Part shown: one piece after another, positions 1-64,000 of the stretch | Layout: each line of letters begins with the position of its first letter | Position numbering within the stretch: the stretch's first letter is position 1 | NCBI GenBank assembly: GCA_965223905.1 | Contig: CBDCXV010000002.1 | Span: 256,001-320,000, forward strand | From: Candidatus Latescibacterota bacterium | GTDB lineage: Bacteria > Latescibacterota > UBA2968 > UBA8231 | Length of the DNA: 64,000 nt | Reading direction: 5' to 3' | Position numbers and translations under genes: made by a program | Notes under the pieces: model-generated | The model's database searches: none | Seen by the model: only the letters and a program-made list of their open reading frames with translations | What the model was told of the DNA's origin: nothing

Positions 1-861
1 TGCCGGCATGGTGCGCTTGGTGTATTTCCGGCACAACTCTGCGACTTCGGGTCCGCCGCCGCTGATCAGAATATTGTTGTCAATCTGCTCTTTGTAGTTG
101 TCGACGCTGATCATGTCGCAGAAATCGATCCCCGCTGCGGTGCGGGCGGCATCTACTCGAGCTCGGGCCTCGACCATCTCGGGCGAGTACGGGGGATCGT
201 GTCCATCTGGATCGCCGAAGGAGAATGCCATGTCGCCCGGGCCCCACTCGGCGTAGGTCACTCCAGGCACTTTGCAGCTCGCATCAGCCTCCTCTACGGC
301 GCGATGGTTTTCGATTTTCAACCCCACCATCAGCTCCCCTTCCGGGTTCAGCGGCCAAACATCAGCCTTCCTGAGATATTCCTGATGCTCGATTCCCCAG
401 ATTTGCCCTGCGCCTCCACCATTGCCCCTGCGCCCCTGATCCAACCCCTCGCCGACGCCAATCCTGTTGAACGGAAACCTCATGAATTCGACCAGAGTTT
501 TCACCGCCCTGGCCGTTTCGGCGTGACAGAGCACAAAGCCGTGAACGCCGCAGGTCAGGTAGTGGATCATCAGCCACGCGTTTGCCCTCACCGTGGCCTC
601 GTCAACTCCGTGAAAGGGTAGTGTCACCAGCACAGGTGGCGTCGGGTGTCCACTTTTCGTCGGCCCCGCCGCGCGCATGCCTCTCATGGCTTCCCGCACC
701 CCCTTGATATCCAGCGGGTGATGCTCCTGCTCGAGCAGGATGAAGTCGCTGTTGGTGTGACAGGCCTCGACGCCGCCCTGGTATGAGAGCTCGCCAATAC
801 CGCCGTAAATCAGGGTATGCCTGCCCTCGAGAAGCTCGATCGCACGGTTGACTCTTCCCAT
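1..861 (-). CDS. HpcH/HpaI aldolase/citrate lyase family protein (3' end runs off window)
   Basis: Manual translation from ATG at 861 (GAGGA RBS upstream) is open to position 1: MGRVNRAIELLEG...LLEQEHHPLD...GLKIEN...VPGVTYAEWGPGDMAFSFG, with aldolase-type EH, KIE and GPGD motifs. Missing from the ORF track because the stop lies outside the window. Confidence 0.75.
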   Translation of the reverse strand, partial: MGRVNRAIELLEGRHTLIYGGIGELSYQGGVEACHTNSDFILLEQEHHPLDIKGVREAMRGMRAAGPTKSGHPTPPVLVTLPFHGVDEATVRANAWLMIHYLTCGVHGFVLCHAETARAVKTLVEFMRFPFNRIGVGEGLDQGRRGNGGGAGQIWGIEHQEYLRKADVWPLNPEGELMVGLKIENHRAVEEADASCKVPGVTYAEWGPGDMAFSFGDPDGHDPPYSPEMVEARARVDAARTAAGIDFCDMISVDNYKEQIDNNILISGGGPEVAELCRKYTKRTMPA

Positions 862-909
862 GGAGTTATCCTCTTTCCTGCTCGCAATGGGAATTAAAAA
901 TTCGGCCGC

Positions 910-938
910 AAGTTATCGCCTCCTCGGGGAGCCGTCAA
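910..938 (-). promoter_or_regulatory. Putative sigma70 promoter of the aldolase gene
   Basis: Minus strand reads TTGACG-N17-TAACTT about 50 nt upstream of the ATG at 861. Confidence 0.45.
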
Positions 939-974
939 GAATGATAGAACAGGGGTAGATGGTCCAATTTCAGC

Positions 975-1897
975 ATGAGAATGCCATATAGAGGTGCAGT
1001 TCTCTACGAACGGAACAAGCCCCTCGTCATCGAGGAATTCGAGCTCGACGATCCGGGGGATGGCGAGGTGCGGGTGAAGATGATGGCCAGCGGCGTCTGT
1101 CACTCCGACTGGCACGTGATCAAGGGCGATTGGAGTCATCTGCCTCTGCCAATGGTGATTGGCCACGAGGGCGCCGGGTTGGTGGAGGCCGTCGGGCCCG
1201 GCGTTACGACGCTCCAGCCGGGCGACCGCGTCATCCTCTCCTGGAAGACGAGCTGCGGTCTTTGTGAGTACTGCCAGCAGGGCTGGCCGAACATCTGTGA
1301 ACGAGCCCCTGTCTACGGGCAGCGAGGACGGCGCCAGGATGGTGGGTGATCTGTACCAGATGGGCAACCTCGGCACCTTTGCAACCCATGCTGTCGTCCC
1401 GGAGGTCGCCGCTATTGCCATCGACCCCGACATCCCCTGGGCGCAGGCCTCTCTCGTCGGCTGCGGTGTCACTACGGGCGTGGGAGCAGTGACGAACACC
1501 GCCAGGGTTCGTCCTGGCAGCAGCGTCGCTGTTCTCGGATGCGGGGGTGTGGGCCTGAATGTCGTCCAGGGCGCTCGGCCTTGTCGGCGAGTCCTATGTC
1601 CAGAGTATTTAGTGCACCCGCCGCCGGGGTATGACCGTCTGGGTTGGCAACGCGCCGGTGAATACGACGGTCAGTTTCGATTCACGCGAACTAATGGCCG
1701 AAAAGACCGTCATCGGATGCATGTACGGCAGCGCTGTTCCGAGAATCGAATTTCCCAGGTTGCTCGACCTCTATCGCTGTGGGCAACTCATGCTGGATGA
1801 GCTGGTGACGCGCCAGCTCAGGTTGGAAGAGGTGAATGAGGCCTTCGACCTGCTCGCCAGAGGGGAAGTCGCCCGCAGCGTGCTGACCTACGAATAG
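975..1897 (+). pseudogene. Zn-dependent alcohol dehydrogenase (MDR, class III-like), frameshifted and internally deleted
   Basis: Three frames carry successive parts: GVCHSD/GHEGAG/CGLCEYC (975-1349), LVGCGVTTGVGAV...VLGCGGVG (to ~1575), and GCMYGS...LDELVT...GEVARSVL (1631-1897). The segment after 'VVQGAR' is missing. Confidence 0.8.
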
Positions 1898-1911
1898 CTG
1901 GAATCGCAGGA

Positions 1912-3597
1912 TCAGTCCGCCACCAGCCTGTTCTTGAGTATAAGCAGAGACGGCGCGGCTTCCTGCCATCTCTGCTTCAGGTGTTGGGGCACCTTGCCTG
2001 CACCCAGTACCGATCCTCCAAGGGCGATATCGGCGTCGCCGTCGCCATCCACGTCGCCAGCATCCATCGTCAGCCATCTCGCTTCGAGTGCCTCGGGAAA
2101 CGTCGAGGCCGCGAACACCATCTCTCCCTGATTCTCGAGGTAGACGAACGACTCCAATCCTCCCGACCCGTCGTAGTCGGGGAAAAAGGAAATCGCCGCT
2201 ATGTCCCGGTCGCCATCCTTGTCGAAATCGACTGCCAGTGCCTTGTACGCTCCATGCTGGGGATAGAAAAAGACCTGCTCGAAATGATCGCCGCCATCGT
2301 TGAGGTAGAGGCGCACGCCGTGATACCTCTTCGGAATCAAAGCGTAGTCGGCATTGTCTCCGTTGGCAGTGAGCACATCCATGTCACCGTCCCCGTCGAA
2401 ATCAAGCAGACTCATGTGCGCGGCGCCGAATGTTGGGGGCCACTGTATTTCGTACGACTCCTGGAATTCGCCGTTCCCCAGATTGTAGTAGATGAACACG
2501 CCCTCCCGGGCTTGCCCCATCAGTACGACGATGTCGAGCCACCCGTCGTCGTTGAAATCGTGCACGTAATGACTGAGCGCCCCCGGATGGTCGTTGAGAA
2601 GCCGCTCCGTGTAAGATCCGTCTCCATCGTTTTCGAACCACGACAGATGGCCTACGAGATTGCCGAATTCGGACATGATGACGTCGTCGTGGCCGTCATT
2701 GTTTAAATCGGCATAACTGGTAAAGGATGGTCGAGCCAGCCCGCGCAACACGTCGTCAGGCTCGGTTAGAGTCCCGCTCGAGTCTCTCTTCGCTACCACC
2801 AGCCTACCTTGGGGATGATCGGAGGGATAGATGAAGCCGATCGCCGTGATCCACAGTTCCCCGGGGCGAATGTCGATGGCCGTCGGTTGCAGGCCCAACT
2901 CCATCTTTTCCACGACAACACCATCCCCGTCAAGGATGGTCAGCGACCGCTCCGCCGAGTCACCGAGATAAATGCGCTGATTGAGCGCATCGATCTTGGT
3001 CATCGTCGTAAAAGGTGCAGCAGTGCGATGGCCTGGATTCAGCACCTCGAACTGAGTTGTCGTCGGCGAGACAGGCTCTGTCTCGCGAGAAATCGGCTCG
3101 TCCGGCGCCATCTGCAAGTAGTAGGTGACAATCTCCGTCCACGCCTGGAGCGGCAGGATTGGCTGCGCGGGATATACTTCCGCTTCCCACAGAATCTCGA
3201 GGGCAACTGTCCCTTTCTGCCTGGGAATCCTGTTGGGTGGCAGTCCCGCCGTTCCCGGCGGTACACCCAGATATTCACCGACCATCGGGAAGACCCATTC
3301 CCGCAGGATCTCCTTGGTCAGCATATCCGGTTCAGGAAGGACATGGCAGCTCTGACAGTACAGTTTTGCGAGCTTTCGTCCGTGCGGATCGGACGTACGG
3401 GGAGAATTGACCTCTTGAGTCCGGATCCTTGAGGCGTCGATGGAGGCCGGCAACCTTGCGGTTGCCCCAGCCTCTGCGATCTGGCTTGCGTCAGTCGCTT
3501 CTCCTGTGTGCGTCAGGTCAGCGCACACAATGGCCAGCCACCCGGCCGAGAGCCGGTGAAACCAACCTGCCCGATGGTTTGACACTGATGAATCCAC
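1912..3597 (-). CDS. Secreted FG-GAP/VCBS beta-propeller protein with N-terminal c-type heme motif
   Basis: YCQSCH (CxxCH) near the N-terminus, followed by repeated DxxxDGxxD motifs (DLNNDGHDD, DFNDDGWLD, DFDGDGDMD, DFDKDGDRD, DVDGDGDAD). Confidence 0.75.
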   Translation of the reverse strand: MDSSVSNHRAGWFHRLSAGWLAIVCADLTHTGEATDASQIAEAGATARLPASIDASRIRTQEVNSPRTSDPHGRKLAKLYCQSCHVLPEPDMLTKEILREWVFPMVGEYLGVPPGTAGLPPNRIPRQKGTVALEILWEAEVYPAQPILPLQAWTEIVTYYLQMAPDEPISRETEPVSPTTTQFEVLNPGHRTAAPFTTMTKIDALNQRIYLGDSAERSLTILDGDGVVVEKMELGLQPTAIDIRPGELWITAIGFIYPSDHPQGRLVVAKRDSSGTLTEPDDVLRGLARPSFTSYADLNNDGHDDVIMSEFGNLVGHLSWFENDGDGSYTERLLNDHPGALSHYVHDFNDDGWLDIVVLMGQAREGVFIYYNLGNGEFQESYEIQWPPTFGAAHMSLLDFDGDGDMDVLTANGDNADYALIPKRYHGVRLYLNDGGDHFEQVFFYPQHGAYKALAVDFDKDGDRDIAAISFFPDYDGSGGLESFVYLENQGEMVFAASTFPEALEARWLTMDAGDVDGDGDADIALGGSVLGAGKVPQHLKQRWQEAAPSLLILKNRLVAD

Positions 3598-3602
3598 TCA
3601 GT

Positions 3603-4742
3603 TCAGAACTCCGGGTAGAAACGGACGGTTCCGGAGAAGGTTTCCCCTGTTTTCAATACAATGACGCCGGCATCAATTCCCTTCGCTTCGAGGTTGATGG
3701 CGTCGGTCGGACACGTGTAAGGCTCGAAGCAAATGGCGGGACGACCGTCCGGCGTGTAGAGGACGAGCTCGCTGAACTGCTTGTCGGACTCGACCACCGT
3801 TTTGATTCCGGCGCCTCGATCGTCGATAACGCTCCTGCTGAACCCCTTTGTCGTCGTCAGCCCGGTGTAAACATCATCCGATTTGAACCCGGCGAGCAGC
3901 TTGCCCTGGCGCAAGTCGTTGGAATCGTCCACGCCCGAAACCACCCCTGTCGGCACGAATTCATCGAGCACCCAGTATTTTGACGCCGGAACCGTGATCC
4001 AGATGTTTTCTCGGGACGAGTCTGCTGCCAGAGGCACGCGGAAATAAGGATGGAACCCCACTCCCATAGGCAGGTCATCTGCTCCGAGATTTTCAACCGC
4101 TACGTGACAGGTCAGACCCGATGCGGCGAGGGTGTATCTGACCCGCATTTCGAAGGGCAGGGGAAACTGCCGCATGATCTCGGGAAACTGGCGCGAATCG
4201 AGCATCGAAAGCACGGTGGCACTCTCATTCGACGTCACCTTCGTCTCCACGACCGCGAACGCTTTGTCCCACACGAGGCCGTGCAGGTGCATGGGATTGT
4301 CCGGCCACTTGTCGAACTGGTACTCCTTTCCCTGAAACGTGAAGCGGCCGCCATTGCTGATGCGGTTCGGGAATGGAAACAGGATGGGATTGCCAAATCC
4401 GATCGGGAACTTCTCGAATTGGGCGAAGGTTGCAGGCGGATCGAGAATGTCCGTCCACTGACCTTTGACCGGGAGTCCGTAGATATAGCAGTTAGCTCCC
4501 CGGCTGGGCGCGACATGGGCTTCGGCTCCGGTCGTGTTGTCGCGGAGCACATACACCTGCGTACTCCCGATCTCAATCTGCTCGATGGAAAATCTGGATG
4601 TCCGGGCGAACACGGCCGTGGCCATTAGGGTTGAGAGTGTGAGTCGAAAAATCATTGTCATACTTTCGTTCGAAGAGGTGAGGCTCGCCGCGGCGAACCG
4701 ACCACAATCTATGGCATGAAAGTGGTCGCCGCTCCACTGCAC
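3603..4742 (-). CDS. Aldose 1-epimerase (galactose mutarotase-like), probably exported; true start likely MTMIFRLT near 4658
   Basis: Motifs NPILFPFPNRI, HLHG, GFHPYF and CFEPYT; hydrophobic N-terminal segment. Confidence 0.85.
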   Translation of the reverse strand: MQWSGDHFHAIDCGRFAAASLTSSNESMTMIFRLTLSTLMATAVFARTSRFSIEQIEIGSTQVYVLRDNTTGAEAHVAPSRGANCYIYGLPVKGQWTDILDPPATFAQFEKFPIGFGNPILFPFPNRISNGGRFTFQGKEYQFDKWPDNPMHLHGLVWDKAFAVVETKVTSNESATVLSMLDSRQFPEIMRQFPLPFEMRVRYTLAASGLTCHVAVENLGADDLPMGVGFHPYFRVPLAADSSRENIWITVPASKYWVLDEFVPTGVVSGVDDSNDLRQGKLLAGFKSDDVYTGLTTTKGFSRSVIDDRGAGIKTVVESDKQFSELVLYTPDGRPAICFEPYTCPTDAINLEAKGIDAGVIVLKTGETFSGTVRFYPEF

Positions 4743-4759
4743 TTATCCGCTGGCGCTAT

Positions 4760-4865
4760 CGCCGAGAAGATCCGCTGGGGGGCTGGGGCAGCCCGAAGAC
4801 GTCGCACCTGCCGCCGTCTTTCTGGCCTCCAACGAGGCGCGCCACGCCACTGGAGAACGTCTTGC
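4760..4865 (+). pseudogene. C-terminal remnant of an SDR oxidoreductase
   Basis: Translation from 4783 gives LGQPEDVAPAAVFLASNEARHATGERL, the classic SDR C-terminal motif. No N-terminal part is present. Confidence 0.55.
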
Positions 4866-5048
4866 CCAGCTGTGCCCATGTCGCGCCACGAACCGGCTGT
4901 CTCGATGGAAAGCATCTACACCCACCACCTCTGTGACTCCTGTCGCATTGACTCCATTGTGCCCTGATCAGCACCGCGACAGCGCTTGACCATATAGCCG
5001 AAAACCCGCTTTATCAGTTCGATTTCCGCATCTCGAGAGAGTCGTGTC

Positions 5049-7091
5049 ATGCCTCGAGCAAGCCCATGCGCGGCTCTGGATTGGGCTTCACCGAGCACGA
5101 GGAAGACTGGAAAGACACCCTTTCGAGTGAGCTTGGACGATTCAGCAGCGCGCGCCATCTCTCCCAATCCTTCGGAATCGCGGGTATCTCTCCGAGCGGT
5201 CCTGCTGGGGCTCCTGTTCTCTTTCGGCATATCCGCCGGCGAACCCTTCGGCGTCCTCGTGCTGCAGGGGTCGCCTATGGGCGCCGACTTCTCCACCGGC
5301 GCCGCCCTCTTCCTGTTTTTCCTTCTAACTTTTCTGCTCAACCCGATTGCCAGGCTGCTGACCGGTTCCGGACTGCGGCGCGGCGAGCTGGCGACCATCT
5401 ACATCATGATGATCGTCGCCACGGCGATCCCCTCCTGGGGTCTGACCATGAACCTGATCCCGCTGATCAGCGGGATTTTCTACTACGCCACCCCTTGGAA
5501 CAGTTGGAGCTCCCTCATCCATCCCCATCTGCCGGCGTGGTTGGTGGCGGGTGATCACGAAGCCAACTGGAAGCTCTTCGAAGGAGCAGCTCCCGGCGAA
5601 TCGGTTCCCTGGGAGACCTGGCTCACGCCCTTTCTGGCGTGGAGCCTCTTCATGGTCACGGTCTACTTCGTAACGCTGTGCCTGCTGGTCATCCTGCGAA
5701 AACAATGGGTCGAGCGTGAGAAGCTGCTTTTTCCGCTGGCCGTTCTGCCGCTGGAAATGAGTGCCGTTGAGGAGCAAAAACTTCTGCCGCCGATTTTTCG
5801 CAACCCCGTGATGTGGCTGGGCTTCCTCATCCCCGCCGTCATCAACAGCCTCAACGGACTGCATTCGTATCATAACTGGGTTCCCGGCATTGACCTCACG
5901 AACTCTATTCCGATCCTGCAAGGTCCTTTCGCGATTCAGGCCACCCCCCGATTCGAAGCGATTGGCCTCTCGTACCTGCTCAGCCTCGACGTATCCTTTG
6001 GCGTCTGGTTCTTCTCACTCGCGGCGCTTTTGGCTACGAGTGTGCAGAACAGACTCGGGTGGAGTATCGGCGCTGTCCAACCCGCCTCCGACCCGGCAGG
6101 ACCGGCCGTCGCTCACCTCGCCCTGGGCGCGCTTTTCGTTCTTGTCGCCTTCAGCTTCTGGAACGGTCGCCGCCACGTCGGCGAGGTGTTTCGCAAAGCC
6201 CTCGGCCGGGCACCCGACGTCGATGACAGCAACGAGCTCATGTCCTACCGGACCGCCGTATTCGGCACCATCCTCGGCATCCTGCTCGCCACCTGCTGGC
6301 TCATGGCCATCGGCATGAATCTTCTGACCATCTTCGTCTTCCTGGTTTCAGCCCTCGTCATCTTCATCGGCCTGTCGCGCATCGTCTCGCAAACCGGACT
6401 GGCGTACTGCCGCGCCCCCGTGGCCGCACCGATGTTTACGGTCAACGTGCTCGGCACCTCCGTGCTCGGAGCAGCCGGTATCACTGCGCTGAGTCTCAGC
6501 TTCCCGTGGTCACTCGACGTTCGCACCTTCGTCATGGCCTCGGCGGCGACTGGCCTGAAGCTGGCATCGGAATTGCGGCTCGAAACCCGGCGTCTGTTCG
6601 TCGCCATCCTGGCGACCATCGGCGTGGCCATGATCGGCTCGTTCTGGGCGATCATCCAGCTCGGCTATTCGTATGGCGCCATCAATCTCACGAGCTGGCA
6701 ATTCAGCGGCCTGCCGCTGATGGCTGGAAACTGGATAACCCGCAACATCAGCAATCTCGAACCGACCCGAGTCTGGCACCTTGCCTTCACCGGAGTCGGC
6801 GCCGTGGTCATGACCGTGTTGATGTCAATCAAAGCCAGGTTCACCGGATTTCCCATCCACCCCATCGGCATGACCCTCGGCCTCACCCACCCCGTCTATT
6901 ACGTCTGGTTCTCCGTCTTCATCGCCTGGATCTTCAAGGCGGCAGCCCTCAAGTGCGGCGGTCCCAAGGCTTATCTGTACATGCGGCCTTTCTTTCTGGG
7001 CTTGGCGCTGGGCGGTTTCGCCTCCGCCGGGATCTGGCTCTTCGTCGACTACATGACGGGAATGTCCGGCAACAACTTCACCGTCGGCTAG
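5049..7091 (+). CDS. Multi-pass membrane protein, DUF6785/DUF6784-like putative transporter
   Basis: 680 aa with many hydrophobic helices; motifs LRKQWVEREKLLFPL, FPIHPIG, WFSVFIAW, RPFFLGL. Family assigned from memory. Confidence 0.65.
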   Translation: MPRASPCAALDWASPSTRKTGKTPFRVSLDDSAARAISPNPSESRVSLRAVLLGLLFSFGISAGEPFGVLVLQGSPMGADFSTGAALFLFFLLTFLLNPIARLLTGSGLRRGELATIYIMMIVATAIPSWGLTMNLIPLISGIFYYATPWNSWSSLIHPHLPAWLVAGDHEANWKLFEGAAPGESVPWETWLTPFLAWSLFMVTVYFVTLCLLVILRKQWVEREKLLFPLAVLPLEMSAVEEQKLLPPIFRNPVMWLGFLIPAVINSLNGLHSYHNWVPGIDLTNSIPILQGPFAIQATPRFEAIGLSYLLSLDVSFGVWFFSLAALLATSVQNRLGWSIGAVQPASDPAGPAVAHLALGALFVLVAFSFWNGRRHVGEVFRKALGRAPDVDDSNELMSYRTAVFGTILGILLATCWLMAIGMNLLTIFVFLVSALVIFIGLSRIVSQTGLAYCRAPVAAPMFTVNVLGTSVLGAAGITALSLSFPWSLDVRTFVMASAATGLKLASELRLETRRLFVAILATIGVAMIGSFWAIIQLGYSYGAINLTSWQFSGLPLMAGNWITRNISNLEPTRVWHLAFTGVGAVVMTVLMSIKARFTGFPIHPIGMTLGLTHPVYYVWFSVFIAWIFKAAALKCGGPKAYLYMRPFFLGLALGGFASAGIWLFVDYMTGMSGNNFTVG

Positions 7092-7139
7092 TGAGCCCGC
7101 CGAGCCCCCCGCTCTCGTTCAAACTGGCAGTGGGTACGA

Positions 7140-8219
7140 TCAAAATTTTGGGAACACCCGCACCGTCCCCGACCATACCTCTCCCGGCCTCAGGACGACA
7201 ATCCCGGCGTCGATTCCCCTCGATTGGATGTTGATACCATCGGTGGGACAGGAATACGGCTCGAGACAGAGCGCCGGTCGGTTTGCTGGTACGTAGAGTT
7301 GCAACTCCGGCCAGGCGGCGTCAGTCTCGAGTATTGTGCTGATTCCGGCATCGCGATCGTCGATCGTAGAGCGGCTGACGCCGCCAACCATGTTGAAATC
7401 GGAATAGAGGGCGTGCTCCAGCAGGTCGGTAAAGGGTCTACCTGCGCGCAGATCGTTCACCTCGTCGACGTCCAGCTTCGCACCGTTCGGCAGCCCGCCC
7501 TCGTGTTTCCAGGTTTTGTCCGCGGCGACCGTGATGTAGACGTTTTCTGCCTGCGATTCAGGTGACAGCGGCACAGAGAAGTAATGATGCAGGCCGATCC
7601 CGGTCGGCATATTCCTGTCACCGACGTTGGTGATGTCCGTTGTCATGGTCAGGATCGTCTCTCGCAGGTTGTGGGTAATGCGGATGATGAAAGGAAAGGG
7701 GAACTGCCGTCCCATCTGCGGAAATTGGCGCGAGTCGAGACTGCAGACGATGGAGGCCCCTTCTTCGGGATCGGCCGTTGTACTCTCGACCATAAAAGGC
7801 TGGTCCCAGACGAATCCGTGGATGGAGTGATCTTCCTCGAGCGTCTTGTCGAAGGTGTACTCCACGCCCTCGAAGGTGAATCTGCCGTCCCGAATGCGAC
7901 TGGGGAATGGGAACAGCAGGGGAATTCCCCAGCCGATGGGAAAATTGGCAAAGGTCTCGAAGTCCGGAGGGGGATCCAATAGTTCGATCCACTCGCCGTT
8001 CACCGACAGTCCGAAGAGATAGCAGTTGTCACCCAGACTCGGCGCAATCATTGCTTTTGCATCAGTCGTGTTGTCATGCAGAATGTAAATGGGGATACCT
8101 TCCACCGTGGTCTCATTGACCGCGTAACGGGGTGACGCCTCGACTCTACACACAGTCGATACCAGCAGCAAGACAGCCGCGGGTATGAGTAGCGTTCGAA
8201 CGAATCGGAGCATGAGCAA
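7140..8219 (-). CDS. Aldose 1-epimerase paralog with signal peptide
   Basis: Motifs GIPLLFPFPSRI, SIHG, GLHHYF and CLEPYS; Sec-like N-terminus; clearly similar to 3603-4742. Confidence 0.85.
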   Translation of the reverse strand: MLMLRFVRTLLIPAAVLLLVSTVCRVEASPRYAVNETTVEGIPIYILHDNTTDAKAMIAPSLGDNCYLFGLSVNGEWIELLDPPPDFETFANFPIGWGIPLLFPFPSRIRDGRFTFEGVEYTFDKTLEEDHSIHGFVWDQPFMVESTTADPEEGASIVCSLDSRQFPQMGRQFPFPFIIRITHNLRETILTMTTDITNVGDRNMPTGIGLHHYFSVPLSPESQAENVYITVAADKTWKHEGGLPNGAKLDVDEVNDLRAGRPFTDLLEHALYSDFNMVGGVSRSTIDDRDAGISTILETDAAWPELQLYVPANRPALCLEPYSCPTDGINIQSRGIDAGIVVLRPGEVWSGTVRVFPKF

Positions 8220-8484
8220 CGAACCTCCTGAGTAAAGTTGCCGTGCTGCGACAGAGCGTTATGGGCTTGGGCTGTCGAAAAAAGCGGTTCCATCCTGCGG
8301 TTCGTAACCGAGGAGCCCGTACGTCTCTTCCATGTCCAGAAAATTGCGCCGGTGCCGGGAGAACCCGTGGACGATGGCGAACGGCACGTCCTCCACGTCG
8401 ATGCAGCGTGCGAAGAGCTGACCCGCGTCCCGGTGACTGAGGGAGACGCACGGCACGTCGGGGTCGACTTCTCCCTCTCGGATA

Positions 8485-9948
8485 GGGTCTATCCGGGTTT
8501 TTCAACGCCGAAACGTAAGTACGGAAAGTACCTGAGCCCTTGCTGTCCATCTGAGTACATGACAAGGCCATAGGTCGTTCCCTATGCTTGGTGTATCCCC
8601 ATCAAGCACTCCCCAAGAAAGGGAAGGGAAGGCGACCTATGACCGCTATGAAGTTCGTCTCCAAGCTGTTCCAATTCAAGGGATTTCGCGCGGTGGGCGT
8701 GTGCTTCGAAGGACACGGGGAAGAAGCGGCCGTCGTGGTCGCGGTGAAGCCCCAAAGGAACGGGTGCCGGTGTCCCGAGTGTGGGCGCCGCGGCAAGATC
8801 GTACAGGTCATGGAGTTCCGCCGCTGGCGCGACGTCCGCGTTTGCGGCCGTACCCTCTGGTTGCACCACGCCCCTCGGGAGATCCGCTGCCCGACCCACG
8901 GCCGTCGCGTCGAGGAGGTGCCCTGGGCGGCGCCCTCGGCCCAGGTCAGCTACCGCTTCGAATACCTGCTGCTGAGGTACTGCCAGTGGATGACGCAGGC
9001 CGCCGCCGCGCGCCTGCTGGGTCTGGCCCCGTCGACCCTGTCCGACCAGCTGCACCGGCTCATCGAGCGCCGGCGTACGGGGCACCGCATCCGCCGGCTG
9101 AAGACCCTCGGCATCGACGAGATCTCCTACGCCAAGGGCCATAAATACGCTACCCTGGTCTACGACCTGGAACGCTCCCGTGTCGTCTGGGTCGGCAAGG
9201 GCAAGGCACGGAAGACCATCGACGCGTTTTTCCGGGACCATCTCAGCGCCTTCCAGAAGGACCGCATCCGCTGGGCCTGCTGCGACCTGAGCGAGACCTT
9301 CATCGGCGCCATCCGGCAGCATTGTCCCAACGCCGAGTTGGTCCTGGACCGATTCCACGTCGTCAAGGCCCTCAACGAAGCCGTCGACGAGGTGCGCAAG
9401 GAGCAGTGGCGGCAAGCCTGTGGCGAGGACCGCAAGCTGCTCAAGGGCCTGCGCTGGGTGCTGCTGCATCACTCCGCCCAGCGCTCGCGAAAGGATCGGC
9501 GCACGCTCCAAACCCTGGAGAAGGCCAACCGCCGCATCTACCGCGCCTGGCGCCTGAAGGACGAGTTCGAGCACTTCTGGCGCTACAAGGCGCGCTGGGC
9601 CGCCGAACGCTTCCTCAAGAAGTGGACGACGGCGGCCCTGCGCAGCCGCCTGCAGCCCCTGCGCAAGTTCGTCAACACGGTGCGCAAGCAGGCGGCCGGC
9701 ATCACCGCCTTCGTCGACACGCACCTGACCAACGCCGCCGCCGAAGGGCTCAATCGCATTATCCGCATGGTCAAGAATCGAGCCAGTGGATTTAAAACTC
9801 TGGATGCCTTTGCCGACCTGATTTACCTGTGCGTCGGAGACCTCGATATCCCTGCGCAGATTCCGGCCCGATTCCGTACAGTATGAAACCCTAAAAATCT
9901 CATTGGGGAAACGCTATAAATACCACGTTGAAAAACCCGTATATAGCC
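8485..9948 (+). mobile_element. ISL3-family insertion sequence, intact (~1464 bp)
   Basis: Terminal inverted repeats GGGTCTATCCGGGTTTTTCAACG (8485-8507) and CGTTGAAAAACCCGTATATAGCC (9926-9948) match at 20/23. Direct target repeat TCGGATA at 8478-8484 and 9949-9955. Confidence 0.9.
8588..9886 (+). CDS. ISL3 family transposase
   Basis: Zinc finger CPECG...CPTHG; LGIDE, CDLS, DRFHVVK and TNAAAEGLN motifs. Confidence 0.92.
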   Translation: MVYPHQALPKKGKGRRPMTAMKFVSKLFQFKGFRAVGVCFEGHGEEAAVVVAVKPQRNGCRCPECGRRGKIVQVMEFRRWRDVRVCGRTLWLHHAPREIRCPTHGRRVEEVPWAAPSAQVSYRFEYLLLRYCQWMTQAAAARLLGLAPSTLSDQLHRLIERRRTGHRIRRLKTLGIDEISYAKGHKYATLVYDLERSRVVWVGKGKARKTIDAFFRDHLSAFQKDRIRWACCDLSETFIGAIRQHCPNAELVLDRFHVVKALNEAVDEVRKEQWRQACGEDRKLLKGLRWVLLHHSAQRSRKDRRTLQTLEKANRRIYRAWRLKDEFEHFWRYKARWAAERFLKKWTTAALRSRLQPLRKFVNTVRKQAAGITAFVDTHLTNAAAEGLNRIIRMVKNRASGFKTLDAFADLIYLCVGDLDIPAQIPARFRTV

Positions 9949-10466
9949 TCGGATATCTCGCGGATTTCCCAGACGCACGCAGATGCAGGAAAGCCCCTGA
10001 TCTGCATAAACCCGCGCCAGTGCCTCCCCCCAACATTTCGTGGCGCCGTAGACATTCAGCGGATAAACCGGCCGGTCCCAGCGCACATCTAGCTGCCGAT
10101 TCTGATACCCGAGCATCGACTGGCCGCTGCTGGCAAACACGATCCGTCTGCACTTGGCTTCGTGCGCAGCCTGGAAGGCGTTGTAGGCGCCGATAACATT
10201 GAGGGGTAGCAAAGTTTCAAAGAACTTGGCGGTGGGGTCGGGGTCTGCTGCCAGGTGGACGACGACATCGATGCCCTGACACGCCTCCAGCATCTGGTCG
10301 TATTCGGTGATATCAATACTCACGGACCGCTCATGGGTCGCCAGGTCCTGAACCGGCTGAACATCTGCCAGTCGGAGCGCGTAGCGATCACCCCACTGCG
10401 TTCGCAGGATGGTTCCGTAACGTCCGGCAGCACCGGTGATGAGAACCGTGCCCATATCCCGCGCCT

Positions 10467-11705
10467 TCAGCGCACGACCTCCATGACGCGATTCGTGATC
10501 GACCCCTCCTGAGTCAGGGCGAAGACGATGATATTTATGCCGAACTGAAGATGGCGGCTGCCCTCGTTGACCCCGGTGAGGCCGCTGTTTCCACCGTTCC
10601 AACCCGCCGAAATACCCTGATAGGAAAAGACTGCAACGAGCCGACCGTCCATTTCGACGCCGACAATGTAGTCGATGGTGCTGCGATCCTCCCCGGTCCT
10701 GGCCCCCACCGGTTTCGGAGGCCGGTCAAAATCGAAGTAACAGTGAAAGATGGGATGGTCGTTTGGCAATCGTTTGAACTGGGCGTGATGGCCTACCGTG
10801 GCCAGGGCGTCGCTGATCATCAGCCGCAGGAACTGATCCGCTTCGCCGTCGCGAGTTCCCGCATCGGCGAGAATGAACCCTCCCCCCTGCAAGTACCTGC
10901 CCAGATTGTTAAGTTCGCCCTCCGTGAGGGTGAAAAGCATGCTCGGTACGAATACCCAGGGCACGTCGAGAAGTTCCCTTGAGCTGAGCGAGAGCCGGTT
11001 GGAAAAGTCAGCGTGAATGCCGGTGAACTCGTTGAGCGCACTCACCAGATTGCCCATAGCAAAGGGGGACTGGAGAAGCTCGGTCTGGAAATTGCCGGAT
11101 CCCTGGACGACCATGCGCTCGACCATTCGCGCAGAATAGACCTGGGCGATGTGAAGATATCCTTTGATGTTGCGTTTGTTGTCCGGGTCCTGGATGACCA
11201 TCGCCTGATACTTGCCAGTGTCCAGGAAGTCCAGGTTGAGGAGCTGTTCCTTCAGGTCGATCTTGTTGTCTGGCTCCTTCGAAGTCGACACTCCGATGTC
11301 CGTCACTCCACCACCCAGATCGATGGCGACGAGCTCTGCCCCGGCGTCCAGATTTACCTGCGGTGCGGTCAACGAGCGCAGCGAGATGCCACCCGTCCCG
11401 GCGGTCACCAGCTGTGAAGTCCGCGCCTTCAGCTCGATCTGCTGCCGCACCATTTTGCGCTGGCGCGGCCGCGGTTTCTTGCGCAGCTCCATCGGCTTGG
11501 TCATGCGCGGTTGCCGCTGAATGAACCGCGTTGTCAGAGGACGAAACTCAGCTTCCCCGCCAAGCTCCATCGCGCGCATCATTATCCCAACATGAGCCAG
11601 CATGGCGAGGACAACACAGCCCACCAGCAACGGCAGCCCTCGGTTGAGCAGGCGCGTCAGATCGACGTCGGACGCCGGTCCTGTGAATCGGGAACTCACC
11701 CCCAT
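10467..11705 (-). CDS. N-terminally anchored DUF4159-domain protein (paralog of 25561-26835)
   Basis: TM helix ...VLAMLAHVGIM, basic/Pro-rich linker, C-terminal domain with LGRYLQGGGFILAD, LPNDHPIFHCYFDF and QFGINIIVFALT. Start MGVSSRF chosen by alignment with the paralog. Confidence 0.75.
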   Translation of the reverse strand: MGVSSRFTGPASDVDLTRLLNRGLPLLVGCVVLAMLAHVGIMMRAMELGGEAEFRPLTTRFIQRQPRMTKPMELRKKPRPRQRKMVRQQIELKARTSQLVTAGTGGISLRSLTAPQVNLDAGAELVAIDLGGGVTDIGVSTSKEPDNKIDLKEQLLNLDFLDTGKYQAMVIQDPDNKRNIKGYLHIAQVYSARMVERMVVQGSGNFQTELLQSPFAMGNLVSALNEFTGIHADFSNRLSLSSRELLDVPWVFVPSMLFTLTEGELNNLGRYLQGGGFILADAGTRDGEADQFLRLMISDALATVGHHAQFKRLPNDHPIFHCYFDFDRPPKPVGARTGEDRSTIDYIVGVEMDGRLVAVFSYQGISAGWNGGNSGLTGVNEGSRHLQFGINIIVFALTQEGSITNRVMEVVR

Positions 11706-11929
11706 GGCTTTGACCAACCTGCACGCGAGTAGAGAGGATTCGGGCGCGCACACCCACAGCCTTGCTACAAACGCAGCGCGAACACGAAGGGCACTTCAAT
11801 CTACACTATTCAGAACGCTGGAAGTCTCCGTAGATGGGCGCATCTCCAGCTTGCCACAGAAGTTCTCTATATCCATTTCGAGCGAATTGATATAACCCGG
11901 GGACCAGGGTCTTTGCCCGCAGCCCCGGG

Positions 11930-12158
11930 TTGCACTCGAGGGCTCGCTCACTCCCGGCCACACGGGCTCGAAAGGATCCACTCGCATGCGCCGTCTGTGG
12001 GCGATCTTTGGCTTGGCTTGGCTGGGCAGTCGTCCTGCCCGCCGGTATTTACGGGAGGTCTTCTCGTCCATATCCCCCTTGGCCGCGGCCAAGGCGAGGA
12101 GGTCTCTGCTGTGCAGGTGCTTCATCAGCCTTCTCACCTGGGTATCGGAATCATCCAA
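11930..12158 (-). mobile_element. IS21-family transposase (IstA) N-terminal remnant
   Basis: DTQVRRLMK...AAAKGDMDEKTSRKYRRAGRLPSQ...R.DPFEPVWP matches the IstA N-terminus. Truncated; no istB. Confidence 0.65.
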
Positions 12159-12234
12159 CCTCCATAGGATACAAGTGGTATCAATAATACCACCTGCGCC
12201 AGAAACGGGAAGTTCTGACGCGGACCGCCTCCGT

Positions 12235-13470
12235 CTACCAGCGCATGACCGAGCCGTCCAAACGCCGCATGTTGCCGAACATCTCTGGCACCTCGGCCGT
12301 GAGCGGGTACTTCGAGGCCAGATCTCCGTTCACTTCGATCCCCCACCCTGGCGCTTCGTTAGCCCACAGGTAGCCGTCTCTTGTTTCGGGCGTGCCCGGA
12401 AAGATGTCGAGCATCTGCTCATTGAAGGCGGTGCGCTCCTGAATTCCGAAATTGTGACACGCCAGATCGAGGGCGACATTTGCGGCGTGACCCACGGGTG
12501 AGACATCGGCGGGACCATGCCAAGCGGTTTTCACCGCGAACTGCTCTCCCAGGGTCGCGATCTTGCGGGCAACACTCAACCCTCCGACGAGGGAGATGTG
12601 CACGCGGATATAGTCGATGAGCCGACCTGTGATCAGGGGCACCCATTCGTGTGGACTGTGGAATTTCTCCCCAACGGCGATCGGCGTCGAACACTGCTGA
12701 CGGAGAATCTCGAAGTGGCCGATCTCTTCTGCCGGCAGGGGATCCTCGACAAAAAAGAGGTTGTACGGCTCCAGTTGCTTGCAGAGAACGACCGCTTCTG
12801 CCGGAGGAACGACTTCGTGTATGTCGTGCAGCAGATTGATTTCCTCTCCGCAGCGTTTCCGCACCGTGTCGCAGACCTTGACGATGGCCCGCATGTAAGG
12901 CCGGGGCTCGAACAGCCAGGACCCTTCGACACTGGCCGTCGTCTTCAGGACCTCTTCGCCGCTCGACTGGATGCGTACGTTGCGATAGCCCTCTTCCATG
13001 AACCGCAGCACTTCGTCGGCCGTCTCTTCCGGAGTTGATCCGCCGGCGTGGACGTAGACGTCGGCGGCGTTGCGGCACTTGCCGCCCAGCAACTGGTACA
13101 CAGGCATGTTGGCGCGCCGTCCTTTGATATCCCACAACGCCTGATCCACCCCGCTGAGTGAATTGTTCAATACCGGGCCGCTGCGGTAGACGCTGCTCAT
13201 GTAGGAAGATTGCCAGATATCCTCGATCTGATCGACGTCCCGGCCAATCAGAAAGGGCCGCAAGAACTCCTCGACCGAGGTCCTGACCGCGAGTGCACGC
13301 AGGGTCATCGAGGCGCAGCCGTATCCGTAAAGGCCTGGTTGATCCGTCTCGATTTTTACGATACCTAGGGAGACGCCCTGCAAAGTGATGCCGATAAACT
13401 TCACATCACGTATCCTCGCGAGGGGAAGACCTGTGTCGGTTGCGGTGCTGGCAACTCCGTCATCATTCAC
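12235..13470 (-). CDS. Enolase-superfamily sugar-acid dehydratase (mandelate racemase subgroup, RspA/ManD-like)
   Basis: Motifs IEDIWQ, RSGPV, DQALWDIKG..ANMPVYQLLGGK, LLHDIHE, FFVED, GEKF, WHGPAD, IQE. Confidence 0.85.
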   Translation of the reverse strand: MNDDGVASTATDTGLPLARIRDVKFIGITLQGVSLGIVKIETDQPGLYGYGCASMTLRALAVRTSVEEFLRPFLIGRDVDQIEDIWQSSYMSSVYRSGPVLNNSLSGVDQALWDIKGRRANMPVYQLLGGKCRNAADVYVHAGGSTPEETADEVLRFMEEGYRNVRIQSSGEEVLKTTASVEGSWLFEPRPYMRAIVKVCDTVRKRCGEEINLLHDIHEVVPPAEAVVLCKQLEPYNLFFVEDPLPAEEIGHFEILRQQCSTPIAVGEKFHSPHEWVPLITGRLIDYIRVHISLVGGLSVARKIATLGEQFAVKTAWHGPADVSPVGHAANVALDLACHNFGIQERTAFNEQMLDIFPGTPETRDGYLWANEAPGWGIEVNGDLASKYPLTAEVPEMFGNMRRLDGSVMRW

Positions 13471-13879
13471 AGCTTGTTTCCTGTCCTGATATGGGCGGGA
13501 ATATAGCCGGCGGCGACTCCTCTGCGCTGTTACGACCGTACGGAGAGCGCCGTCCTGCTTTCTCAGGCGAAGCGGTCAATGCCGCCGATGATGCGATACA
13601 CGGTTTGCACCGGTGGGCACGGGGACGCCCTGCCCAGGCTTTGGCCACGACGTAACCGAGCGTCTCTTCGATCTCCATTTGCGCCGTTCCAAGTCCTGTA
13701 ATGCGGACATCCGGTGGGAGCGGCTGGGCTCCCCGGGGAAGGGCGCAGTCGAGGTTTATAAACGATCCGTTACGTTTCCGACCGCCCCGCGGACCAGAAG
13801 GTAGCGATCTCGAGAGCATGCACCAATCGACCTCGTATGCTTGAACGCCGCCGCCGTCGGTCCGCAAGGCCGGTTCAGG

Positions 13880-14277
13880 GCTGGAACGAAAACGAACAAG
13901 CGGCCGAGCACGTCGTAGTCGTATACGACTATGACGTCGCAACCGGGTCGATCGAAAACCGCCAGGTTTTCGCCGAGTTACCGGAGGAAGGTGGAGCACC
14001 CGATGGACTGACCGTAGACTCCGATGGGTTCGTCTGGAGCGCCCGCTGGCCGGCTGGAGAGTGGGGAGACTGGACCCCGGTGACAAAGGAGAGCGCGACC
14101 CCAAGCTGCCGCAGCCGGTGGCCAGCAGTTGCTGCTTCGGCGGCGAGAATCTCGATGAGCTCTACATCACCTCAGGCGGGGAGCGACGAGGCTCGGAAAA
14201 AGCATCCCGGTACAGGAGACCTGTTCTGGGCGCATGTCGGGATCGTGGGTCAGGTGGAGCCGAAGTTCGCCGGCTGA
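13880..14277 (+). pseudogene. SMP-30/gluconolactonase/LRE family C-terminal fragment, frameshifted
   Basis: YDYD...NRQVFA...GAPDGLTVDSDGFVW, then a frame change to SSCCFGGENLDELYITS, then back to GDLF...EPKFAG. Confidence 0.7.
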
Positions 14278-14357
14278 AGGAGCAGGCAAAGCGTTCGCAC
14301 ACTCGTCCAGCCAATCTGCTCGACCCGTCGAATAGACTGGATATTCGCCGCCTTCCG

Positions 14358-16049
14358 TCAGTCCCCTTCGCCTTCGCGCAGCGTCACCATCCGGTTTACG
14401 GGGAGATCTTCCCACGAGTCGGCCTGCCCACTTGGCCAGTGCACCTTCACCCGCTCGACGAGCTTCTCTGCTCCGAGACCGAAGTGAATCCGCGGATCGT
14501 TCGAGGCCAGGTAACTGGCGCCGGAGACCACCTCCTTTACCTGACGGCGACCTCCCGACCACAACTCGATGCGAGCGCCGATGCCGTCGCGGTTGCTGCG
14601 CGTGCCAGTCAGGTGCACTGTCAGCCAGCGACCCGAGTTGTCATTGTTGCCGCCGTCGTTGCGCAGCAGTTCCGCGGGCCCATTGTTGTTATTCACCAGA
14701 ATGTCGACGTCGCCGTCGTCGTCGTAGTCTGCGAAGGCGGCTCCGCGACTCACCCAGGGAACCGCCGATGCCAACCCAGCGGCGGAGCTCACATCCGCGA
14801 AATGCCCGTCGTCATTGCGAAACAGCTGGTTGGGCTGTTTGTAAGTCAGCACCTTCTCCATCTGGTCGATGTTGTGGAGCACATGGCCGTTGGCGCAGAA
14901 CAGATCGAGGTCACCGTCGTTGTCGAAGTCGAGGAACCGGGCCCCCCAGGCCAGGGGCAGCAGGGTCGGCCCGGTCAGACCGGCAATGGAAGTGACGTCG
15001 CTGAAAAAACCATTCGCCAGATTGCGGTAGAGCGTATGGGTCTCGAATGAGAAATTGACGACGAACAGATCCTGGTAGCCATCCAGGTCGAAATCCCCGA
15101 AATCAACGCCCATTCCGGCTTCCACCTCACCACCGCCGTTGTGACTGACGCCGCGCATCATACCCGCCTCTTCGAATCGTCCGTCACTGCCGTTGATCAA
15201 CAACTGGTTCGCCACGCGGTCGTTGGCCACGAACAGATCGACATCGCCGTCCAAATCGTAGTCGGAGCAGGCCACACCGAGACCCTTGCCCTGGGCAATT
15301 TCGGTCATACCCGTTGCCGCGGTTACATCCCTGAAATGTCCTTCTCCTTCGTTGTGGTAGAGGCGGTCGGGGACGCTGTCGTAAGAATCCGGCCCGCAGT
15401 AGGCGCGCAGATTCCAGTCGTAGCAGGGGATGTGATATTCGACCTCAAAGTCGACGTAGTTGGCCACGAACAAATCGAGCTGGCCATCGTTGTCGTAATC
15501 GATCCAGGCTGCGGCGGTGCTCCACAGAGAGTCCCCGACGCCCGCCGTTGCCGTGATCTCGGCGAAGCGGCCGGTTTCGTTTCGATAGAGCGTGTTGGCC
15601 CCGAAGTTGGTTACGTAGAGATCGGCGTCTCCGTCGTTGTCGTAGTCTGCTGCCGCGCAACCCATTCCATAAGCCGTATCCCCTGCGCTGGTAGCGGCGG
15701 TTACATCGGTGAACAGTCCCTGTGAGTTGTTGCGGTAAAGCCTGTTGGCAGGAGGCACTTCATATCTGTACCCAGGAAGAGGGGCGCCGTTGACGAGATA
15801 AATGTCGAGAGAGCCGTCCCCGTCGTAGTCGAGGAAGCCTCCTCCCGAACCGACCGTTTCCACGTAGTAGAGTTCGCCGCTGCCGCCGTGGGTGTGGGTG
15901 AAGTCCACACCGGAGGCGCTCCCGACCTCTGCAAACCGAACGGATCGCCCCGGCGGCTCCGCCGTTGTGGGATCAGTCAGGCTTGCAGCAGCGAGACCGG
16001 CGCACAGCAGGAGTGGCGATCCTGCTCTATTGCGCATCCGCCGGAGCAA
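14358..16049 (-). CDS. CRTAC1-family protein (FG-GAP repeats plus C-terminal ASPIC/UnbV domain)
   Basis: Repeated DYDxDGDxD motifs; SRGAAFADYDDDGDVD; SNRDGIGARI...SYLASNDPRIHFGLG...VHWPSG. Confidence 0.88.
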   Translation of the reverse strand: MLRRMRNRAGSPLLLCAGLAAASLTDPTTAEPPGRSVRFAEVGSASGVDFTHTHGGSGELYYVETVGSGGGFLDYDGDGSLDIYLVNGAPLPGYRYEVPPANRLYRNNSQGLFTDVTAATSAGDTAYGMGCAAADYDNDGDADLYVTNFGANTLYRNETGRFAEITATAGVGDSLWSTAAAWIDYDNDGQLDLFVANYVDFEVEYHIPCYDWNLRAYCGPDSYDSVPDRLYHNEGEGHFRDVTAATGMTEIAQGKGLGVACSDYDLDGDVDLFVANDRVANQLLINGSDGRFEEAGMMRGVSHNGGGEVEAGMGVDFGDFDLDGYQDLFVVNFSFETHTLYRNLANGFFSDVTSIAGLTGPTLLPLAWGARFLDFDNDGDLDLFCANGHVLHNIDQMEKVLTYKQPNQLFRNDDGHFADVSSAAGLASAVPWVSRGAAFADYDDDGDVDILVNNNNGPAELLRNDGGNNDNSGRWLTVHLTGTRSNRDGIGARIELWSGGRRQVKEVVSGASYLASNDPRIHFGLGAEKLVERVKVHWPSGQADSWEDLPVNRMVTLREGEGD

Positions 16050-17769
16050 AGAAGATCAGCTGTGGCTTGGGGTGTACCGGAAGCTCCTCGAAGCGGCGCA
16101 GAGCGGCGCGCGCCTCGTCGGCCAACCCCAGCTTGAAGTCGGCCTGGGCGAGACCGTAATGGGCGTATTTGTGCTCCGGATTCCTTTTTATGGTCTCCTC
16201 GTACATCGCTGCTGACTCTTGTGAGCGCCCCTGCCCGTCGTATACCTTGCCAAGCTCGAAGTAGGCCTCCGCATATTCGGGATTGCGTTCAATCGCCCTC
16301 ACCAGGCTTTTCTCTGCAGCGGCCAGCAAACCGTGTCGCGATTTCGTCACACCGAGGCTATAGTAGGTCAGTGCTGAGTTTGGGTCGCGGACGGACACCG
16401 CTTCAAACTCGCCGGCAGCGCGCTCGTACTGACCTATGTTCAGATAGACGTGGGCGAGATTGTACTGATACAGTATCTCCTCTCTGCCGCCCTCGTCCAC
16501 CGCCCACTGCAGAAACTGGATCGCTTCGTCGTACTCACCGTGCTCTTTGAACAGGATCAGGGCGAGGTCGTTATAGGCTGGCGCAAATCCCGGATCGATC
16601 TGGATGGCGGTCCGGAGGGCAACCATGGACTCGTCGAAGCGCTCGAGTTGTGCCAATGCCAATCCGAGACCGCGATAGTTCGCGGCGTTGTCAGCATCCA
16701 GCTCGATGGCCGCCCGGTAGTGGGACAATGCAAGGGCGTGGCTGCGGTGGGCTATCGCTTCCTGGGCGGCCCTGCGTTCGATCCGCGAAGCTTTTGCCGG
16801 CTCAGTACCCAGAACCTTGTCTCGCGCGTGGAGCTCGAGGCCAAGTCTGGCCGATCGGTACAGGCGCGCTTCGCCGGCAGCGGGCCAGCCGCGGCTTTTG
16901 TACAGCCGGCCCAGATCGTACTGATCCCTGGCGATATCGGGGTGGATCATTTTCAGGGCGCCCCGTTCGATGTACTCCGGTCTGTTCTCCTTGAGGTCGT
17001 GGAGGCGCTCCATGGCAGCCTCGGCTTCCGAGGTCCTGCCGGCCTTGCGATAGAGTCGACTCAGTTGGTAGTACACTTCGAGGAAATCTTCGTCCAGGTC
17101 TCGGGCCCGCTCAAGCGAAGCGATGGCGAGAGAATCCTGTCCCAGGCGCGCTCGCGCCTTGCCCAAGCCATACCAGCACTCCGCCTGATCCGGATCGAGC
17201 CGGCTGGCCAATGCGTACTCTTCCAGTGCCTCTCGTGGTTTGTTTTTACGCAGAAGGATTGAACCGAGGTAGCGGCGGGACAGGCTGCTCATGGGATCGA
17301 TCTGCAGCGACGCTTGAAAGGCGAGCCGGGCGCGGTCGAGAATTCCTCGGAATTCATAGACGATGCCGGCGTTGTAGTGGTAAGCCGGATGACCTGGATC
17401 CAGTTCGATTGCCCGCTCGAAGGCGGCGCAGGCCTCGTCGTACTGTCGCTTGCGGGTTTGGGCGATCGCCAGACCGTGGTGTGCCTGCGCCAGCGTCGTG
17501 TCGAGCGCCGTGGCCATGGCGAAGTAGGTCCTGGCACTGTCCGTCTGACCTCTGGCGAGGAACAGGACGCCCAGTTCATAAGGCCAGAGTGCGTCGGCCG
17601 ATCGAGTGGCGATCCCAAGGCGCAGAAGCTGCTCAGCCTGTTTGAATCGCCTCGCCTCCATCAAGTGAATGGCCTGACGAAGATCTCGCTGCCCGATCGC
17701 CTCGAGGCCGGAGCTCACGAAAATGGTGAGGGCCACCACACCGGCAAAGGTAGTCCTCCTCCCCCTCAT
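16027..17769 (-). CDS. Secreted tetratricopeptide repeat protein
   Basis: Many TPR units (e.g. AYHYNAG, AYNDLA, AEAYFELG); signal peptide; ATGA overlap with the upstream gene. Confidence 0.85.
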   Translation of the reverse strand: MRGRRTTFAGVVALTIFVSSGLEAIGQRDLRQAIHLMEARRFKQAEQLLRLGIATRSADALWPYELGVLFLARGQTDSARTYFAMATALDTTLAQAHHGLAIAQTRKRQYDEACAAFERAIELDPGHPAYHYNAGIVYEFRGILDRARLAFQASLQIDPMSSLSRRYLGSILLRKNKPREALEEYALASRLDPDQAECWYGLGKARARLGQDSLAIASLERARDLDEDFLEVYYQLSRLYRKAGRTSEAEAAMERLHDLKENRPEYIERGALKMIHPDIARDQYDLGRLYKSRGWPAAGEARLYRSARLGLELHARDKVLGTEPAKASRIERRAAQEAIAHRSHALALSHYRAAIELDADNAANYRGLGLALAQLERFDESMVALRTAIQIDPGFAPAYNDLALILFKEHGEYDEAIQFLQWAVDEGGREEILYQYNLAHVYLNIGQYERAAGEFEAVSVRDPNSALTYYSLGVTKSRHGLLAAAEKSLVRAIERNPEYAEAYFELGKVYDGQGRSQESAAMYEETIKRNPEHKYAHYGLAQADFKLGLADEARAALRRFEELPVHPKPQLIFFAPADAQ

Positions 17770-20078
17770 TGAGCCCCGCTGCTTCCCTCCACGAGCATGT
17801 GTCGCTCGTTCACCGACAAGCCGGTGAACACCTCCACGCGCCCACTGGACCAGCGGACTTCGGCCTCTTCGATGGAGTCCGCTTCACCCAAGCCGATTTC
17901 CAGTTGCCGGCTGTCATTGACACCAAAGCCACCGCCACCGCTCACAACATGGTGGTAGTTCCGGGCGCCGGCTCGTACCCGCACCCGCGCGCCAATGGCG
18001 TCGCGATTGCTCAGCGTGCCGACCAGGCTCAGCGTTACCCAGTTATGCCCCTCCGTGTCGTTGCGTAACAACCGGTTGTTGCGGCGCTCACCGGGGAAAA
18101 AACCGCCGATTGGAACGTAGATATCCTGGTCGCCGTCCCCGTCGTAGTCGGCGAGCGTCACTCCGTGCCCCTTCTCAAGCTGTTCCATGCCAATCTGTGC
18201 AGCTATGTCAACGAAGGTGCCGTCGCCGCGGTTGCGCAGGAGTGCGTCCGGTTCGAGCCGCCCCATCTCGGCGCCGCCGTTGGCCAGGTAGATGTCGAGG
18301 TGGCCGTCGTTGTCGAAATCTCCGTGGGCGGCTCCTGTAGAGCCGTAGGCGTGTCCCAGGCCGGCCTTGTAAGTGACGTCTGCGTAGCCGCCATCTCCTT
18401 CGTTGTGATACAGGGCGGGACGGTTGACGTTGTGCAGGGTGCCCCCGCGAATCCTGCTGTCGGCGACTGCCGTGTAGGCGCTCATCTGACTGCAGAACAA
18501 ATCCAGGTAGCCGTCATTGTCGTAGTCGAAGAAGAAGGTGAAGTACCCCTGCACCGGGAGTTGTGTCCGCGTCTGTTTGGTCACATCGACAAAACGCACC
18601 GTTCCCGTCGTCCCGTCCGTGTCGTTGCGATAGAAGCTGTTGAGGCCAACGAAATGAGCGAGGTACAAATCCAGATCGCCGTCGTTGTCGTAGTCGCCGA
18701 GAGCGCTGCCGATCGTGCGGCCGGGCATGATCCCGGCTGTGGCGGCGATGTCTTCGAAGCGGTTTCCCCCGTCGCTCAGAAACAAGCGATTCCTCGACTC
18801 ACCGCCGGTGACTCCGTTGGTGACGACGAGATCGACACAGCCGTCGTTGTCGATGTCTCCCCATGTAGCGCCGAAGCTGCTTCCACCGTCCTCGACGCCC
18901 ACCTCGTGGGCAACATCGACGAAGGACCCGTCTCCGCCGTTCGCGTAGAGACTGTTTTGACCCCTTCCCCACCAACCTTTGCGGGTCAGGTACAGGTCAG
19001 GATCACCGTCGTTGTCGTAGTCGGCAAATACCGACCCGAGTCCCCACTCTCCGTCCAGCCCTGCCGCCTTCGCCCGATCGACGAACCCCTCCCCACCATC
19101 GTTGCGAAACAGGGCGTTGGCTTCGTAGGCGCCCGTGGCAAACAGATCGAGATCCCCGTCCCCGTCGTAGTCGGCCCAGGCGCTGCCCATACCACCGTCC
19201 CATTTCGTCGCGCCCATCTCGGCGCCAACGTCGACAAACCTGATGGCATCCGATTCTGGCGCTTCATGCGGAAATTGCAGCCGCATGGTGTCGTCAAAAT
19301 CGTCGGGATAGCCCCCAAGCTGCTTGTACCCCAGGTATAGACTCCAGCGCCCGATCGGGTTTTTTGGGCTCCCCTCGGCCGCTCTACGCAGTTCCCTCGC
19401 GGCCGTCTCGAAGTCGCCTTTCAGATAGAAAGTCATGCCCAGGCGGTGCCTGGTTCGAAAGTTGGTTGGTTTCTCGCTCAAAACATCCCGGTAGCACTCG
19501 ATGGCTTCATCCAGTTTTCCCTGCTGCAAGAAGACGTCGCCCAGGTTCAGCAATGCCTCCTGGTTCGCGGGATCCAGCGTGCGGACTCGGGCAAATGCAT
19601 CCTCCGCCTCCTCCAGATCCATCATCTGGTTGGCGCGCATGCGCATGGACCCCACTCCCATCAACGCCCCGGCCGATTCTGGCTCGAGCTTGAGGACACG
19701 TTGCAACAGCGCATAGGCCTCTTCGAGTCTTCCCAGCCGTCCCACTACCTTGGAGAGGTGAAAGGGGGCTCGCGGGCGTTCAGGATCGAGGCGAATTGCC
19801 TTTCGCAACAACGACTCGGCTTTGGTCAGCTCATTGTTGGCCAACCAGATCCAGGCCAGTGAGACGTGTGCATCGTAGTGAGTGGAGTCGATGGCGATGC
19901 AGCGGACGAAGAGTTGCTCGGCGCGCTTGGTGAGGCGCTGGTCCAGTGCCTCCATACCCTTCGTGTACAACTCGCTGATATTCTCCTCCTCGCTCGCCCA
20001 GGCTCGCGAGCCGAGGTTGGTAGCGTTGAGTGAGGCGAGGCAGATCCAGAGGGGAATAAGGCGGGGTGTCCTGTTCAC
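17766..20078 (-). CDS. TPR + FG-GAP repeat + ASPIC/UnbV protein
   Basis: N-terminal TPRs, DYDGDGDLD repeats, SNRDAIGARV...GLG...VRWSSG. Confidence 0.85.
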   Translation of the reverse strand: MNRTPRLIPLWICLASLNATNLGSRAWASEEENISELYTKGMEALDQRLTKRAEQLFVRCIAIDSTHYDAHVSLAWIWLANNELTKAESLLRKAIRLDPERPRAPFHLSKVVGRLGRLEEAYALLQRVLKLEPESAGALMGVGSMRMRANQMMDLEEAEDAFARVRTLDPANQEALLNLGDVFLQQGKLDEAIECYRDVLSEKPTNFRTRHRLGMTFYLKGDFETAARELRRAAEGSPKNPIGRWSLYLGYKQLGGYPDDFDDTMRLQFPHEAPESDAIRFVDVGAEMGATKWDGGMGSAWADYDGDGDLDLFATGAYEANALFRNDGGEGFVDRAKAAGLDGEWGLGSVFADYDNDGDPDLYLTRKGWWGRGQNSLYANGGDGSFVDVAHEVGVEDGGSSFGATWGDIDNDGCVDLVVTNGVTGGESRNRLFLSDGGNRFEDIAATAGIMPGRTIGSALGDYDNDGDLDLYLAHFVGLNSFYRNDTDGTTGTVRFVDVTKQTRTQLPVQGYFTFFFDYDNDGYLDLFCSQMSAYTAVADSRIRGGTLHNVNRPALYHNEGDGGYADVTYKAGLGHAYGSTGAAHGDFDNDGHLDIYLANGGAEMGRLEPDALLRNRGDGTFVDIAAQIGMEQLEKGHGVTLADYDGDGDQDIYVPIGGFFPGERRNNRLLRNDTEGHNWVTLSLVGTLSNRDAIGARVRVRAGARNYHHVVSGGGGFGVNDSRQLEIGLGEADSIEEAEVRWSSGRVEVFTGLSVNERHMLVEGSSGAQ

Positions 20079-20123
20079 GATTGCTGTCGCTTACCTGTCC
20101 GATAGATGTTCGCAAGCGCTGAC

Positions 20124-20168
20124 AAAAAAAGGAAACCCCCGCCGACTTTGTGGAGCCGACGGGGGTTT
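20124..20168 (-). terminator. Rho-independent terminator after the CBM9-like gene
   Basis: Minus-strand RNA AAACCCCCGUCGGCU-CCACAA-AGUCGGCGGGGGUUU forms a 15-bp stem (two G-U pairs), followed by CC and U7. Confidence 0.85.
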
Positions 20169-20195
20169 GTTGAACGTCCTGAAGACAGTGTCGTT

Positions 20196-21374
20196 TTACC
20201 GAACGTTGTTCTTGACCGCGCCCCAGGAATTCTCTTCGACAGCGGACGGAACGCCGCCGAGACCCAGACCGAAGACCTTGGGATCGTAGATCGTCACTGT
20301 GTTTTCCCAGGCGGCTGGGGCGTGCCACGCTTCGCCAATGAAGGCATCCTGGCCCCAGAAGGGCTGACCCTGACGGCCACCAGCAGGATCATCCTGGTCG
20401 TTGACGGCAATAGTCGCGGGGCTGATGTTGCCGATCGCGGGGTTCCAGCGGACCGCTCGATCAATAACCAGGCCATCGTGGGGGATACTGGCCTCTATGC
20501 GCCAGTCGTCATCGGCCAGATCCTCACCAGAGGCGACCAGATCGACGCCGGTGCCGATCAGCATACCGGAGTTGAAATTGTCAGCGCAGGTCTCTCCACC
20601 GTCGCCGAAGGGCGCGCGATTGCCATCAACCGCGTTGTAAGCGATGACAAACTGCCAGTCCGTCTCCGCCCCGCACTGAGACTCGACGTGGCGCGGTGTG
20701 CTCGGGCGAATATCGTAGTAGCCGATGTACCATTCGCAACCGTCGCCCTGCCAGACACCGGGACCGTCTTCGAGCGCGTTGCTGCGAATGTCGTCGGTGA
20801 CGTCGCATTGCATGTACAGCGCACCGGAGTCGATACCCATGGCGGCTGTGAACGACAGATCGTCGTCACCGTCCGACTCGCCGTTGACGAAGTTCGCTGA
20901 TGAGAGGACCGTGAGGCTCTCGTGCGTCCAGTCACTCAAGTCGCCGTCAATGAAAGGCGCATCCAAGAACCAGAAAAGCGGCTCGTTGTGGGTCGCATCA
21001 CCGCCGGTGGCGCTGGAGGTTGCGGTCAAGCCACCGCCCGAGACGGCGTAGAAATTGTTGACGGAACCGGCGGCGAAAGGCGTGTGAAGCGGGTACTCGT
21101 ACTGCTGCTGGCCTTCCGGAATGCCGGTGCCGATGACGAACACATTGTCCGCGCCGACGTCCGTGATCTGCGAGTCGGAAACCCAGACGGTGTACGGTCC
21201 ACTGCCGTCGTCCGTCCACTGAATATTGTGGACGTAATTCACATCTGGAACCACCTGGCCTTCGACCAGCGGCCGCTCGACGATTCCAACGTCCTCGACG
21301 TTGATATCCGACTGGGCGACGACTAGGACCGGAACCAGAAGAGTTCCTGCTACGGCTGCAATTGCTTTCTTCAT
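20196..21374 (-). CDS. Secreted protein with CBM9/DOMON-like sugar-binding domain and C-terminal SWG motif
   Basis: Signal peptide MKKAIAAVAGTLLVPVLVVAQ; PFIDGDLSDW...DVTDD...WQGDGCEWY; ends SAVEENSWGAVKNNVR. Confidence 0.65.
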   Translation of the reverse strand: MKKAIAAVAGTLLVPVLVVAQSDINVEDVGIVERPLVEGQVVPDVNYVHNIQWTDDGSGPYTVWVSDSQITDVGADNVFVIGTGIPEGQQQYEYPLHTPFAAGSVNNFYAVSGGGLTATSSATGGDATHNEPLFWFLDAPFIDGDLSDWTHESLTVLSSANFVNGESDGDDDLSFTAAMGIDSGALYMQCDVTDDIRSNALEDGPGVWQGDGCEWYIGYYDIRPSTPRHVESQCGAETDWQFVIAYNAVDGNRAPFGDGGETCADNFNSGMLIGTGVDLVASGEDLADDDWRIEASIPHDGLVIDRAVRWNPAIGNISPATIAVNDQDDPAGGRQGQPFWGQDAFIGEAWHAPAAWENTVTIYDPKVFGLGLGGVPSAVEENSWGAVKNNVR

Positions 21375-21548
21375 TTCCCACAATCTCCGTGGATATGGGT
21401 AGAGGAATGACAACGAGTACATCATCTGATCGCACCGCTATTTAGAATCCGCAATTCTTAACGAATTTGAGCCGGAAATATAGTCAGACACCAGGATAAA
21501 ACCAAGAGAATTCTCGCTTCCGCGAAAGAAGGTTACCGGCCATTTGCC

Positions 21549-21920
21549 CTATCTCACCGTCTCATCACGATTCGTGATCGAGCCCTCCTGGGTGAGGGCG
21601 AAGACGACGATGTTGACGCCGAACTAAAGTGGCGCGTGGGGTCGAGTTCGGTGCCTGGCGTAGAAATCTCCATGCGGGGACGGTTGTCCCTGGCAAAAAG
21701 GCAGTGCCTGATAGCCAATCAAGCCAGCCAGGCGGCCACCCAACTCGACGACGACCATGTAGTCGGCGGACGCGGGTCGGCAAGTCAAGTTCTATCTTGC
21801 TTGCGCACAAATATGCCCCGCCGCCGCCAGACAGACCGCCAGCACCGGCAGTCAGCCTCCAGCAGGCCGCGTCAGGTCGACGTCGGATGCCGGTCTTCTG
21901 AATCGTGCGCTGATCGCCAT
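21549..21920 (-). pseudogene. Internally deleted third copy of the DUF4159 anchored protein
   Basis: Starts MAISARFRRPASDVDLTR at 21920, contains DYMVVVELGGRLAGLIGYQ, and ends FGVNIVVFALTQEGSITNRDETVR*. All segments match the two intact paralogs. Confidence 0.8.
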
Positions 21921-21978
21921 TGGTGCTCTCAGCCGCGAATGGAGCAGAGTTCGGTGTCGGCACGCTGAGGCGGAAACT

Positions 21979-22806
21979 TCAGCGTGCGCCCATGATCCAA
22001 TCGCGGCGACGCGCCAGGCGCGCTTCTTCCCCCTTCAACTTCCTCTTTTCCACCTTGTGGAGGAAGTGAAAGACGATGTCGATACTGCGGGACGTATTGT
22101 TGGCTTCGTCGAATTCGAGGGCGAACTTGCGCAGGTGCAGCTCGACGTTCTCGACTCGCTCGGTGAGGGGACCGAAGACGAGATAACCCGAGTAGTCCTG
22201 GCCTCTGAAGATCTGGTGGTCCGGCCGGTAGAGCCGCTCCCGGACGATACCCATGCGCTGGTCAAAGCGATATTGTTCGTTTCCCCCGGCCCCACGGACA
22301 TAGGTGAAATAGTCTTCGAAGCTGTTCCGAGACTCTTCCCGGTTGACGGAGTAGAAGATGAACTCCTCTCCCAGATTCGTACGCAGCCGCGCCTCTTCGG
22401 GCAACATCTCTACTTTGGGCTCTACGGGATTGAAGACGGCGACCTCGAAGACGGTGAAACGATTGGGTGTGTAACCCAGTTTGGGATCGCGCCAGTTGCC
22501 GTATGTGAAGGGGTTGGCTGAAAAGCGATCCTGGCTCGACACGTCCGGATAGAGCTGGTTGAGCTCCTTGTCGCCGAGAGCCCGGATTGTGACTCGCAGA
22601 CCCTCGCGATCGAAGGTTATGGAGCCGTCCGGATTGACGACGTACTCCGCGTCGGTTCCGGAGAGCTCCAATGGCACCAGGTAGGAGTTGTAGTCGTAAA
22701 GGGGCGGCAGCATGCGATAGACGATCTCTGGAGTGCTGCAACCCGTGGACGCAACCAGCAGCCCCAGGGTCAACGTCAGTCCGGTATGCAAAGTAGAGAT
22801 TCCCAT
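21979..22806 (-). CDS. Hypothetical lipoprotein
   Basis: MGISTLHTGLTLTLGLLVASTG-C lipobox. The upstream part of the ORF-track entry overlaps the next gene and was trimmed. Confidence 0.7.
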   Translation of the reverse strand: MGISTLHTGLTLTLGLLVASTGCSTPEIVYRMLPPLYDYNSYLVPLELSGTDAEYVVNPDGSITFDREGLRVTIRALGDKELNQLYPDVSSQDRFSANPFTYGNWRDPKLGYTPNRFTVFEVAVFNPVEPKVEMLPEEARLRTNLGEEFIFYSVNREESRNSFEDYFTYVRGAGGNEQYRFDQRMGIVRERLYRPDHQIFRGQDYSGYLVFGPLTERVENVELHLRKFALEFDEANNTSRSIDIVFHFLHKVEKRKLKGEEARLARRRDWIMGAR

Positions 22807-22826
22807 GGTAACTGCTCTTTCTCCGA

Positions 22827-25559
22827 TCATTCGGAAGCCGCCAGGATCTGCTCGCCCACGAACACCTGGACGTAGCTGCGGACGAAACTGCCGGACGCCA
22901 AGCCAGGCTCGTCGAACTTCTGTTTGGTGTATTGCAGACCAGTGGTGATGAAGACGTTGAAGCCGCTGCTGCGCCCTTTCATCTTGACCTGACCGAGGTA
23001 GGTCTGGGATTTGAAATCCGCCAGCTCGTCGTCGCGGTCGATGAAGCGCTCCTTGAAGAAGGGGAAGCCTTCTGCTCCGAGCTCGAGGGCGGTACGCTCG
23101 GTAAAGGTGTAACTCAGTTGGAGGATCGGCGTGATTTGTGTGACGTCCCGTTTGGCGGGCAAACCACCCGGGGCAAATCCGGCAAGCTGATTCTGTTTCA
23201 GCAGGGTGTGCTTGATTTTGGGCTGTACGGTGAGACCGCGCCAGATCCACGTGTAATCCGCCTTGTTCACCAGTGCCCACGTATTGATGTCATCTTTCAC
23301 CTGGGCCGTCCCGTCTGCAAACTGAGCCTCATTCTGGTAGTTGAGTTCGTAGCGCAGATTGTTGTGTAGATTCACGTTGCGTCCCGGCGTCCACGAAGTG
23401 CCCACGTAGCCTCGATGAACTCTGCTGTTGCGCATGGTCAGTGCATCCTCGACAAAAACCGATTCGTAGACGCCCCCGGTTCCGACTTTCACTTCGTTGG
23501 TGAGGAAGTACTGAAAGCCGTTATTGGGGATGTTGTCTTTCACACTCTTGAACTGGTGTTCCCACCGTAGCCGGGCTCGTCCGGGAAAAATGCGCCGGTA
23601 TGAAGCGGTGAGATAATTCTCATTGCTCTCACCGAAAGCGGCTATCTGCTCGATGCGAACCAGACCGGCTCCAAGGCGCAAACTTGGCAGCGGCGTGGCC
23701 AGATCCACGAAATAATGGCCGCCGCGTTCGTCTTTGTAGTAGGGATAATCGGGCAGGGAGTCATCCTCGAAGTAGTCGAGAACACCGTTATGGTTGAAAT
23801 CGTCCCCCCAGTAAAACACCTGTTCTTCCTGCCAGTACTTGAAAAAAGGCTCGGCGAAGTCCGGGATATGATTGCGATTGCGGTTGTAGTCGGGAGTGCC
23901 ATCCTGATCGAGATCCCAACCAGGATACACTCCTGAGTAGAGTGGAGCGGTGCGGACCGCTACGGGCACGTCGTTCTGGCCCTGATCCAGGTACTGATCG
24001 TCGTCGTCATTGTCCTCCACCAGTTGGAAGACTTTGAGGCGTCTGTTGGTGCCGTTCTTGACGTCGTTGGCTTGGCGTTCGTTGAAAAAGAAATCGAAAT
24101 TGTTGCCCACGTAGTCGGCGTCGATGATGTCCTTATCTCCACTCCCTATCTTCGGATCCCCGAGTCTGAAATCGCCGTTGTCGAGCTCATATGAATTGTA
24201 CTTCGGGCTGATGGAGAATCGCTCTCCTCCAAGGATGATCTTGCTCCAGTCCTGGGTTGCCCGGACGTAATAAGCATCGCCGCTGTAGGAGCTGCGCTCA
24301 CCGATTTGCTCCTCGGGGAACTGGAAATGGGCCGTTGAGCGGGCGTACTCCCAATCCAGGAGGAGGTTGCCCAGGGCCAGCTTGCCGTTGAGGCCGCTGA
24401 CGTTCAACGCCGAGGAGAGGCCGTAGGCGAGATCGACAACACGCATCTGATCCACTCCGTTGCCGCTGGCACGGCCGAGGGTCACCACCGGCGTTTGGCG
24501 GACTTCCTGCTGGTAGAAGGTGTTGTTCGGGTTCAGGGCGCGGTGGGACTGGCGCGTTCCCAGCCGGTAGTCCTGGCCTACAGCGGGACTGCTCTGCACG
24601 CTCACAGTCGAGACGGGGATTGGCACGACCTGTTCCACGTAGGAATCTCCGCTCACTTCCAGGTGATCCTCCTCCCACTGCACACCGTCGGTAGCTACCA
24701 TAACCGGCCGGATTCCCTGAATCACCCGGTTCTGGTTGGCGCCGCGGCGCACGGTCAGGGTTGAGCTGCCGCCGTACACGGCGGCGCCCCACTGTCCTCC
24801 AGCGGGTGAATCATCCGTTATCCGCACCACGACAAAGTCCGGATTCATCGCTCTGGGCATGGTGCCCTTCAAGAAGTTGCCATCTCGTTGCATGCTGTCA
24901 AAGCGATGGTGGTTGATGAGGGTCGCGCCGAGGAACATGGCCCCCTCGAGAAAGCGGCCCTGCCAGTGCAAGCCGTTCAACAGGGTGCCGTCTTCGTGTT
25001 CAGCTGTGCCCGACCCCTGGGCGCGAAATGATTTCTGCGGATCCGAGGCGCGTGTCGTCAGACCGACGAGCTCGTGGTTCTGGCCGATGATGGCGTCAGC
25101 GCGCACGCCGGTAAAGCGGGCGATATCGAGGGTGAGGGACGTAAAGGTTGTGCGCACAGCGTCACCGATCAGTACCCGCGCTGCTCCGTTGGTGAAGTTC
25201 TCTTTGGCAACTACAACTCCGTTGTGTCGGCCGAGCCGTCTGAAAAGAAGGCTGCCGAAGTCCGGATCCCGGGTTCGATCCTCCTCCCAGCGGAAGACCT
25301 CCTGGGCCTCTATCAGCCAGGGTTCGCCCATGCGGTCGTAGGCTGCAAACCAGTCAAAGCCGCGGCCTCGCTCCCGATACCGGCGCCAGCCGAAGTTTTC
25401 GTACTCCATCTGCGTGTTGGGACGCAGCAGGAACTGGCTCTTCGGTGTCCAGCCGGTTTCCACTTCGGTGTCGGGGACAACCGGCCCGGAGAGCCCGAGA
25501 CCTGCGGCGGCAGGAGCACTCAGTAGCCCGACGGCGATGACTGGAATGAGTGTCCTCAT
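22827..25559 (-). CDS. Large exported protein, putative outer-membrane beta-barrel (paralog 3)
   Basis: Signal peptide; shared motifs GDAVRTTFTSLTLD, NHHRFDS, DDSP, DLDQDGTPDYNRNRN, GDDFNHN, EDDSLPDYPYYKDE; alternating beta-strand pattern at the C-terminus. Confidence 0.65.
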   Translation of the reverse strand: MRTLIPVIAVGLLSAPAAAGLGLSGPVVPDTEVETGWTPKSQFLLRPNTQMEYENFGWRRYRERGRGFDWFAAYDRMGEPWLIEAQEVFRWEEDRTRDPDFGSLLFRRLGRHNGVVVAKENFTNGAARVLIGDAVRTTFTSLTLDIARFTGVRADAIIGQNHELVGLTTRASDPQKSFRAQGSGTAEHEDGTLLNGLHWQGRFLEGAMFLGATLINHHRFDSMQRDGNFLKGTMPRAMNPDFVVVRITDDSPAGGQWGAAVYGGSSTLTVRRGANQNRVIQGIRPVMVATDGVQWEEDHLEVSGDSYVEQVVPIPVSTVSVQSSPAVGQDYRLGTRQSHRALNPNNTFYQQEVRQTPVVTLGRASGNGVDQMRVVDLAYGLSSALNVSGLNGKLALGNLLLDWEYARSTAHFQFPEEQIGERSSYSGDAYYVRATQDWSKIILGGERFSISPKYNSYELDNGDFRLGDPKIGSGDKDIIDADYVGNNFDFFFNERQANDVKNGTNRRLKVFQLVEDNDDDDQYLDQGQNDVPVAVRTAPLYSGVYPGWDLDQDGTPDYNRNRNHIPDFAEPFFKYWQEEQVFYWGDDFNHNGVLDYFEDDSLPDYPYYKDERGGHYFVDLATPLPSLRLGAGLVRIEQIAAFGESNENYLTASYRRIFPGRARLRWEHQFKSVKDNIPNNGFQYFLTNEVKVGTGGVYESVFVEDALTMRNSRVHRGYVGTSWTPGRNVNLHNNLRYELNYQNEAQFADGTAQVKDDINTWALVNKADYTWIWRGLTVQPKIKHTLLKQNQLAGFAPGGLPAKRDVTQITPILQLSYTFTERTALELGAEGFPFFKERFIDRDDELADFKSQTYLGQVKMKGRSSGFNVFITTGLQYTKQKFDEPGLASGSFVRSYVQVFVGEQILAASE

Positions 25560-25560
25560 T

Positions 25561-26835
25561 TCAGCGCACGTTCTCCATCACGCGATTCGTGATCGAACCC
25601 TCTTGAGTGAGGGCAAAGACGATGGTGTTGATGCCGAACTGCAGGTGTCGGCTGTTGTCCAGGTATGCGTTTCTGTTGTTGCGGAATCCCACGTTCTCCC
25701 AGGCGATCCCCAGGGCCTGATAGGAAATAACCGTGACCAGGCGACCGTCCAGCTCGACGCCGACGAGGTAGTCCACGTTGTCGCGCCCTTCCCCCGGCAC
25801 GAGTTCCGAGTAGCTCGCCGGGGTTCCGGCGAGTGCCTTCGGCGGGTGGTCGAAATCAAAATAGGAGTGGTAAATAGGGTGGTCGTGCGGAAGTCTGATG
25901 AACCGGGCCTGCCGGTTCACGGTGGCCAGAGCATCCCGGACCATCTGCCGTATGAAGATGTCGGTGTCACTGCCGACTCTCCTGCCGGCGTCCGCCAGGA
26001 TAAATCCACCTCCCGCCAGGTAGGCGCCCACATTGACCAACTCGCCCTCAGTGAGGGTAAAGGTCACCTGCGGCACGAAGATCCACGGAGTCTCCATGAG
26101 CTCCTGGGAGCTGAGAGACAGGCGGGTGGAAAAGTCGGCCCGGATATCCGTGAACTCGTTGAGGGCGTCTACCAGATTCGTCACGGCGAACGGGCTCTGC
26201 AGAAGCGCGGCGCCTGCGTCGCTGGTCACCGTGCTCTGAACGCGGCCTTCGATCATGCGCGACGAGTATGCCTGGGCGACGTGGAAGTACCCCTTGATGT
26301 TGCGCTTGTCGTCTGGATCCTGGATGATCATCGCCTGGTACTTGCCGGTGTCCAGGAAATTGAGGTCGAGGAGCTGTTCCTTCATGTCGATCTTGTTGTC
26401 TGGCTCCTTCGAGGTCGATACGCCGATGTCCGTCACGCCTCCACCCGGGTCGATGGAGACGAGTTCGGCTCCCGCATCCAGACTCACCTGTGGCGCGCCC
26501 AACGAGCGCAGCGAAATGCCGCCAACCTGGCTTGTCAATAAGCGCGAAGTCCGGGCCTGAAGCTGGACTTGCTGTCGCACCATCTTGCGCTGCCGCGGCT
26601 TGGGTTTCTTGCGCAGCTCCATCGGTTTGGTCATACGTGGCTGACGCTGGATGAAGCGCGTCGTCAGCGGTCGCGAATCAGCCTCGCCTCCAAACTCCGC
26701 CGAGCGCAGCATCATCCCCACGTGAGCCAGCACGGCGACCACAAGGGAGCCGACCAGAATTGGCAGTCCCCTGTTGAGAAGGCGCGTCAGATCGACGTCC
26801 GATGCCGGACCCCTGAACCGTGGACTTACCGCCAC
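25561..26835 (-). CDS. N-terminally anchored DUF4159-domain protein, TonB-like position and architecture
   Basis: TM ...LVVAVLAHVGMM; RQPRMTKPMELRKKPKPRQRK linker; YLAGGGFILAD, LPHDHPIYHSYFDF and QFGINTIVFALT. Abuts exbD. Confidence 0.75.
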   Translation of the reverse strand: MAVSPRFRGPASDVDLTRLLNRGLPILVGSLVVAVLAHVGMMLRSAEFGGEADSRPLTTRFIQRQPRMTKPMELRKKPKPRQRKMVRQQVQLQARTSRLLTSQVGGISLRSLGAPQVSLDAGAELVSIDPGGGVTDIGVSTSKEPDNKIDMKEQLLDLNFLDTGKYQAMIIQDPDDKRNIKGYFHVAQAYSSRMIEGRVQSTVTSDAGAALLQSPFAVTNLVDALNEFTDIRADFSTRLSLSSQELMETPWIFVPQVTFTLTEGELVNVGAYLAGGGFILADAGRRVGSDTDIFIRQMVRDALATVNRQARFIRLPHDHPIYHSYFDFDHPPKALAGTPASYSELVPGEGRDNVDYLVGVELDGRLVTVISYQALGIAWENVGFRNNRNAYLDNSRHLQFGINTIVFALTQEGSITNRVMENVR

Positions 26836-27264
26836 TTATTCCCCTTTCGCCGCGCTCTCAGTGTCCTCGGGTTTGTCTACCGCCAGGGAGATCGTCTCTA
26901 CCCCCAGACTCTTGGCTATCTCCATGATGTCGAGGGTGTATTCATGCCGGGCCTCGCGATCTGCCTTGACGATGAGGGTGACACTCCGTGTGCGTCTTTT
27001 TTCGTTCGACAGCATGCTGGCCAGGGATGTCTTTGTGACCACCCTGCTATTAAGTTCCATGCGCCCATCTTCGTCGATGGAAAGGAACATTTTCGTCTCC
27101 GAAATCTGCTGCCAGTTCTCGGCTTCCGGAAGCTCGATCTGCAAACCCACCGAGGACGTGAAGATCGTCGTCACCATGAAGAAGACCAGCAACAGGAAGA
27201 CGCAGTCGATGAGCGGAGTGAGGTTGAGCTCTACCCCTTCGGATCCTTCAAAGCCTTGAGCCAT
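26836..27264 (-). CDS. exbD: Biopolymer transporter ExbD/TolR
   Basis: LNLTPLIDCVFLLLVFFMVTT TM segment with the conserved Asp; LIVKADREA. Confidence 0.9.
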   Translation of the reverse strand: MAQGFEGSEGVELNLTPLIDCVFLLLVFFMVTTIFTSSVGLQIELPEAENWQQISETKMFLSIDEDGRMELNSRVVTKTSLASMLSNEKRRTRSVTLIVKADREARHEYTLDIMEIAKSLGVETISLAVDKPEDTESAAKGE

Positions 27265-27270
27265 CGGTCC

Positions 27271-28656
27271 TCACTTGGCGCAGCGAAAGCCGACGTGAGT
27301 GGATCGCTGAGACGGATCCATGGACCCTCGTGTCACCGAGCGCACGCTGGCGGCATCATCAATCCAGCTGCCGCCGCGAATGGCCCTATGTGGCGTCCGG
27401 TCCGCTGCCGCCGGGGTTGCCGGGTCAGCCCTGGCAATGGTCTCCAGAGCGATCTCCCCAAACGTTGCGTTGTTGCGTTCCGTGGTATTGATAAAGCGAC
27501 CGAGCTCCCTGGCGATGTCGCGCTCGATATCCACGTACAGGCGCTCGTCGTACCAGTCAGATGTCCATTCCCACACATTGCCCGCCATGTCGTAGGCGCC
27601 CACATCGCTGCGGCCCCGCACATAGCTGCCCACATCCACAGTGCGCCGTACGTTGCCGGAAATCTCCCCTCCGAAGTTCAGCCGCGCCGCGTCGGGATCG
27701 TCACTTCCCCAGGGGTAGAGATCTCGTACCCCTGCCGTCAATACGGTTTGGCGGAGAAGATTCAAAATGTCCGCCTCGAACCTCTCCCCAGCATCGGAAT
27801 CCCGCAACTCGGCTTGACTCGCCGCTGAGTCGAAGGCGGAGCGAAAACGCCGGACGATCGTGTCGAAGTTCGAGTTGAAACTTCCGGTGCTTCCCCCCCC
27901 CCGCGCGGCGCGCTCCCACTCTGCTTCTGTCGGCAGGCGCTTTCCAACCGACTCGCAATAGGCCACAGCATCCTCCCAGATCACGCCGACGACCGGTTGC
28001 AGGTCGCCACCGAAATCCTCCAGGTTTCCGAAGTCGTGCGCCCGCTGATCGGCCTGCAGAAACTTCCGGTACTCGGAGTTCGTGACCTCGTAGCGATCAA
28101 TCTCGAAAGCGCTGAGAATGATCACCTGACCGGGGGCTTCACCGACATACCCTGCGGACTCGCGGTGACCGAAGCGGATATCCGGGATCTGGGACGGGTC
28201 GACTCCCAGCACGGAAATACCCGCTGGTACCGAGATCATCGATCCCAGATCTGAGGGCGGGTCAAAAGATTCCTTCACCGTTATGACGACATGGTCCGAG
28301 ACCCAGGTGTCGGCGAAGCGGCTGCTGCTCATCCAGAGAAGGAAAGGAAAGACCCCCGCCTCCCTAGCTGTGAAATGAACCATCGGCGAATTGGCATTCT
28401 CCAGCTGAATGCGCGGCGACAGGCTTTCCCATTCATACCGCAAGGCGCCGCCGCCAGCTGAGGCGCTGCCGTCGAGGCTCACACTCTCTCCCGTCAGGAC
28501 GGACTGATCGGGGCCGGCGTCCGGGCGCAGTTCGTCGGAAGCCTTGCGCGTTGAGATCGAGTCGTCGCTGCCACACGCCACCAGACACAGCACGATCAGA
28601 GCTGGGTGTGACCGGACGAAAGCACGCAGATTGCGGGAACGGTCAGCGGCGCCCAT
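27271..28656 (-). CDS. Lipoprotein with PKD-like domain and FGE-sulfatase (SUMF1/GldK-like) fold, probably non-catalytic
   Basis: Lipobox LVA-C; DAGPDQSV...LDGSAS (PKD-like); YEVTN, RLPTEAEWERAARG, YDMAGNVWEW, RGGSW, GFRCAK. Confidence 0.8.
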   Translation of the reverse strand: MGAADRSRNLRAFVRSHPALIVLCLVACGSDDSISTRKASDELRPDAGPDQSVLTGESVSLDGSASAGGGALRYEWESLSPRIQLENANSPMVHFTAREAGVFPFLLWMSSSRFADTWVSDHVVITVKESFDPPSDLGSMISVPAGISVLGVDPSQIPDIRFGHRESAGYVGEAPGQVIILSAFEIDRYEVTNSEYRKFLQADQRAHDFGNLEDFGGDLQPVVGVIWEDAVAYCESVGKRLPTEAEWERAARGGGSTGSFNSNFDTIVRRFRSAFDSAASQAELRDSDAGERFEADILNLLRQTVLTAGVRDLYPWGSDDPDAARLNFGGEISGNVRRTVDVGSYVRGRSDVGAYDMAGNVWEWTSDWYDERLYVDIERDIARELGRFINTTERNNATFGEIALETIARADPATPAAADRTPHRAIRGGSWIDDAASVRSVTRGSMDPSQRSTHVGFRCAK

Positions 28657-28687
28657 GTGCCCCCTGAAACACGATACCCACCTTCTC

Positions 28688-29110
28688 TTATCCCTCCCTG
28701 GCGAAGGCAATGCCCACGATACCCTGACCACGGGCGATGTCGGCAATGGTCACGACCGTGTGATGCAGAGTGCTTGGATGGGCCTGAAGGATCATGTTCT
28801 CCGTCTTCAGTCGTTCCCTGAGCTGTTTGATACCCTCGCCAAGATCGTCCATTGTGACCGGCTCGCCGTTCAACTCCATGGTGCCGTTTTCTTCGACGAT
28901 CAGGTTGATATCCTTGCCCGGTTGGGTCTCTGCAGCCGCCGCTTTGGGCATGTCTACGTTCAACCCCTTCGTGGTGATGAACACCGTTGTCACCATGAAG
29001 AATATCAACAGCATGAAGACGCAGTCGATCAAAGGGGTGAGGTCGACGCTCTCCTCCCGCAACAGGGACAACCCCTTCAAATGCTCCTGTATCTTGCGAC
29101 TGGCTCCCAT
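28688..29110 (-). CDS. exbD: Biopolymer transporter ExbD/TolR (second copy)
   Basis: VDLTPLIDCVFMLLIFFMVTT with the conserved Asp. Confidence 0.9.
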   Translation of the reverse strand: MGASRKIQEHLKGLSLLREESVDLTPLIDCVFMLLIFFMVTTVFITTKGLNVDMPKAAAAETQPGKDINLIVEENGTMELNGEPVTMDDLGEGIKQLRERLKTENMILQAHPSTLHHTVVTIADIARGQGIVGIAFAREG

Positions 29111-29143
29111 GGCTCGCTAGCGCTGACTCGGGTCCATGATTCT

Positions 29144-29782
29144 CTATTGCTGACGGCTCTTGATCAGGGTATTTCCGAAAGCGTGGAAGAAAACCTCCCC
29201 GCGCTCGACAATGCCCTCGGCTCGCGAGGCAAGATAGCGATAGAAGATGATCGACGGGATGGCGATGATGAGACCGCCCGCGGTGGTCAACAGCGCCTTG
29301 GAAATACCGCCCGCAACGACTTGAGGATCGCCGGTTCCGGCGCGGGCGATCGCATCGAAGGCCTCGATCATTCCGACGATGGTTCCCAGAAGTCCCAGGA
29401 GAGGAGCCACCGTACCGATGGTCGACAGAACCAGCAGGAATCGACCCAGGTATTTACGCGACGTTTGGGCTGTGGTCAGAGTCAGCTCGTCCCTCATGTC
29501 CTCCACCCCTCTTTCCTCGAGGACGAGGGTGTCGAACCGTTTCATGAGCGAGGCGAACACGAAGTTCGCGTAGCCTCGTCCCCCAGCGCAGTGATCGGCG
29601 GCCGCCTTCTCTCCCTGCCTGATGACTATGGCCTCGACCTCGCCAAGTTCACTCTCGATTTCTTCTTCACTCGGCGCTCGATGGAGCACGATCAGGCGTT
29701 CCAGCAACACGGCCAGCGCCACGATCGACATGGCGACGAGAATGTACATGATCCCGCCGCCGCTTCGAATCAATTCCAGCAT
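29144..29782 (-). CDS. exbB: MotA/TolQ/ExbB proton channel protein
   Basis: LSTIGTVAPLLGLLGTIVGMI and AGGISKALLTTAGGLIIAIP. Confidence 0.9.
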   Translation of the reverse strand: MLELIRSGGGIMYILVAMSIVALAVLLERLIVLHRAPSEEEIESELGEVEAIVIRQGEKAAADHCAGGRGYANFVFASLMKRFDTLVLEERGVEDMRDELTLTTAQTSRKYLGRFLLVLSTIGTVAPLLGLLGTIVGMIEAFDAIARAGTGDPQVVAGGISKALLTTAGGLIIAIPSIIFYRYLASRAEGIVERGEVFFHAFGNTLIKSRQQ

Positions 29783-29798
29783 CCTGATCCTTCCTTTC

Positions 29799-32700
29799 TC
29801 ACAGTCTGTTCCTGACGATCCAATTCAGATGTTCCTCTGCAAAGGCCACGGCAGACGCGCTCGTCGAATCCTCCCGATACGACTCCAACAGATTCCGGTA
29901 CACTTTGGCCGCGTCCTTCCACTTGTGCAAGAACTCGTAACTCATGCCGAGATTTGCCATTGCCCCGGCACGCGTCTCGGTCCCCTCATAGATGGAAACC
30001 ACCTCCTCCAGTGCCGCGGCAGCCTGGTCGTACACCTCCTGGTCGAAGAGCGACATGGCGTTCTCGTACTTGATATACGCCTGGATCTCCTCTACCTCGG
30101 CGAGGAGCCCCTGCGCTTCGGTTGCCATCTTCGACTCTGGATGGTCTTCGATTACCTGGCGATACATCTGTGCGGCGGTATCGTAATCCTTCCCGTTGAA
30201 GTAGTAGTCTCCAAGCGTGAACTGTGCACTCGGCGCCAGAGTGCTTGTCGGGAAGCGGTCCAGGAGTTCCTCGAATCGTTTCACCGCATCTTCCTGGCGT
30301 TCCAGCTCGAAATAGCACCAGGCGAGGTTATATATTGAGTTGTCGACGAAGTCGGATTGAGGGTAGTCCGTCACGACACGTTTGTAGGCTGTCGTCGCTT
30401 CTTCGAAACGCCTCAGGTTGAACAGGTTTTCACCGCGCTGGAAGAGCGCTTCGGAGACGACCCCGCTCCTCGGAAAACGTTCGACAAGCAGGCCGAACCA
30501 TTCAGCTGCCGAAGCAAAGTCCGTCTGCTGCAGGTGGGAGTAGGCCAGTAGGTAGTACGCGTTCTCGACGTTCGGATTGTCCGGAAATTCGTCGATGAAA
30601 TCCCGCAGCAGTGGAATCATCTGCTCGGTAGCGCCCAGAGAGAAGGAGGACACCGCCTTGCCGAAGAGCAGATCGGCCCTCAGTGATGATCGCGGAAACC
30701 GCGTCAGCGCTTCGTCGAAGATACGCCGGGCTCCTTCGTGCTCTTCGAGTCGTCCGTGGGAATCTCCCATGACAAACAGGGCGCGTTCTTCGAGCAGGTA
30801 TCCCCGGTCTGCGGAGCTGTCATGAAAGTCCGAATCGACGATGCTCTGACACTGTGCTAGCGCTTCCCGGTAGCGCTCCAGACTGTAATAGAGCTCTGCC
30901 AGCAACAGAGTGAACTCCGCCTTTTCAGTGGAATTGTCGCTGGCTGCGATAATGGCCTGGTAATCCACAATCGCTTCCGCCTTGCGACCGCTTCTCACGT
31001 AACACTGGGCGAGCAGCCGATGGGCTTGATCTTTCATGTCGAGGGGTGGGTTCAGACGAAGCAGCTCTTCCAGATCGGGGATGGCGCTGGCCACGTCCCC
31101 ACCCTGGAAGTACGAGGTCCCCCGACCCAAAAGCGATCCCAGGGTGATGACGACGTCCTCACTGTTTTTCCGGGCGTTGCCGAAAGCGGCGGCGGCGGCG
31201 GCGTGTCGACCCTGCTCGAAGTTGACCCTGGCGAGCACATAGTAAAGCTCTGCGGGGGCCAGATTTCCCAGGGAAACTGCTAACCCAAGCAGCAACAGCT
31301 CCTCGGCTTTTTCGAGGCGGCCGACACGCAGGAGGAATTCGCCACCCATGATCCCGGCCTTCGTCCACATCGCCGATGTGGGCGGGATACGGTCCAGAGA
31401 CGCTGTCGCCTCGTCATAGCGTCTCGCATCTCTGTAGGCAAGTGCCAGCTCGAGCAGTATCTGGTCCCTGCCGGCTCTTTCCGGATAGATTCGCAGATAC
31501 TCTTCGTAGAGCGCTGCCGAGCGTTCGAAATCGGCTTGCAGGTAGTGGATACGCGCGGTCTGCAGCCGAGCCCGTGCCAGCACTTCGGGCCGGTTTGGGT
31601 GTTTCCTGGCGATCGCCTCGAAGAGCTCGAGCGCCATGGCCAGGTCACCTCTCTGCTCCCGCCGCTGGGTGGAAAGGCCGGCACCAAACAGACTTTCTGC
31701 CCCCAGCTCCGTGCCGGGGTGGTCCTCGATTACCTGGAGATAGGACTTTCGGGCATTCCCGTAATTCTCACCAGCGCTCCACGCCCCACCGTTCTCCTCG
31801 GCCCGGTCCGCCTCGGCCAGTTCGAAGTAACACTGAGCAACCTGAAATCGTGCCCGATCCATTCCCAGGTCGCCGCCCACAGGCGCATCGCCGTAAGCGC
31901 TGATATAGATGAGGTACTCTTCCAGAGCATTGCGGAATTGTCGCGCTTGGTAATAGCGCCGGCCGATGCGCGCCTGCATGCGGGCGCGGAACCCGGTCTC
32001 GGACACCTCGTCGATGGCCCGGCGATATATCTGGACACCTCCCTCGATATCGTCCACGGCAAAATAGGCGTCGCCGATCTTCACGTACGCCTTCTCCACT
32101 AGCGCCTGTTCCTGGGCATACCCGGTGATGACAAGGCGGTAGGCCTCCGTTGCCGCGCTGACATTGCCTTCCGCACTGTACGAATCGCCGATCAGCAGCT
32201 GAGCCTTCGCCACCAGTTCGAGCGCCGTCTCCTTGACCACGCCGCTCAGTTTCCGAGCCTTCATCTTGACGTGCTCCGCCTCGCTCATGTCGCTGAAATC
32301 GTATTTGCCGATCAGCACTTTGAGAGCCCGTCGCGCTTGCGGGTGACGCCCCTGCTCGTAGTAACTCATGCCGATCTGGAACTGGGCCCGATCGACCCGG
32401 TATGCCGCTCCGTCCCGCAGGGTCAGTTCTTCGAAGGCGGCGATGGCGTCGTCGTATTCTTTTCTGTGGTATTGAGCCCAGCCGAGCTCGTAGAGGGCGC
32501 CGTCGACGAACTCGCTTTCCGGAAATTCGGCGACGAGCTGCCGCGCTTCGCCGATCACCTTCTCGTACTCTTTTGACCGGAAGTAGGTCTTGACGAGCCG
32601 ATACTGCGACAAGACCCGAATCTGCCTCAGATCGGTGATCTGAGAGGCTTCCTTGTAGTTCTCGGCAGCTTTCTTGAAGTGCTCCTCGGCTTGCTGGCGC

Positions 32701-33038
32701 AACTCTTCGACCTTGGCCGGGTTCCTCTCCAGGGCAGCTTTTTCGAGTAGATTCACGGCCTGATTACTGTGAGAATTCCCCAGCTGGAAGGTCGCCGCGA
32801 CCTTGACCGGAAAGTTCAAATCCCCCACCTCGATCAGCACCTTCGTCTCGTCGACAAAGCGGCTGTCCTCAGCCTGCTTGACGATCTCGAACTTCTCGAT
32901 CGCCTGCCTGTAGTCCTCGATTACGTAGAAGCGCTGACCCCGGTCGTAGACCAGCCGCAGAGTCTCATCCGAGGGGGCAAAGCTGCTGATTGTCACGCTC
33001 GTGGCGAGCAGGGCGAAGATGATTGATGGAAAAAGCAT
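29799..33038 (-). CDS. Giant exported TPR protein (1079 aa; BamD/CpoB-like repeats)
   Basis: Signal peptide; many repeats of the type 'xxFPxSxxxxxALY/FxxG'. Confidence 0.85.
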   Translation of the reverse strand: MLFPSIIFALLATSVTISSFAPSDETLRLVYDRGQRFYVIEDYRQAIEKFEIVKQAEDSRFVDETKVLIEVGDLNFPVKVAATFQLGNSHSNQAVNLLEKAALERNPAKVEELRQQAEEHFKKAAENYKEASQITDLRQIRVLSQYRLVKTYFRSKEYEKVIGEARQLVAEFPESEFVDGALYELGWAQYHRKEYDDAIAAFEELTLRDGAAYRVDRAQFQIGMSYYEQGRHPQARRALKVLIGKYDFSDMSEAEHVKMKARKLSGVVKETALELVAKAQLLIGDSYSAEGNVSAATEAYRLVITGYAQEQALVEKAYVKIGDAYFAVDDIEGGVQIYRRAIDEVSETGFRARMQARIGRRYYQARQFRNALEEYLIYISAYGDAPVGGDLGMDRARFQVAQCYFELAEADRAEENGGAWSAGENYGNARKSYLQVIEDHPGTELGAESLFGAGLSTQRREQRGDLAMALELFEAIARKHPNRPEVLARARLQTARIHYLQADFERSAALYEEYLRIYPERAGRDQILLELALAYRDARRYDEATASLDRIPPTSAMWTKAGIMGGEFLLRVGRLEKAEELLLLGLAVSLGNLAPAELYYVLARVNFEQGRHAAAAAAFGNARKNSEDVVITLGSLLGRGTSYFQGGDVASAIPDLEELLRLNPPLDMKDQAHRLLAQCYVRSGRKAEAIVDYQAIIAASDNSTEKAEFTLLLAELYYSLERYREALAQCQSIVDSDFHDSSADRGYLLEERALFVMGDSHGRLEEHEGARRIFDEALTRFPRSSLRADLLFGKAVSSFSLGATEQMIPLLRDFIDEFPDNPNVENAYYLLAYSHLQQTDFASAAEWFGLLVERFPRSGVVSEALFQRGENLFNLRRFEEATTAYKRVVTDYPQSDFVDNSIYNLAWCYFELERQEDAVKRFEELLDRFPTSTLAPSAQFTLGDYYFNGKDYDTAAQMYRQVIEDHPESKMATEAQGLLAEVEEIQAYIKYENAMSLFDQEVYDQAAAALEEVVSIYEGTETRAGAMANLGMSYEFLHKWKDAAKVYRNLLESYREDSTSASAVAFAEEHLNWIVRNRL

Positions 33039-33058
33039 ATGACCAACCGCTCTCAGTT

Positions 33059-35878
33059 CTATTGAACAGTGCCGACACCGGCGAACATTTTAAAGAAAAA
33101 CCGCACGAAGCTCTCGTCCGGCAGCCCGGACACATCAAAGTTGATACTTCGGTATTCCGCACCTGCCTCGGTGCCAATTTTATAACCTCCGAAATTTGAC
33201 TGATTGATCCAGGCAAGCTGATAGGTCTGGTGCTTGGCATCGTTGTCGCGGTCGCGAAAATCGATGCGCCGGTCGACGAGCAGAGGCAGTCCTTGAGCCC
33301 CGATGGCGATCGTCGAACGATGGGTCAGATGGTAGTCGATCCGAACCAATGGCGCCAGGATCAGATCCTCCCTCAGAGGCAGAGCGATAGTGGATCGCTC
33401 CTGACGCCGGTACTGCAATTTGAACCGGGGCATGAAAGCCATGCGACCGTAGTGGCGGGTGTAGTCTCCCTTTATGAGGTAGCCGACAAAGTCTACATCG
33501 TCTTCTGGCTGCACATCACCGTTGTCAAGGGTAGTCGCCTGCTGGTCGTTCAGTTCATAGCGCAACTTGGCGTTGATATTCCAGTAGCGTCCAGGTTTGT
33601 ATTCCACGTGCAGGAGTCCCCGGTTGACGAAGCTATCTCGAGCTTCGAGCAAATCCGGAAAGAAAAACTGCATGGGCACTAGGCGTCCATCGCTGATCAA
33701 GTCGACCCTGAAATCAAAGTAGGGATTGGCGATATCGTCCTCGACCGTTTTGCTCTCGTGGTCGAGCCGCAGGCGCCAGTGGTCGCCCTGCGACCACTCG
33801 TAGCGCAAGCGCCCGTAGGTCACGTCGTTGTGGCCCCCGCCGGCGATCTGATCCACGGAGTAGCGTCCGAGCGTCGCCTCGAGCCCTGGCGCGAGTGACG
33901 ACGCAGCGGTGACGTGGAAACCCTCTTCGTCCTTGAAGTAAGGGTAGTTCGGCTGATCGTCATCCTCCCACATGTCAAGCAAAAAGTTGTTGTTGAAATC
34001 GTCGCCGAAATAGAACTCTCTCGGATCCGTGAAGTACATCAGGAAAGGCTCGTCCGAGTCCAGCAACTCGTTGCGGTTGCGGTTGTTGTCGGCGAATCCG
34101 TCAGCGTCGAAATCGAAGAATGGGTAGACGCCGGCGTCTGACTCCAGATATTTGGATTCCCGACCTGCGATGTCCCAGTCCTGGACCCAGTCATCCGGCC
34201 ACTGGTCGATGTCATCGTTGTCGTCCACCAGGGCGTAAATCGGGTTGTTTAGTTTGTTGCCGCCTGAGTTCCGATAGGTGCTCGCCGGGTCTTGACGATC
34301 ATCGAGGTTGAAGAAGTAATGCGTCCCGGCTGTTCGCGAATCGACAATATCCTCGTTCTGCAGGACCCCGAACGTCCGGTTGATGAACGGGACCTGTACG
34401 CCGTCGCTGCTGAACTCCGGGTTGGCCTCGGCCTTTTGTCGCGCCGCAGACTTGAATGCGTAGGTGTTGTACTTGGGACCGATGTGAAATCCCTCGAAAC
34501 CCAGAGAGACCGCGTGTATCTCCTTTTCCACCGTCACATACCAGCCGAAATCGTCATAGTCGGCGCGCTCTCCGTCATCGGCGGCGTGCTGGAAATACGT
34601 GGAGCTTCGAGCAACTTCTCCGCGCACCTCGAAACCGCTCACCGAGGCGCTGCCGTTGAGCCCGACGACGTCCTGACCGGTGAGCATGCCCTGTTCGAAA
34701 ACGACCTGCCCCTTGTTGGACATGTCGATCACATTGCCTTCGGCCCGCCGCGCGATGACGAACTCCGTGGTGCGAGCCCCGCCGCCCGACGATACCGTGT
34801 AACGGTGATCCTGGCGCGTCAGAATCTGGTAGTCGTTGCCGACGACGGCGGCAATTTTCACACCCACCGTGCTGTCCGGCACGGGAAAGGAGTATTCGAC
34901 AAACACGGGAATGCGAAAGCCCTGCCGGTTCTCGAAATAGCCGCTGGCCTCTACATGCCGTGGTCCTGCGGCGACACCCTCGGACACCTCGGGCGCTGAC
35001 GCCGGGATCTTCTCGAATCGATCGACCCCACCCTCCCGTATGTGAGCGGTAGCAGACACAGCAAAAACCGCCGCGCCGCCGACACCATCCTCCGGTGAAT
35101 CGTCCTGAAAGCGGACGATGACCTCCTGCACGCTCGTTTGCGGAGGCGCTAGACCCTTGCGTGTGTTGGTCGTAAAACCCCGGCTGCTGTCGAAGCGATG
35201 CAGATTCACGTAGGTGCCGCCAAGAATCAGAAAGTCACCGACGTGGCTCTCCCAGTGGCCGCCCATGAGGTAGACGCCGTCAGTCACGGTCCGCCTTTCA
35301 CCGCCGCGATCCAGTCGATCTTTGAGATCGAGTTTGATCGGATCCGAGATCCTTGACAGAATGATGCTGAAGCGATTGTTCGCCGACGCCTCGTCCCAGC
35401 GGATGCCGTTGAGCCGTGCCATGTTCAGAGTCAGCGGTGAAAAAGTAGTGCTGATGGCGTCACCGACCATCAGTCGAGTCGACCAGCCTCCGTACGCATC
35501 GTCGACGATGATCAAGTGGCGCAGCCAGTTTTCGTAGAACTGTCCCTTCAGCAGGACGCTGCCCTGCTCGCCCTGTGCGACGGCGCGCGTCTCCTCCATT
35601 CGAAACACTTCGTAGCCTTCGGTCAGATAGTTGCCGAAGGCGTCGTAGCGTTTGAAAATCGGAATGCCCTCGCGGTAGTTCTCGTAGTCGGTCCAGCCGA
35701 AATTCAGAAAGGGCGCATAGTAGCGCGACACGAAGGGATCGGCGAACCGGCCCTTTGTCAGCAACAGATCTTCGCTGCTCTCCTGCTCCCAATGCTGCGC
35801 CGGCACGCCAACAGGGATGAACAGCAGGGCCAGGAAGAGCCTGGTAAACGATCTCGCTCGGTGTTTTGGCGCGATCAT
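33059..35878 (-). CDS. Large exported protein, putative outer-membrane beta-barrel (paralog 2)
   Basis: Signal peptide; RYDAFGN, GDAISTTFSPLTL, GGHWES, VNLHRFDS, DDSPEDG, DFDADGFADNNRNRN, FGDDFNNN, EDDDQPNYPY. Confidence 0.65.
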   Translation of the reverse strand: MIAPKHRARSFTRLFLALLFIPVGVPAQHWEQESSEDLLLTKGRFADPFVSRYYAPFLNFGWTDYENYREGIPIFKRYDAFGNYLTEGYEVFRMEETRAVAQGEQGSVLLKGQFYENWLRHLIIVDDAYGGWSTRLMVGDAISTTFSPLTLNMARLNGIRWDEASANNRFSIILSRISDPIKLDLKDRLDRGGERRTVTDGVYLMGGHWESHVGDFLILGGTYVNLHRFDSSRGFTTNTRKGLAPPQTSVQEVIVRFQDDSPEDGVGGAAVFAVSATAHIREGGVDRFEKIPASAPEVSEGVAAGPRHVEASGYFENRQGFRIPVFVEYSFPVPDSTVGVKIAAVVGNDYQILTRQDHRYTVSSGGGARTTEFVIARRAEGNVIDMSNKGQVVFEQGMLTGQDVVGLNGSASVSGFEVRGEVARSSTYFQHAADDGERADYDDFGWYVTVEKEIHAVSLGFEGFHIGPKYNTYAFKSAARQKAEANPEFSSDGVQVPFINRTFGVLQNEDIVDSRTAGTHYFFNLDDRQDPASTYRNSGGNKLNNPIYALVDDNDDIDQWPDDWVQDWDIAGRESKYLESDAGVYPFFDFDADGFADNNRNRNELLDSDEPFLMYFTDPREFYFGDDFNNNFLLDMWEDDDQPNYPYFKDEEGFHVTAASSLAPGLEATLGRYSVDQIAGGGHNDVTYGRLRYEWSQGDHWRLRLDHESKTVEDDIANPYFDFRVDLISDGRLVPMQFFFPDLLEARDSFVNRGLLHVEYKPGRYWNINAKLRYELNDQQATTLDNGDVQPEDDVDFVGYLIKGDYTRHYGRMAFMPRFKLQYRRQERSTIALPLREDLILAPLVRIDYHLTHRSTIAIGAQGLPLLVDRRIDFRDRDNDAKHQTYQLAWINQSNFGGYKIGTEAGAEYRSINFDVSGLPDESFVRFFFKMFAGVGTVQ

Positions 35879-38778
35879 CAGCGTACCAGGGTCGGGGATC
35901 CGGAGAGCATGCGCACGAAGAAGCGAGTGAATCTGGTGTCCGGCCTGTCCGGATCGTCGAAATCAACCTCCTGGCGCAGAATCCCGAGCTCGAGGCCGAG
36001 ACGATAGCCTTCGTAGTACGTCTCGTTAAACCACATGAAGGTCCAGCTCCTCAAGTCGGCATCGTTCGCCGCGTTCGCGAAGTCCTTGCGTCGATCTGCA
36101 AGCAGCGGAAACCCCTGAACACCCAGTCGCAACTGAGAGCCCGATCCGAAGTGGAAATCAGCGCGCAGAATGGGCAAAACCTGGAGATTTTCGAGAAAGG
36201 GACCCTCTTCGCTGGACCGCTCCCAGAGGCGGTACATGGCCTTGAACCGCGGCATCAGGTCCAGACTGCCCCTCTGGTAGCTGTAGCCGGTACGCAGGAT
36301 GGCACCGTAAAAGTCGAGGTCGTCTTCGAGTTGCTCCTCTCCAGAGGCGAAACGGCGAGCATGCTGATGGTTCAATTCGTAACGCAGCCTGCCCTCTATG
36401 TTCCAGCGCTCACGAGGTTGGAAATCGGCACGGAATAACCCCCTGTTGATGAAACTGTCGCGAGCCTCGAGCTCGTCGTCGAAGAAGGTCTGGGTGTAGC
36501 GGCTGCCCGTGAGAGCCCCAACGTTTACGTTCCGGCGATCCAGTTCAACTTCGATCCCCTCCTGCAGAAGAAACCTGAAGTAGGGATTCGAAATATCGTC
36601 CCTGACGCTCTTCGACTCGTGGTCCCAGCGTACCCGCCAGCGCGAAGCGTAGTGGCGGTCGAGGTTGAGCTTTCCGTAGACGACATCGTTGTGGCCGCTG
36701 GCAGCGATCTGGTCCACGTCGTAGCGACCGACGCTGAGCTTGAGGCCGTTGAACAGCTTCAGGGCGGTCAACAGGTGCAGCCCCTGCTCGTCCTTGTAGT
36801 ACGGATAGTTTGGCAGGCTGTCATCTTCGGAGGCGTCGGTGATGAAGTTGTTGTTGTAGTCGTCCCCGAAATGGAACTCCTGAGGGTCTGAGAAGTACAT
36901 GAGGAAAGGCTCGTCGTAATCGGGGAACTCATTGCGATTGCGATTCGTGTCCTGGTGTCCATCCTGGTCGAGGTCGGAATACGGAAAGATCGATCCCTCT
37001 TTTGGGGTGCCGCCACCCTTCAGCCGCCGCCAGTTATCCGCTCTCTCGTCGTAGAGCATGTTGTCGTTGTCGTCGACGAAGCTGTAGAACGGATTGATGG
37101 CACTGCCCCCGGGCTGCGCGTCGGCATAGAAATCCTGCCGCAGTCGCTCCCGGCCGGCTTCTTCCTCCGGGTTGAAGTAGAAAACCTCTCCGGTCGGAAC
37201 CGGATTTCGCGGATCCGCCGGATGCGGGTTGTAGGAGGTGTACCTGGCGCCGATGGAAAACAGTTCGGCGCCGAACGACCACCGGGACCACTCCTTATCC
37301 AGAGTGAGGTACCCGGCGACGTCTTCGAAGCCGCTGCGCTTGCCCAGCACCGAGGGATACTGGAAATGGTTGGAGCTTTTGGCGAGTTCGCCGTGCATCT
37401 CCAGACCGGGGATCAGCAGCCTGCCGTTGACGCCAAACACCTCCACACCGGTGGACAGGCCGTAGTCGAAACGGGTGAACCGCTTGTTGGACATATCGAC
37501 GATGTTGTCTTCGGCCCGGCGGATGATCTGAAAATCGGTTTCCCGAGGCACGGTGCTGCGGGGACCGGTCCGTTGCGTATGGTTTTGGGCAAGACTGATC
37601 TTGTAGTCGTTGGCCACTAGGGCGGAAAACTCGACGCCGACGATTTCCGTATTGTTCAAACCGGCGGCCTCGAAATCGAAGGTGTAGTCGATGTAGACAG
37701 GCCTGTCGATGCCATCAGTTCTGAAAACACCGCTGGCCTCGAGGTGGCGACCACGAGCGACGGCGCCCGGTGAAAGCTCCGGCGGCTGCGGAGTCAGCGT
37801 CACCGTCGTCTCAGCGGCGCCGGGATCGTCGAACGGCGGGCCTACGGTCACGTTGGCGACGAGGTCGAACACGGCTGCCCCGCCGATGCCATCCTCCGGC
37901 GAATCGTCTTCGAAGCGCACGATGATCTGATCGGGAACCGAATTGGGCGGCGCCAGGCCTTTGCGGGTATTGGTCTTGAAGCCTCGTTGGCTGTCGAAGC
38001 GGTGCAAGTTCACGTAGGAGGCGCCGACGACGAGGTTTTCGCCGACACCGCTCTCCCAATGTCCTCCCATCATGTAGACGCCGTCGTTGATATTTTCGAT
38101 TTGCCCGCGCTTACCCAGAGCTACGTTGAAGTTCTCCCCTGCCCCGGCGAGCTTTTGCTTGAGCGGATCGGAGATGCGGGACACAATCAGGGTAAGCTCA
38201 TGGTTGCCGACGGAGGCGGCGTCGAAACGGAGACCGTTGAAATTGACCATGTCGAGTGTCAGCGGGGTGAAGGTGGTGTGGATGAAGTCCCCCAGTATCA
38301 CTCTGGTGCTCCAGCTGCCATATGAGTCGTCGGCGACAACCAGATGATGGAGCCAGTTCTGGTAGAATTGTCCCTTGGTTCCCTGGCTGCCGATCAGCGG
38401 AGCTCGGGTGCGGTATTCCTGGAGCTGGAAGATCTCGTAGCCGTCAGCGATGAAATTGCCGAAGGAGTCGTAGTTGCGCAGATAGGGTGTCGTGTTGAGG
38501 CGGTAGTTCTGGTAGTCGTTCCAACCGTAGGTGCGGTACCCGGGCTGCCAGCGCCCCATGAAAGCATCGCCGAAACGGTGGTCTTCGTAGAACGTTCCGG
38601 CGCTGGATCCGGGAACTACCAGCGTTTCGCGCGGTAGCTCGTCCTCAGTCGTGTAGTTCGGAAAACGGCGCGTCCCCTTCCCTTCCTTGAGATCCGGGTC
38701 CTGCGACTCAACCCCGTGGACCCACAGGGTGATCGAGCCCAGACACAGCCAGAAAAGTGTCCGTTTCCAGTCGGGCAT
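35878..38778 (-). CDS. Large exported protein, putative outer-membrane beta-barrel (paralog 1)
   Basis: Same motif series as paralog 2 (YDSFGN, TTFTPLTL, GGHWES, VNLHRFDS, DDSPEDG, DLDQDGHQDTNRNRN, GDDYNNN); stop overlaps the next start. Confidence 0.65.
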   Translation of the reverse strand: MPDWKRTLFWLCLGSITLWVHGVESQDPDLKEGKGTRRFPNYTTEDELPRETLVVPGSSAGTFYEDHRFGDAFMGRWQPGYRTYGWNDYQNYRLNTTPYLRNYDSFGNFIADGYEIFQLQEYRTRAPLIGSQGTKGQFYQNWLHHLVVADDSYGSWSTRVILGDFIHTTFTPLTLDMVNFNGLRFDAASVGNHELTLIVSRISDPLKQKLAGAGENFNVALGKRGQIENINDGVYMMGGHWESGVGENLVVGASYVNLHRFDSQRGFKTNTRKGLAPPNSVPDQIIVRFEDDSPEDGIGGAAVFDLVANVTVGPPFDDPGAAETTVTLTPQPPELSPGAVARGRHLEASGVFRTDGIDRPVYIDYTFDFEAAGLNNTEIVGVEFSALVANDYKISLAQNHTQRTGPRSTVPRETDFQIIRRAEDNIVDMSNKRFTRFDYGLSTGVEVFGVNGRLLIPGLEMHGELAKSSNHFQYPSVLGKRSGFEDVAGYLTLDKEWSRWSFGAELFSIGARYTSYNPHPADPRNPVPTGEVFYFNPEEEAGRERLRQDFYADAQPGGSAINPFYSFVDDNDNMLYDERADNWRRLKGGGTPKEGSIFPYSDLDQDGHQDTNRNRNEFPDYDEPFLMYFSDPQEFHFGDDYNNNFITDASEDDSLPNYPYYKDEQGLHLLTALKLFNGLKLSVGRYDVDQIAASGHNDVVYGKLNLDRHYASRWRVRWDHESKSVRDDISNPYFRFLLQEGIEVELDRRNVNVGALTGSRYTQTFFDDELEARDSFINRGLFRADFQPRERWNIEGRLRYELNHQHARRFASGEEQLEDDLDFYGAILRTGYSYQRGSLDLMPRFKAMYRLWERSSEEGPFLENLQVLPILRADFHFGSGSQLRLGVQGFPLLADRRKDFANAANDADLRSWTFMWFNETYYEGYRLGLELGILRQEVDFDDPDRPDTRFTRFFVRMLSGSPTLVR

Positions 38779-38807
38779 TGGAGCTGGTGGCCTCGAATCG
38801 ATGCTGG

Positions 38808-39707
38808 TCAGAGCTGATACACCAGTGAGAGCCGCTGGCTACCGCCGGCCGTAATCTCGGATGCGTAGTGGTGGGCGTAGTTCAGCACGATTTTTCCGAA
38901 ACGCAGACCGAGCCCCCCATCTACCTCGCCGGCAGCGCCATCGCTGGCCATGCCGCTGCCTCCCGCCCGCAGGCGCAGATCGTAACGTCCGCCAAGTTTG
39001 TACTCAGCTCCGACTCGCAGCCTGGAGCCTCCGTCGATGAATTCGAGGTCGGCCTCCAGTGCGTACATCGCGTCCGCATAGCCCAGACCCAGGGTGATGC
39101 GGCGAGGAATGCCGCTTCCGCCTCTCGACTCGGAGACATTGGGCTCGTTGAGGCTCTGCCCGCTGAATGCGACGCTGACCTGCCCGTCATTCAGAGTGAA
39201 TGCCTCCATGCGCGCCCCCACGTCGAGGCCCAGTCCGGAGCCGGACCGATCGGCGTCACTGATGAGGGTTTGGGGGTCGCTGTAGCCGTCGGCAGACCAG
39301 CGCATGAATCGCAGGCCAACTCCAAGATTCAGGTTCTTTCCGATGGTCCGGCCGAATCCGAGGAGCAGGCCGGTCTCTGTATAGAAACCAGCCCCCAGGC
39401 CGGCGACTCCAAGTCCGACACGGCCCCCTGCCAGCTTTCGCGCGTAGTTGGCGGACCAGTTTCCTATACCCGGCCCCGCATCGAGGTCGGGGAAAAGTCG
39501 CGCGTACTCAACGCTGATTTGAGAGCGCTCGATGCGCGCCAGTCCGGCGGTATTGTACCAAAGGGCGCTGGCATCATCGCCGTGCACGGTGACCGCGTGA
39601 CCCATCGCACTGGCGCGACTCGCGTGACCTAGAGTTTCAAAGGCCCCCTGGACCGGCACTGCCCCGATACCCAGGGTGAGGCTCAGAATGAAAAGTCGTT
39701 GATACAT
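38808..39707 (-). CDS. PorV/PorQ (FadL-like) family outer-membrane protein
   Basis: Signal peptide, then SRASAMGHAVT...DASALWYNTAGLA (PorV/FadL N-terminal motif), GLDVGA, LRAGG, and terminal strand LSLVYQL. Confidence 0.7.
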   Translation of the reverse strand: MYQRLFILSLTLGIGAVPVQGAFETLGHASRASAMGHAVTVHGDDASALWYNTAGLARIERSQISVEYARLFPDLDAGPGIGNWSANYARKLAGGRVGLGVAGLGAGFYTETGLLLGFGRTIGKNLNLGVGLRFMRWSADGYSDPQTLISDADRSGSGLGLDVGARMEAFTLNDGQVSVAFSGQSLNEPNVSESRGGSGIPRRITLGLGYADAMYALEADLEFIDGGSRLRVGAEYKLGGRYDLRLRAGGSGMASDGAAGEVDGGLGLRFGKIVLNYAHHYASEITAGGSQRLSLVYQL

Positions 39708-39732
39708 TGATTGCTCTCTGGTTTGGTTGATG

Positions 39733-41394
39733 TCAGTAGGCGACACCGATAGCCCCGTTGAACTCGATCCCGTCCCCGCTGTCGACGCTTATTTCGAAGA
39801 GATAAAGCCCCGGGGGAACCAGGTCGCCGTCGTCATCGACCCCATCCCATTCCACCGTGTGAGTGCCGCTTTTCTGCTTCATCTCCATGGCCCGAACCGG
39901 CCTGCCGTTGAGATCGAAGATGCGGATGGCCACCGGTCGCAGCACGCTGATTCTGCCGAGATCGTATTGAATCCGTACGACATCGAATCTTTCGTCGTCG
40001 TTCGGTGAGAACGGATTCGGCGCCACGGTGAGGTTGCCCCTGTCGAAGACGCGATCGATGAGGCCCACTCCGAAAAGGGCAAGCGTGTTACCGCGTTCCT
40101 GACTGGAAGCCGCTTCGATCTGCTGGGGGTTGTCGGGCTGCAGCCGATCGACGAGCTGTCCACGGAAGAGGTTGACTTCGTCGTAAAGAACGGTGCTGAA
40201 ACTGATCTGAATGTCGGCGTCGGCGACAATGGGGTCGGCGAAGATGATGTCGGTGTGCCGGGCAGCGTTGCTCAAGGTGAAATCAGTGCCGTCGACGAGC
40301 GTCTCGCCGTCTCTGAGCACCCTCTGCACTTTCAGACTGTTGGGACCCTCGAGCCTGAAGATGTCGAAGCCAGTGCCCGATCCGACCCTCGCGGCAACTT
40401 CGAGGAGCAGATTCTGACGCAGGCCAACAGGCACTTCATCCGCAGCCAGCTCTTCGTCGGCGTCGTCCACTGGCGCTTCCAGGTCCGTATCATCCCGGCT
40501 CACCTGTCCAGAGACGGCGGCTGCCAACGGATCTGCGTGGTCGATCACCAGGCTCGTCAGTCGCGGGGAAGTAGCCGGATTATCTGTGACGAGGTTCACT
40601 TGGTACTGGAGGAACCTGCGGGGCTCAGGGAGGTTGACCAGCATCCCTTCCTGTTCGGAGCTGGGGCTGGACCAGTCACTCCAGTTGTCGTCGGGCGTGC
40701 TCGATGGTCCGGTGCGGAATTGCAGCGTCAGCTCACTCCCTTGATCCACCTCTGCCGTCCAGCGGGCCATCCCGAAATTCCTGGCCGTGCTCAAATTCAC
40801 GACATCGGAAGTAAAGCTTCCCGCATTCAGAAAACCGCTTCCGTACACCTCCACCTCGCCTATCTTCACCTGGTTCAGCCTGTCGATTGCCTTTATTTGT
40901 GCTCGAACATGGCGCGCGACAACGGGCGCGAAGGTTGTGTCGATTAGGGGGTTAAGATTTCGGGTATTGAGGACCTGCTCCGTGAATACGACGTCGTCCA
41001 ATGAGGTTTGAATGCTGTACCCCTTCATAAACTCCCTGGTGTCACCCGTCAGAGGTCTTATGATGACGTGATCTACCAGCCTGTCTTGCTCAAGGTCAAT
41101 CTGGACGTAGAAGTTGAACACGACGGGGTCACCGCGGCGGTCTCCGCTGTTCCAGACATTGTTCGTACCGGTGTTGTTGTCGGTCACTTTCGCGGGGAAA
41201 CCGGCGTGATCCACAGCCGGCTTGCCGAGAGCAAGATTTTCCTCCGAATCGACCGACCCGAGAACGAGCGCGCCCGTACTGTCCGCCCGCGCCTCGTCGC
41301 TCGATATCCTGTCCCAGCTTTCAACGACGAAGGGTTGCGCGGAAACAGGGAGAGCGGACACGAGTGTGAGACAGAGGGCGAGCTTTGCTGTCAT
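39733..41394 (-). CDS. Secreted protein with discoidin (F5/8 type C)-like domain and C-terminal FlgD-Ig/T9SS-CTD-like domain
   Basis: NLALGKP...QIDL...ARHVR...IGEVEVYG; C-terminal PNPFSPNDD...IFDLNGRPVR...EWDGVDDDGDLVPPGLY. Confidence 0.75.
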   Translation of the reverse strand: MTAKLALCLTLVSALPVSAQPFVVESWDRISSDEARADSTGALVLGSVDSEENLALGKPAVDHAGFPAKVTDNNTGTNNVWNSGDRRGDPVVFNFYVQIDLEQDRLVDHVIIRPLTGDTREFMKGYSIQTSLDDVVFTEQVLNTRNLNPLIDTTFAPVVARHVRAQIKAIDRLNQVKIGEVEVYGSGFLNAGSFTSDVVNLSTARNFGMARWTAEVDQGSELTLQFRTGPSSTPDDNWSDWSSPSSEQEGMLVNLPEPRRFLQYQVNLVTDNPATSPRLTSLVIDHADPLAAAVSGQVSRDDTDLEAPVDDADEELAADEVPVGLRQNLLLEVAARVGSGTGFDIFRLEGPNSLKVQRVLRDGETLVDGTDFTLSNAARHTDIIFADPIVADADIQISFSTVLYDEVNLFRGQLVDRLQPDNPQQIEAASSQERGNTLALFGVGLIDRVFDRGNLTVAPNPFSPNDDERFDVVRIQYDLGRISVLRPVAIRIFDLNGRPVRAMEMKQKSGTHTVEWDGVDDDGDLVPPGLYLFEISVDSGDGIEFNGAIGVAY

Positions 41395-41502
41395 GAGGGA
41401 TCTCTTGGGAGAGTGCAGCTTCGGGATGCAGTTGAACAGGATATTGATCCTCCGGTGTACCTGGCCTTGGCGACGCACCAAATGCCGTCACGTGGGGCGT
41501 CG

Positions 41503-41534
41503 CCTTGTAATGGGCACCCTTGTAATGGGCACCC
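41503..41534. repeat. 15-bp tandem duplication CCTTGTAATGGGCAC x2
   Basis: Directly visible upstream of the envelope operon. Confidence 0.8.
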
Positions 41535-41844
41535 AGGATTCACGTAATTTCGCCGTACATTCGCGCCTTCCAATTGGGATGTCAAGCAAAGCCTGCAAGC
41601 CAGAGTCACCGAGGGATGCTCTGGAGCAACGCGCTCGGCATTTGCGGTGGGTGCAGAGCTGACCGGAATACTCCGGTTTAGCTACCTTCAATAGTTGCGG
41701 AAGGTGTTGAAAAAGAAAAGGGGCGCACCTATCCTTCCTTTAGCCCGAAGATCCGTTGCGCTTTTTTGTCGCAGTGACAGTACGAGCATGAGTTGCGACG
41801 TATTTCGCCGTCCACGGGTAGGCATGTAAATGGCGATAGTATCA

Positions 41845-42380
41845 GTGCTGTTGCGCGAAAGTTACCGGAAAAGGGCAGGTCAAGAGCCCCACCCTGGCCA
41901 GCATCTTGCACCTCGGGCATGAGCAAATCGAGTCCCTGCGGCGCGTCCTCAAGGGCGAGAAGCTGGTGCCCGTCCACGCGCTTTTCGAGATCACCCGCTC
42001 ATTGTCGCACGGCCACGACGCCGCGGTGCTGGGCGCCAAACGAGCTCACAAGTTCGACGAGCTGTTTCAGGCCACCGAGCAGGCGTTGGACAAAATCCGC
42101 CAGGCCACCCGCGTTCCCAACGGCGTCTTGCGGGCAAGGACCGCATCGGCGTGCGCGCCAGCCGCCCCCCTCACCACTTCAAGATGGGCAAGCACTTCCA
42201 GGCTCGAGATCGGGGAGGAGGCCTTCGGCTATCTGCGAACCAGGAGGCGAATCGCCGCCGAGGCGGACCTGAGGCATCTACGTGATCCCCACCCGCGTAT
42301 CGGCCGAGGCCATGGACGCCGACGCCGGTGAGGATTCCTATAAGAGCCTGTCGGCCGTGGAGCGGGCCTTCAGCTCGCAA
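41845..42380 (+). mobile_element. IS1634-family transposase remnant (deleted and frameshifted)
   Basis: Fragments in changing frames: LLRESYR...GQVKSPTLASI, IESLRRVLKGEKLVP...EITRSLSHGHDAAVLG, KMGKHF, IAAEA, SYKSLSAVERAF. Confidence 0.7.
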
Positions 42381-42391
42381 AAGAGCCGGTC

Positions 42392-42579
42392 ATGCGTCAA
42401 CAACCCATCGGCTTGGAACCCATTGATGACGGTGTCTGGGAGGTGTGGTTCGGTCCCTCAGACTGGGTCGCATGGATGAACGACAGCTCACCATCACCGA
42501 CTGTTTGGATAAAGCCGCTCGCCGGAAACTGTAAACCATGGTCCCGGACTATTCTGTAAAGGATGTACTCGACCGCTCA
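42392..42579 (+). mobile_element. IS481-like transposase 3' remnant with right end
   Basis: PIGLEPIDDGVWEVWFGP...DERQL, followed by the internally repeated end TGTAAACCATGGTCCCGGACTATTCTGTAAAGGATGTACTCGACCGCTCA. Confidence 0.55.
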
Positions 42580-42635
42580 ATGAATGATTGTAGTGTCGCG
42601 ATCTGCGGGTTGGAGAAAGGTGGGTGTAACTGACG

Positions 42636-44369
42636 ATGGCAGGGGATGTTACTCAGTTGTTCAGAGGCACGGTAGTGGCTGATTCGAAATGCCTGAGCAG
42701 CTCCAGCGCCGGATGCCGCGCCCCTCTGCTCTACCTGGTTGGCGTTGTGGTTGTCACGGCGGATCCTTTCGGAGTAAATGCTGAAGTGCGTTTTACGGAT
42801 GTCGCCGATGAAGTCGGTATTGACTTTGTCCACTATAGCGGCGCTGCCGGTCGCAAGTATCTGCCCGAGGCCATGGGTGCCGGCGTTTGTGCCTTCGACT
42901 ATGATTCAGACGGCGACCTTGACTTCTACTTTGTGAACGGCGCGCCACTGCCTGGTTCCCGTCTCGGGTCCAATCCAGCGAACGCGCTGCACCAAAATGA
43001 CCGCGCGGGTGATGGGGCGTTGCACTTCACCGAAGTCCCCTCGGCTGGTGGCGCTGACGACAGCGGATACGGGATGGGGTGTTGCCTTGGTGACTACGAC
43101 AACGACGGCGACCTCGACCTCTACGTCACGAACCACGGTCCGAATCGCTTCTTTCTGAATGACGGTGGCGGTCGCTTTGCGGACGTCACCGACTCGGCCG
43201 CGGTAAACGACGCCAGCTGGGGCAGCGGATGCGCCTTTGCCGACTACAACCGGGACGGCCTGGTCGATCTGTATGTCGTCAACTACCTCGACAATGCCGT
43301 CGTCGACGCACCGACCTGCGAGCAGGATGGGAAGCCTTACTACTGCCACCCCCGCCATTTCCCGGCGCAGGCTGACCTCCTTTACTACAACCTGGGTAAC
43401 GGGCGTTTCGAAGACCGTTCGCGCCAGGCTGGAATCTATAATGACACCTTTGGAAAGGGCCTGGGCATTGCGGCCTTCGACTTCGATCTGGACGGCGACA
43501 TCGATATTTACGTGGCCAACGACACCACGCCGAACTTCCTCTATCGCAACGAGGGTGGCGTTTTCACTGAGATCGGCGAACTCACTGGCACCGCCTACAA
43601 CGACAACGCCCGCGCCGAGGCCGGCATGGGAGTGGCCGTCGGCGACCCTGACGTCGATGGGGATTATGATCTGTTCGTCACCAACTTCGAGCTTGAGACC
43701 AACACCTTCTATCTCAATGAATCCCCAGGCTTCTTCACAGATGCCACCTACGCCGTAGGACTGGGAGAGCCGAGTCTCAAATACCTGGCTTTCGGCACCC
43801 TGTTTTTCGACTACGACAACGACGGCGACGAGGATCTCTTCGTCGCCAATGGCCATATCCTGACTGAGCTGCAGCTCCATGACGGATCAATCGGTGCCGA
43901 GCAACCGGACCAGCTGTTCGGCAACGATGGTCTGGGCCGCTTCGTCGATGTCTCGGCGAGCTCCGGAGAATATTTCAACCGCCGCATGACGAGCCGGGGC
44001 GTCGCCTCGGGGGATTTCGATCTCGACGGCGATCTGGATCTCGTCGTTACTCACAGTGCCGCTGCGCCGTCCCTGCTGCAAAATGACGGTCTCGGTGATT
44101 CCAACTGGCTGCTAGTGGAGCCCCGCGGAGCGAATGGCCGGTACGACAACGTCGGCGTGCACCTGCGGGCCGTGACCGGAGGAAAGTCTCAATTCCGGCA
44201 GATCAGCGCCGGCACCAGCTACCTGTCAGAAGGTGAACGGGCCGCTTGGTTCGGGCTGAGACATCATTCATCAGTAGATACGCTCGAGGTTCGCTGGCCC
44301 GGTGGCCATCAGCGCCTTCTCACTGACGTGCCGGCCAATCAACGCCTCGAAGTCGACGTATCGAAATAG
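42636..44369 (+). CDS. CRTAC1-family protein (FG-GAP + ASPIC/UnbV)
   Basis: DYDSDGDLD repeats, AEAGMGVAVGD, SRGVASGDFDLDGDLD, SYLS...FGL...VRWPGG; similar to 14358-16049. Confidence 0.88.
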   Translation: MAGDVTQLFRGTVVADSKCLSSSSAGCRAPLLYLVGVVVVTADPFGVNAEVRFTDVADEVGIDFVHYSGAAGRKYLPEAMGAGVCAFDYDSDGDLDFYFVNGAPLPGSRLGSNPANALHQNDRAGDGALHFTEVPSAGGADDSGYGMGCCLGDYDNDGDLDLYVTNHGPNRFFLNDGGGRFADVTDSAAVNDASWGSGCAFADYNRDGLVDLYVVNYLDNAVVDAPTCEQDGKPYYCHPRHFPAQADLLYYNLGNGRFEDRSRQAGIYNDTFGKGLGIAAFDFDLDGDIDIYVANDTTPNFLYRNEGGVFTEIGELTGTAYNDNARAEAGMGVAVGDPDVDGDYDLFVTNFELETNTFYLNESPGFFTDATYAVGLGEPSLKYLAFGTLFFDYDNDGDEDLFVANGHILTELQLHDGSIGAEQPDQLFGNDGLGRFVDVSASSGEYFNRRMTSRGVASGDFDLDGDLDLVVTHSAAAPSLLQNDGLGDSNWLLVEPRGANGRYDNVGVHLRAVTGGKSQFRQISAGTSYLSEGERAAWFGLRHHSSVDTLEVRWPGGHQRLLTDVPANQRLEVDVSK

Positions 44370-44830
44370 GTCGCCTTTTCATCTCATCCCTTGTTCTTCA
44401 TTTCATACAACCGAAAAACCGCCAGTGTCCCGTTCATCGGCGTTTCGCACGCTTTGTTCAGGCTCCAGCGCGGCGCGGCCCCCGGTCGATCGAACAGAGG
44501 TCAATTGAGCCGTACGTGCGGGATGGGATGGTGCATATGCCGGTCCTCGTCCAGGTCGGATTCCTCTTCAACCTCGACGAGGCACTCGATGCCCGCCGCG
44601 GCGTCGCTGAGGGTAAGGGCGATCTCCCGAAAATGATCGGCCCTGATGGCGACGGTGGTGCTGCGATAGTGGAGAGACACGCAGGCCGGGAACTGTCGCC
44701 GCCATCGCTTGGCGCCGCGACCTCCTGCACGCTCCGGTTCAAGGCGAGGAACTCCGGGCGGGCGTTCCCCCCGGGGCGGGAGGCATTATGTTGCGGCCGA
44801 TCGCCGCTCGATGCTGGTTTTTCGGTTGGT

Positions 44831-46147
44831 TTACAACCGGGCGAGCGCCCGGTGTGCGATGTCGCGGCGGTAGTACTTTCCCTCGAAGGAAACGGCATCG
44901 GCCGCCTCGTACACCTTGTCGACCGCCGCGGCGACTCCGGGGGCGACCGCGGTGACGCCGAGGACCCGCCCCGACGCCGTAAGCAGCTTCCCGCCGGCCA
45001 GCTCGGTGGCGGCGTGGAAGACGAACACATCCTCGCGGCCGTCGAACCTGTCGAGGCCGGAGATTTCCTTCCCGGTCTCGTAGGATCCGGGGTAGCCCTC
45101 GGAGGCGAGTACGACGCAGACAGCGGCCCCGCTCCCGGTGCGCACGCTGCTGCTGACCTTGCCGATGTCTCCCTGAGCGGAGGCCAGCAACAGCTCAACG
45201 AGGTCGGACTCGAGCAGAGGCAGAACGACCTGGGCTTCGGGATCGCCGAAACGGCAGTTGAACTCCACTACCCTGGGATGGCCTTCCACTATCATGAGGC
45301 CAACGTACAGCACCCCCCGGTAGGGACAGCCAAGGCGCGCCATCTCACGCAGCACCGGCGCCACGATCTCCGCTTCGACGCGGCCCGTCATCCCGGCAGT
45401 CATGACGGGCGCCGGGGCGTACGCTCCCATGCCTCCGGTATTGGGCCCCCGGTCCCCCTCGAAAATCGGCTTGTGGTCCTGGGCCGGAACGAGGCTGACG
45501 AACTCGTCGCCGTCGGTGATCGCAAACAGCGAGGCCTCTTCCCCATCCATGAAATCCTCGATGACGATCTCGGAGCCGGCGTCGCCGAACTGCAGGTCGA
45601 CCATGCGCTCCCGCACCGCGGCGACCGCCTCCTCCGGCCGGTGGCAGACCGCCACTCCTTTGCCCGCGGCCAGGCCGGCCGCCTTTACGACGATCGGCGT
45701 TCCCCGCTCCTCGATGTAGGCAAGCGCTTCCCCGCTGTCGGTGAAGGTGCGGTGGGCCGCGGTCGGCACCCCGATCCGGGCCATCAGCTCTTTCGAGAAG
45801 CGCTTGTCGGTTTCGATGCGCGCCGCCGCGGCGGTCGGACCGAACACAGGCAGCCCCGCGGCCGCGAACTCGTCGACGAGGCCGCCGGCGAGGGCATCCT
45901 CGGGACCGACGACCGTCAGGTCGATCCGCCGTTCCGAGGCGAAGTCGCGCAGCCTGAGGATCTCGGAGCGCAGCCTCTCCATGTCCGAGGAAGGGGTGTC
46001 GACGCGAATATCCGGGAGGCAAGCGGCCAGCGCGGCCAGGCCCGGGCTCCCGGGCGCGGCGAAGATTTCCGATACGAGCGGACTCCGGGCGATCTTCCAG
46101 GCGAGAGCGTGCTCCCGCCCACCTTTGCCGACGATCAACACCTTCAT
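44831..46147 (-). CDS. purD: Phosphoribosylamine--glycine ligase
   Basis: GKGGREHALAW, VVGPE, KAAGLAAGKGV, QDHK, GPNTGGMGAY, EFNCRFGDPE. Confidence 0.97.
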   Translation of the reverse strand: MKVLIVGKGGREHALAWKIARSPLVSEIFAAPGSPGLAALAACLPDIRVDTPSSDMERLRSEILRLRDFASERRIDLTVVGPEDALAGGLVDEFAAAGLPVFGPTAAAARIETDKRFSKELMARIGVPTAAHRTFTDSGEALAYIEERGTPIVVKAAGLAAGKGVAVCHRPEEAVAAVRERMVDLQFGDAGSEIVIEDFMDGEEASLFAITDGDEFVSLVPAQDHKPIFEGDRGPNTGGMGAYAPAPVMTAGMTGRVEAEIVAPVLREMARLGCPYRGVLYVGLMIVEGHPRVVEFNCRFGDPEAQVVLPLLESDLVELLLASAQGDIGKVSSSVRTGSGAAVCVVLASEGYPGSYETGKEISGLDRFDGREDVFVFHAATELAGGKLLTASGRVLGVTAVAPGVAAAVDKVYEAADAVSFEGKYYRRDIAHRALARL

Positions 46148-46189
46148 TCAGCGGTCTCCTCGTGATTTGGGCCGGGAAGCCTGCCCGGA

Positions 46190-47140
46190 CTACGCGTATC
46201 CGAACTCCTTCAGGTCCCGGTCGCGGTTGCGCCAGTCTCGGCGCACCTTTACCCGCAGCTCGAGATACACCTCGCGGTCGAGCAGCTCCTCGATGCCCGC
46301 CCTGGCGCGGCTGCCGATCCGCTTCAGCATGCTGCCCCCGCGCCCGATGACGATCCCTTTCTGGCTCTCGCGGTCGACGTAGAGGACCGCGCTGACGTAG
46401 GTCTTTCTCTGCGGAGGCCGCCCCCCCGGACGTAAGCCTTCCGCCTCGGGGTCGCGGAAGTCGTCGACGTCGACGGCGATCGCGTAGGGCAACTCCTCGG
46501 AGAGCTGTTCGAAGGCCGCCTCGCGGACCAGCTCGCCGGCAAAGAACCGCTCCGGCTGGTCGGCGATGACCTCGTCCGGGTAGAGCCTCGCCCCCAACGG
46601 CAGCGCCGCTTCCAGCTCGGCCAGCAACGGGGGGACGTTCTCCCCCGTGACCGCTGAAACCGCACGCAGGGTATCCAGGCCGAGGTCGCCGGCGACAGCG
46701 GCGGCAACCCGCTCGCGGGAATCCTCCGGGATCGTATCGATCTTGTTCAGCGCCGCTACAACCGGTGCCTTCGTTCGCTCAAGGAAGGAGCTGACCAGGT
46801 CGATGCGGTTGCGCGGCCGCGATCCGTCGACGAGCAGCAGGATCACGTCGGCGTCGCGGGCCGAGCGGTCGATCTGACGTCCCATGGTCTCGTGCAGGCG
46901 GTAGCTCGGCTCCAGGAGGCCCGGGGTGTCGAGGAAGATCATCTGGCTCTCCGGGCGGCTGAGGATGCCGCGAATGCTGCAGCGCGTCGTCTGGGCCTTG
47001 GCGGTGACGATGGACAGCCGCTGCCCGAGGAAGGCGTTGAACAGCGTCGACTTGCCCGCATTCGGCCGCCCGACGAGGGCGACGTATCCGCAGCGCGTGG
47101 CGGCGGACGGGGTAGGTGGATCGTTGGTTGGTGCGCTCAG
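46190..47140 (-). CDS. era: GTPase Era (probable CTG start overlapping the upstream stop)
   Basis: In-frame upstream of the first ATG: CGYVALVGRPNAGKSTL (G1) and AQTTR. Then DTPG, NKID, VSA and a KH domain with SQKGIVIG. Confidence 0.93.
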   Translation of the reverse strand: MSAPTNDPPTPSAATRCGYVALVGRPNAGKSTLFNAFLGQRLSIVTAKAQTTRCSIRGILSRPESQMIFLDTPGLLEPSYRLHETMGRQIDRSARDADVILLLVDGSRPRNRIDLVSSFLERTKAPVVAALNKIDTIPEDSRERVAAAVAGDLGLDTLRAVSAVTGENVPPLLAELEAALPLGARLYPDEVIADQPERFFAGELVREAAFEQLSEELPYAIAVDVDDFRDPEAEGLRPGGRPPQRKTYVSAVLYVDRESQKGIVIGRGGSMLKRIGSRARAGIEELLDREVYLELRVKVRRDWRNRDRDLKEFGYA

Positions 47141-48066
47141 AAGTCCGTGGTCGCCGAGAAGACGTAGGTCGCCTCGAGATCGTGCTGCTGATAAGCCAGG
47201 TCCAGGCGCAGCATGTCGTGCGCCCGGATGCCGATACCGAAGGCCTGGCGCTCCTCCTGGAGACCCGCTCTCAGGGCGAGCTTTCCGAGGTCGTACTCCA
47301 TTCCTGCAAGCATCGCGGCGGCTCCGCCGGAGGCGTCGCCCCCCCCGGCAGCTCCCAGCGCGAGATTGGCACGGCCCCGCCCCACGGTCCGGGTGATTGC
47401 GGCGGCGAAGAGGACGGAAGGCCGGATGCGGTCGCTGGTACCAGTGCTCCAGGAAATCGGCGAGGTGGTGGCATCCCGCACGACCGCGGCGATCGCCACT
47501 CCCGGCGACAGCCGAAAGCGCGCCCCGAGGTCGAGCCCGGCTCCATAGGCGCTGAAGCTCGCCACGCTTCGGTACACGAGCTTCACGCTCGCCCCGAGGT
47601 CGAGCCGTTCCGAGGCGCGGCGGCCGGCGGATAGGTACAGGGCGTAGTCGGAACTGACCTCCGTGGAGGAGACCTGCGGCCGGTTGTCCGCACTCGGCGG
47701 GGCCCCGGGATCGGTCAGCGCCGTGAAGGCGATGTCGTCAACCCCGAGCCGCAAGATGCCAACCGAGAAACCGTCGAAGAGGAGAAATCGCTCGACGTTC
47801 ACCGCGGCGAAATCGTGGGATACGAGACCGGCATACCGCTCGGAGTGCATCAGGTGGGCGCTGCGCTCGAGACCGGTCAGCGCCGCCGGGTTCCAGTAAC
47901 CGGCGGTCGCGTCGTCGACCAGGGCGAGGCTGGCGCTTCCCAGGGCGAGGCCGCGAGCCCCGGCTCCGACGGCGAGAAACTCGCCGGCATAGCCTGTGGC
48001 CGCGGAGGCCGGCCCCCGGCCGGGGAGCAGGATCACAGCGGCGAGCAGAATCGGGGGGAATTTCAT
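47137..48066 (-). CDS. PorV/PorQ family outer-membrane protein
   Basis: YAGEFLAVGAGARGLALG...DATAGYWNPAAL, GLDLGA; ends in Phe. Confidence 0.8.
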   Translation of the reverse strand: MKFPPILLAAVILLPGRGPASAATGYAGEFLAVGAGARGLALGSASLALVDDATAGYWNPAALTGLERSAHLMHSERYAGLVSHDFAAVNVERFLLFDGFSVGILRLGVDDIAFTALTDPGAPPSADNRPQVSSTEVSSDYALYLSAGRRASERLDLGASVKLVYRSVASFSAYGAGLDLGARFRLSPGVAIAAVVRDATTSPISWSTGTSDRIRPSVLFAAAITRTVGRGRANLALGAAGGGDASGGAAAMLAGMEYDLGKLALRAGLQEERQAFGIGIRAHDMLRLDLAYQQHDLEATYVFSATTDF

Positions 48067-48073
48067 TGCGAAA

Positions 48074-48102
48074 AGTGTATGTGGGGCCCTGGGGAGGGTC
48101 AA
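48074..48102 (-). promoter_or_regulatory. Putative sigma70 promoter, probably leaderless transcript
   Basis: TTGACC-N17-TACACT ends 7 nt before ATG 48066; no Shine-Dalgarno sequence. Confidence 0.5.
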
Positions 48103-48119
48103 GAAAGGCGGACGCCGGC

Positions 48120-49475
48120 TCAGCTTACCAACATGAGACGCAGATCCATCACATTGGTGCCCGTGGGCCCGGTCATCAAAAGGTCGTTCAGTGGCCGGAA
48201 GAAGTGGTAGGAGTCGTTGTTGTCGAGGAAGCTGACCGGATCGAGTCCGTGTCCGCGGGCGCGGGGGACGGTGTCGCCGTCACAGACCGCGCCCGCGGCA
48301 TCGGTAGGCCCGTCGGTGCCGTCGGTGCCGCCGCTCAGGACCGTGATTACTTCGCTGCCCTCCAGCAACAGGGCCGCGGCAAGGGCGAACTCCTGGTTGC
48401 GCCCGCCCTTTCCCGTGCCGCTGACCGCAACCGTGGTTTCCCCGCCGCTGATGATGCAGGCGGGCGGGGCGACCGGCTGGCCGCTGGCGGCCGCCTCTTC
48501 GGCAATGGCGACGTGGACCCCTGCCACTTCCCGGGTTTCGCCTGCGATCCGTGAGGACAGCACGAGCGGTTCGTACCCAAGCTCGCGCGCCTTGCGCTCC
48601 GCCGCCCCGACAGCAAGGCTGTTGTTCCCGACTACCAGATTGAGGGCATTGCGGAAACAATCCTCCCCGGCCCCGGGAGTATCGGCCGTTTTCCCAAGAC
48701 GCCCCTCTTCGATGCAGTTGAGAACCGCCTCGGGAATCCTGGACTCGATTCCGTAGCGCGCGAAGATCGCGTCACAATCGGCAAAGGAGGTCGAGTCGGG
48801 GTAGGTCGGCCCCGATGCGATGGTGTCGAGCCGGTCCCCGATGACGTCGGAGACCATCAGGGCCAGGGTCGGGGCGGGGTGCGAGAGCCGGGCGAGGCGC
48901 CCCCCCTTGACGCGGGACAGGTGCTTGCGAACCGCGTTTATCTCGGCGATAGTCGCACCGCAGGCCAACAGCTCCCGGGTCGTCTGCTGCTTTTCGGCGA
49001 GGGAGATCTCCGGGACCGGAGCGGGCATCAGCGCCGAACCTCCCCCGGAGAAGAGACACAGCAGCAGCGTCGAATCGCCGCAGCGGCCGGCGAGCTCCAG
49101 CATCTTCAGGGTTCCGGCGACACCTGCCTCGTCCGGCAGCGGGTGCCCCGCTTCCGTCGTCTCGATGCGCTCGAGAGGCACCGCGTGTCCGTACTTGGTG
49201 TTGATCGCACCTGCGGTGATACGGTTCCCGAGGCGCTTTTCCACCGCGGCGGCCATCGCCGGGGTCGCCTTGCCCGCCCCGATCACCAGTATCTCGGTGA
49301 ATCGGTCCAGGTCGTAGGATCTGCCTGCGACGAGAAGGCGTCCGCAATCGACCTTCAACGCCTCGAGCACGCATCGGTGCGGGTCGGCCGCGGCTACGGC
49401 CGCGGCGAAGATATCGGAGGCATCGGCTCGCCGCTGCTCGGGTCCGGGACGGCCGGATGCCCCGGTAGGCGGCAT
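48120..49475 (-). CDS. Glycerate 2-kinase (MOFRL/TtuD family)
   Basis: GAGKA, EAGHPLPD, SGGGSAL, RKHLSRVKGG, SDVIGD, GGETTV, GGRNQE, GTDGTDG, TGTNVMD. Confidence 0.92.
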   Translation of the reverse strand: MPPTGASGRPGPEQRRADASDIFAAAVAAADPHRCVLEALKVDCGRLLVAGRSYDLDRFTEILVIGAGKATPAMAAAVEKRLGNRITAGAINTKYGHAVPLERIETTEAGHPLPDEAGVAGTLKMLELAGRCGDSTLLLCLFSGGGSALMPAPVPEISLAEKQQTTRELLACGATIAEINAVRKHLSRVKGGRLARLSHPAPTLALMVSDVIGDRLDTIASGPTYPDSTSFADCDAIFARYGIESRIPEAVLNCIEEGRLGKTADTPGAGEDCFRNALNLVVGNNSLAVGAAERKARELGYEPLVLSSRIAGETREVAGVHVAIAEEAAASGQPVAPPACIISGGETTVAVSGTGKGGRNQEFALAAALLLEGSEVITVLSGGTDGTDGPTDAAGAVCDGDTVPRARGHGLDPVSFLDNNDSYHFFRPLNDLLMTGPTGTNVMDLRLMLVS

Positions 49476-49563
49476 CAGGGAAGCGGCCCTCGGCAGAGCG
49501 GATTCCGGGGGCGGTTCATACGGGTTGCGGCTGTCCGTGAAGCCGGATGGAGGCCTTCTCCCT

Positions 49564-49596
49564 CAATGCGGATTTCTCCAATGCGGATTTCTCCAA
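49564..49596. repeat. 15-bp tandem duplication CAATGCGGATTTCTC x2
   Basis: Directly visible between lexA and the glycerate kinase gene. Confidence 0.8.
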
Positions 49597-49616
49597 GGAA
49601 CCGGCGGAAGGTGGGT

Positions 49617-50246
49617 TCAGTACTGCCGCATCAGGCCGACGACCTTGCCGGCGATGCGGAACTCGCCGCTCTCTCCGGTGACGACGATCGGGGGGAAGTT
49701 GTCGTTCTCGGGAAGAAGCCGTACCCCCGAGTGGTCGCGCTGGAAGCGTTTGACCGTGGCCTCGTCGTCGATCAGGGCGACGACGATCTCTCCCCGTTCA
49801 GCGGTTTCCTGGTGCCTTGCAACGACGATGTCGCCGTCGAGAATACCGGCATCGCGCATGCTCTCCCCGTGCACGCGCAGGGCGAACAATTCTCCGGAAG
49901 CCGGGGCGATCGCCCTGTCGACCTGCAGCGTTGTTTCCACGTTCTCCTCCGCCAGTATCGGGGTGCCCGCGGCGACGTGGCCGAGCAGCGGGATCTCGAG
50001 GGTGTTCCCCGCCCGCGGTAAGCGTTCTGCGAAATCGACCAGCTCGATCCCGCGCGACAGGCGCGGATGCCGGCGTATGTATCCCTTCTTTTCCAGCGCC
50101 GCCAGGGTGGTGCGGACGCCGTTCGTGGAGGATATGCCGAACTCCACCATGATTTCCCGTATGGTCGGGGGCGCTCCGCGGCTGCGGATGATCCCCGCGA
50201 TGAAATCGAAGATGGTCTGCTGTCTGGACGTCAGGCTTTTGCGCAT
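49617..50246 (-). CDS. lexA: SOS repressor LexA
   Basis: LT.RQ...PPTIREI winged HTH, VAAG cleavage site, GESM (Ser) and ATVKR (Lys). Confidence 0.95.
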   Translation of the reverse strand: MRKSLTSRQQTIFDFIAGIIRSRGAPPTIREIMVEFGISSTNGVRTTLAALEKKGYIRRHPRLSRGIELVDFAERLPRAGNTLEIPLLGHVAAGTPILAEENVETTLQVDRAIAPASGELFALRVHGESMRDAGILDGDIVVARHQETAERGEIVVALIDDEATVKRFQRDHSGVRLLPENDNFPPIVVTGESGEFRIAGKVVGLMRQY

Positions 50247-50329
50247 GCCGAAAGCTCCCGGTTCGCTCCGTGGAATGCCGCACGCTCTGTTCCGACACCG
50301 AATGTGGGGAAAAACGGACGGTGCCCCTA

Positions 50330-50358
50330 TTTATACTGAACATTCGTTCATTTGTCAA
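50330..50358 (-). promoter_or_regulatory. lexA promoter with a LexA operator in the spacer
   Basis: Minus strand reads TTGACA-N17-TATAAA; the spacer holds the palindrome TGAAC-ATTC-GTTCA (50337-50350). Confidence 0.8.
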
Positions 50359-50475
50359 CGGCCTCGTCTGCAGGGAAACAACGGATGCCCTTGTGGGTTT
50401 CCTGCGCGTGCCTGGGTTGGAATGAACACCCTCGGCAAGACCCCCAGCGCGGTCGTTGGAACCGGTGGGATGCGA

Positions 50476-50504
50476 TTGACAAAGTGCACCCCGGTGGATA
50501 ACCT
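50476..50504 (+). promoter_or_regulatory. Putative sigma70 promoter for the FN3 lipoprotein operon
   Basis: TTGACA-N17-TAACCT. Confidence 0.55.
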
Positions 50505-50524
50505 AACCAAGCGTCGCAAAAACA

Positions 50525-51088
50525 GTGGGTAAAGGTATTCCAACCACAGCCGCTTCGAACATTTCCGGTTCGATTCCCTCCCTGCGCCAGACCGGAGTTT
50601 TCGCAATCTCCGCAAAATCGTCTGCACACGTCACCATTATTCTGCTCGTCGCGGTCGCCATCCAGGCGGAGGCGGGGATCGGGGATTTCGTCAGCGCGCG
50701 GCGAACCCTCGGGCTGGCGTTCCTTGGAGCCGGCACTGCTCTTGCGGTCAAGGGCTTCGACTACCGCGAGGAGGCGGATGCGTTCTACGCCGACTACCAG
50801 CGCGCCGTCGATCCGATCGAGATCAACAGATTGTATCAGCGGACCACCAACCGCGACATCAAGGCGCAGGTCAGCTGGGCCCTGGCGGCTGCCTGCGGAG
50901 TCGGCGGGCTGCGCCTCTTGGCCACGGGAGACGGCGACCGGGTTGAACGGCCAGGCGAGTCGGAGGCTTCGCCTGAAGTCGACCCGTCCCGAAACCCGGA
51001 TACCCCAAAACCTCGGTTGCTGTTGAAGCCCCGGCTCGATCCCTCCAGGCGGCATTTCGGTCTCGAGATTTCCGGGCTGTTTTTCTGA
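50525..51088 (+). CDS. Hypothetical membrane/exported protein (start uncertain)
   Basis: Hydrophobic segments (TLGLAFLGAGTALAV, VSWALAAACGVGGL); codon use is coding-like; sits between the promoter and the FN3 gene. Confidence 0.55.
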   Translation: MGKGIPTTAASNISGSIPSLRQTGVFAISAKSSAHVTIILLVAVAIQAEAGIGDFVSARRTLGLAFLGAGTALAVKGFDYREEADAFYADYQRAVDPIEINRLYQRTTNRDIKAQVSWALAAACGVGGLRLLATGDGDRVERPGESEASPEVDPSRNPDTPKPRLLLKPRLDPSRRHFGLEISGLFF

Positions 51089-51160
51089 TACCTCCGTATC
51101 TCCGGCTTCCTGCTCCTTGGTCATCCTCCTGTCATTGACCGCATCCCTTTCGAGAAACAG

Positions 51161-54100
51161 ATGATCGCGCGCAGAACCTGTCTCGCCGCCGCCGTCGCCG
51201 TCGCCCTCACCGGGACGAGCTGCGACAGGGAACGCAGCAATCCGCTCGATCCCCAGGGGGATTTCGTGCGCAAGCGTCCCTCTACCCCGGGGGGATTTGG
51301 CTGCGGAGCCGGGAGTAGGCGTGGTGCGGCTGAGCTGGCAGGCGGTCGAGGATCTCGACCTGGCGGGGTATGCCCTGTTGCGGTCGGAGGACGCGGCCGC
51401 GGAATTCACCTTTCTCCCCGGCCGGGGCCCCGGCGGCGCCACCATTACAACCGGGAAGACCTCCTACGTCGACTCGCTGCACTCCTTCCCGGGGAGGACC
51501 TTTTTCTATCGCGTCGCCGCGGTCGACACCTCCAGGCTGCAGAGCGAGCCGTCCGGTTTTGTGGGGGCCACGGTTCTCGAGGACAAGGTCGCACCCGAGC
51601 CGCCCCGGAGCCTGGCGGCGATTCCGGACGAGAGCGAGCCGCGCGTCACCCTCGTATGGACACCTCCGGTGCGCGACGCCGGCGGCGGCGAGCTTTCCGG
51701 GTTGGCCGGGTACGCGATCCTGCGGAGGGAACCGGGGTCGGGCGGAACCGTGCCTGTCGACACCGTCGCCGCGGAGACCCGGCAGTACGTCGACGACGGC
51801 CTGAAAGCGCTGACGTCGTACAGCTATTCGATAGTGGCCTTCGACGGGGCGGGAAATACGAGCAGCCTTTCGCAGGTCGTGCAGGTCACCACCCCGGGGA
51901 TGCCGGTCCCCGCCAATCTCGCCGCGGAATCCCGTGCGGGCCGCATCGAGGTGAGCTGGGCGGCGGTATCCGACGAGGAGCTTCTGGGGTATGACCTGTA
52001 TCGGTCGGAGCGTCCCGACGAGTTGTTCGAGCGGCTGCCGGGGACGGAGGGGACGCCTTTTACGACGGGTCGCACGAGCTACGTGGATACGAGCGTGGTG
52101 GCGGGCCGTCCGTATTACTACAAGGTGCAGTCGGTGGGCCGTACACACCGTTCGGAGTTGTCGGTCTTCGTGGACGGGGAGGCGCTGGCGGACGAGGTGC
52201 CTCCGGAGTCACCGCGCAATCTGTCGGCGGTGGCGGACGGATCGGAGTTTGGCCGGGTGTCGGTGACTTGGAACGTGCCGCTGGTGGATGACGACGGGGG
52301 TGAGCTGACCGGTCTGTCGGGGTATCGGGTGTTCCGGTCGCAGGGAACGACGGACTCGTTCGTGCAGGTGGCGGCGGTGTCCGAGGCCCGGTATGAGGAC
52401 AGCGGGTTGGAGGAGTCGACGACGTATTTCTACACGGTGTCGGCGGTGGACGGGTCGGGGAACGAGTCGGGGCGTGCGGCGGCGGTGCGGGTGAAGACGC
52501 AGGGGGAGGACCGGGTATCTCCGGCAGTTCCCCGGAACGTGTCGGCGGTATCGGAGGCGGGTTTTTCGGACCGGATCGCGGTGCGCTGGAGCGCGCCGAC
52601 GACGGACGCGGACGGGGGGGATCTGACGGGGTTGTCGGGATTCACGGTGTATCGCTCGGAGGGGGTATCGGGTTCGCTGGTGGCGGTGTCGACGGTGGGA
52701 TCGGAGGCTCGGGAGTATGTGGACGCAGGGTTGCGTGCGCTGACGGAGTATGGGTATGCGGTGTCTGCGTTCGACGGGTCGGGTAACGAGTCGGGTCAGT
52801 CTGCGGTGTCGCGAGCTCGCACGGAGGGGATCGCGGTACCGTCGGGGGTCCGGGCAGCAGACGGGATCGGCCGCATCGAGGTGAACTGGGCGGCGGTATC
52901 CGACGAGGAGCTTCTGGGGTATGACCTGTATCGGTCGGAGCGTCCCGACGAGTTGTTCGAGCGGCTGCCGGGGACGGAGGGGACGCCTTTTACGACGGGT
53001 CGCACGAGCTACGTGGATACGAGCGTGGTGGCGGGCCGTCCGTATTACTACAAGGTGCAGTCGGTGGGCCGAACGCACCGTTCGGAGCTGTCCTCCCAGG
53101 TGGGTGCGGAGGCTTTGGCCGACGAGGTATCTCCGGGAGTACCTCGGAACGTGTCGGCGGTATCGGAGGCGGGTTTTTCGGACCGGATCACGGTGCGCTG
53201 GAGCGCGCCGACGACGGACGCGGACGGGGGGGATCTGACGGGGTTGTCGGGATTCACGGTGTATCGCTCGGAGGGGGTATCGGGCTCGCTGGTGGCGGTG
53301 TCGACGGTGGGATCGGAGGCTCGGGAGTATGTGGATGAAGGGTTGCGTGCGCTGACGGAGTATGGGTATGCGGTGTCTGCGTTCGACGGGTCGGGTAACG
53401 AGTCGGGTCAGTCTGCGGTGTCGCGAGCTCGCACGGAGGGGATCGCGGTACCGTCGGGGGTCCGGGCAGCAGACGGGATCGGCCGCATCGAGGTGAACTG
53501 GGCGGCGGTATCCGACGAGGAGCTTCTGGGGTATGACCTGTATCGGTCGGAGCGTCCCGACGAGTTGTTCGAGCGGCTGCCGGGGACGGAGGGGACGCCT
53601 TTTACGACGGGTCGCACGAGCTACGTGGATACGAGCGTGGTGGCGGGCCGTCCGTATTACTACAAGGTGCAGTCGGTGGGCCGTACACACCGTTCGGAGT
53701 TGTCGGTCTTCGTGGACGGGGAGGCGCTGGCGGACGAGGTGCCTCCGGAGTCACCGCGCAATCTGTCGGCGGTGGCGGACGGATCGGAGTTTGGCCGGGT
53801 GTCGGTGACTTGGAACGTGCCGCTGGTGGATGACGACGGGGGTGAGCTGACCGGTCTGTCGGGGTATCGGGTGTTCCGGTCGCAGGGAACGACGGACTCG
53901 TTCGTGCAGGTGGCGGCGGTGTCCGAGGCCCGGTATGAGGACAGCGGGTTGGAGGAGTCGACGACGTATTTCTACACGGTGTCGGCGGTGGACGGGTCGG
54001 GGAACGAGTCGGGGCGTGCGGCGGCGGTGCGGGTGAAGACGCAGGGGGAGGACCGGGTATCTCCGGCAGTTCCCCGGAACGTGTCGGCGGTATCGGAGGC

Positions 54101-57100
54101 GGGTTTTTCGGACCGGATCGCGGTGCGCTGGAGCGCACCGACGACGGACGCGGACGGGGGGGATCTGACGGGGTTGTCGGGATTCACGGTGTATCGTTCG
54201 GAGGGGGTATCGGGCTCGCTGGTGGCGGTGTCGACGGTGGGATCGGAGGCGCGGGAGTATGTGGATGAAGGGTTGCGTGCGTTGACGGAGTATGGGTATG
54301 CGGTGTCTGCGTTCGACGGGTCGGGTAACGAGTCGGGTCAGTCTGCGGTGTCGCGAGCTCGCACGGAGGGGATCGCGGTACCGTCGGGGGTCCGGGCAGC
54401 AGACGGGATCGGCCGCATCGAGGTGAGCTGGGAGGCGGTGTCGGACGAGGAGCTTCTGGGATATGACGTGTATCGCTCGGAGCGTCCCGACGAGTTGTTC
54501 GAGCGGCTGCCGGGGACGGAGGGGACGCCTTTTACGACGGGTCGCACGAGCTACGTGGATACGAGCGTGGTGGCGGGCCGTCCGTATTACTACAAGGTGC
54601 AGTCGGTGGGCCGAACGCACCGTTCGGAGCTGTCCTCCCAGGTGGGTGCGGAGGCTTTGGCCGACGAGGTATCTCCGGCAGTACCGCGGAACGTGTCGGC
54701 AGTATCGGAGGCGGGTTTTTCGGACCGGATCGCGGTGCGCTGGAGCGCGCCGACGACGGACGCGGACGGGGGGGATCTGACGGGGTTGTCGGGATTCACG
54801 GTGTATCGCTCGGAGGAGGTATCGGGTTCGCTGGTGGCGGTGTCGACGGTGGGATCGGAGGCTCGGGAGTATGTGGATGAAGGGTTGCGGGCGCTGACGG
54901 AGTATGGGTATGCGGTGTCTGCGTTCGACGGGTCCGGTAATGAGTCGGGTCAGTCTGCGGTGTCGCGAGCTCGCACGGAGGGGATCGCGGTACCGTCGGG
55001 GGTTCGCGCCCGGGACGGTATCGGCCGCATCGAGGTGAGTTGGGAGGCGGTATCCGACGAGAAGTTGATCGGCTACAACGTCTACCGTTCGTCGCGTCCC
55101 GACCTGGAGTTCGAGCTTCTGGGTTCGGTGACGGGGGCGTCGTTCACGACGGCTCGTACGAGCTACGTCGATTCGAATCTGGTCTCCGGGGCGCGCTATT
55201 ACTACAAGGTGTCGTCGGTGTCGTCGGCATTCGAAAGCGAGCTGTCCGGATATGTGAGCGGGGAGTCACAGCCGGACGTCTCGGCTCCTGAGCCTCCGGG
55301 AGGGGTGGTTGCGACGGCTTTGGAGGAGGGGGTTCAGGTCCGTCTGAGCTGGCGGGCCTCGCAGCATGACGCGGACGGGGGTGAGCTGACCGGTCTGCAA
55401 GGGTATGTGATTTTCCGCTCGTCGGAGGGCTCTTCGGAGCTGGTGGCGGTGGACACGGTGTCGGCGGGGACGACGGAGTATGTCGACGCGGGTCTGGAAG
55501 CGGCGGTGGTCTACTCCTACGCGCTGATGGCGGTGGACGCATCGGGCAACGCGAGTGGGTTGACGTCGCCGGTATCGACGAGGACGCCGGGTCTGTCGCC
55601 GCCATCGGGTTTGTCGGCGGTGTCGGGCATCGGCCGCATCACGGTTACCTGGGCGGGGAGCGCGGAATCGGACCTGATCGGGTTCAACGTGTATCGCTCG
55701 GAGCGTCCCGACGAGTTGTTCGAGCGGCTGCCGGGGACGGAGGGGACGCCTTTTACGACGGGTCGCACGAGCTACGTGGATACGAGCGTGGTGGCGGGCC
55801 GTCCGTATTACTACAAGGTGCAGTCGGTGGGCCGTACGCACCGTTCGGAGTTGTCGGTCTTCGTGGACGGGGAGGCGCTGGCGGACGAGGTGCCTCCGGA
55901 GTCACCGCGCAATCTGTCGGCGGTGGCGGACGGATCGGAGTTTGGCCGGGTGTCGGTGACTTGGAACGTGCCGCTGGTGGATGACGACGGGGGTGAGCTG
56001 ACCGGTCTGTCGGGGTATCGGGTGTTCCGGTCGCAGGGAACGACGGACTCGTTCGTGCAGGTGGCGGCGGTGTCCGAGGCCCGGTATGAGGACAGCGGGT
56101 TGGAGGAGTCGACGACGTATTTCTACACGGTGTCGGCGGTGGACGGGTCGGGGAACGAGTCGGGGCGTGCGGCGGCGGTGCGGGTGAAGACGCAGGGGGA
56201 GGACCGGGTGTCTCCGGCAGTTCCCCGGAACGTGTCGGCGGTATCGGAGGCGGGTTTTTCGGACCGGATCGCGGTGCGCTGGAGCGCACCGACGACGGAC
56301 GCGGACGGGGGGGATCTGACGGGGTTGTCGGGATTCACGGTGTATCGTTCGGAGGGGGTATCGGGCTCGCTGGTGGCGGTGTCGACGGTGGGATCGGAGG
56401 CGCGTGAGTATGTGGACGCAGGGTTGCGTGCGCTGACGGAGTATGGGTATGCGGTGTCTGCGTTCGACGGGTCGGGTAACGAGTCGGGTCAGTCTGCGGT
56501 GTCGCGAGCTCGCACGGAGGGGATCGCGGTACCGTCGGGGGTCCGGGCAGCAGACGGGATCGGCCGCATCGAGGTGAGCTGGGCGGCGGTATCCGACGAG
56601 GAGCTTCTGGGATATGACCTGTATCGCTCGGAGCGTCCCGACGAGTTGTTCGAGCGGCTGCCGGGGACGGAGGGGACGCCTTTTACGACGGGTCGCACGA
56701 GCTACGTGGATACGAGCGTGGTGGCGGGCCGTCCGTATTACTACAAGGTGCAGTCGGTGGGCCGTACGCACCGTTCGGAGCTGTCCTCCCAGGTGGGTGC
56801 GGAGGCTTTGGCCGACGAGGTATCTCCGGCAGTTCCTCGGAACGTGTCGGCGGTATCGGAGGCGGGTTTTTCGGACCGGATCGCGGTGCGCTGGAGCGCA
56901 CCGACGACGGACGCGGACGGGGGGGATCTGACGGGGTTGTCGGGATTCACGGTGTATCGTTCGGAGGGGGTATCGGGCTCGCTGGTGGCGGTGTCGACGG
57001 TGGGATCGGAGGCGCGTGAGTATGTGGACGCAGGGTTGCGTGCGTTGACGGAGTATGGGTATGCGGTGTCTGCGTTCGACGGGTCGGGTAACGAGTCGGG

Positions 57101-59285
57101 TCAGTCTGCGGTGTCGCGAGCTCGCACGGAGGGGATCGCGGTACCGTCGGGGGTCCGGGCAGCAGACGGGATCGGCCGCATCGAGGTGAGCTGGGAGGCG
57201 GTGTCGGACGAGGAGCTTCTGGGATATGACGTGTATCGCTCGGAGCGTCCCGACGAGTTGTTCGAGCGGCTGCCGGGGACGGAGGGGACGCCTTTTACGA
57301 CGGGTCGCACGAGCTACGTGGATACGAGCGTGGTGGCGGGCCGTCCGTATTACTACAAGGTGCAGTCGGTGGGCCGAACGCACCGTTCGGAGCTGTCCTC
57401 CCAGGTGGGTGCGGAGGCTTTGGCCGACGAGGTATCTCCGGCAGTACCGCGGAACGTGTCGGCGGTATCGGAGGCGGGTTTTTCGGACCGGATCGCGGTG
57501 CGCTGGAGCGCGCCGACGACGGACGCGGACGGGGGGGATCTGACGGGGTTGTCGGGATTCACGGTGTATCGCTCGGAGGAGGTATCGGGTTCGCTGGTGG
57601 CGGTGTCGACGGTGGGATCGGAGGCTCGGGAGTATGTGGATGAAGGGTTGCGGGCGCTGACGGAGTATGGGTATGCGGTGTCTGCGTTCGACGGGTCCGG
57701 TAATGAGTCGGGTCAGTCTGCGGTGTCGCGAGCTCGCACGGAGGGGATCGCGGTACCGTCGGGGGTTCGCGCCCGGGACGGTATCGGCCGCATCGAGGTG
57801 AGTTGGGAGGCGGTATCCGACGAGAAGTTGATCGGCTACAACGTCTACCGTTCGTCGCGTCCCGACCTGGAGTTCGAGCTTCTGGGTTCGGTGACGGGGG
57901 CGTCGTTCACGACGGCTCGTACGAGCTACGTCGATTCGAATCTGGTCTCCGGGGCGCGCTATTACTACAAGGTGTCGTCGGTGTCGTCGGCATTCGAAAG
58001 CGAGCTGTCCGGATATGTGAGCGGGGAGTCACAGCCGGACGTCTCGGCTCCTGAGCCTCCGGGAGGGGTGGTTGCGACGGCTTTGGAGGAGGGGGTTCAG
58101 GTCCGTCTGAGCTGGCGGGCCTCGCAGCATGACGCGGACGGGGGTGAGCTGACCGGTCTGCAAGGGTATGTGATTTTCCGCTCGTCGGAGGGCTCTTCGG
58201 AGCTGGTGGCGGTGGACACGGTGTCGGCGGGGACGACGGAGTATGTCGACGCGGGTCTGGAAGCGGCGGTGGTCTACTCCTACGCGCTGATGGCGGTGGA
58301 CGCATCGGGCAACGCGAGTGGGTTGACGTCGCCGGTATCGACGAGGACGCCGGGTCTGTCGCCGCCATCGGGTTTGTCGGCGGTGTCGGGCATCGGCCGC
58401 ATCACGGTTACCTGGGCGGGGAGCGCGGAATCGGACCTGATCGGGTTCAACGTGTATCGCTCGGAGCGTCCCGACGAGTTGTTCGAGCGGCTGCCGGGGA
58501 CGGAGGGGACGCCTTTTACGACCGGCCAGACCACTTATGTCGATACCGGGTTTGTCGGCGGAGAGGTTTTCTTCTATCGCGTAAGTGTCGTCACCTCCCA
58601 GGGAGAGAGCGGCCTGTCGGAGTTCGACGGAGCCACGGTGGAAACCGACTCGCGCCCCCCGGCGGCCCCGACCTTCCTGTCCGGAGAGGCGGTCGTGGGA
58701 GATCCCGAGGTCATCCTGCTGGAATGGCGGGCGCCCTCCAGCGACTTCAGCGGCGCCGAGCTAACCGGTCTCTCGGGATACCTGGTGTTCCGCGCGGACA
58801 GCCCCTCCGGGCCGTTCAGGGAAATAGGAAGCTCGGAAACCGCGGAATACCGGGACAGCGGACTCGAGCAGAGGACGACCTACTACTACCAGATCCAGGC
58901 GCTCGACCCGGCCAGCAACGCAAGCGCGCCATCGGAGACCGAGTCCGCGACGACCTCGGGGGTGGACATTCCGAAGAACGTCTCGCTCTCCTCGACAACG
59001 CCGTCCGACCTGACGAAGAATCCGGTTGTCACGATCAGGTGGGAGGCGTCGGCAGGGGTCGTTCTGCGATACGAGGTGGAGAGAACGACGGTGCCGAACA
59101 GCACCGACGACCCCGATTACACCGCAATTCCGCCGGCCAGCGGCATCAAGAACGACATCAGGACCAGTCGCGAGGACGATACGGTGGAAAGGGGAGTGAC
59201 CTACTACTACCGGGTGCGGGCGGTCGACGCGGAGTCGCGGGAAAGCGATTGGACGATGCCGCTTGCCGTCAAGGTGTCGGAGTGA
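51161..59285 (+). CDS. Giant fibronectin type III repeat lipoprotein (~26 FN3 domains); +1 frameshift at 51289-51297 between lipoprotein signal and body
   Basis: ATG 51161 gives MIARRTCLAAAVAVALTGTS-C-DRERSNPLDP. The 2662-aa body (51297-59285) is made of ~102-aa units with the W...GY.VYRS...YVD...Y.Y.V.A.D..GNES pattern. Confidence 0.85.
51937..58520 (+). repeat. Near-identical intragenic DNA repeats encoding FN3 modules
   Basis: Near-identical sequence recurs at offsets of 612, 930, 1542 and 2763 bp (e.g. 52921/53533, 51991/52921, 51991/53533, 55040/57803). Confidence 0.95.
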
Positions 59286-59499
59286 GTTAAGCCTGCGACA
59301 GCCCCGTGGCGATTCTGGAACAGAGGGAAAGGGTCGGGCCCGGCTGCGGGCGTCGCCGCTACTGAGGAGGGGCCCCGGGGATGCCGTCGAAATTTAAACC
59401 CGCCGCCTGGACGGCAGCCGTTCTCCGTCGAGAACGGGGGATTGTACCCGCCTCAAGGTTTCGCCGCCGCAGTGCCCGATTGATCCCGATTGATCAGGA

Positions 59500-60928
59500 A
59501 TGAGTGGAATCAGTGAAGGCGGGACATCTCCGGACGAACTGGCGGCAGCCGTTGGCCAGTGGTTCCGCGACACCACCGGAGAGGCCGGCGCCGGGATCGT
59601 GGCGGCGGTGTCGGGGGGGCTTGACTCCATGGTGCTTCTCGACCTCCTCGCCCGCGACCCGCAGCTTTGCCCGCGACTGCACGTCGCGCATTTCGACCAC
59701 CAGCTGCGGCCCGAGTCAGGGGCCGACGCTGTTTTCGTCGCGGAGGAGGGGGCCCGGCGCCAGCTGCCTGTGATCACGGAAGCGGGGGACGTGAGAAGGC
59801 GCGCCGCAGATGCGCGGATCTCCTTCGAAATGGCTGCACGGGAGCTACGCTTCGAGTTTCTGCACCGCGTCATGACGGAGGCGGGGTGTGAGTTTATCGC
59901 CCTGGGACACCACGCGGACGACCAGGCCGAAACCGTTATCATGCGTCTGCTGCGCGGCAGCGCTTCGGGTCTGGGCGGTATGGCGCCGGTTCGCGGCAAG
60001 CGCTATCTGCGACCATTGCTGGCCTACACCCGCGACACCCTCGCCGAGTACGCCGCGCACCGGGAAGTCGCCTACTGCGACGACGCCAGCAACCGCGACC
60101 CGAAGTTTCTGCGCAACAGGGTGCGCAGCGAGCTGCTTCCGCGGCTGCGCTCGTTCAACCCGCAAATCGTCCGTACCCTCACGCGTTCGTCGGAACTCCT
60201 TCGCGACGAGGACGACTGGCTGGCCGGGGAGGCTTCAGCCGCGGCCGCGGCGGCTGTCACCCGCGCCGACTCCACCCGAATCGTCCTTGCTGCCCCCACC
60301 CTCGCCAACTATCATATAGCTATACAGCGCAGGGTGTTACGGCATTCGTTGCGTGCGGTTTCGCCACCTCGCGCCGAGGCCGGTCGCGCGGTGATCGACA
60401 CCCTCGTCGATCTGGCGCAGGGGCCGGTCGCGGGAATCGTCGATCTCGGTTCGGGGATGCGGGCACAGCGCCGCGGCGACAGCCTGGTGCTGAGCGCGGG
60501 AGCGGCGGCTCCCGTGGACCGGTCGTTCGAGGCTCCCGCAGCCGTATTCCTTCCCGAGCGCTCGCTCGAGTTCCACTCGCGCTTCCTTCCGGGCAGATCA
60601 TTCGCGGACCTGGCGCCGCGACTGGGATCCTGGGAAGCGGTTTTCGACGCCGACTCGCTGGGGCCCGAGCCGTTGCGCCTGCGCGGAATGGAGGAGGGAG
60701 ACAGGATGCAGCCGTTCGGACTCGAGGGACGCCACAAGAAGGTCAGCGACCTCCTGGCAGAGGCTGGCTACCCCCGCCTGCTGCGCGATGAACCGCTGCT
60801 GCTGACCCGTGGCTGCGAGATCCTATGGGTCGCCGGCTTGCGTACCGGTCACGGCCATCGCGTCACCTCGGCGACCAGGCATATCCTGCACTGCGAGTTC
60901 AAGCCCCCCGACACAGCGAGCCAGCGAA

Positions 60929-60936
<8 letters not shown>
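59500..60936 (+). CDS. tilS: tRNA(Ile)-lysidine synthetase
   Basis: AVSGGLDSM, HFDHQLR, ARELR, GHHADDQAET, RPLL, DASN...RNRVR. Confidence 0.95.
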
Positions 60937-62955
<2,019 letters not shown>

Positions 62956-62959
<4 letters not shown>

Positions 62960-63843
62960 TCTGGAGTTTGCGGGGCGAGAACCGCAGTGTCGATTTCCGC
63001 TCCCGCGTCCGGATCATGGGCATCCTCAACGTCACCCCCGATTCATTCTACGACGGCGGACGCTACGACGAGGTCGGGCGCGCTGTGGACCGGGCGTTGC
63101 AACTGGAAGCGGAAGGGGCCGACATCATCGATGTCGGCGGCGAGTCCTCGCGTCCACCGATGTACGGAGCCGCCGCGGCCGTGAGCGCCGCCGCGGAGTG
63201 CCGCCGGGTGGTTCCTGTAATCGAGGGAATCCGGACGCGGTCCCAAGTTCCCATTTCGGTCGACACGACCAAGGCCGAGGTGGCCCGCGAGGCGCTTTCC
63301 TCGGGCGCCGACATAATCAACGATATCAGCGCCCTCGGTGACCCGGAAATGGCCCCCGTCGCCGCCGAAGCCGCAGCGCCGATGATTCTGATGCACCGCC
63401 GCGGCACTCCGGCGACCATGCAGCTCGACACCCGCTACGACGACCTGCTGGGTGAAATCGCCGGCTTCCTCGGCTCTCGAATGGACGCGGCCACCGCTGC
63501 CGGCGTAGACCGCCGGCATCTGGCGGTCGACCCCGGTCTGGGGTTCGGCAAATCGATCGGCGGCAATCTGACCCTGATCGCCGAGCTGCCCCGCTTCCGC
63601 AGCTTCGGCTGTCCCATCGTCGTCGGCCCCTCCCGCAAGTCCTTCCTGTGGAAGCCACTCGGGCTCTCGGCCGGGGACTGCCTAGAACCGAGCCTGGCGG
63701 CCGCGGCCCTGGCCGTTGCCCGCGGCGCAAACGCGGTGCGGGTCCACGACGTCGCCCCGTCTTTCAGGGCCGTGCGCACCGCCGAGGCGGTCGAGCATGC
63801 CTCTCGACCGGGGGCGCCGCCCCCGGAGTCCGGAGCGGAATAG
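62956..63843 (+). CDS. folP: Dihydropteroate synthase
   Basis: MGILNVTPDSFYDGG, DVGGESSRP, SVDT, DPGLGFGK, SRKSF, RVHDV; ATGA overlap with ftsH. Confidence 0.95.
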
Positions 63844-64000
63844 TGGTAGCTGACGAACTCATCCTCTTCAGGCTGTTCGGGTTCCTGCCGGTATCGGTGT
63901 TCTCCATCGTCGACATCGCCATCGTGGCCTTCATCTTCTACCGGCTGCTGAACCTGATCCGCGGCACGCCTGCGGCGCAGATGCTGGTCGGGCTGTTCCT
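63843..64000 (+). CDS. cdaA: Diadenylate cyclase CdaA/DacA, N-terminal part (runs off window)
   Basis: GTG start overlapping the folP stop; IVDIAIVAFIFYRLLNLIRGTPAAQMLVGL matches the CdaA N-terminal TM motif; conserved ftsH-folP-cdaA gene order. Confidence 0.8.
   Translation, partial: MVADELILFRLFGFLPVSVFSIVDIAIVAFIFYRLLNLIRGTPAAQMLVGLF

Follow-up and report, generated by a model that had tools for sequence, protein, structure and literature searches.

What does an ExbB/ExbD motor drive when the genes packed around it encode neither a canonical TonB nor a TonB-dependent receptor? An envelope gene cluster of this kind, real and conserved, lies in a 64,000-nucleotide stretch of a Latescibacterota genome (the whole stretch is called the window here, and its genome the host genome, G000). 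We read the cluster as a lineage-specific, PUL-like uptake system energised by the proton-motive force, a reading to which we give a probability of about 0.5. That its products form a motor-transducer-barrel machine is rather probable; import as the job of that machine is a more tentative assignment, held at somewhat less than even confidence.

The first-pass annotation described a run of same-strand genes, and the ORF listing, Pfam and NCBIfam agree with its named genes and their order over window positions 14358-41481, all on the minus strand. The outermost gene likely starts at the ATG at 41394, which was the end coordinate given there. The junctions are exact (1-nt overlap at 35878; 26835/26836 abutting; 1-nt gap at 25559/25561; 4-nt overlap at 17766-17769), and the absences listed are borne out: in Pfam and NCBIfam searches the cluster proteins show no Plug, TonB_dep_Rec, TonB_C, SusD, SprA or GldL/M/N match. 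The single remnant, of a DUF4159 gene, also stands, but the intact genes number 16 rather than 15; three TPR/FG-GAP genes come after the CBM9-like gene. Intergenic gaps are no larger than 33 nt between 41481 and 21979. A strong terminator-like hairpin (20133..20168, minus strand; 15 pairs and a T-run) likely ends the first transcription unit, at 20168-20133, and likely divides the span into two units. In two metatranscriptome libraries of a single study, short contigs with 0-1 differences match six of the cluster genes, and one of 328 nt crosses the TPR/ExbB junction; DNA carry-over could also give such contigs, which are a weak hint of transcription.

The motor genes encode an ExbB/TolQ-type proton channel subunit (29144..29782; MotA_ExbB 100.6 bits) and two ExbD/TolR paralogs, 36% identical to each other, at 28688..29110 (ExbD 87.7 bits; transmembrane Asp in the motif TPLIDCVF) and 26836..27264 (ExbD 93.5 bits; transmembrane Asp present). 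Among NCBIfam models the channel subunit scores 94.5 bits with TolQ and 76.2 bits with ExbB, both under the equivalog cut-offs. Beside it is encoded a secreted TPR scaffold of 1079 aa (29799..33038; TPR families, with CpoB/YbgF- and BamD-like repeats), which matches the YbgF model in 8 stretches (256.9 bits) and the PorW model at 118.8 bits (cut-off 250). The short form of what we call the module lipoprotein is encoded from 21979 to about 22830, and a lipobox is found in all 10 rows of its alignment. Long forms in relatives carry a C-terminal, TonB_C-like AgmX/PglI domain (NF033768 at 40.4, 54.7 and 35.6 bits; cut-off 40), and the host's own C1 copy scores 26-29 bits with TonB_C; the window's own lipoprotein has no AgmX/PglI domain.

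The gene at 25561..26835 encodes a TonB/TolA-like transducer with a DUF4159 head (79.3 bits). A short cytoplasmic RFxGPS motif is followed by a transmembrane helix with His38, a disordered basic linker rich in Pro, Lys and Arg, and the head; in the structural model the helix covers residues 16-47, confidence is low over 50-162, and the head occupies 168-424. This model and the conserved N-terminal features support a TonB-like architecture for the protein, which the first-pass annotation had called His-anchored. The transmembrane His is found in 17 of 23 transducer relatives and is absent in 6, including those at core loci within the family to which the host belongs. Foldseek placed the head closest to 4i66 (TMt 0.77), then to ThuA-like proteins and IFT52. 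Two other identities of the head were considered and rejected: vWA, of which no entry was among the top 50 Foldseek matches, and TonB_C, the head being DUF4159 with a ThuA/GIFT fold instead.

Three large proteins, of 966 aa (35878..38778), 939 aa (33059..35878) and 910 aa (22827..25559, directly downstream of the transducer gene), belong by sequence and model to one Pfam-less outer-membrane barrel family of about 30 strands. The first two, which belong to no Pfam or NCBIfam family, are 48% identical, and the 910-aa paralog is 35% identical to the 939-aa one over residues 56-934 of the latter. The AF2 model of the 939-aa protein (pLDDT 69.5, pTM 0.69) has about 30-32 long strands and a disordered insert rich in Asp and Asn at roughly residues 470-650; across residues 60-937 it matches generic barrels only (SlpA, Z 14.4; SprA, Z 12.7). 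A PDB sequence search with this protein gave no match, and its family forms 1052 clusters at 50% identity among 1.84 billion proteins. The large proteins thus model as outer-membrane barrels of another kind than ordinary TonB-dependent receptors, in support of the first-pass reading. No plug or TonB box is recognisable in them, and barrels of some 30 strands exceed any known importer, their size being nearer that of SlpA or SprA.

Barrel paralogs number about 30 in the host genome, and for 22 of the 30 a T9SS-type CTD protein is encoded no more than three genes away. Their cassettes often include SurA-like PPIases or chaperones, DUF6785/6784 membrane proteins and sugar enzymes, and GH32/43 and GFO/IDH oxidoreductases also occur in them; besides discoidin and the sorting tail, no enzyme or binding domain can be recognised in most of the partner proteins. 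DUF6785/6784 paralogs adjoin barrel paralogs at four loci (L043, L044, L056 and L061) and are also found beside the canonical TPR-ExbB-TonB cluster (L144). The window itself holds sugar and sugar-acid enzyme genes and, at 5049..7091 on the plus strand with aldose 1-epimerase genes on both sides, a gene for a polytopic DUF6785/DUF6784 membrane protein with about 12 hydrophobic segments.

The CTD family is represented in the cluster by a secreted discoidin protein with a FlgD_ig/CHU_C T9SS-type sorting tail (39733..41481; F5_F8_type_C 38.8, FlgD_ig 36.4 and CHU_C 25.1 bits, the CHU_C cut-off being 27). It has 54 relatives in the host genome; of these 54 ORFs, 29 have a barrel no more than 3 genes away, where 1.4 would be expected, and 0 of 2000 shuffles reach 29. 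Next comes a PorV/PorQ-like small outer-membrane barrel (38808..39746; NF033709 50.2 bits, cut-off 90) with 2 host paralogs, both at related loci. It had been taken for a T9SS part, an assignment undermined by the sub-threshold match and by a better PorU-PorV pair elsewhere in the genome. The FGE-sulfatase-fold lipoprotein (27271..28746; FGE-sulfatase 157 bits; lipobox LVAC) fares no better as the proposed GldK/PorK analogue, at 79 bits against a GldK cut-off of 350. Past the module lipoprotein are genes for a secreted protein that weakly resembles CBM9 (20196..21425; CBM9_1 22.3 bits, cut-off 23.4) and, by Pfam, for a TPR, FG-GAP and ASPIC/UnbV protein (17766..20078), a 580-aa TPR protein (16027..17769) and a 563-aa FG-GAP/ASPIC protein (14358..16049).

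The chief ground on which the cluster might have been discarded, a lack of synteny in relatives, does not hold. The module order recurs across Latescibacterota, and the arrangement is more than chance. Around transducer genes at 20 loci from 13 genomes, we found a barrel at 11, a TPR protein of at least 800 aa at 9, and ExbB and the lipoprotein at 8 each; several loci have the exact order barrel(s), TPR, DUF5683, small protein, ExbB, ExbD, ExbD, transducer, lipoprotein. The 39 named-genome loci with full 10-kb flanks, which overlap the former set in that some loci come from the same genomes, include a barrel in 32, the lipoprotein in 28, the TPR giant (at least 800 aa) in 20 and ExbB in 11; genes of the TPR580, FGGAP563 and TPRFGGAP types are present in 20, 19 and 16, the PorV-like gene in 9 and the FGE gene in 3. 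The closest relatives (L063 and L064) repeat the window's gene order, FGE gene included, but otherwise the FGE lipoprotein occurs in the module at only two loci; it is accessory, a part not conserved in most relatives. At L064 the ortholog of the CBM9-like protein comes after the module lipoprotein, and at L031 orthologs of the 17766..20078 protein adjoin the transducer (472 bits).

Transducer and barrel are both present in 33 of 61 phylum genomes, the transducer only in 5, the barrel only in 1 and neither in 22, counts in which related genomes are not independent. All members of families f2 (16/16) and f3 (3/3) have SprA, and neither the transducer nor the barrel is found in any of these 19; the lipoprotein family was not found in four f2/f3 genomes among five searched, the fifth being of f7. 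Copy number reaches 29 transducer matches in one genome (G001), and another (G003) has minimal transducer-barrel gene pairs (L023, L024 and L026); in the host genome just 2 of the 6 transducer genes have a barrel no more than 3 genes away.

The closest published relatives are vWA-headed transducers (PMC12204202). As the main text of that paper describes them, their operons encode a TPR protein, a tolQ-like and two tolR-like proteins and then an SHLS-anchored transducer, which resembles ours in that a conserved His lies in the transmembrane helix, the linker is disordered and the globular head is not of the TonB type. The head here is instead DUF4159, with a ThuA/GIFT-like fold, and the module adds giant barrels, a conserved lipoprotein and proteins with T9SS tails. 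DUF4159 has 0 occurrences and Latescibacteria none in the main text, whose supplements might list such proteins. The description of the locus as undescribed therefore holds in part: the operon grammar has been published in vWA-headed form, whereas a machine of DUF4159 transducer and giant barrels, as in this Latescibacterota cluster, appears not to have been studied so far. The Ton system and SusC/SusD PULs of Bacteroidota are alike in their ExbB/ExbD motor, TonB-like anchor and linker, and in many paralogous outer-membrane barrels set in cassettes with surface binders, sugar enzymes and membrane carriers. They differ in that the transducer here has no TonB_C head, the barrels have no Plug/TonB_dep_Rec match and about 30 strands against 22, and the partners bear T9SS-type sorting tails in place of being SusD-like lipoproteins.

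As an uptake system, the cluster would work as follows. In an ExbB5-ExbD2 stator, proton flow would pull or turn the transducer, whose DUF4159 head would engage the giant barrels, probably through the periplasmic segment conserved at their N-termini or through the Asp-rich insert. A periplasmic scaffold and a second tether may be supplied by the TPR protein and the lipoprotein, and force would open or unplug the barrel. Judging from context, the barrels would gate the outer membrane for nutrient-uptake cassettes of a PUL-like kind. Proteins with a discoidin domain would reach the surface via the SprA/PorU/PorV secretion system, whose genes lie at other sites in the genome, and there fill the role of SusD-like substrate binders, and the DUF6785/6784 proteins are candidate inner-membrane carriers. 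If this is true, very large outer-membrane barrels are worked by a TonB-like arm whose head is unusual, most likely for nutrient capture or import. Counting against it are the size of the barrels and their want of a recognisable plug or TonB box, the canonical Ton set already present, the transducers that lack the transmembrane His, the few host transducer genes close to a barrel, the scarcity of recognisable domains in the partner proteins, and the adjacency of CTD and barrel genes, which fits a PorP/SprF-like anchor equally well. Of the earlier proposal of an importer or a T9SS-like exporter, the conserved ExbBD envelope cluster survives and the T9SS-part assignments are weakened; between importer and exporter or display system, context leans towards import.

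It is unlikely, in our judgement, that the module handles surface proteins, giving proton-motive energy to T9SS-type cargo for secretion, for PorP/SprF-like anchoring to the giant barrels, or for gliding-like adhesin movement (as in Agl-Glt or GldJ/SprB). T9SS outer-membrane parts are present in the phylum with the GldLMN motor undetected (SprA 56/61, GldM 0/61), and the host encodes SprA as well as PorU, the latter with a PorV-like protein next to it, but gave no GldL, GldM or GldN match. PorP/SprF had no match in the host genome or 5 relatives, yet many CHU_C (type-B-like) tails adjoin barrels, as type-B CTD cargo genes adjoin PorP/SprF. Shared with T9SS/gliding systems are also FlgD_ig/CHU_C-tailed cargo, PorV/PorQ-like barrels within the module, an FGE-fold lipoprotein weakly matching GldK/GldJ and a TPR protein weakly matching PorW. 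However, the silence of the GldL/M/N and PorP models is weak evidence, because they matched nothing in any control; the motor here consists of ExbB and ExbD instead of GldL and GldM; the scores of the PorV-like and GldK-like proteins fall far short of family cut-offs; SprA, PorU and a better PorV are encoded elsewhere; and the FGE gene is not among the module's conserved members. SprA-type secretion exists without the module in f2 and f3, which argues against the module being the general T9SS motor, and uptake is a better fit for the dozens of cassettes in which membrane-carrier-like and sugar genes occur. The Agl-Glt gliding machinery of Myxococcus combines a TolQ/TolR-type motor, large TPR proteins, outer-membrane barrels and integrin-like surface proteins, all with counterparts here, and integrin-like FG-GAP/ASPIC proteins are conserved transducer neighbours. 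Its TonB-like proteins, GltG and GltJ among them, carry the AgmX/PglI C-terminal domain whose model cut-off is reached by long lipoprotein forms in relatives, but not found in the window's lipoprotein. No Glt equivalog is reached (GltE 30-63 bits vs 225; GltG 34 bits vs 650), and massive paralog expansion with sugar-use genes is not known as a Glt trait.

It is quite improbable that the core locus is the phylum's Tol-Pal counterpart for envelope maintenance and division, with a TolQ/TolR-like motor, a TolA-like transducer, a multiplied CpoB-like TPR protein, and barrels and lipoprotein as outer-membrane tethers. The higher TolQ score and the repeated YbgF/CpoB matches would suit it, as would the host's want of a TolB above cut-off (best 111 bits vs 343), a PD40 propeller gene upstream of the module in one genome (G009), a module adjoining ffh-rpsP-rimM-trmD-rplS in family f9, and the report, in the main text of PMC12204202, that Bacteroidetes are without identifiable tol-pal loci. 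A housekeeping system should be single-copy, however, and here up to 29 transducer matches and about 30 barrels are found per genome; the module was not found in 22 of 61 phylum genomes, complete ones included, and no Pal-like OmpA domain is seen in it. Hardly credible is an extra ExbBD set serving ordinary TonB-dependent receptors elsewhere, with barrels, DUF4159 and surface proteins as unrelated neighbours. The host does encode about 22 loci for TonB-dependent receptors and an ExbB-TonB cluster of the canonical type, but gene order is conserved between families of the phylum, transducer and barrel tend to occur in the same genomes, the genes are closely spaced, and the DUF4159 protein has a TonB-like anchor.

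The transducer gene has further copies in the window. The remnant (21565..21963, minus strand) has stops and an internal deletion in its frame translation, with N- and C-terminal pieces still recognisable; a second intact transducer gene, 69-71% identical, lies outside the flagged span at 10467..11753 on the minus strand, with an ISL3 transposase gene adjoining.

The cluster on the minus strand of the window, 14358-41481, is best read as a Ton/Tol-like force-transducing machine with giant barrels as its outer-membrane partners. We assign this reading a probability of about 0.7, because of its motor, the architecture of its transducer, the synteny of its genes and their co-distribution in the phylum.

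The ORF listing shows a dense gene run, and Pfam and NCBIfam return mostly the same gene names as the first-pass annotation. That annotation had counted 15 intact genes, where there are 16; its ‘remnant’ (21565-21963) is, from translation of 21400-22010, a DUF4159 gene that contains stops and has lost an internal segment. The tight packing it described is real: gaps are at most 33 nt over 41481 to 21979, and several genes overlap or abut. The run opens with a discoidin protein bearing a FlgD_ig/CHU_C tail (39733-41481, likely start the ATG at 41394), followed by a PorV/PorQ-like protein (50.2 bits, cut-off 90), two family-less proteins of 966 aa (35878-38778) and 939 aa (33059-35878), and a 1079-aa TPR protein (29799-33038) that reaches the YbgF/CpoB model (256.9 bits, 8 stretches) and also has BamD-like repeats. 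Then come ExbB, ExbD, an FGE-sulfatase lipoprotein, a second ExbD, the DUF4159 protein (25561-26835), a 910-aa paralog of the 966- and 939-aa proteins (22827-25559), a lipoprotein (21979-22830), a weak CBM9-like protein, and three TPR and FG-GAP/ASPIC proteins. The last three genes seem to form a second transcription unit, since a strong terminator-like hairpin lies at 20168-20133. Neighbours in the window also include aldose epimerases, a DUF6785/6784 gene, an enolase-superfamily enzyme and an HpcH/HpaI aldolase.

The whole cluster recurs with few differences on DNA contigs of two further studies. Two metatranscriptome libraries of one study contain short contigs, with 0-1 differences, from the transducer, FGE, ExbD/ExbB, TPR and two barrel genes, and one such contig spans the TPR/ExbB junction; for transcription of the cluster these are only a hint. 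Cluster parts that the RNA-library contigs do not cover, and sequencing runs with only small word shares, were left out as evidence.

ExbB matches MotA_ExbB at 100.6 bits and the ExbD pair scores 87.7 and 93.5 bits in Pfam; the NCBIfam equivalog models are not reached. The transmembrane aspartate (TPLIDCVF) is kept in both ExbD sequences. The cluster thus shares with the Ton system an ExbB of the MotA_ExbB family and an ExbD with a transmembrane aspartate, whereas the transducer head is TonB_C there and DUF4159 here. As the first-pass annotation had stated of the window, no canonical tonB is present there, TonB_C being found in no cluster protein by Pfam or NCBIfam. The transducer model has a confident helix (residues 16-47), a low-confidence Lys/Arg/Pro-rich stretch (50-162) and a head (168-424) whose best match is the DUF4159 crystal structure 4i66 (TMt 0.77; sequence E 7.5e-19). 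The next Foldseek matches of the head are ThuA-like proteins, flavodoxins and the IFT52 N-domain, with no vWA entry among the best 50 fold matches. A cytoplasmic RFxxPS motif and a basic KPxT..R.PR..KP.E segment recur in 23 transducer relatives, 17 of which have a histidine in the transmembrane helix. Judged from sequence and predicted structure, the DUF4159 protein has a TonB- or TolA-like build.

To our knowledge, TonB and TolA were for long the sole known carriers of proton-motive energy to the outer membrane. Comparative genomics alone added motor-driven force transducers with vWA heads in 2025 (Williams-Jones et al. 2025, PMC12204202); going by the main text of that paper, these are the nearest published relatives. 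They share with the DUF4159 transducer a histidine in the transmembrane helix, a disordered linker and a globular head; the head is a von Willebrand factor A domain there and DUF4159 here, which makes DUF4159 a third head type after TonB/TolA and vWA. The gene order given in that text (TPR, tolQ-like, two tolR-like, transducer) is shared by three loci of other genomes in the phylum, L027, L036 and L040, and the window departs from it in having the FGE gene between the two ExbD genes. The same main text describes a barrel partner for none of the vWA-headed transducers, whereas here there are giant barrels, and it does not mention DUF4159. No description of the module was found in the literature on DUF4159, on Ton in Latescibacterota and on T9SS in Gemmatimonadetes and Fibrobacteres, represented mostly by titles, and no paper turned up on T9SS in Latescibacteria; DUF4159 appears in this literature in a Pfam release note only, and a paper on ExbB in Latescibacteria, as far as it was available, covers canonical Ton only.

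The barrel family is unannotated and is the newest part of the system. An AlphaFold2 model of the 939-aa protein from 25 homologs (pLDDT 69.5, pTM 0.69) is all-beta, with ~30-32 long strands in two halves, between which lies a low-confidence insert rich in Asp and Asn (residues 470-650). Near the N-terminus the barrels have a conserved Y-x-N-Y-G-W segment. Structural alignments cover residues 60 to 937, which indicates a single large barrel, as modelled. Foldseek and VIA return only generic outer-membrane barrels (SlpA, Z 14.4; AlgE; porins; ushers; SprA, Z 12.7), with TonB-dependent transporters (TBDTs) appearing only among these generic matches at TM ~0.2, and no specific family among the matches. 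Pfam and NCBIfam (E 0.01) give no family for the three large proteins, and searching PDB sequences with a profile of the barrel alignment gave no match. A Ton receptor combines a Plug domain with a TonB_dep_Rec barrel of 22 strands; neither was found in the three large proteins of the cluster, of which the 939-aa one is modelled with ~30-32 strands. Homologs are unnamed proteins from Latescibacteria and ‘Handelsmanbacteria’, and the clusters in a protein atlas are likewise unnamed, from Latescibacterota and Gemmatimonadota; an atlas link to DUF6029 (0.89) is no more than a lead. At E up to 0.001, an exhaustive profile search gave 1052 clusters (50% identity), 328 of them below 1e-30. The host genome (7.9 Mb, 93.6% complete) has ~30 paralogs, some of which are absent from the approximate gene calls (longest ORF, greedy). 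The barrels are a candidate outer-membrane partner with ~1000 clusters at 50% identity and ~30 copies in one genome, in a family tied to cassettes that resemble polysaccharide utilisation loci (PULs).

Among 61 sampled genomes of the phylum, the transducer family is found in 38 and the barrel family in 34: 33 genomes have both, 5 the transducer alone, 1 the barrel alone and 22 neither, the last group including all 19 genomes of two families within Latescibacterota (f2 and f3). Synteny was read from 20 loci around transducer genes in 13 genomes and from 79 named-genome loci found with a 9-row alignment; 39 of the latter have full flanks, some of these coming from genomes already in the 20-locus sample. 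At the 39 full-flank loci a barrel is present in 32, the lipoprotein in 28, the TPR giant and a TPR580-type gene in 20 each, an FG-GAP563-type gene in 19, a CTD-family gene (T9SS-type C-terminal sorting domain) in 13, ExbB in 11, a PorV-like gene in 9 and the FGE gene in 3; the FGE lipoprotein is accessory. In type 1 loci, whose domains were checked, the genes run in the order barrel(s), TPR protein (~1080-1120 aa), DUF5683, small protein, (ExbB, ExbD, ExbD), transducer, lipoprotein. Type 2 loci are bare transducer-barrel pairs, seen in one genome (G003), and type 3 loci have PorV-like, CTD, lipoprotein and barrel genes divergent from transducer, FG-GAP/ASPIC and TPR genes. The window's gene order, FGE gene included, is repeated in its two closest relatives (transducer 67-71% identical), which gives the window the look of types 1 and 3 merged, the type 3 transducer having decayed into the remnant. 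In relatives the lipoprotein has long forms, which end in an AgmX/PglI domain with a TonB_C-like fold (40.4 and 54.7 bits, cut-off 40), and the host's own copy on contig C1 has a TonB_C match.

Most relatives have two small genes, for a DUF5683 protein (~190 aa) and an unnamed protein of ~127-148 aa, that separate the TPR giant from ExbB or the transducer (e.g. L027:6683-7744); the window cluster has neither gene, and the host locus on contig C10 has DUF5683. In three genomes of family f9 (L027, L036, L040) the module is immediately followed by ffh-rpsP-rimM-trmD-rplS and an rnf operon, a conserved housekeeping neighbourhood.

Barrels in the host genome group into 18 loci. Of the 54 CTD-family ORFs, 29 have a barrel no more than three genes away (chance expectation 1.4; 0 of 2000 shuffles as high), and 22 of 30 barrels have such an ORF within that distance. 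A Pfam scan of 154 proteins neighbouring barrel paralogs found CHU_C, FlgD_ig and Por_Secre_tail tails, often with discoidin, the cut-offs of CHU_C or Por_Secre_tail being reached. Other neighbours are SurA-like PPIases, GH32/43, GFO/IDH oxidoreductases, CBM9-like proteins, and DUF6785/6784 proteins with ~12 hydrophobic segments. SusD and TonB_dep_Rec are absent from these 154 proteins and also from the window, where the lack of SusC/SusD had already been noticed; in a SusC/SusD PUL a SusC-type TBDT adjoins a SusD-family lipoprotein, an arrangement not found here. The cassette content is the grammar of nutrient uptake.

Two-PPIase-domain SurA-like proteins (407-643 aa) recur beside barrel-plus-CTD cassettes (L044, L049, L050, L053, L058, L060 and L061) and may be dedicated chaperones of the giant barrels. 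A canonical Ton cluster of the host (L144, C1:229000-240999) has DUF6785/6784, TPR (410 aa), ExbB and TonB (TonB_C 63 bits) genes, so that the DUF6785/6784 family is tied to both classical and DUF4159-type systems. A ~305-aa ‘recurring family’ beside the cassettes was rejected as an antisense ORF-calling artefact, at least at C1:143199. Transposase genes (ISL3, IS66, IS21, IS91) lie inside several barrel cassettes, and an ISL3-family transposase gene (8588-9886, plus strand) adjoins an orphan second DUF4159 copy (10467-11753, minus strand), which suggests that mobile elements reshuffle transducer and barrel loci.

Canonical parts occur elsewhere in the host genome: one clear TonB beside ExbB, ~22 TonB-dependent receptor loci, SprA (C10:1147256-1152502, 608 bits summed) and PorU (C2:228589-231780, 617 bits). 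GldL, GldM, GldN and PorP/SprF gave no match in this genome, which is weak evidence because their models matched no control genome either. GldK has weak FGE matches only, and no TolB is above cut-off (best 111 bits versus 343). T9SS membership is not reached by the PorV-like (PorV_fam 50.2 versus 90 bits) and PorK/GldK-like (GldK 79 versus 350) proteins of the window, whereas a cargo sorting domain is present on its discoidin protein (FlgD_ig 36.4 bits, cut-off 27, residues 517-569 of 582; CHU_C 25.1 bits, cut-off 27). Agl-Glt equivalogs are not reached (GltE 30.6 and 62.9 versus 225 bits, GltG 33.7 versus 650), the AgmX/PglI domain model being the only shared item, in relatives only. About 24 kb upstream of the window, locus L146 (C2:226000-239999) has PorU (Peptidase_C25), then a PorV-like gene, then a 1131-aa protein with PD40 propeller repeats and an Omp85 domain, which resembles the ‘OMP-TolB-like’ proteins in the main text of PMC12204202.

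What such a machine does is judged from the cassette context, which makes uptake gated by the proton-motive force (PMF) the most likely job, held tentatively and at somewhat under even odds; binding proteins delivered by the T9SS would take the role of SusD. The barrels, if motor-gated, would represent a second type of energised outer-membrane transporter, and would explain large-substrate uptake by an uncultured, widespread phylum that is present in sponge metagenomes, among other places. Handling of T9SS cargo, or a gliding-like movement of adhesins, seems unlikely: SprA-bearing families lack the module, although GldLMN were not found in the phylum, type-B-like tails adjoin barrels while PorP/SprF were not found, and the lipoprotein domain is common to Glt proteins. 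Barrels serving T9SS cargo would show the power source of SprA-type secretion outside Bacteroidota. A Tol-Pal-like housekeeping role would agree with the TolQ and CpoB likeness and with TolB not being found, but the copy numbers do not fit and we regard it as quite improbable.

The type IX outer-membrane half in Latescibacterota comprises SprA, PorU, PorV-like proteins and hundreds of sorting tails, with GldLMN not detected. SprA is found in 56 of 61 phylum genomes and GldM in 0 of 61, the latter being weak evidence because the GldM model matched no control genome either. It is quite doubtful that ExbB-ExbD-ExbD and the DUF4159 transducer are the energy source of a new surface-protein machine, the barrels being powered docking or translocation sites, or mobile gliding-type anchors, for type-B-like CTD proteins; in that case a Ton-type motor would power export or surface display, not import. 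Whether the barrels serve the preferred PMF-gated uptake or T9SS cargo, the locus offers a defined gene set for expression, modelling and knock-out.

G+C content in the window rises from ~0.58-0.62 to 0.64-0.69 at ~44 kb (44000-64000), beyond which lie housekeeping genes (purD-like GARS, Era-like GTPase, tilS, ftsH, folP-like); the part with the cluster may be an island of lower GC. On the plus strand, a 2662-aa ORF at 51297-59285 has many fibronectin type III domains (fn3 356.7 bits), and its very strong GC skew (~0.3) and repeated equal-length antisense ORFs suggest large internal tandem repeats.
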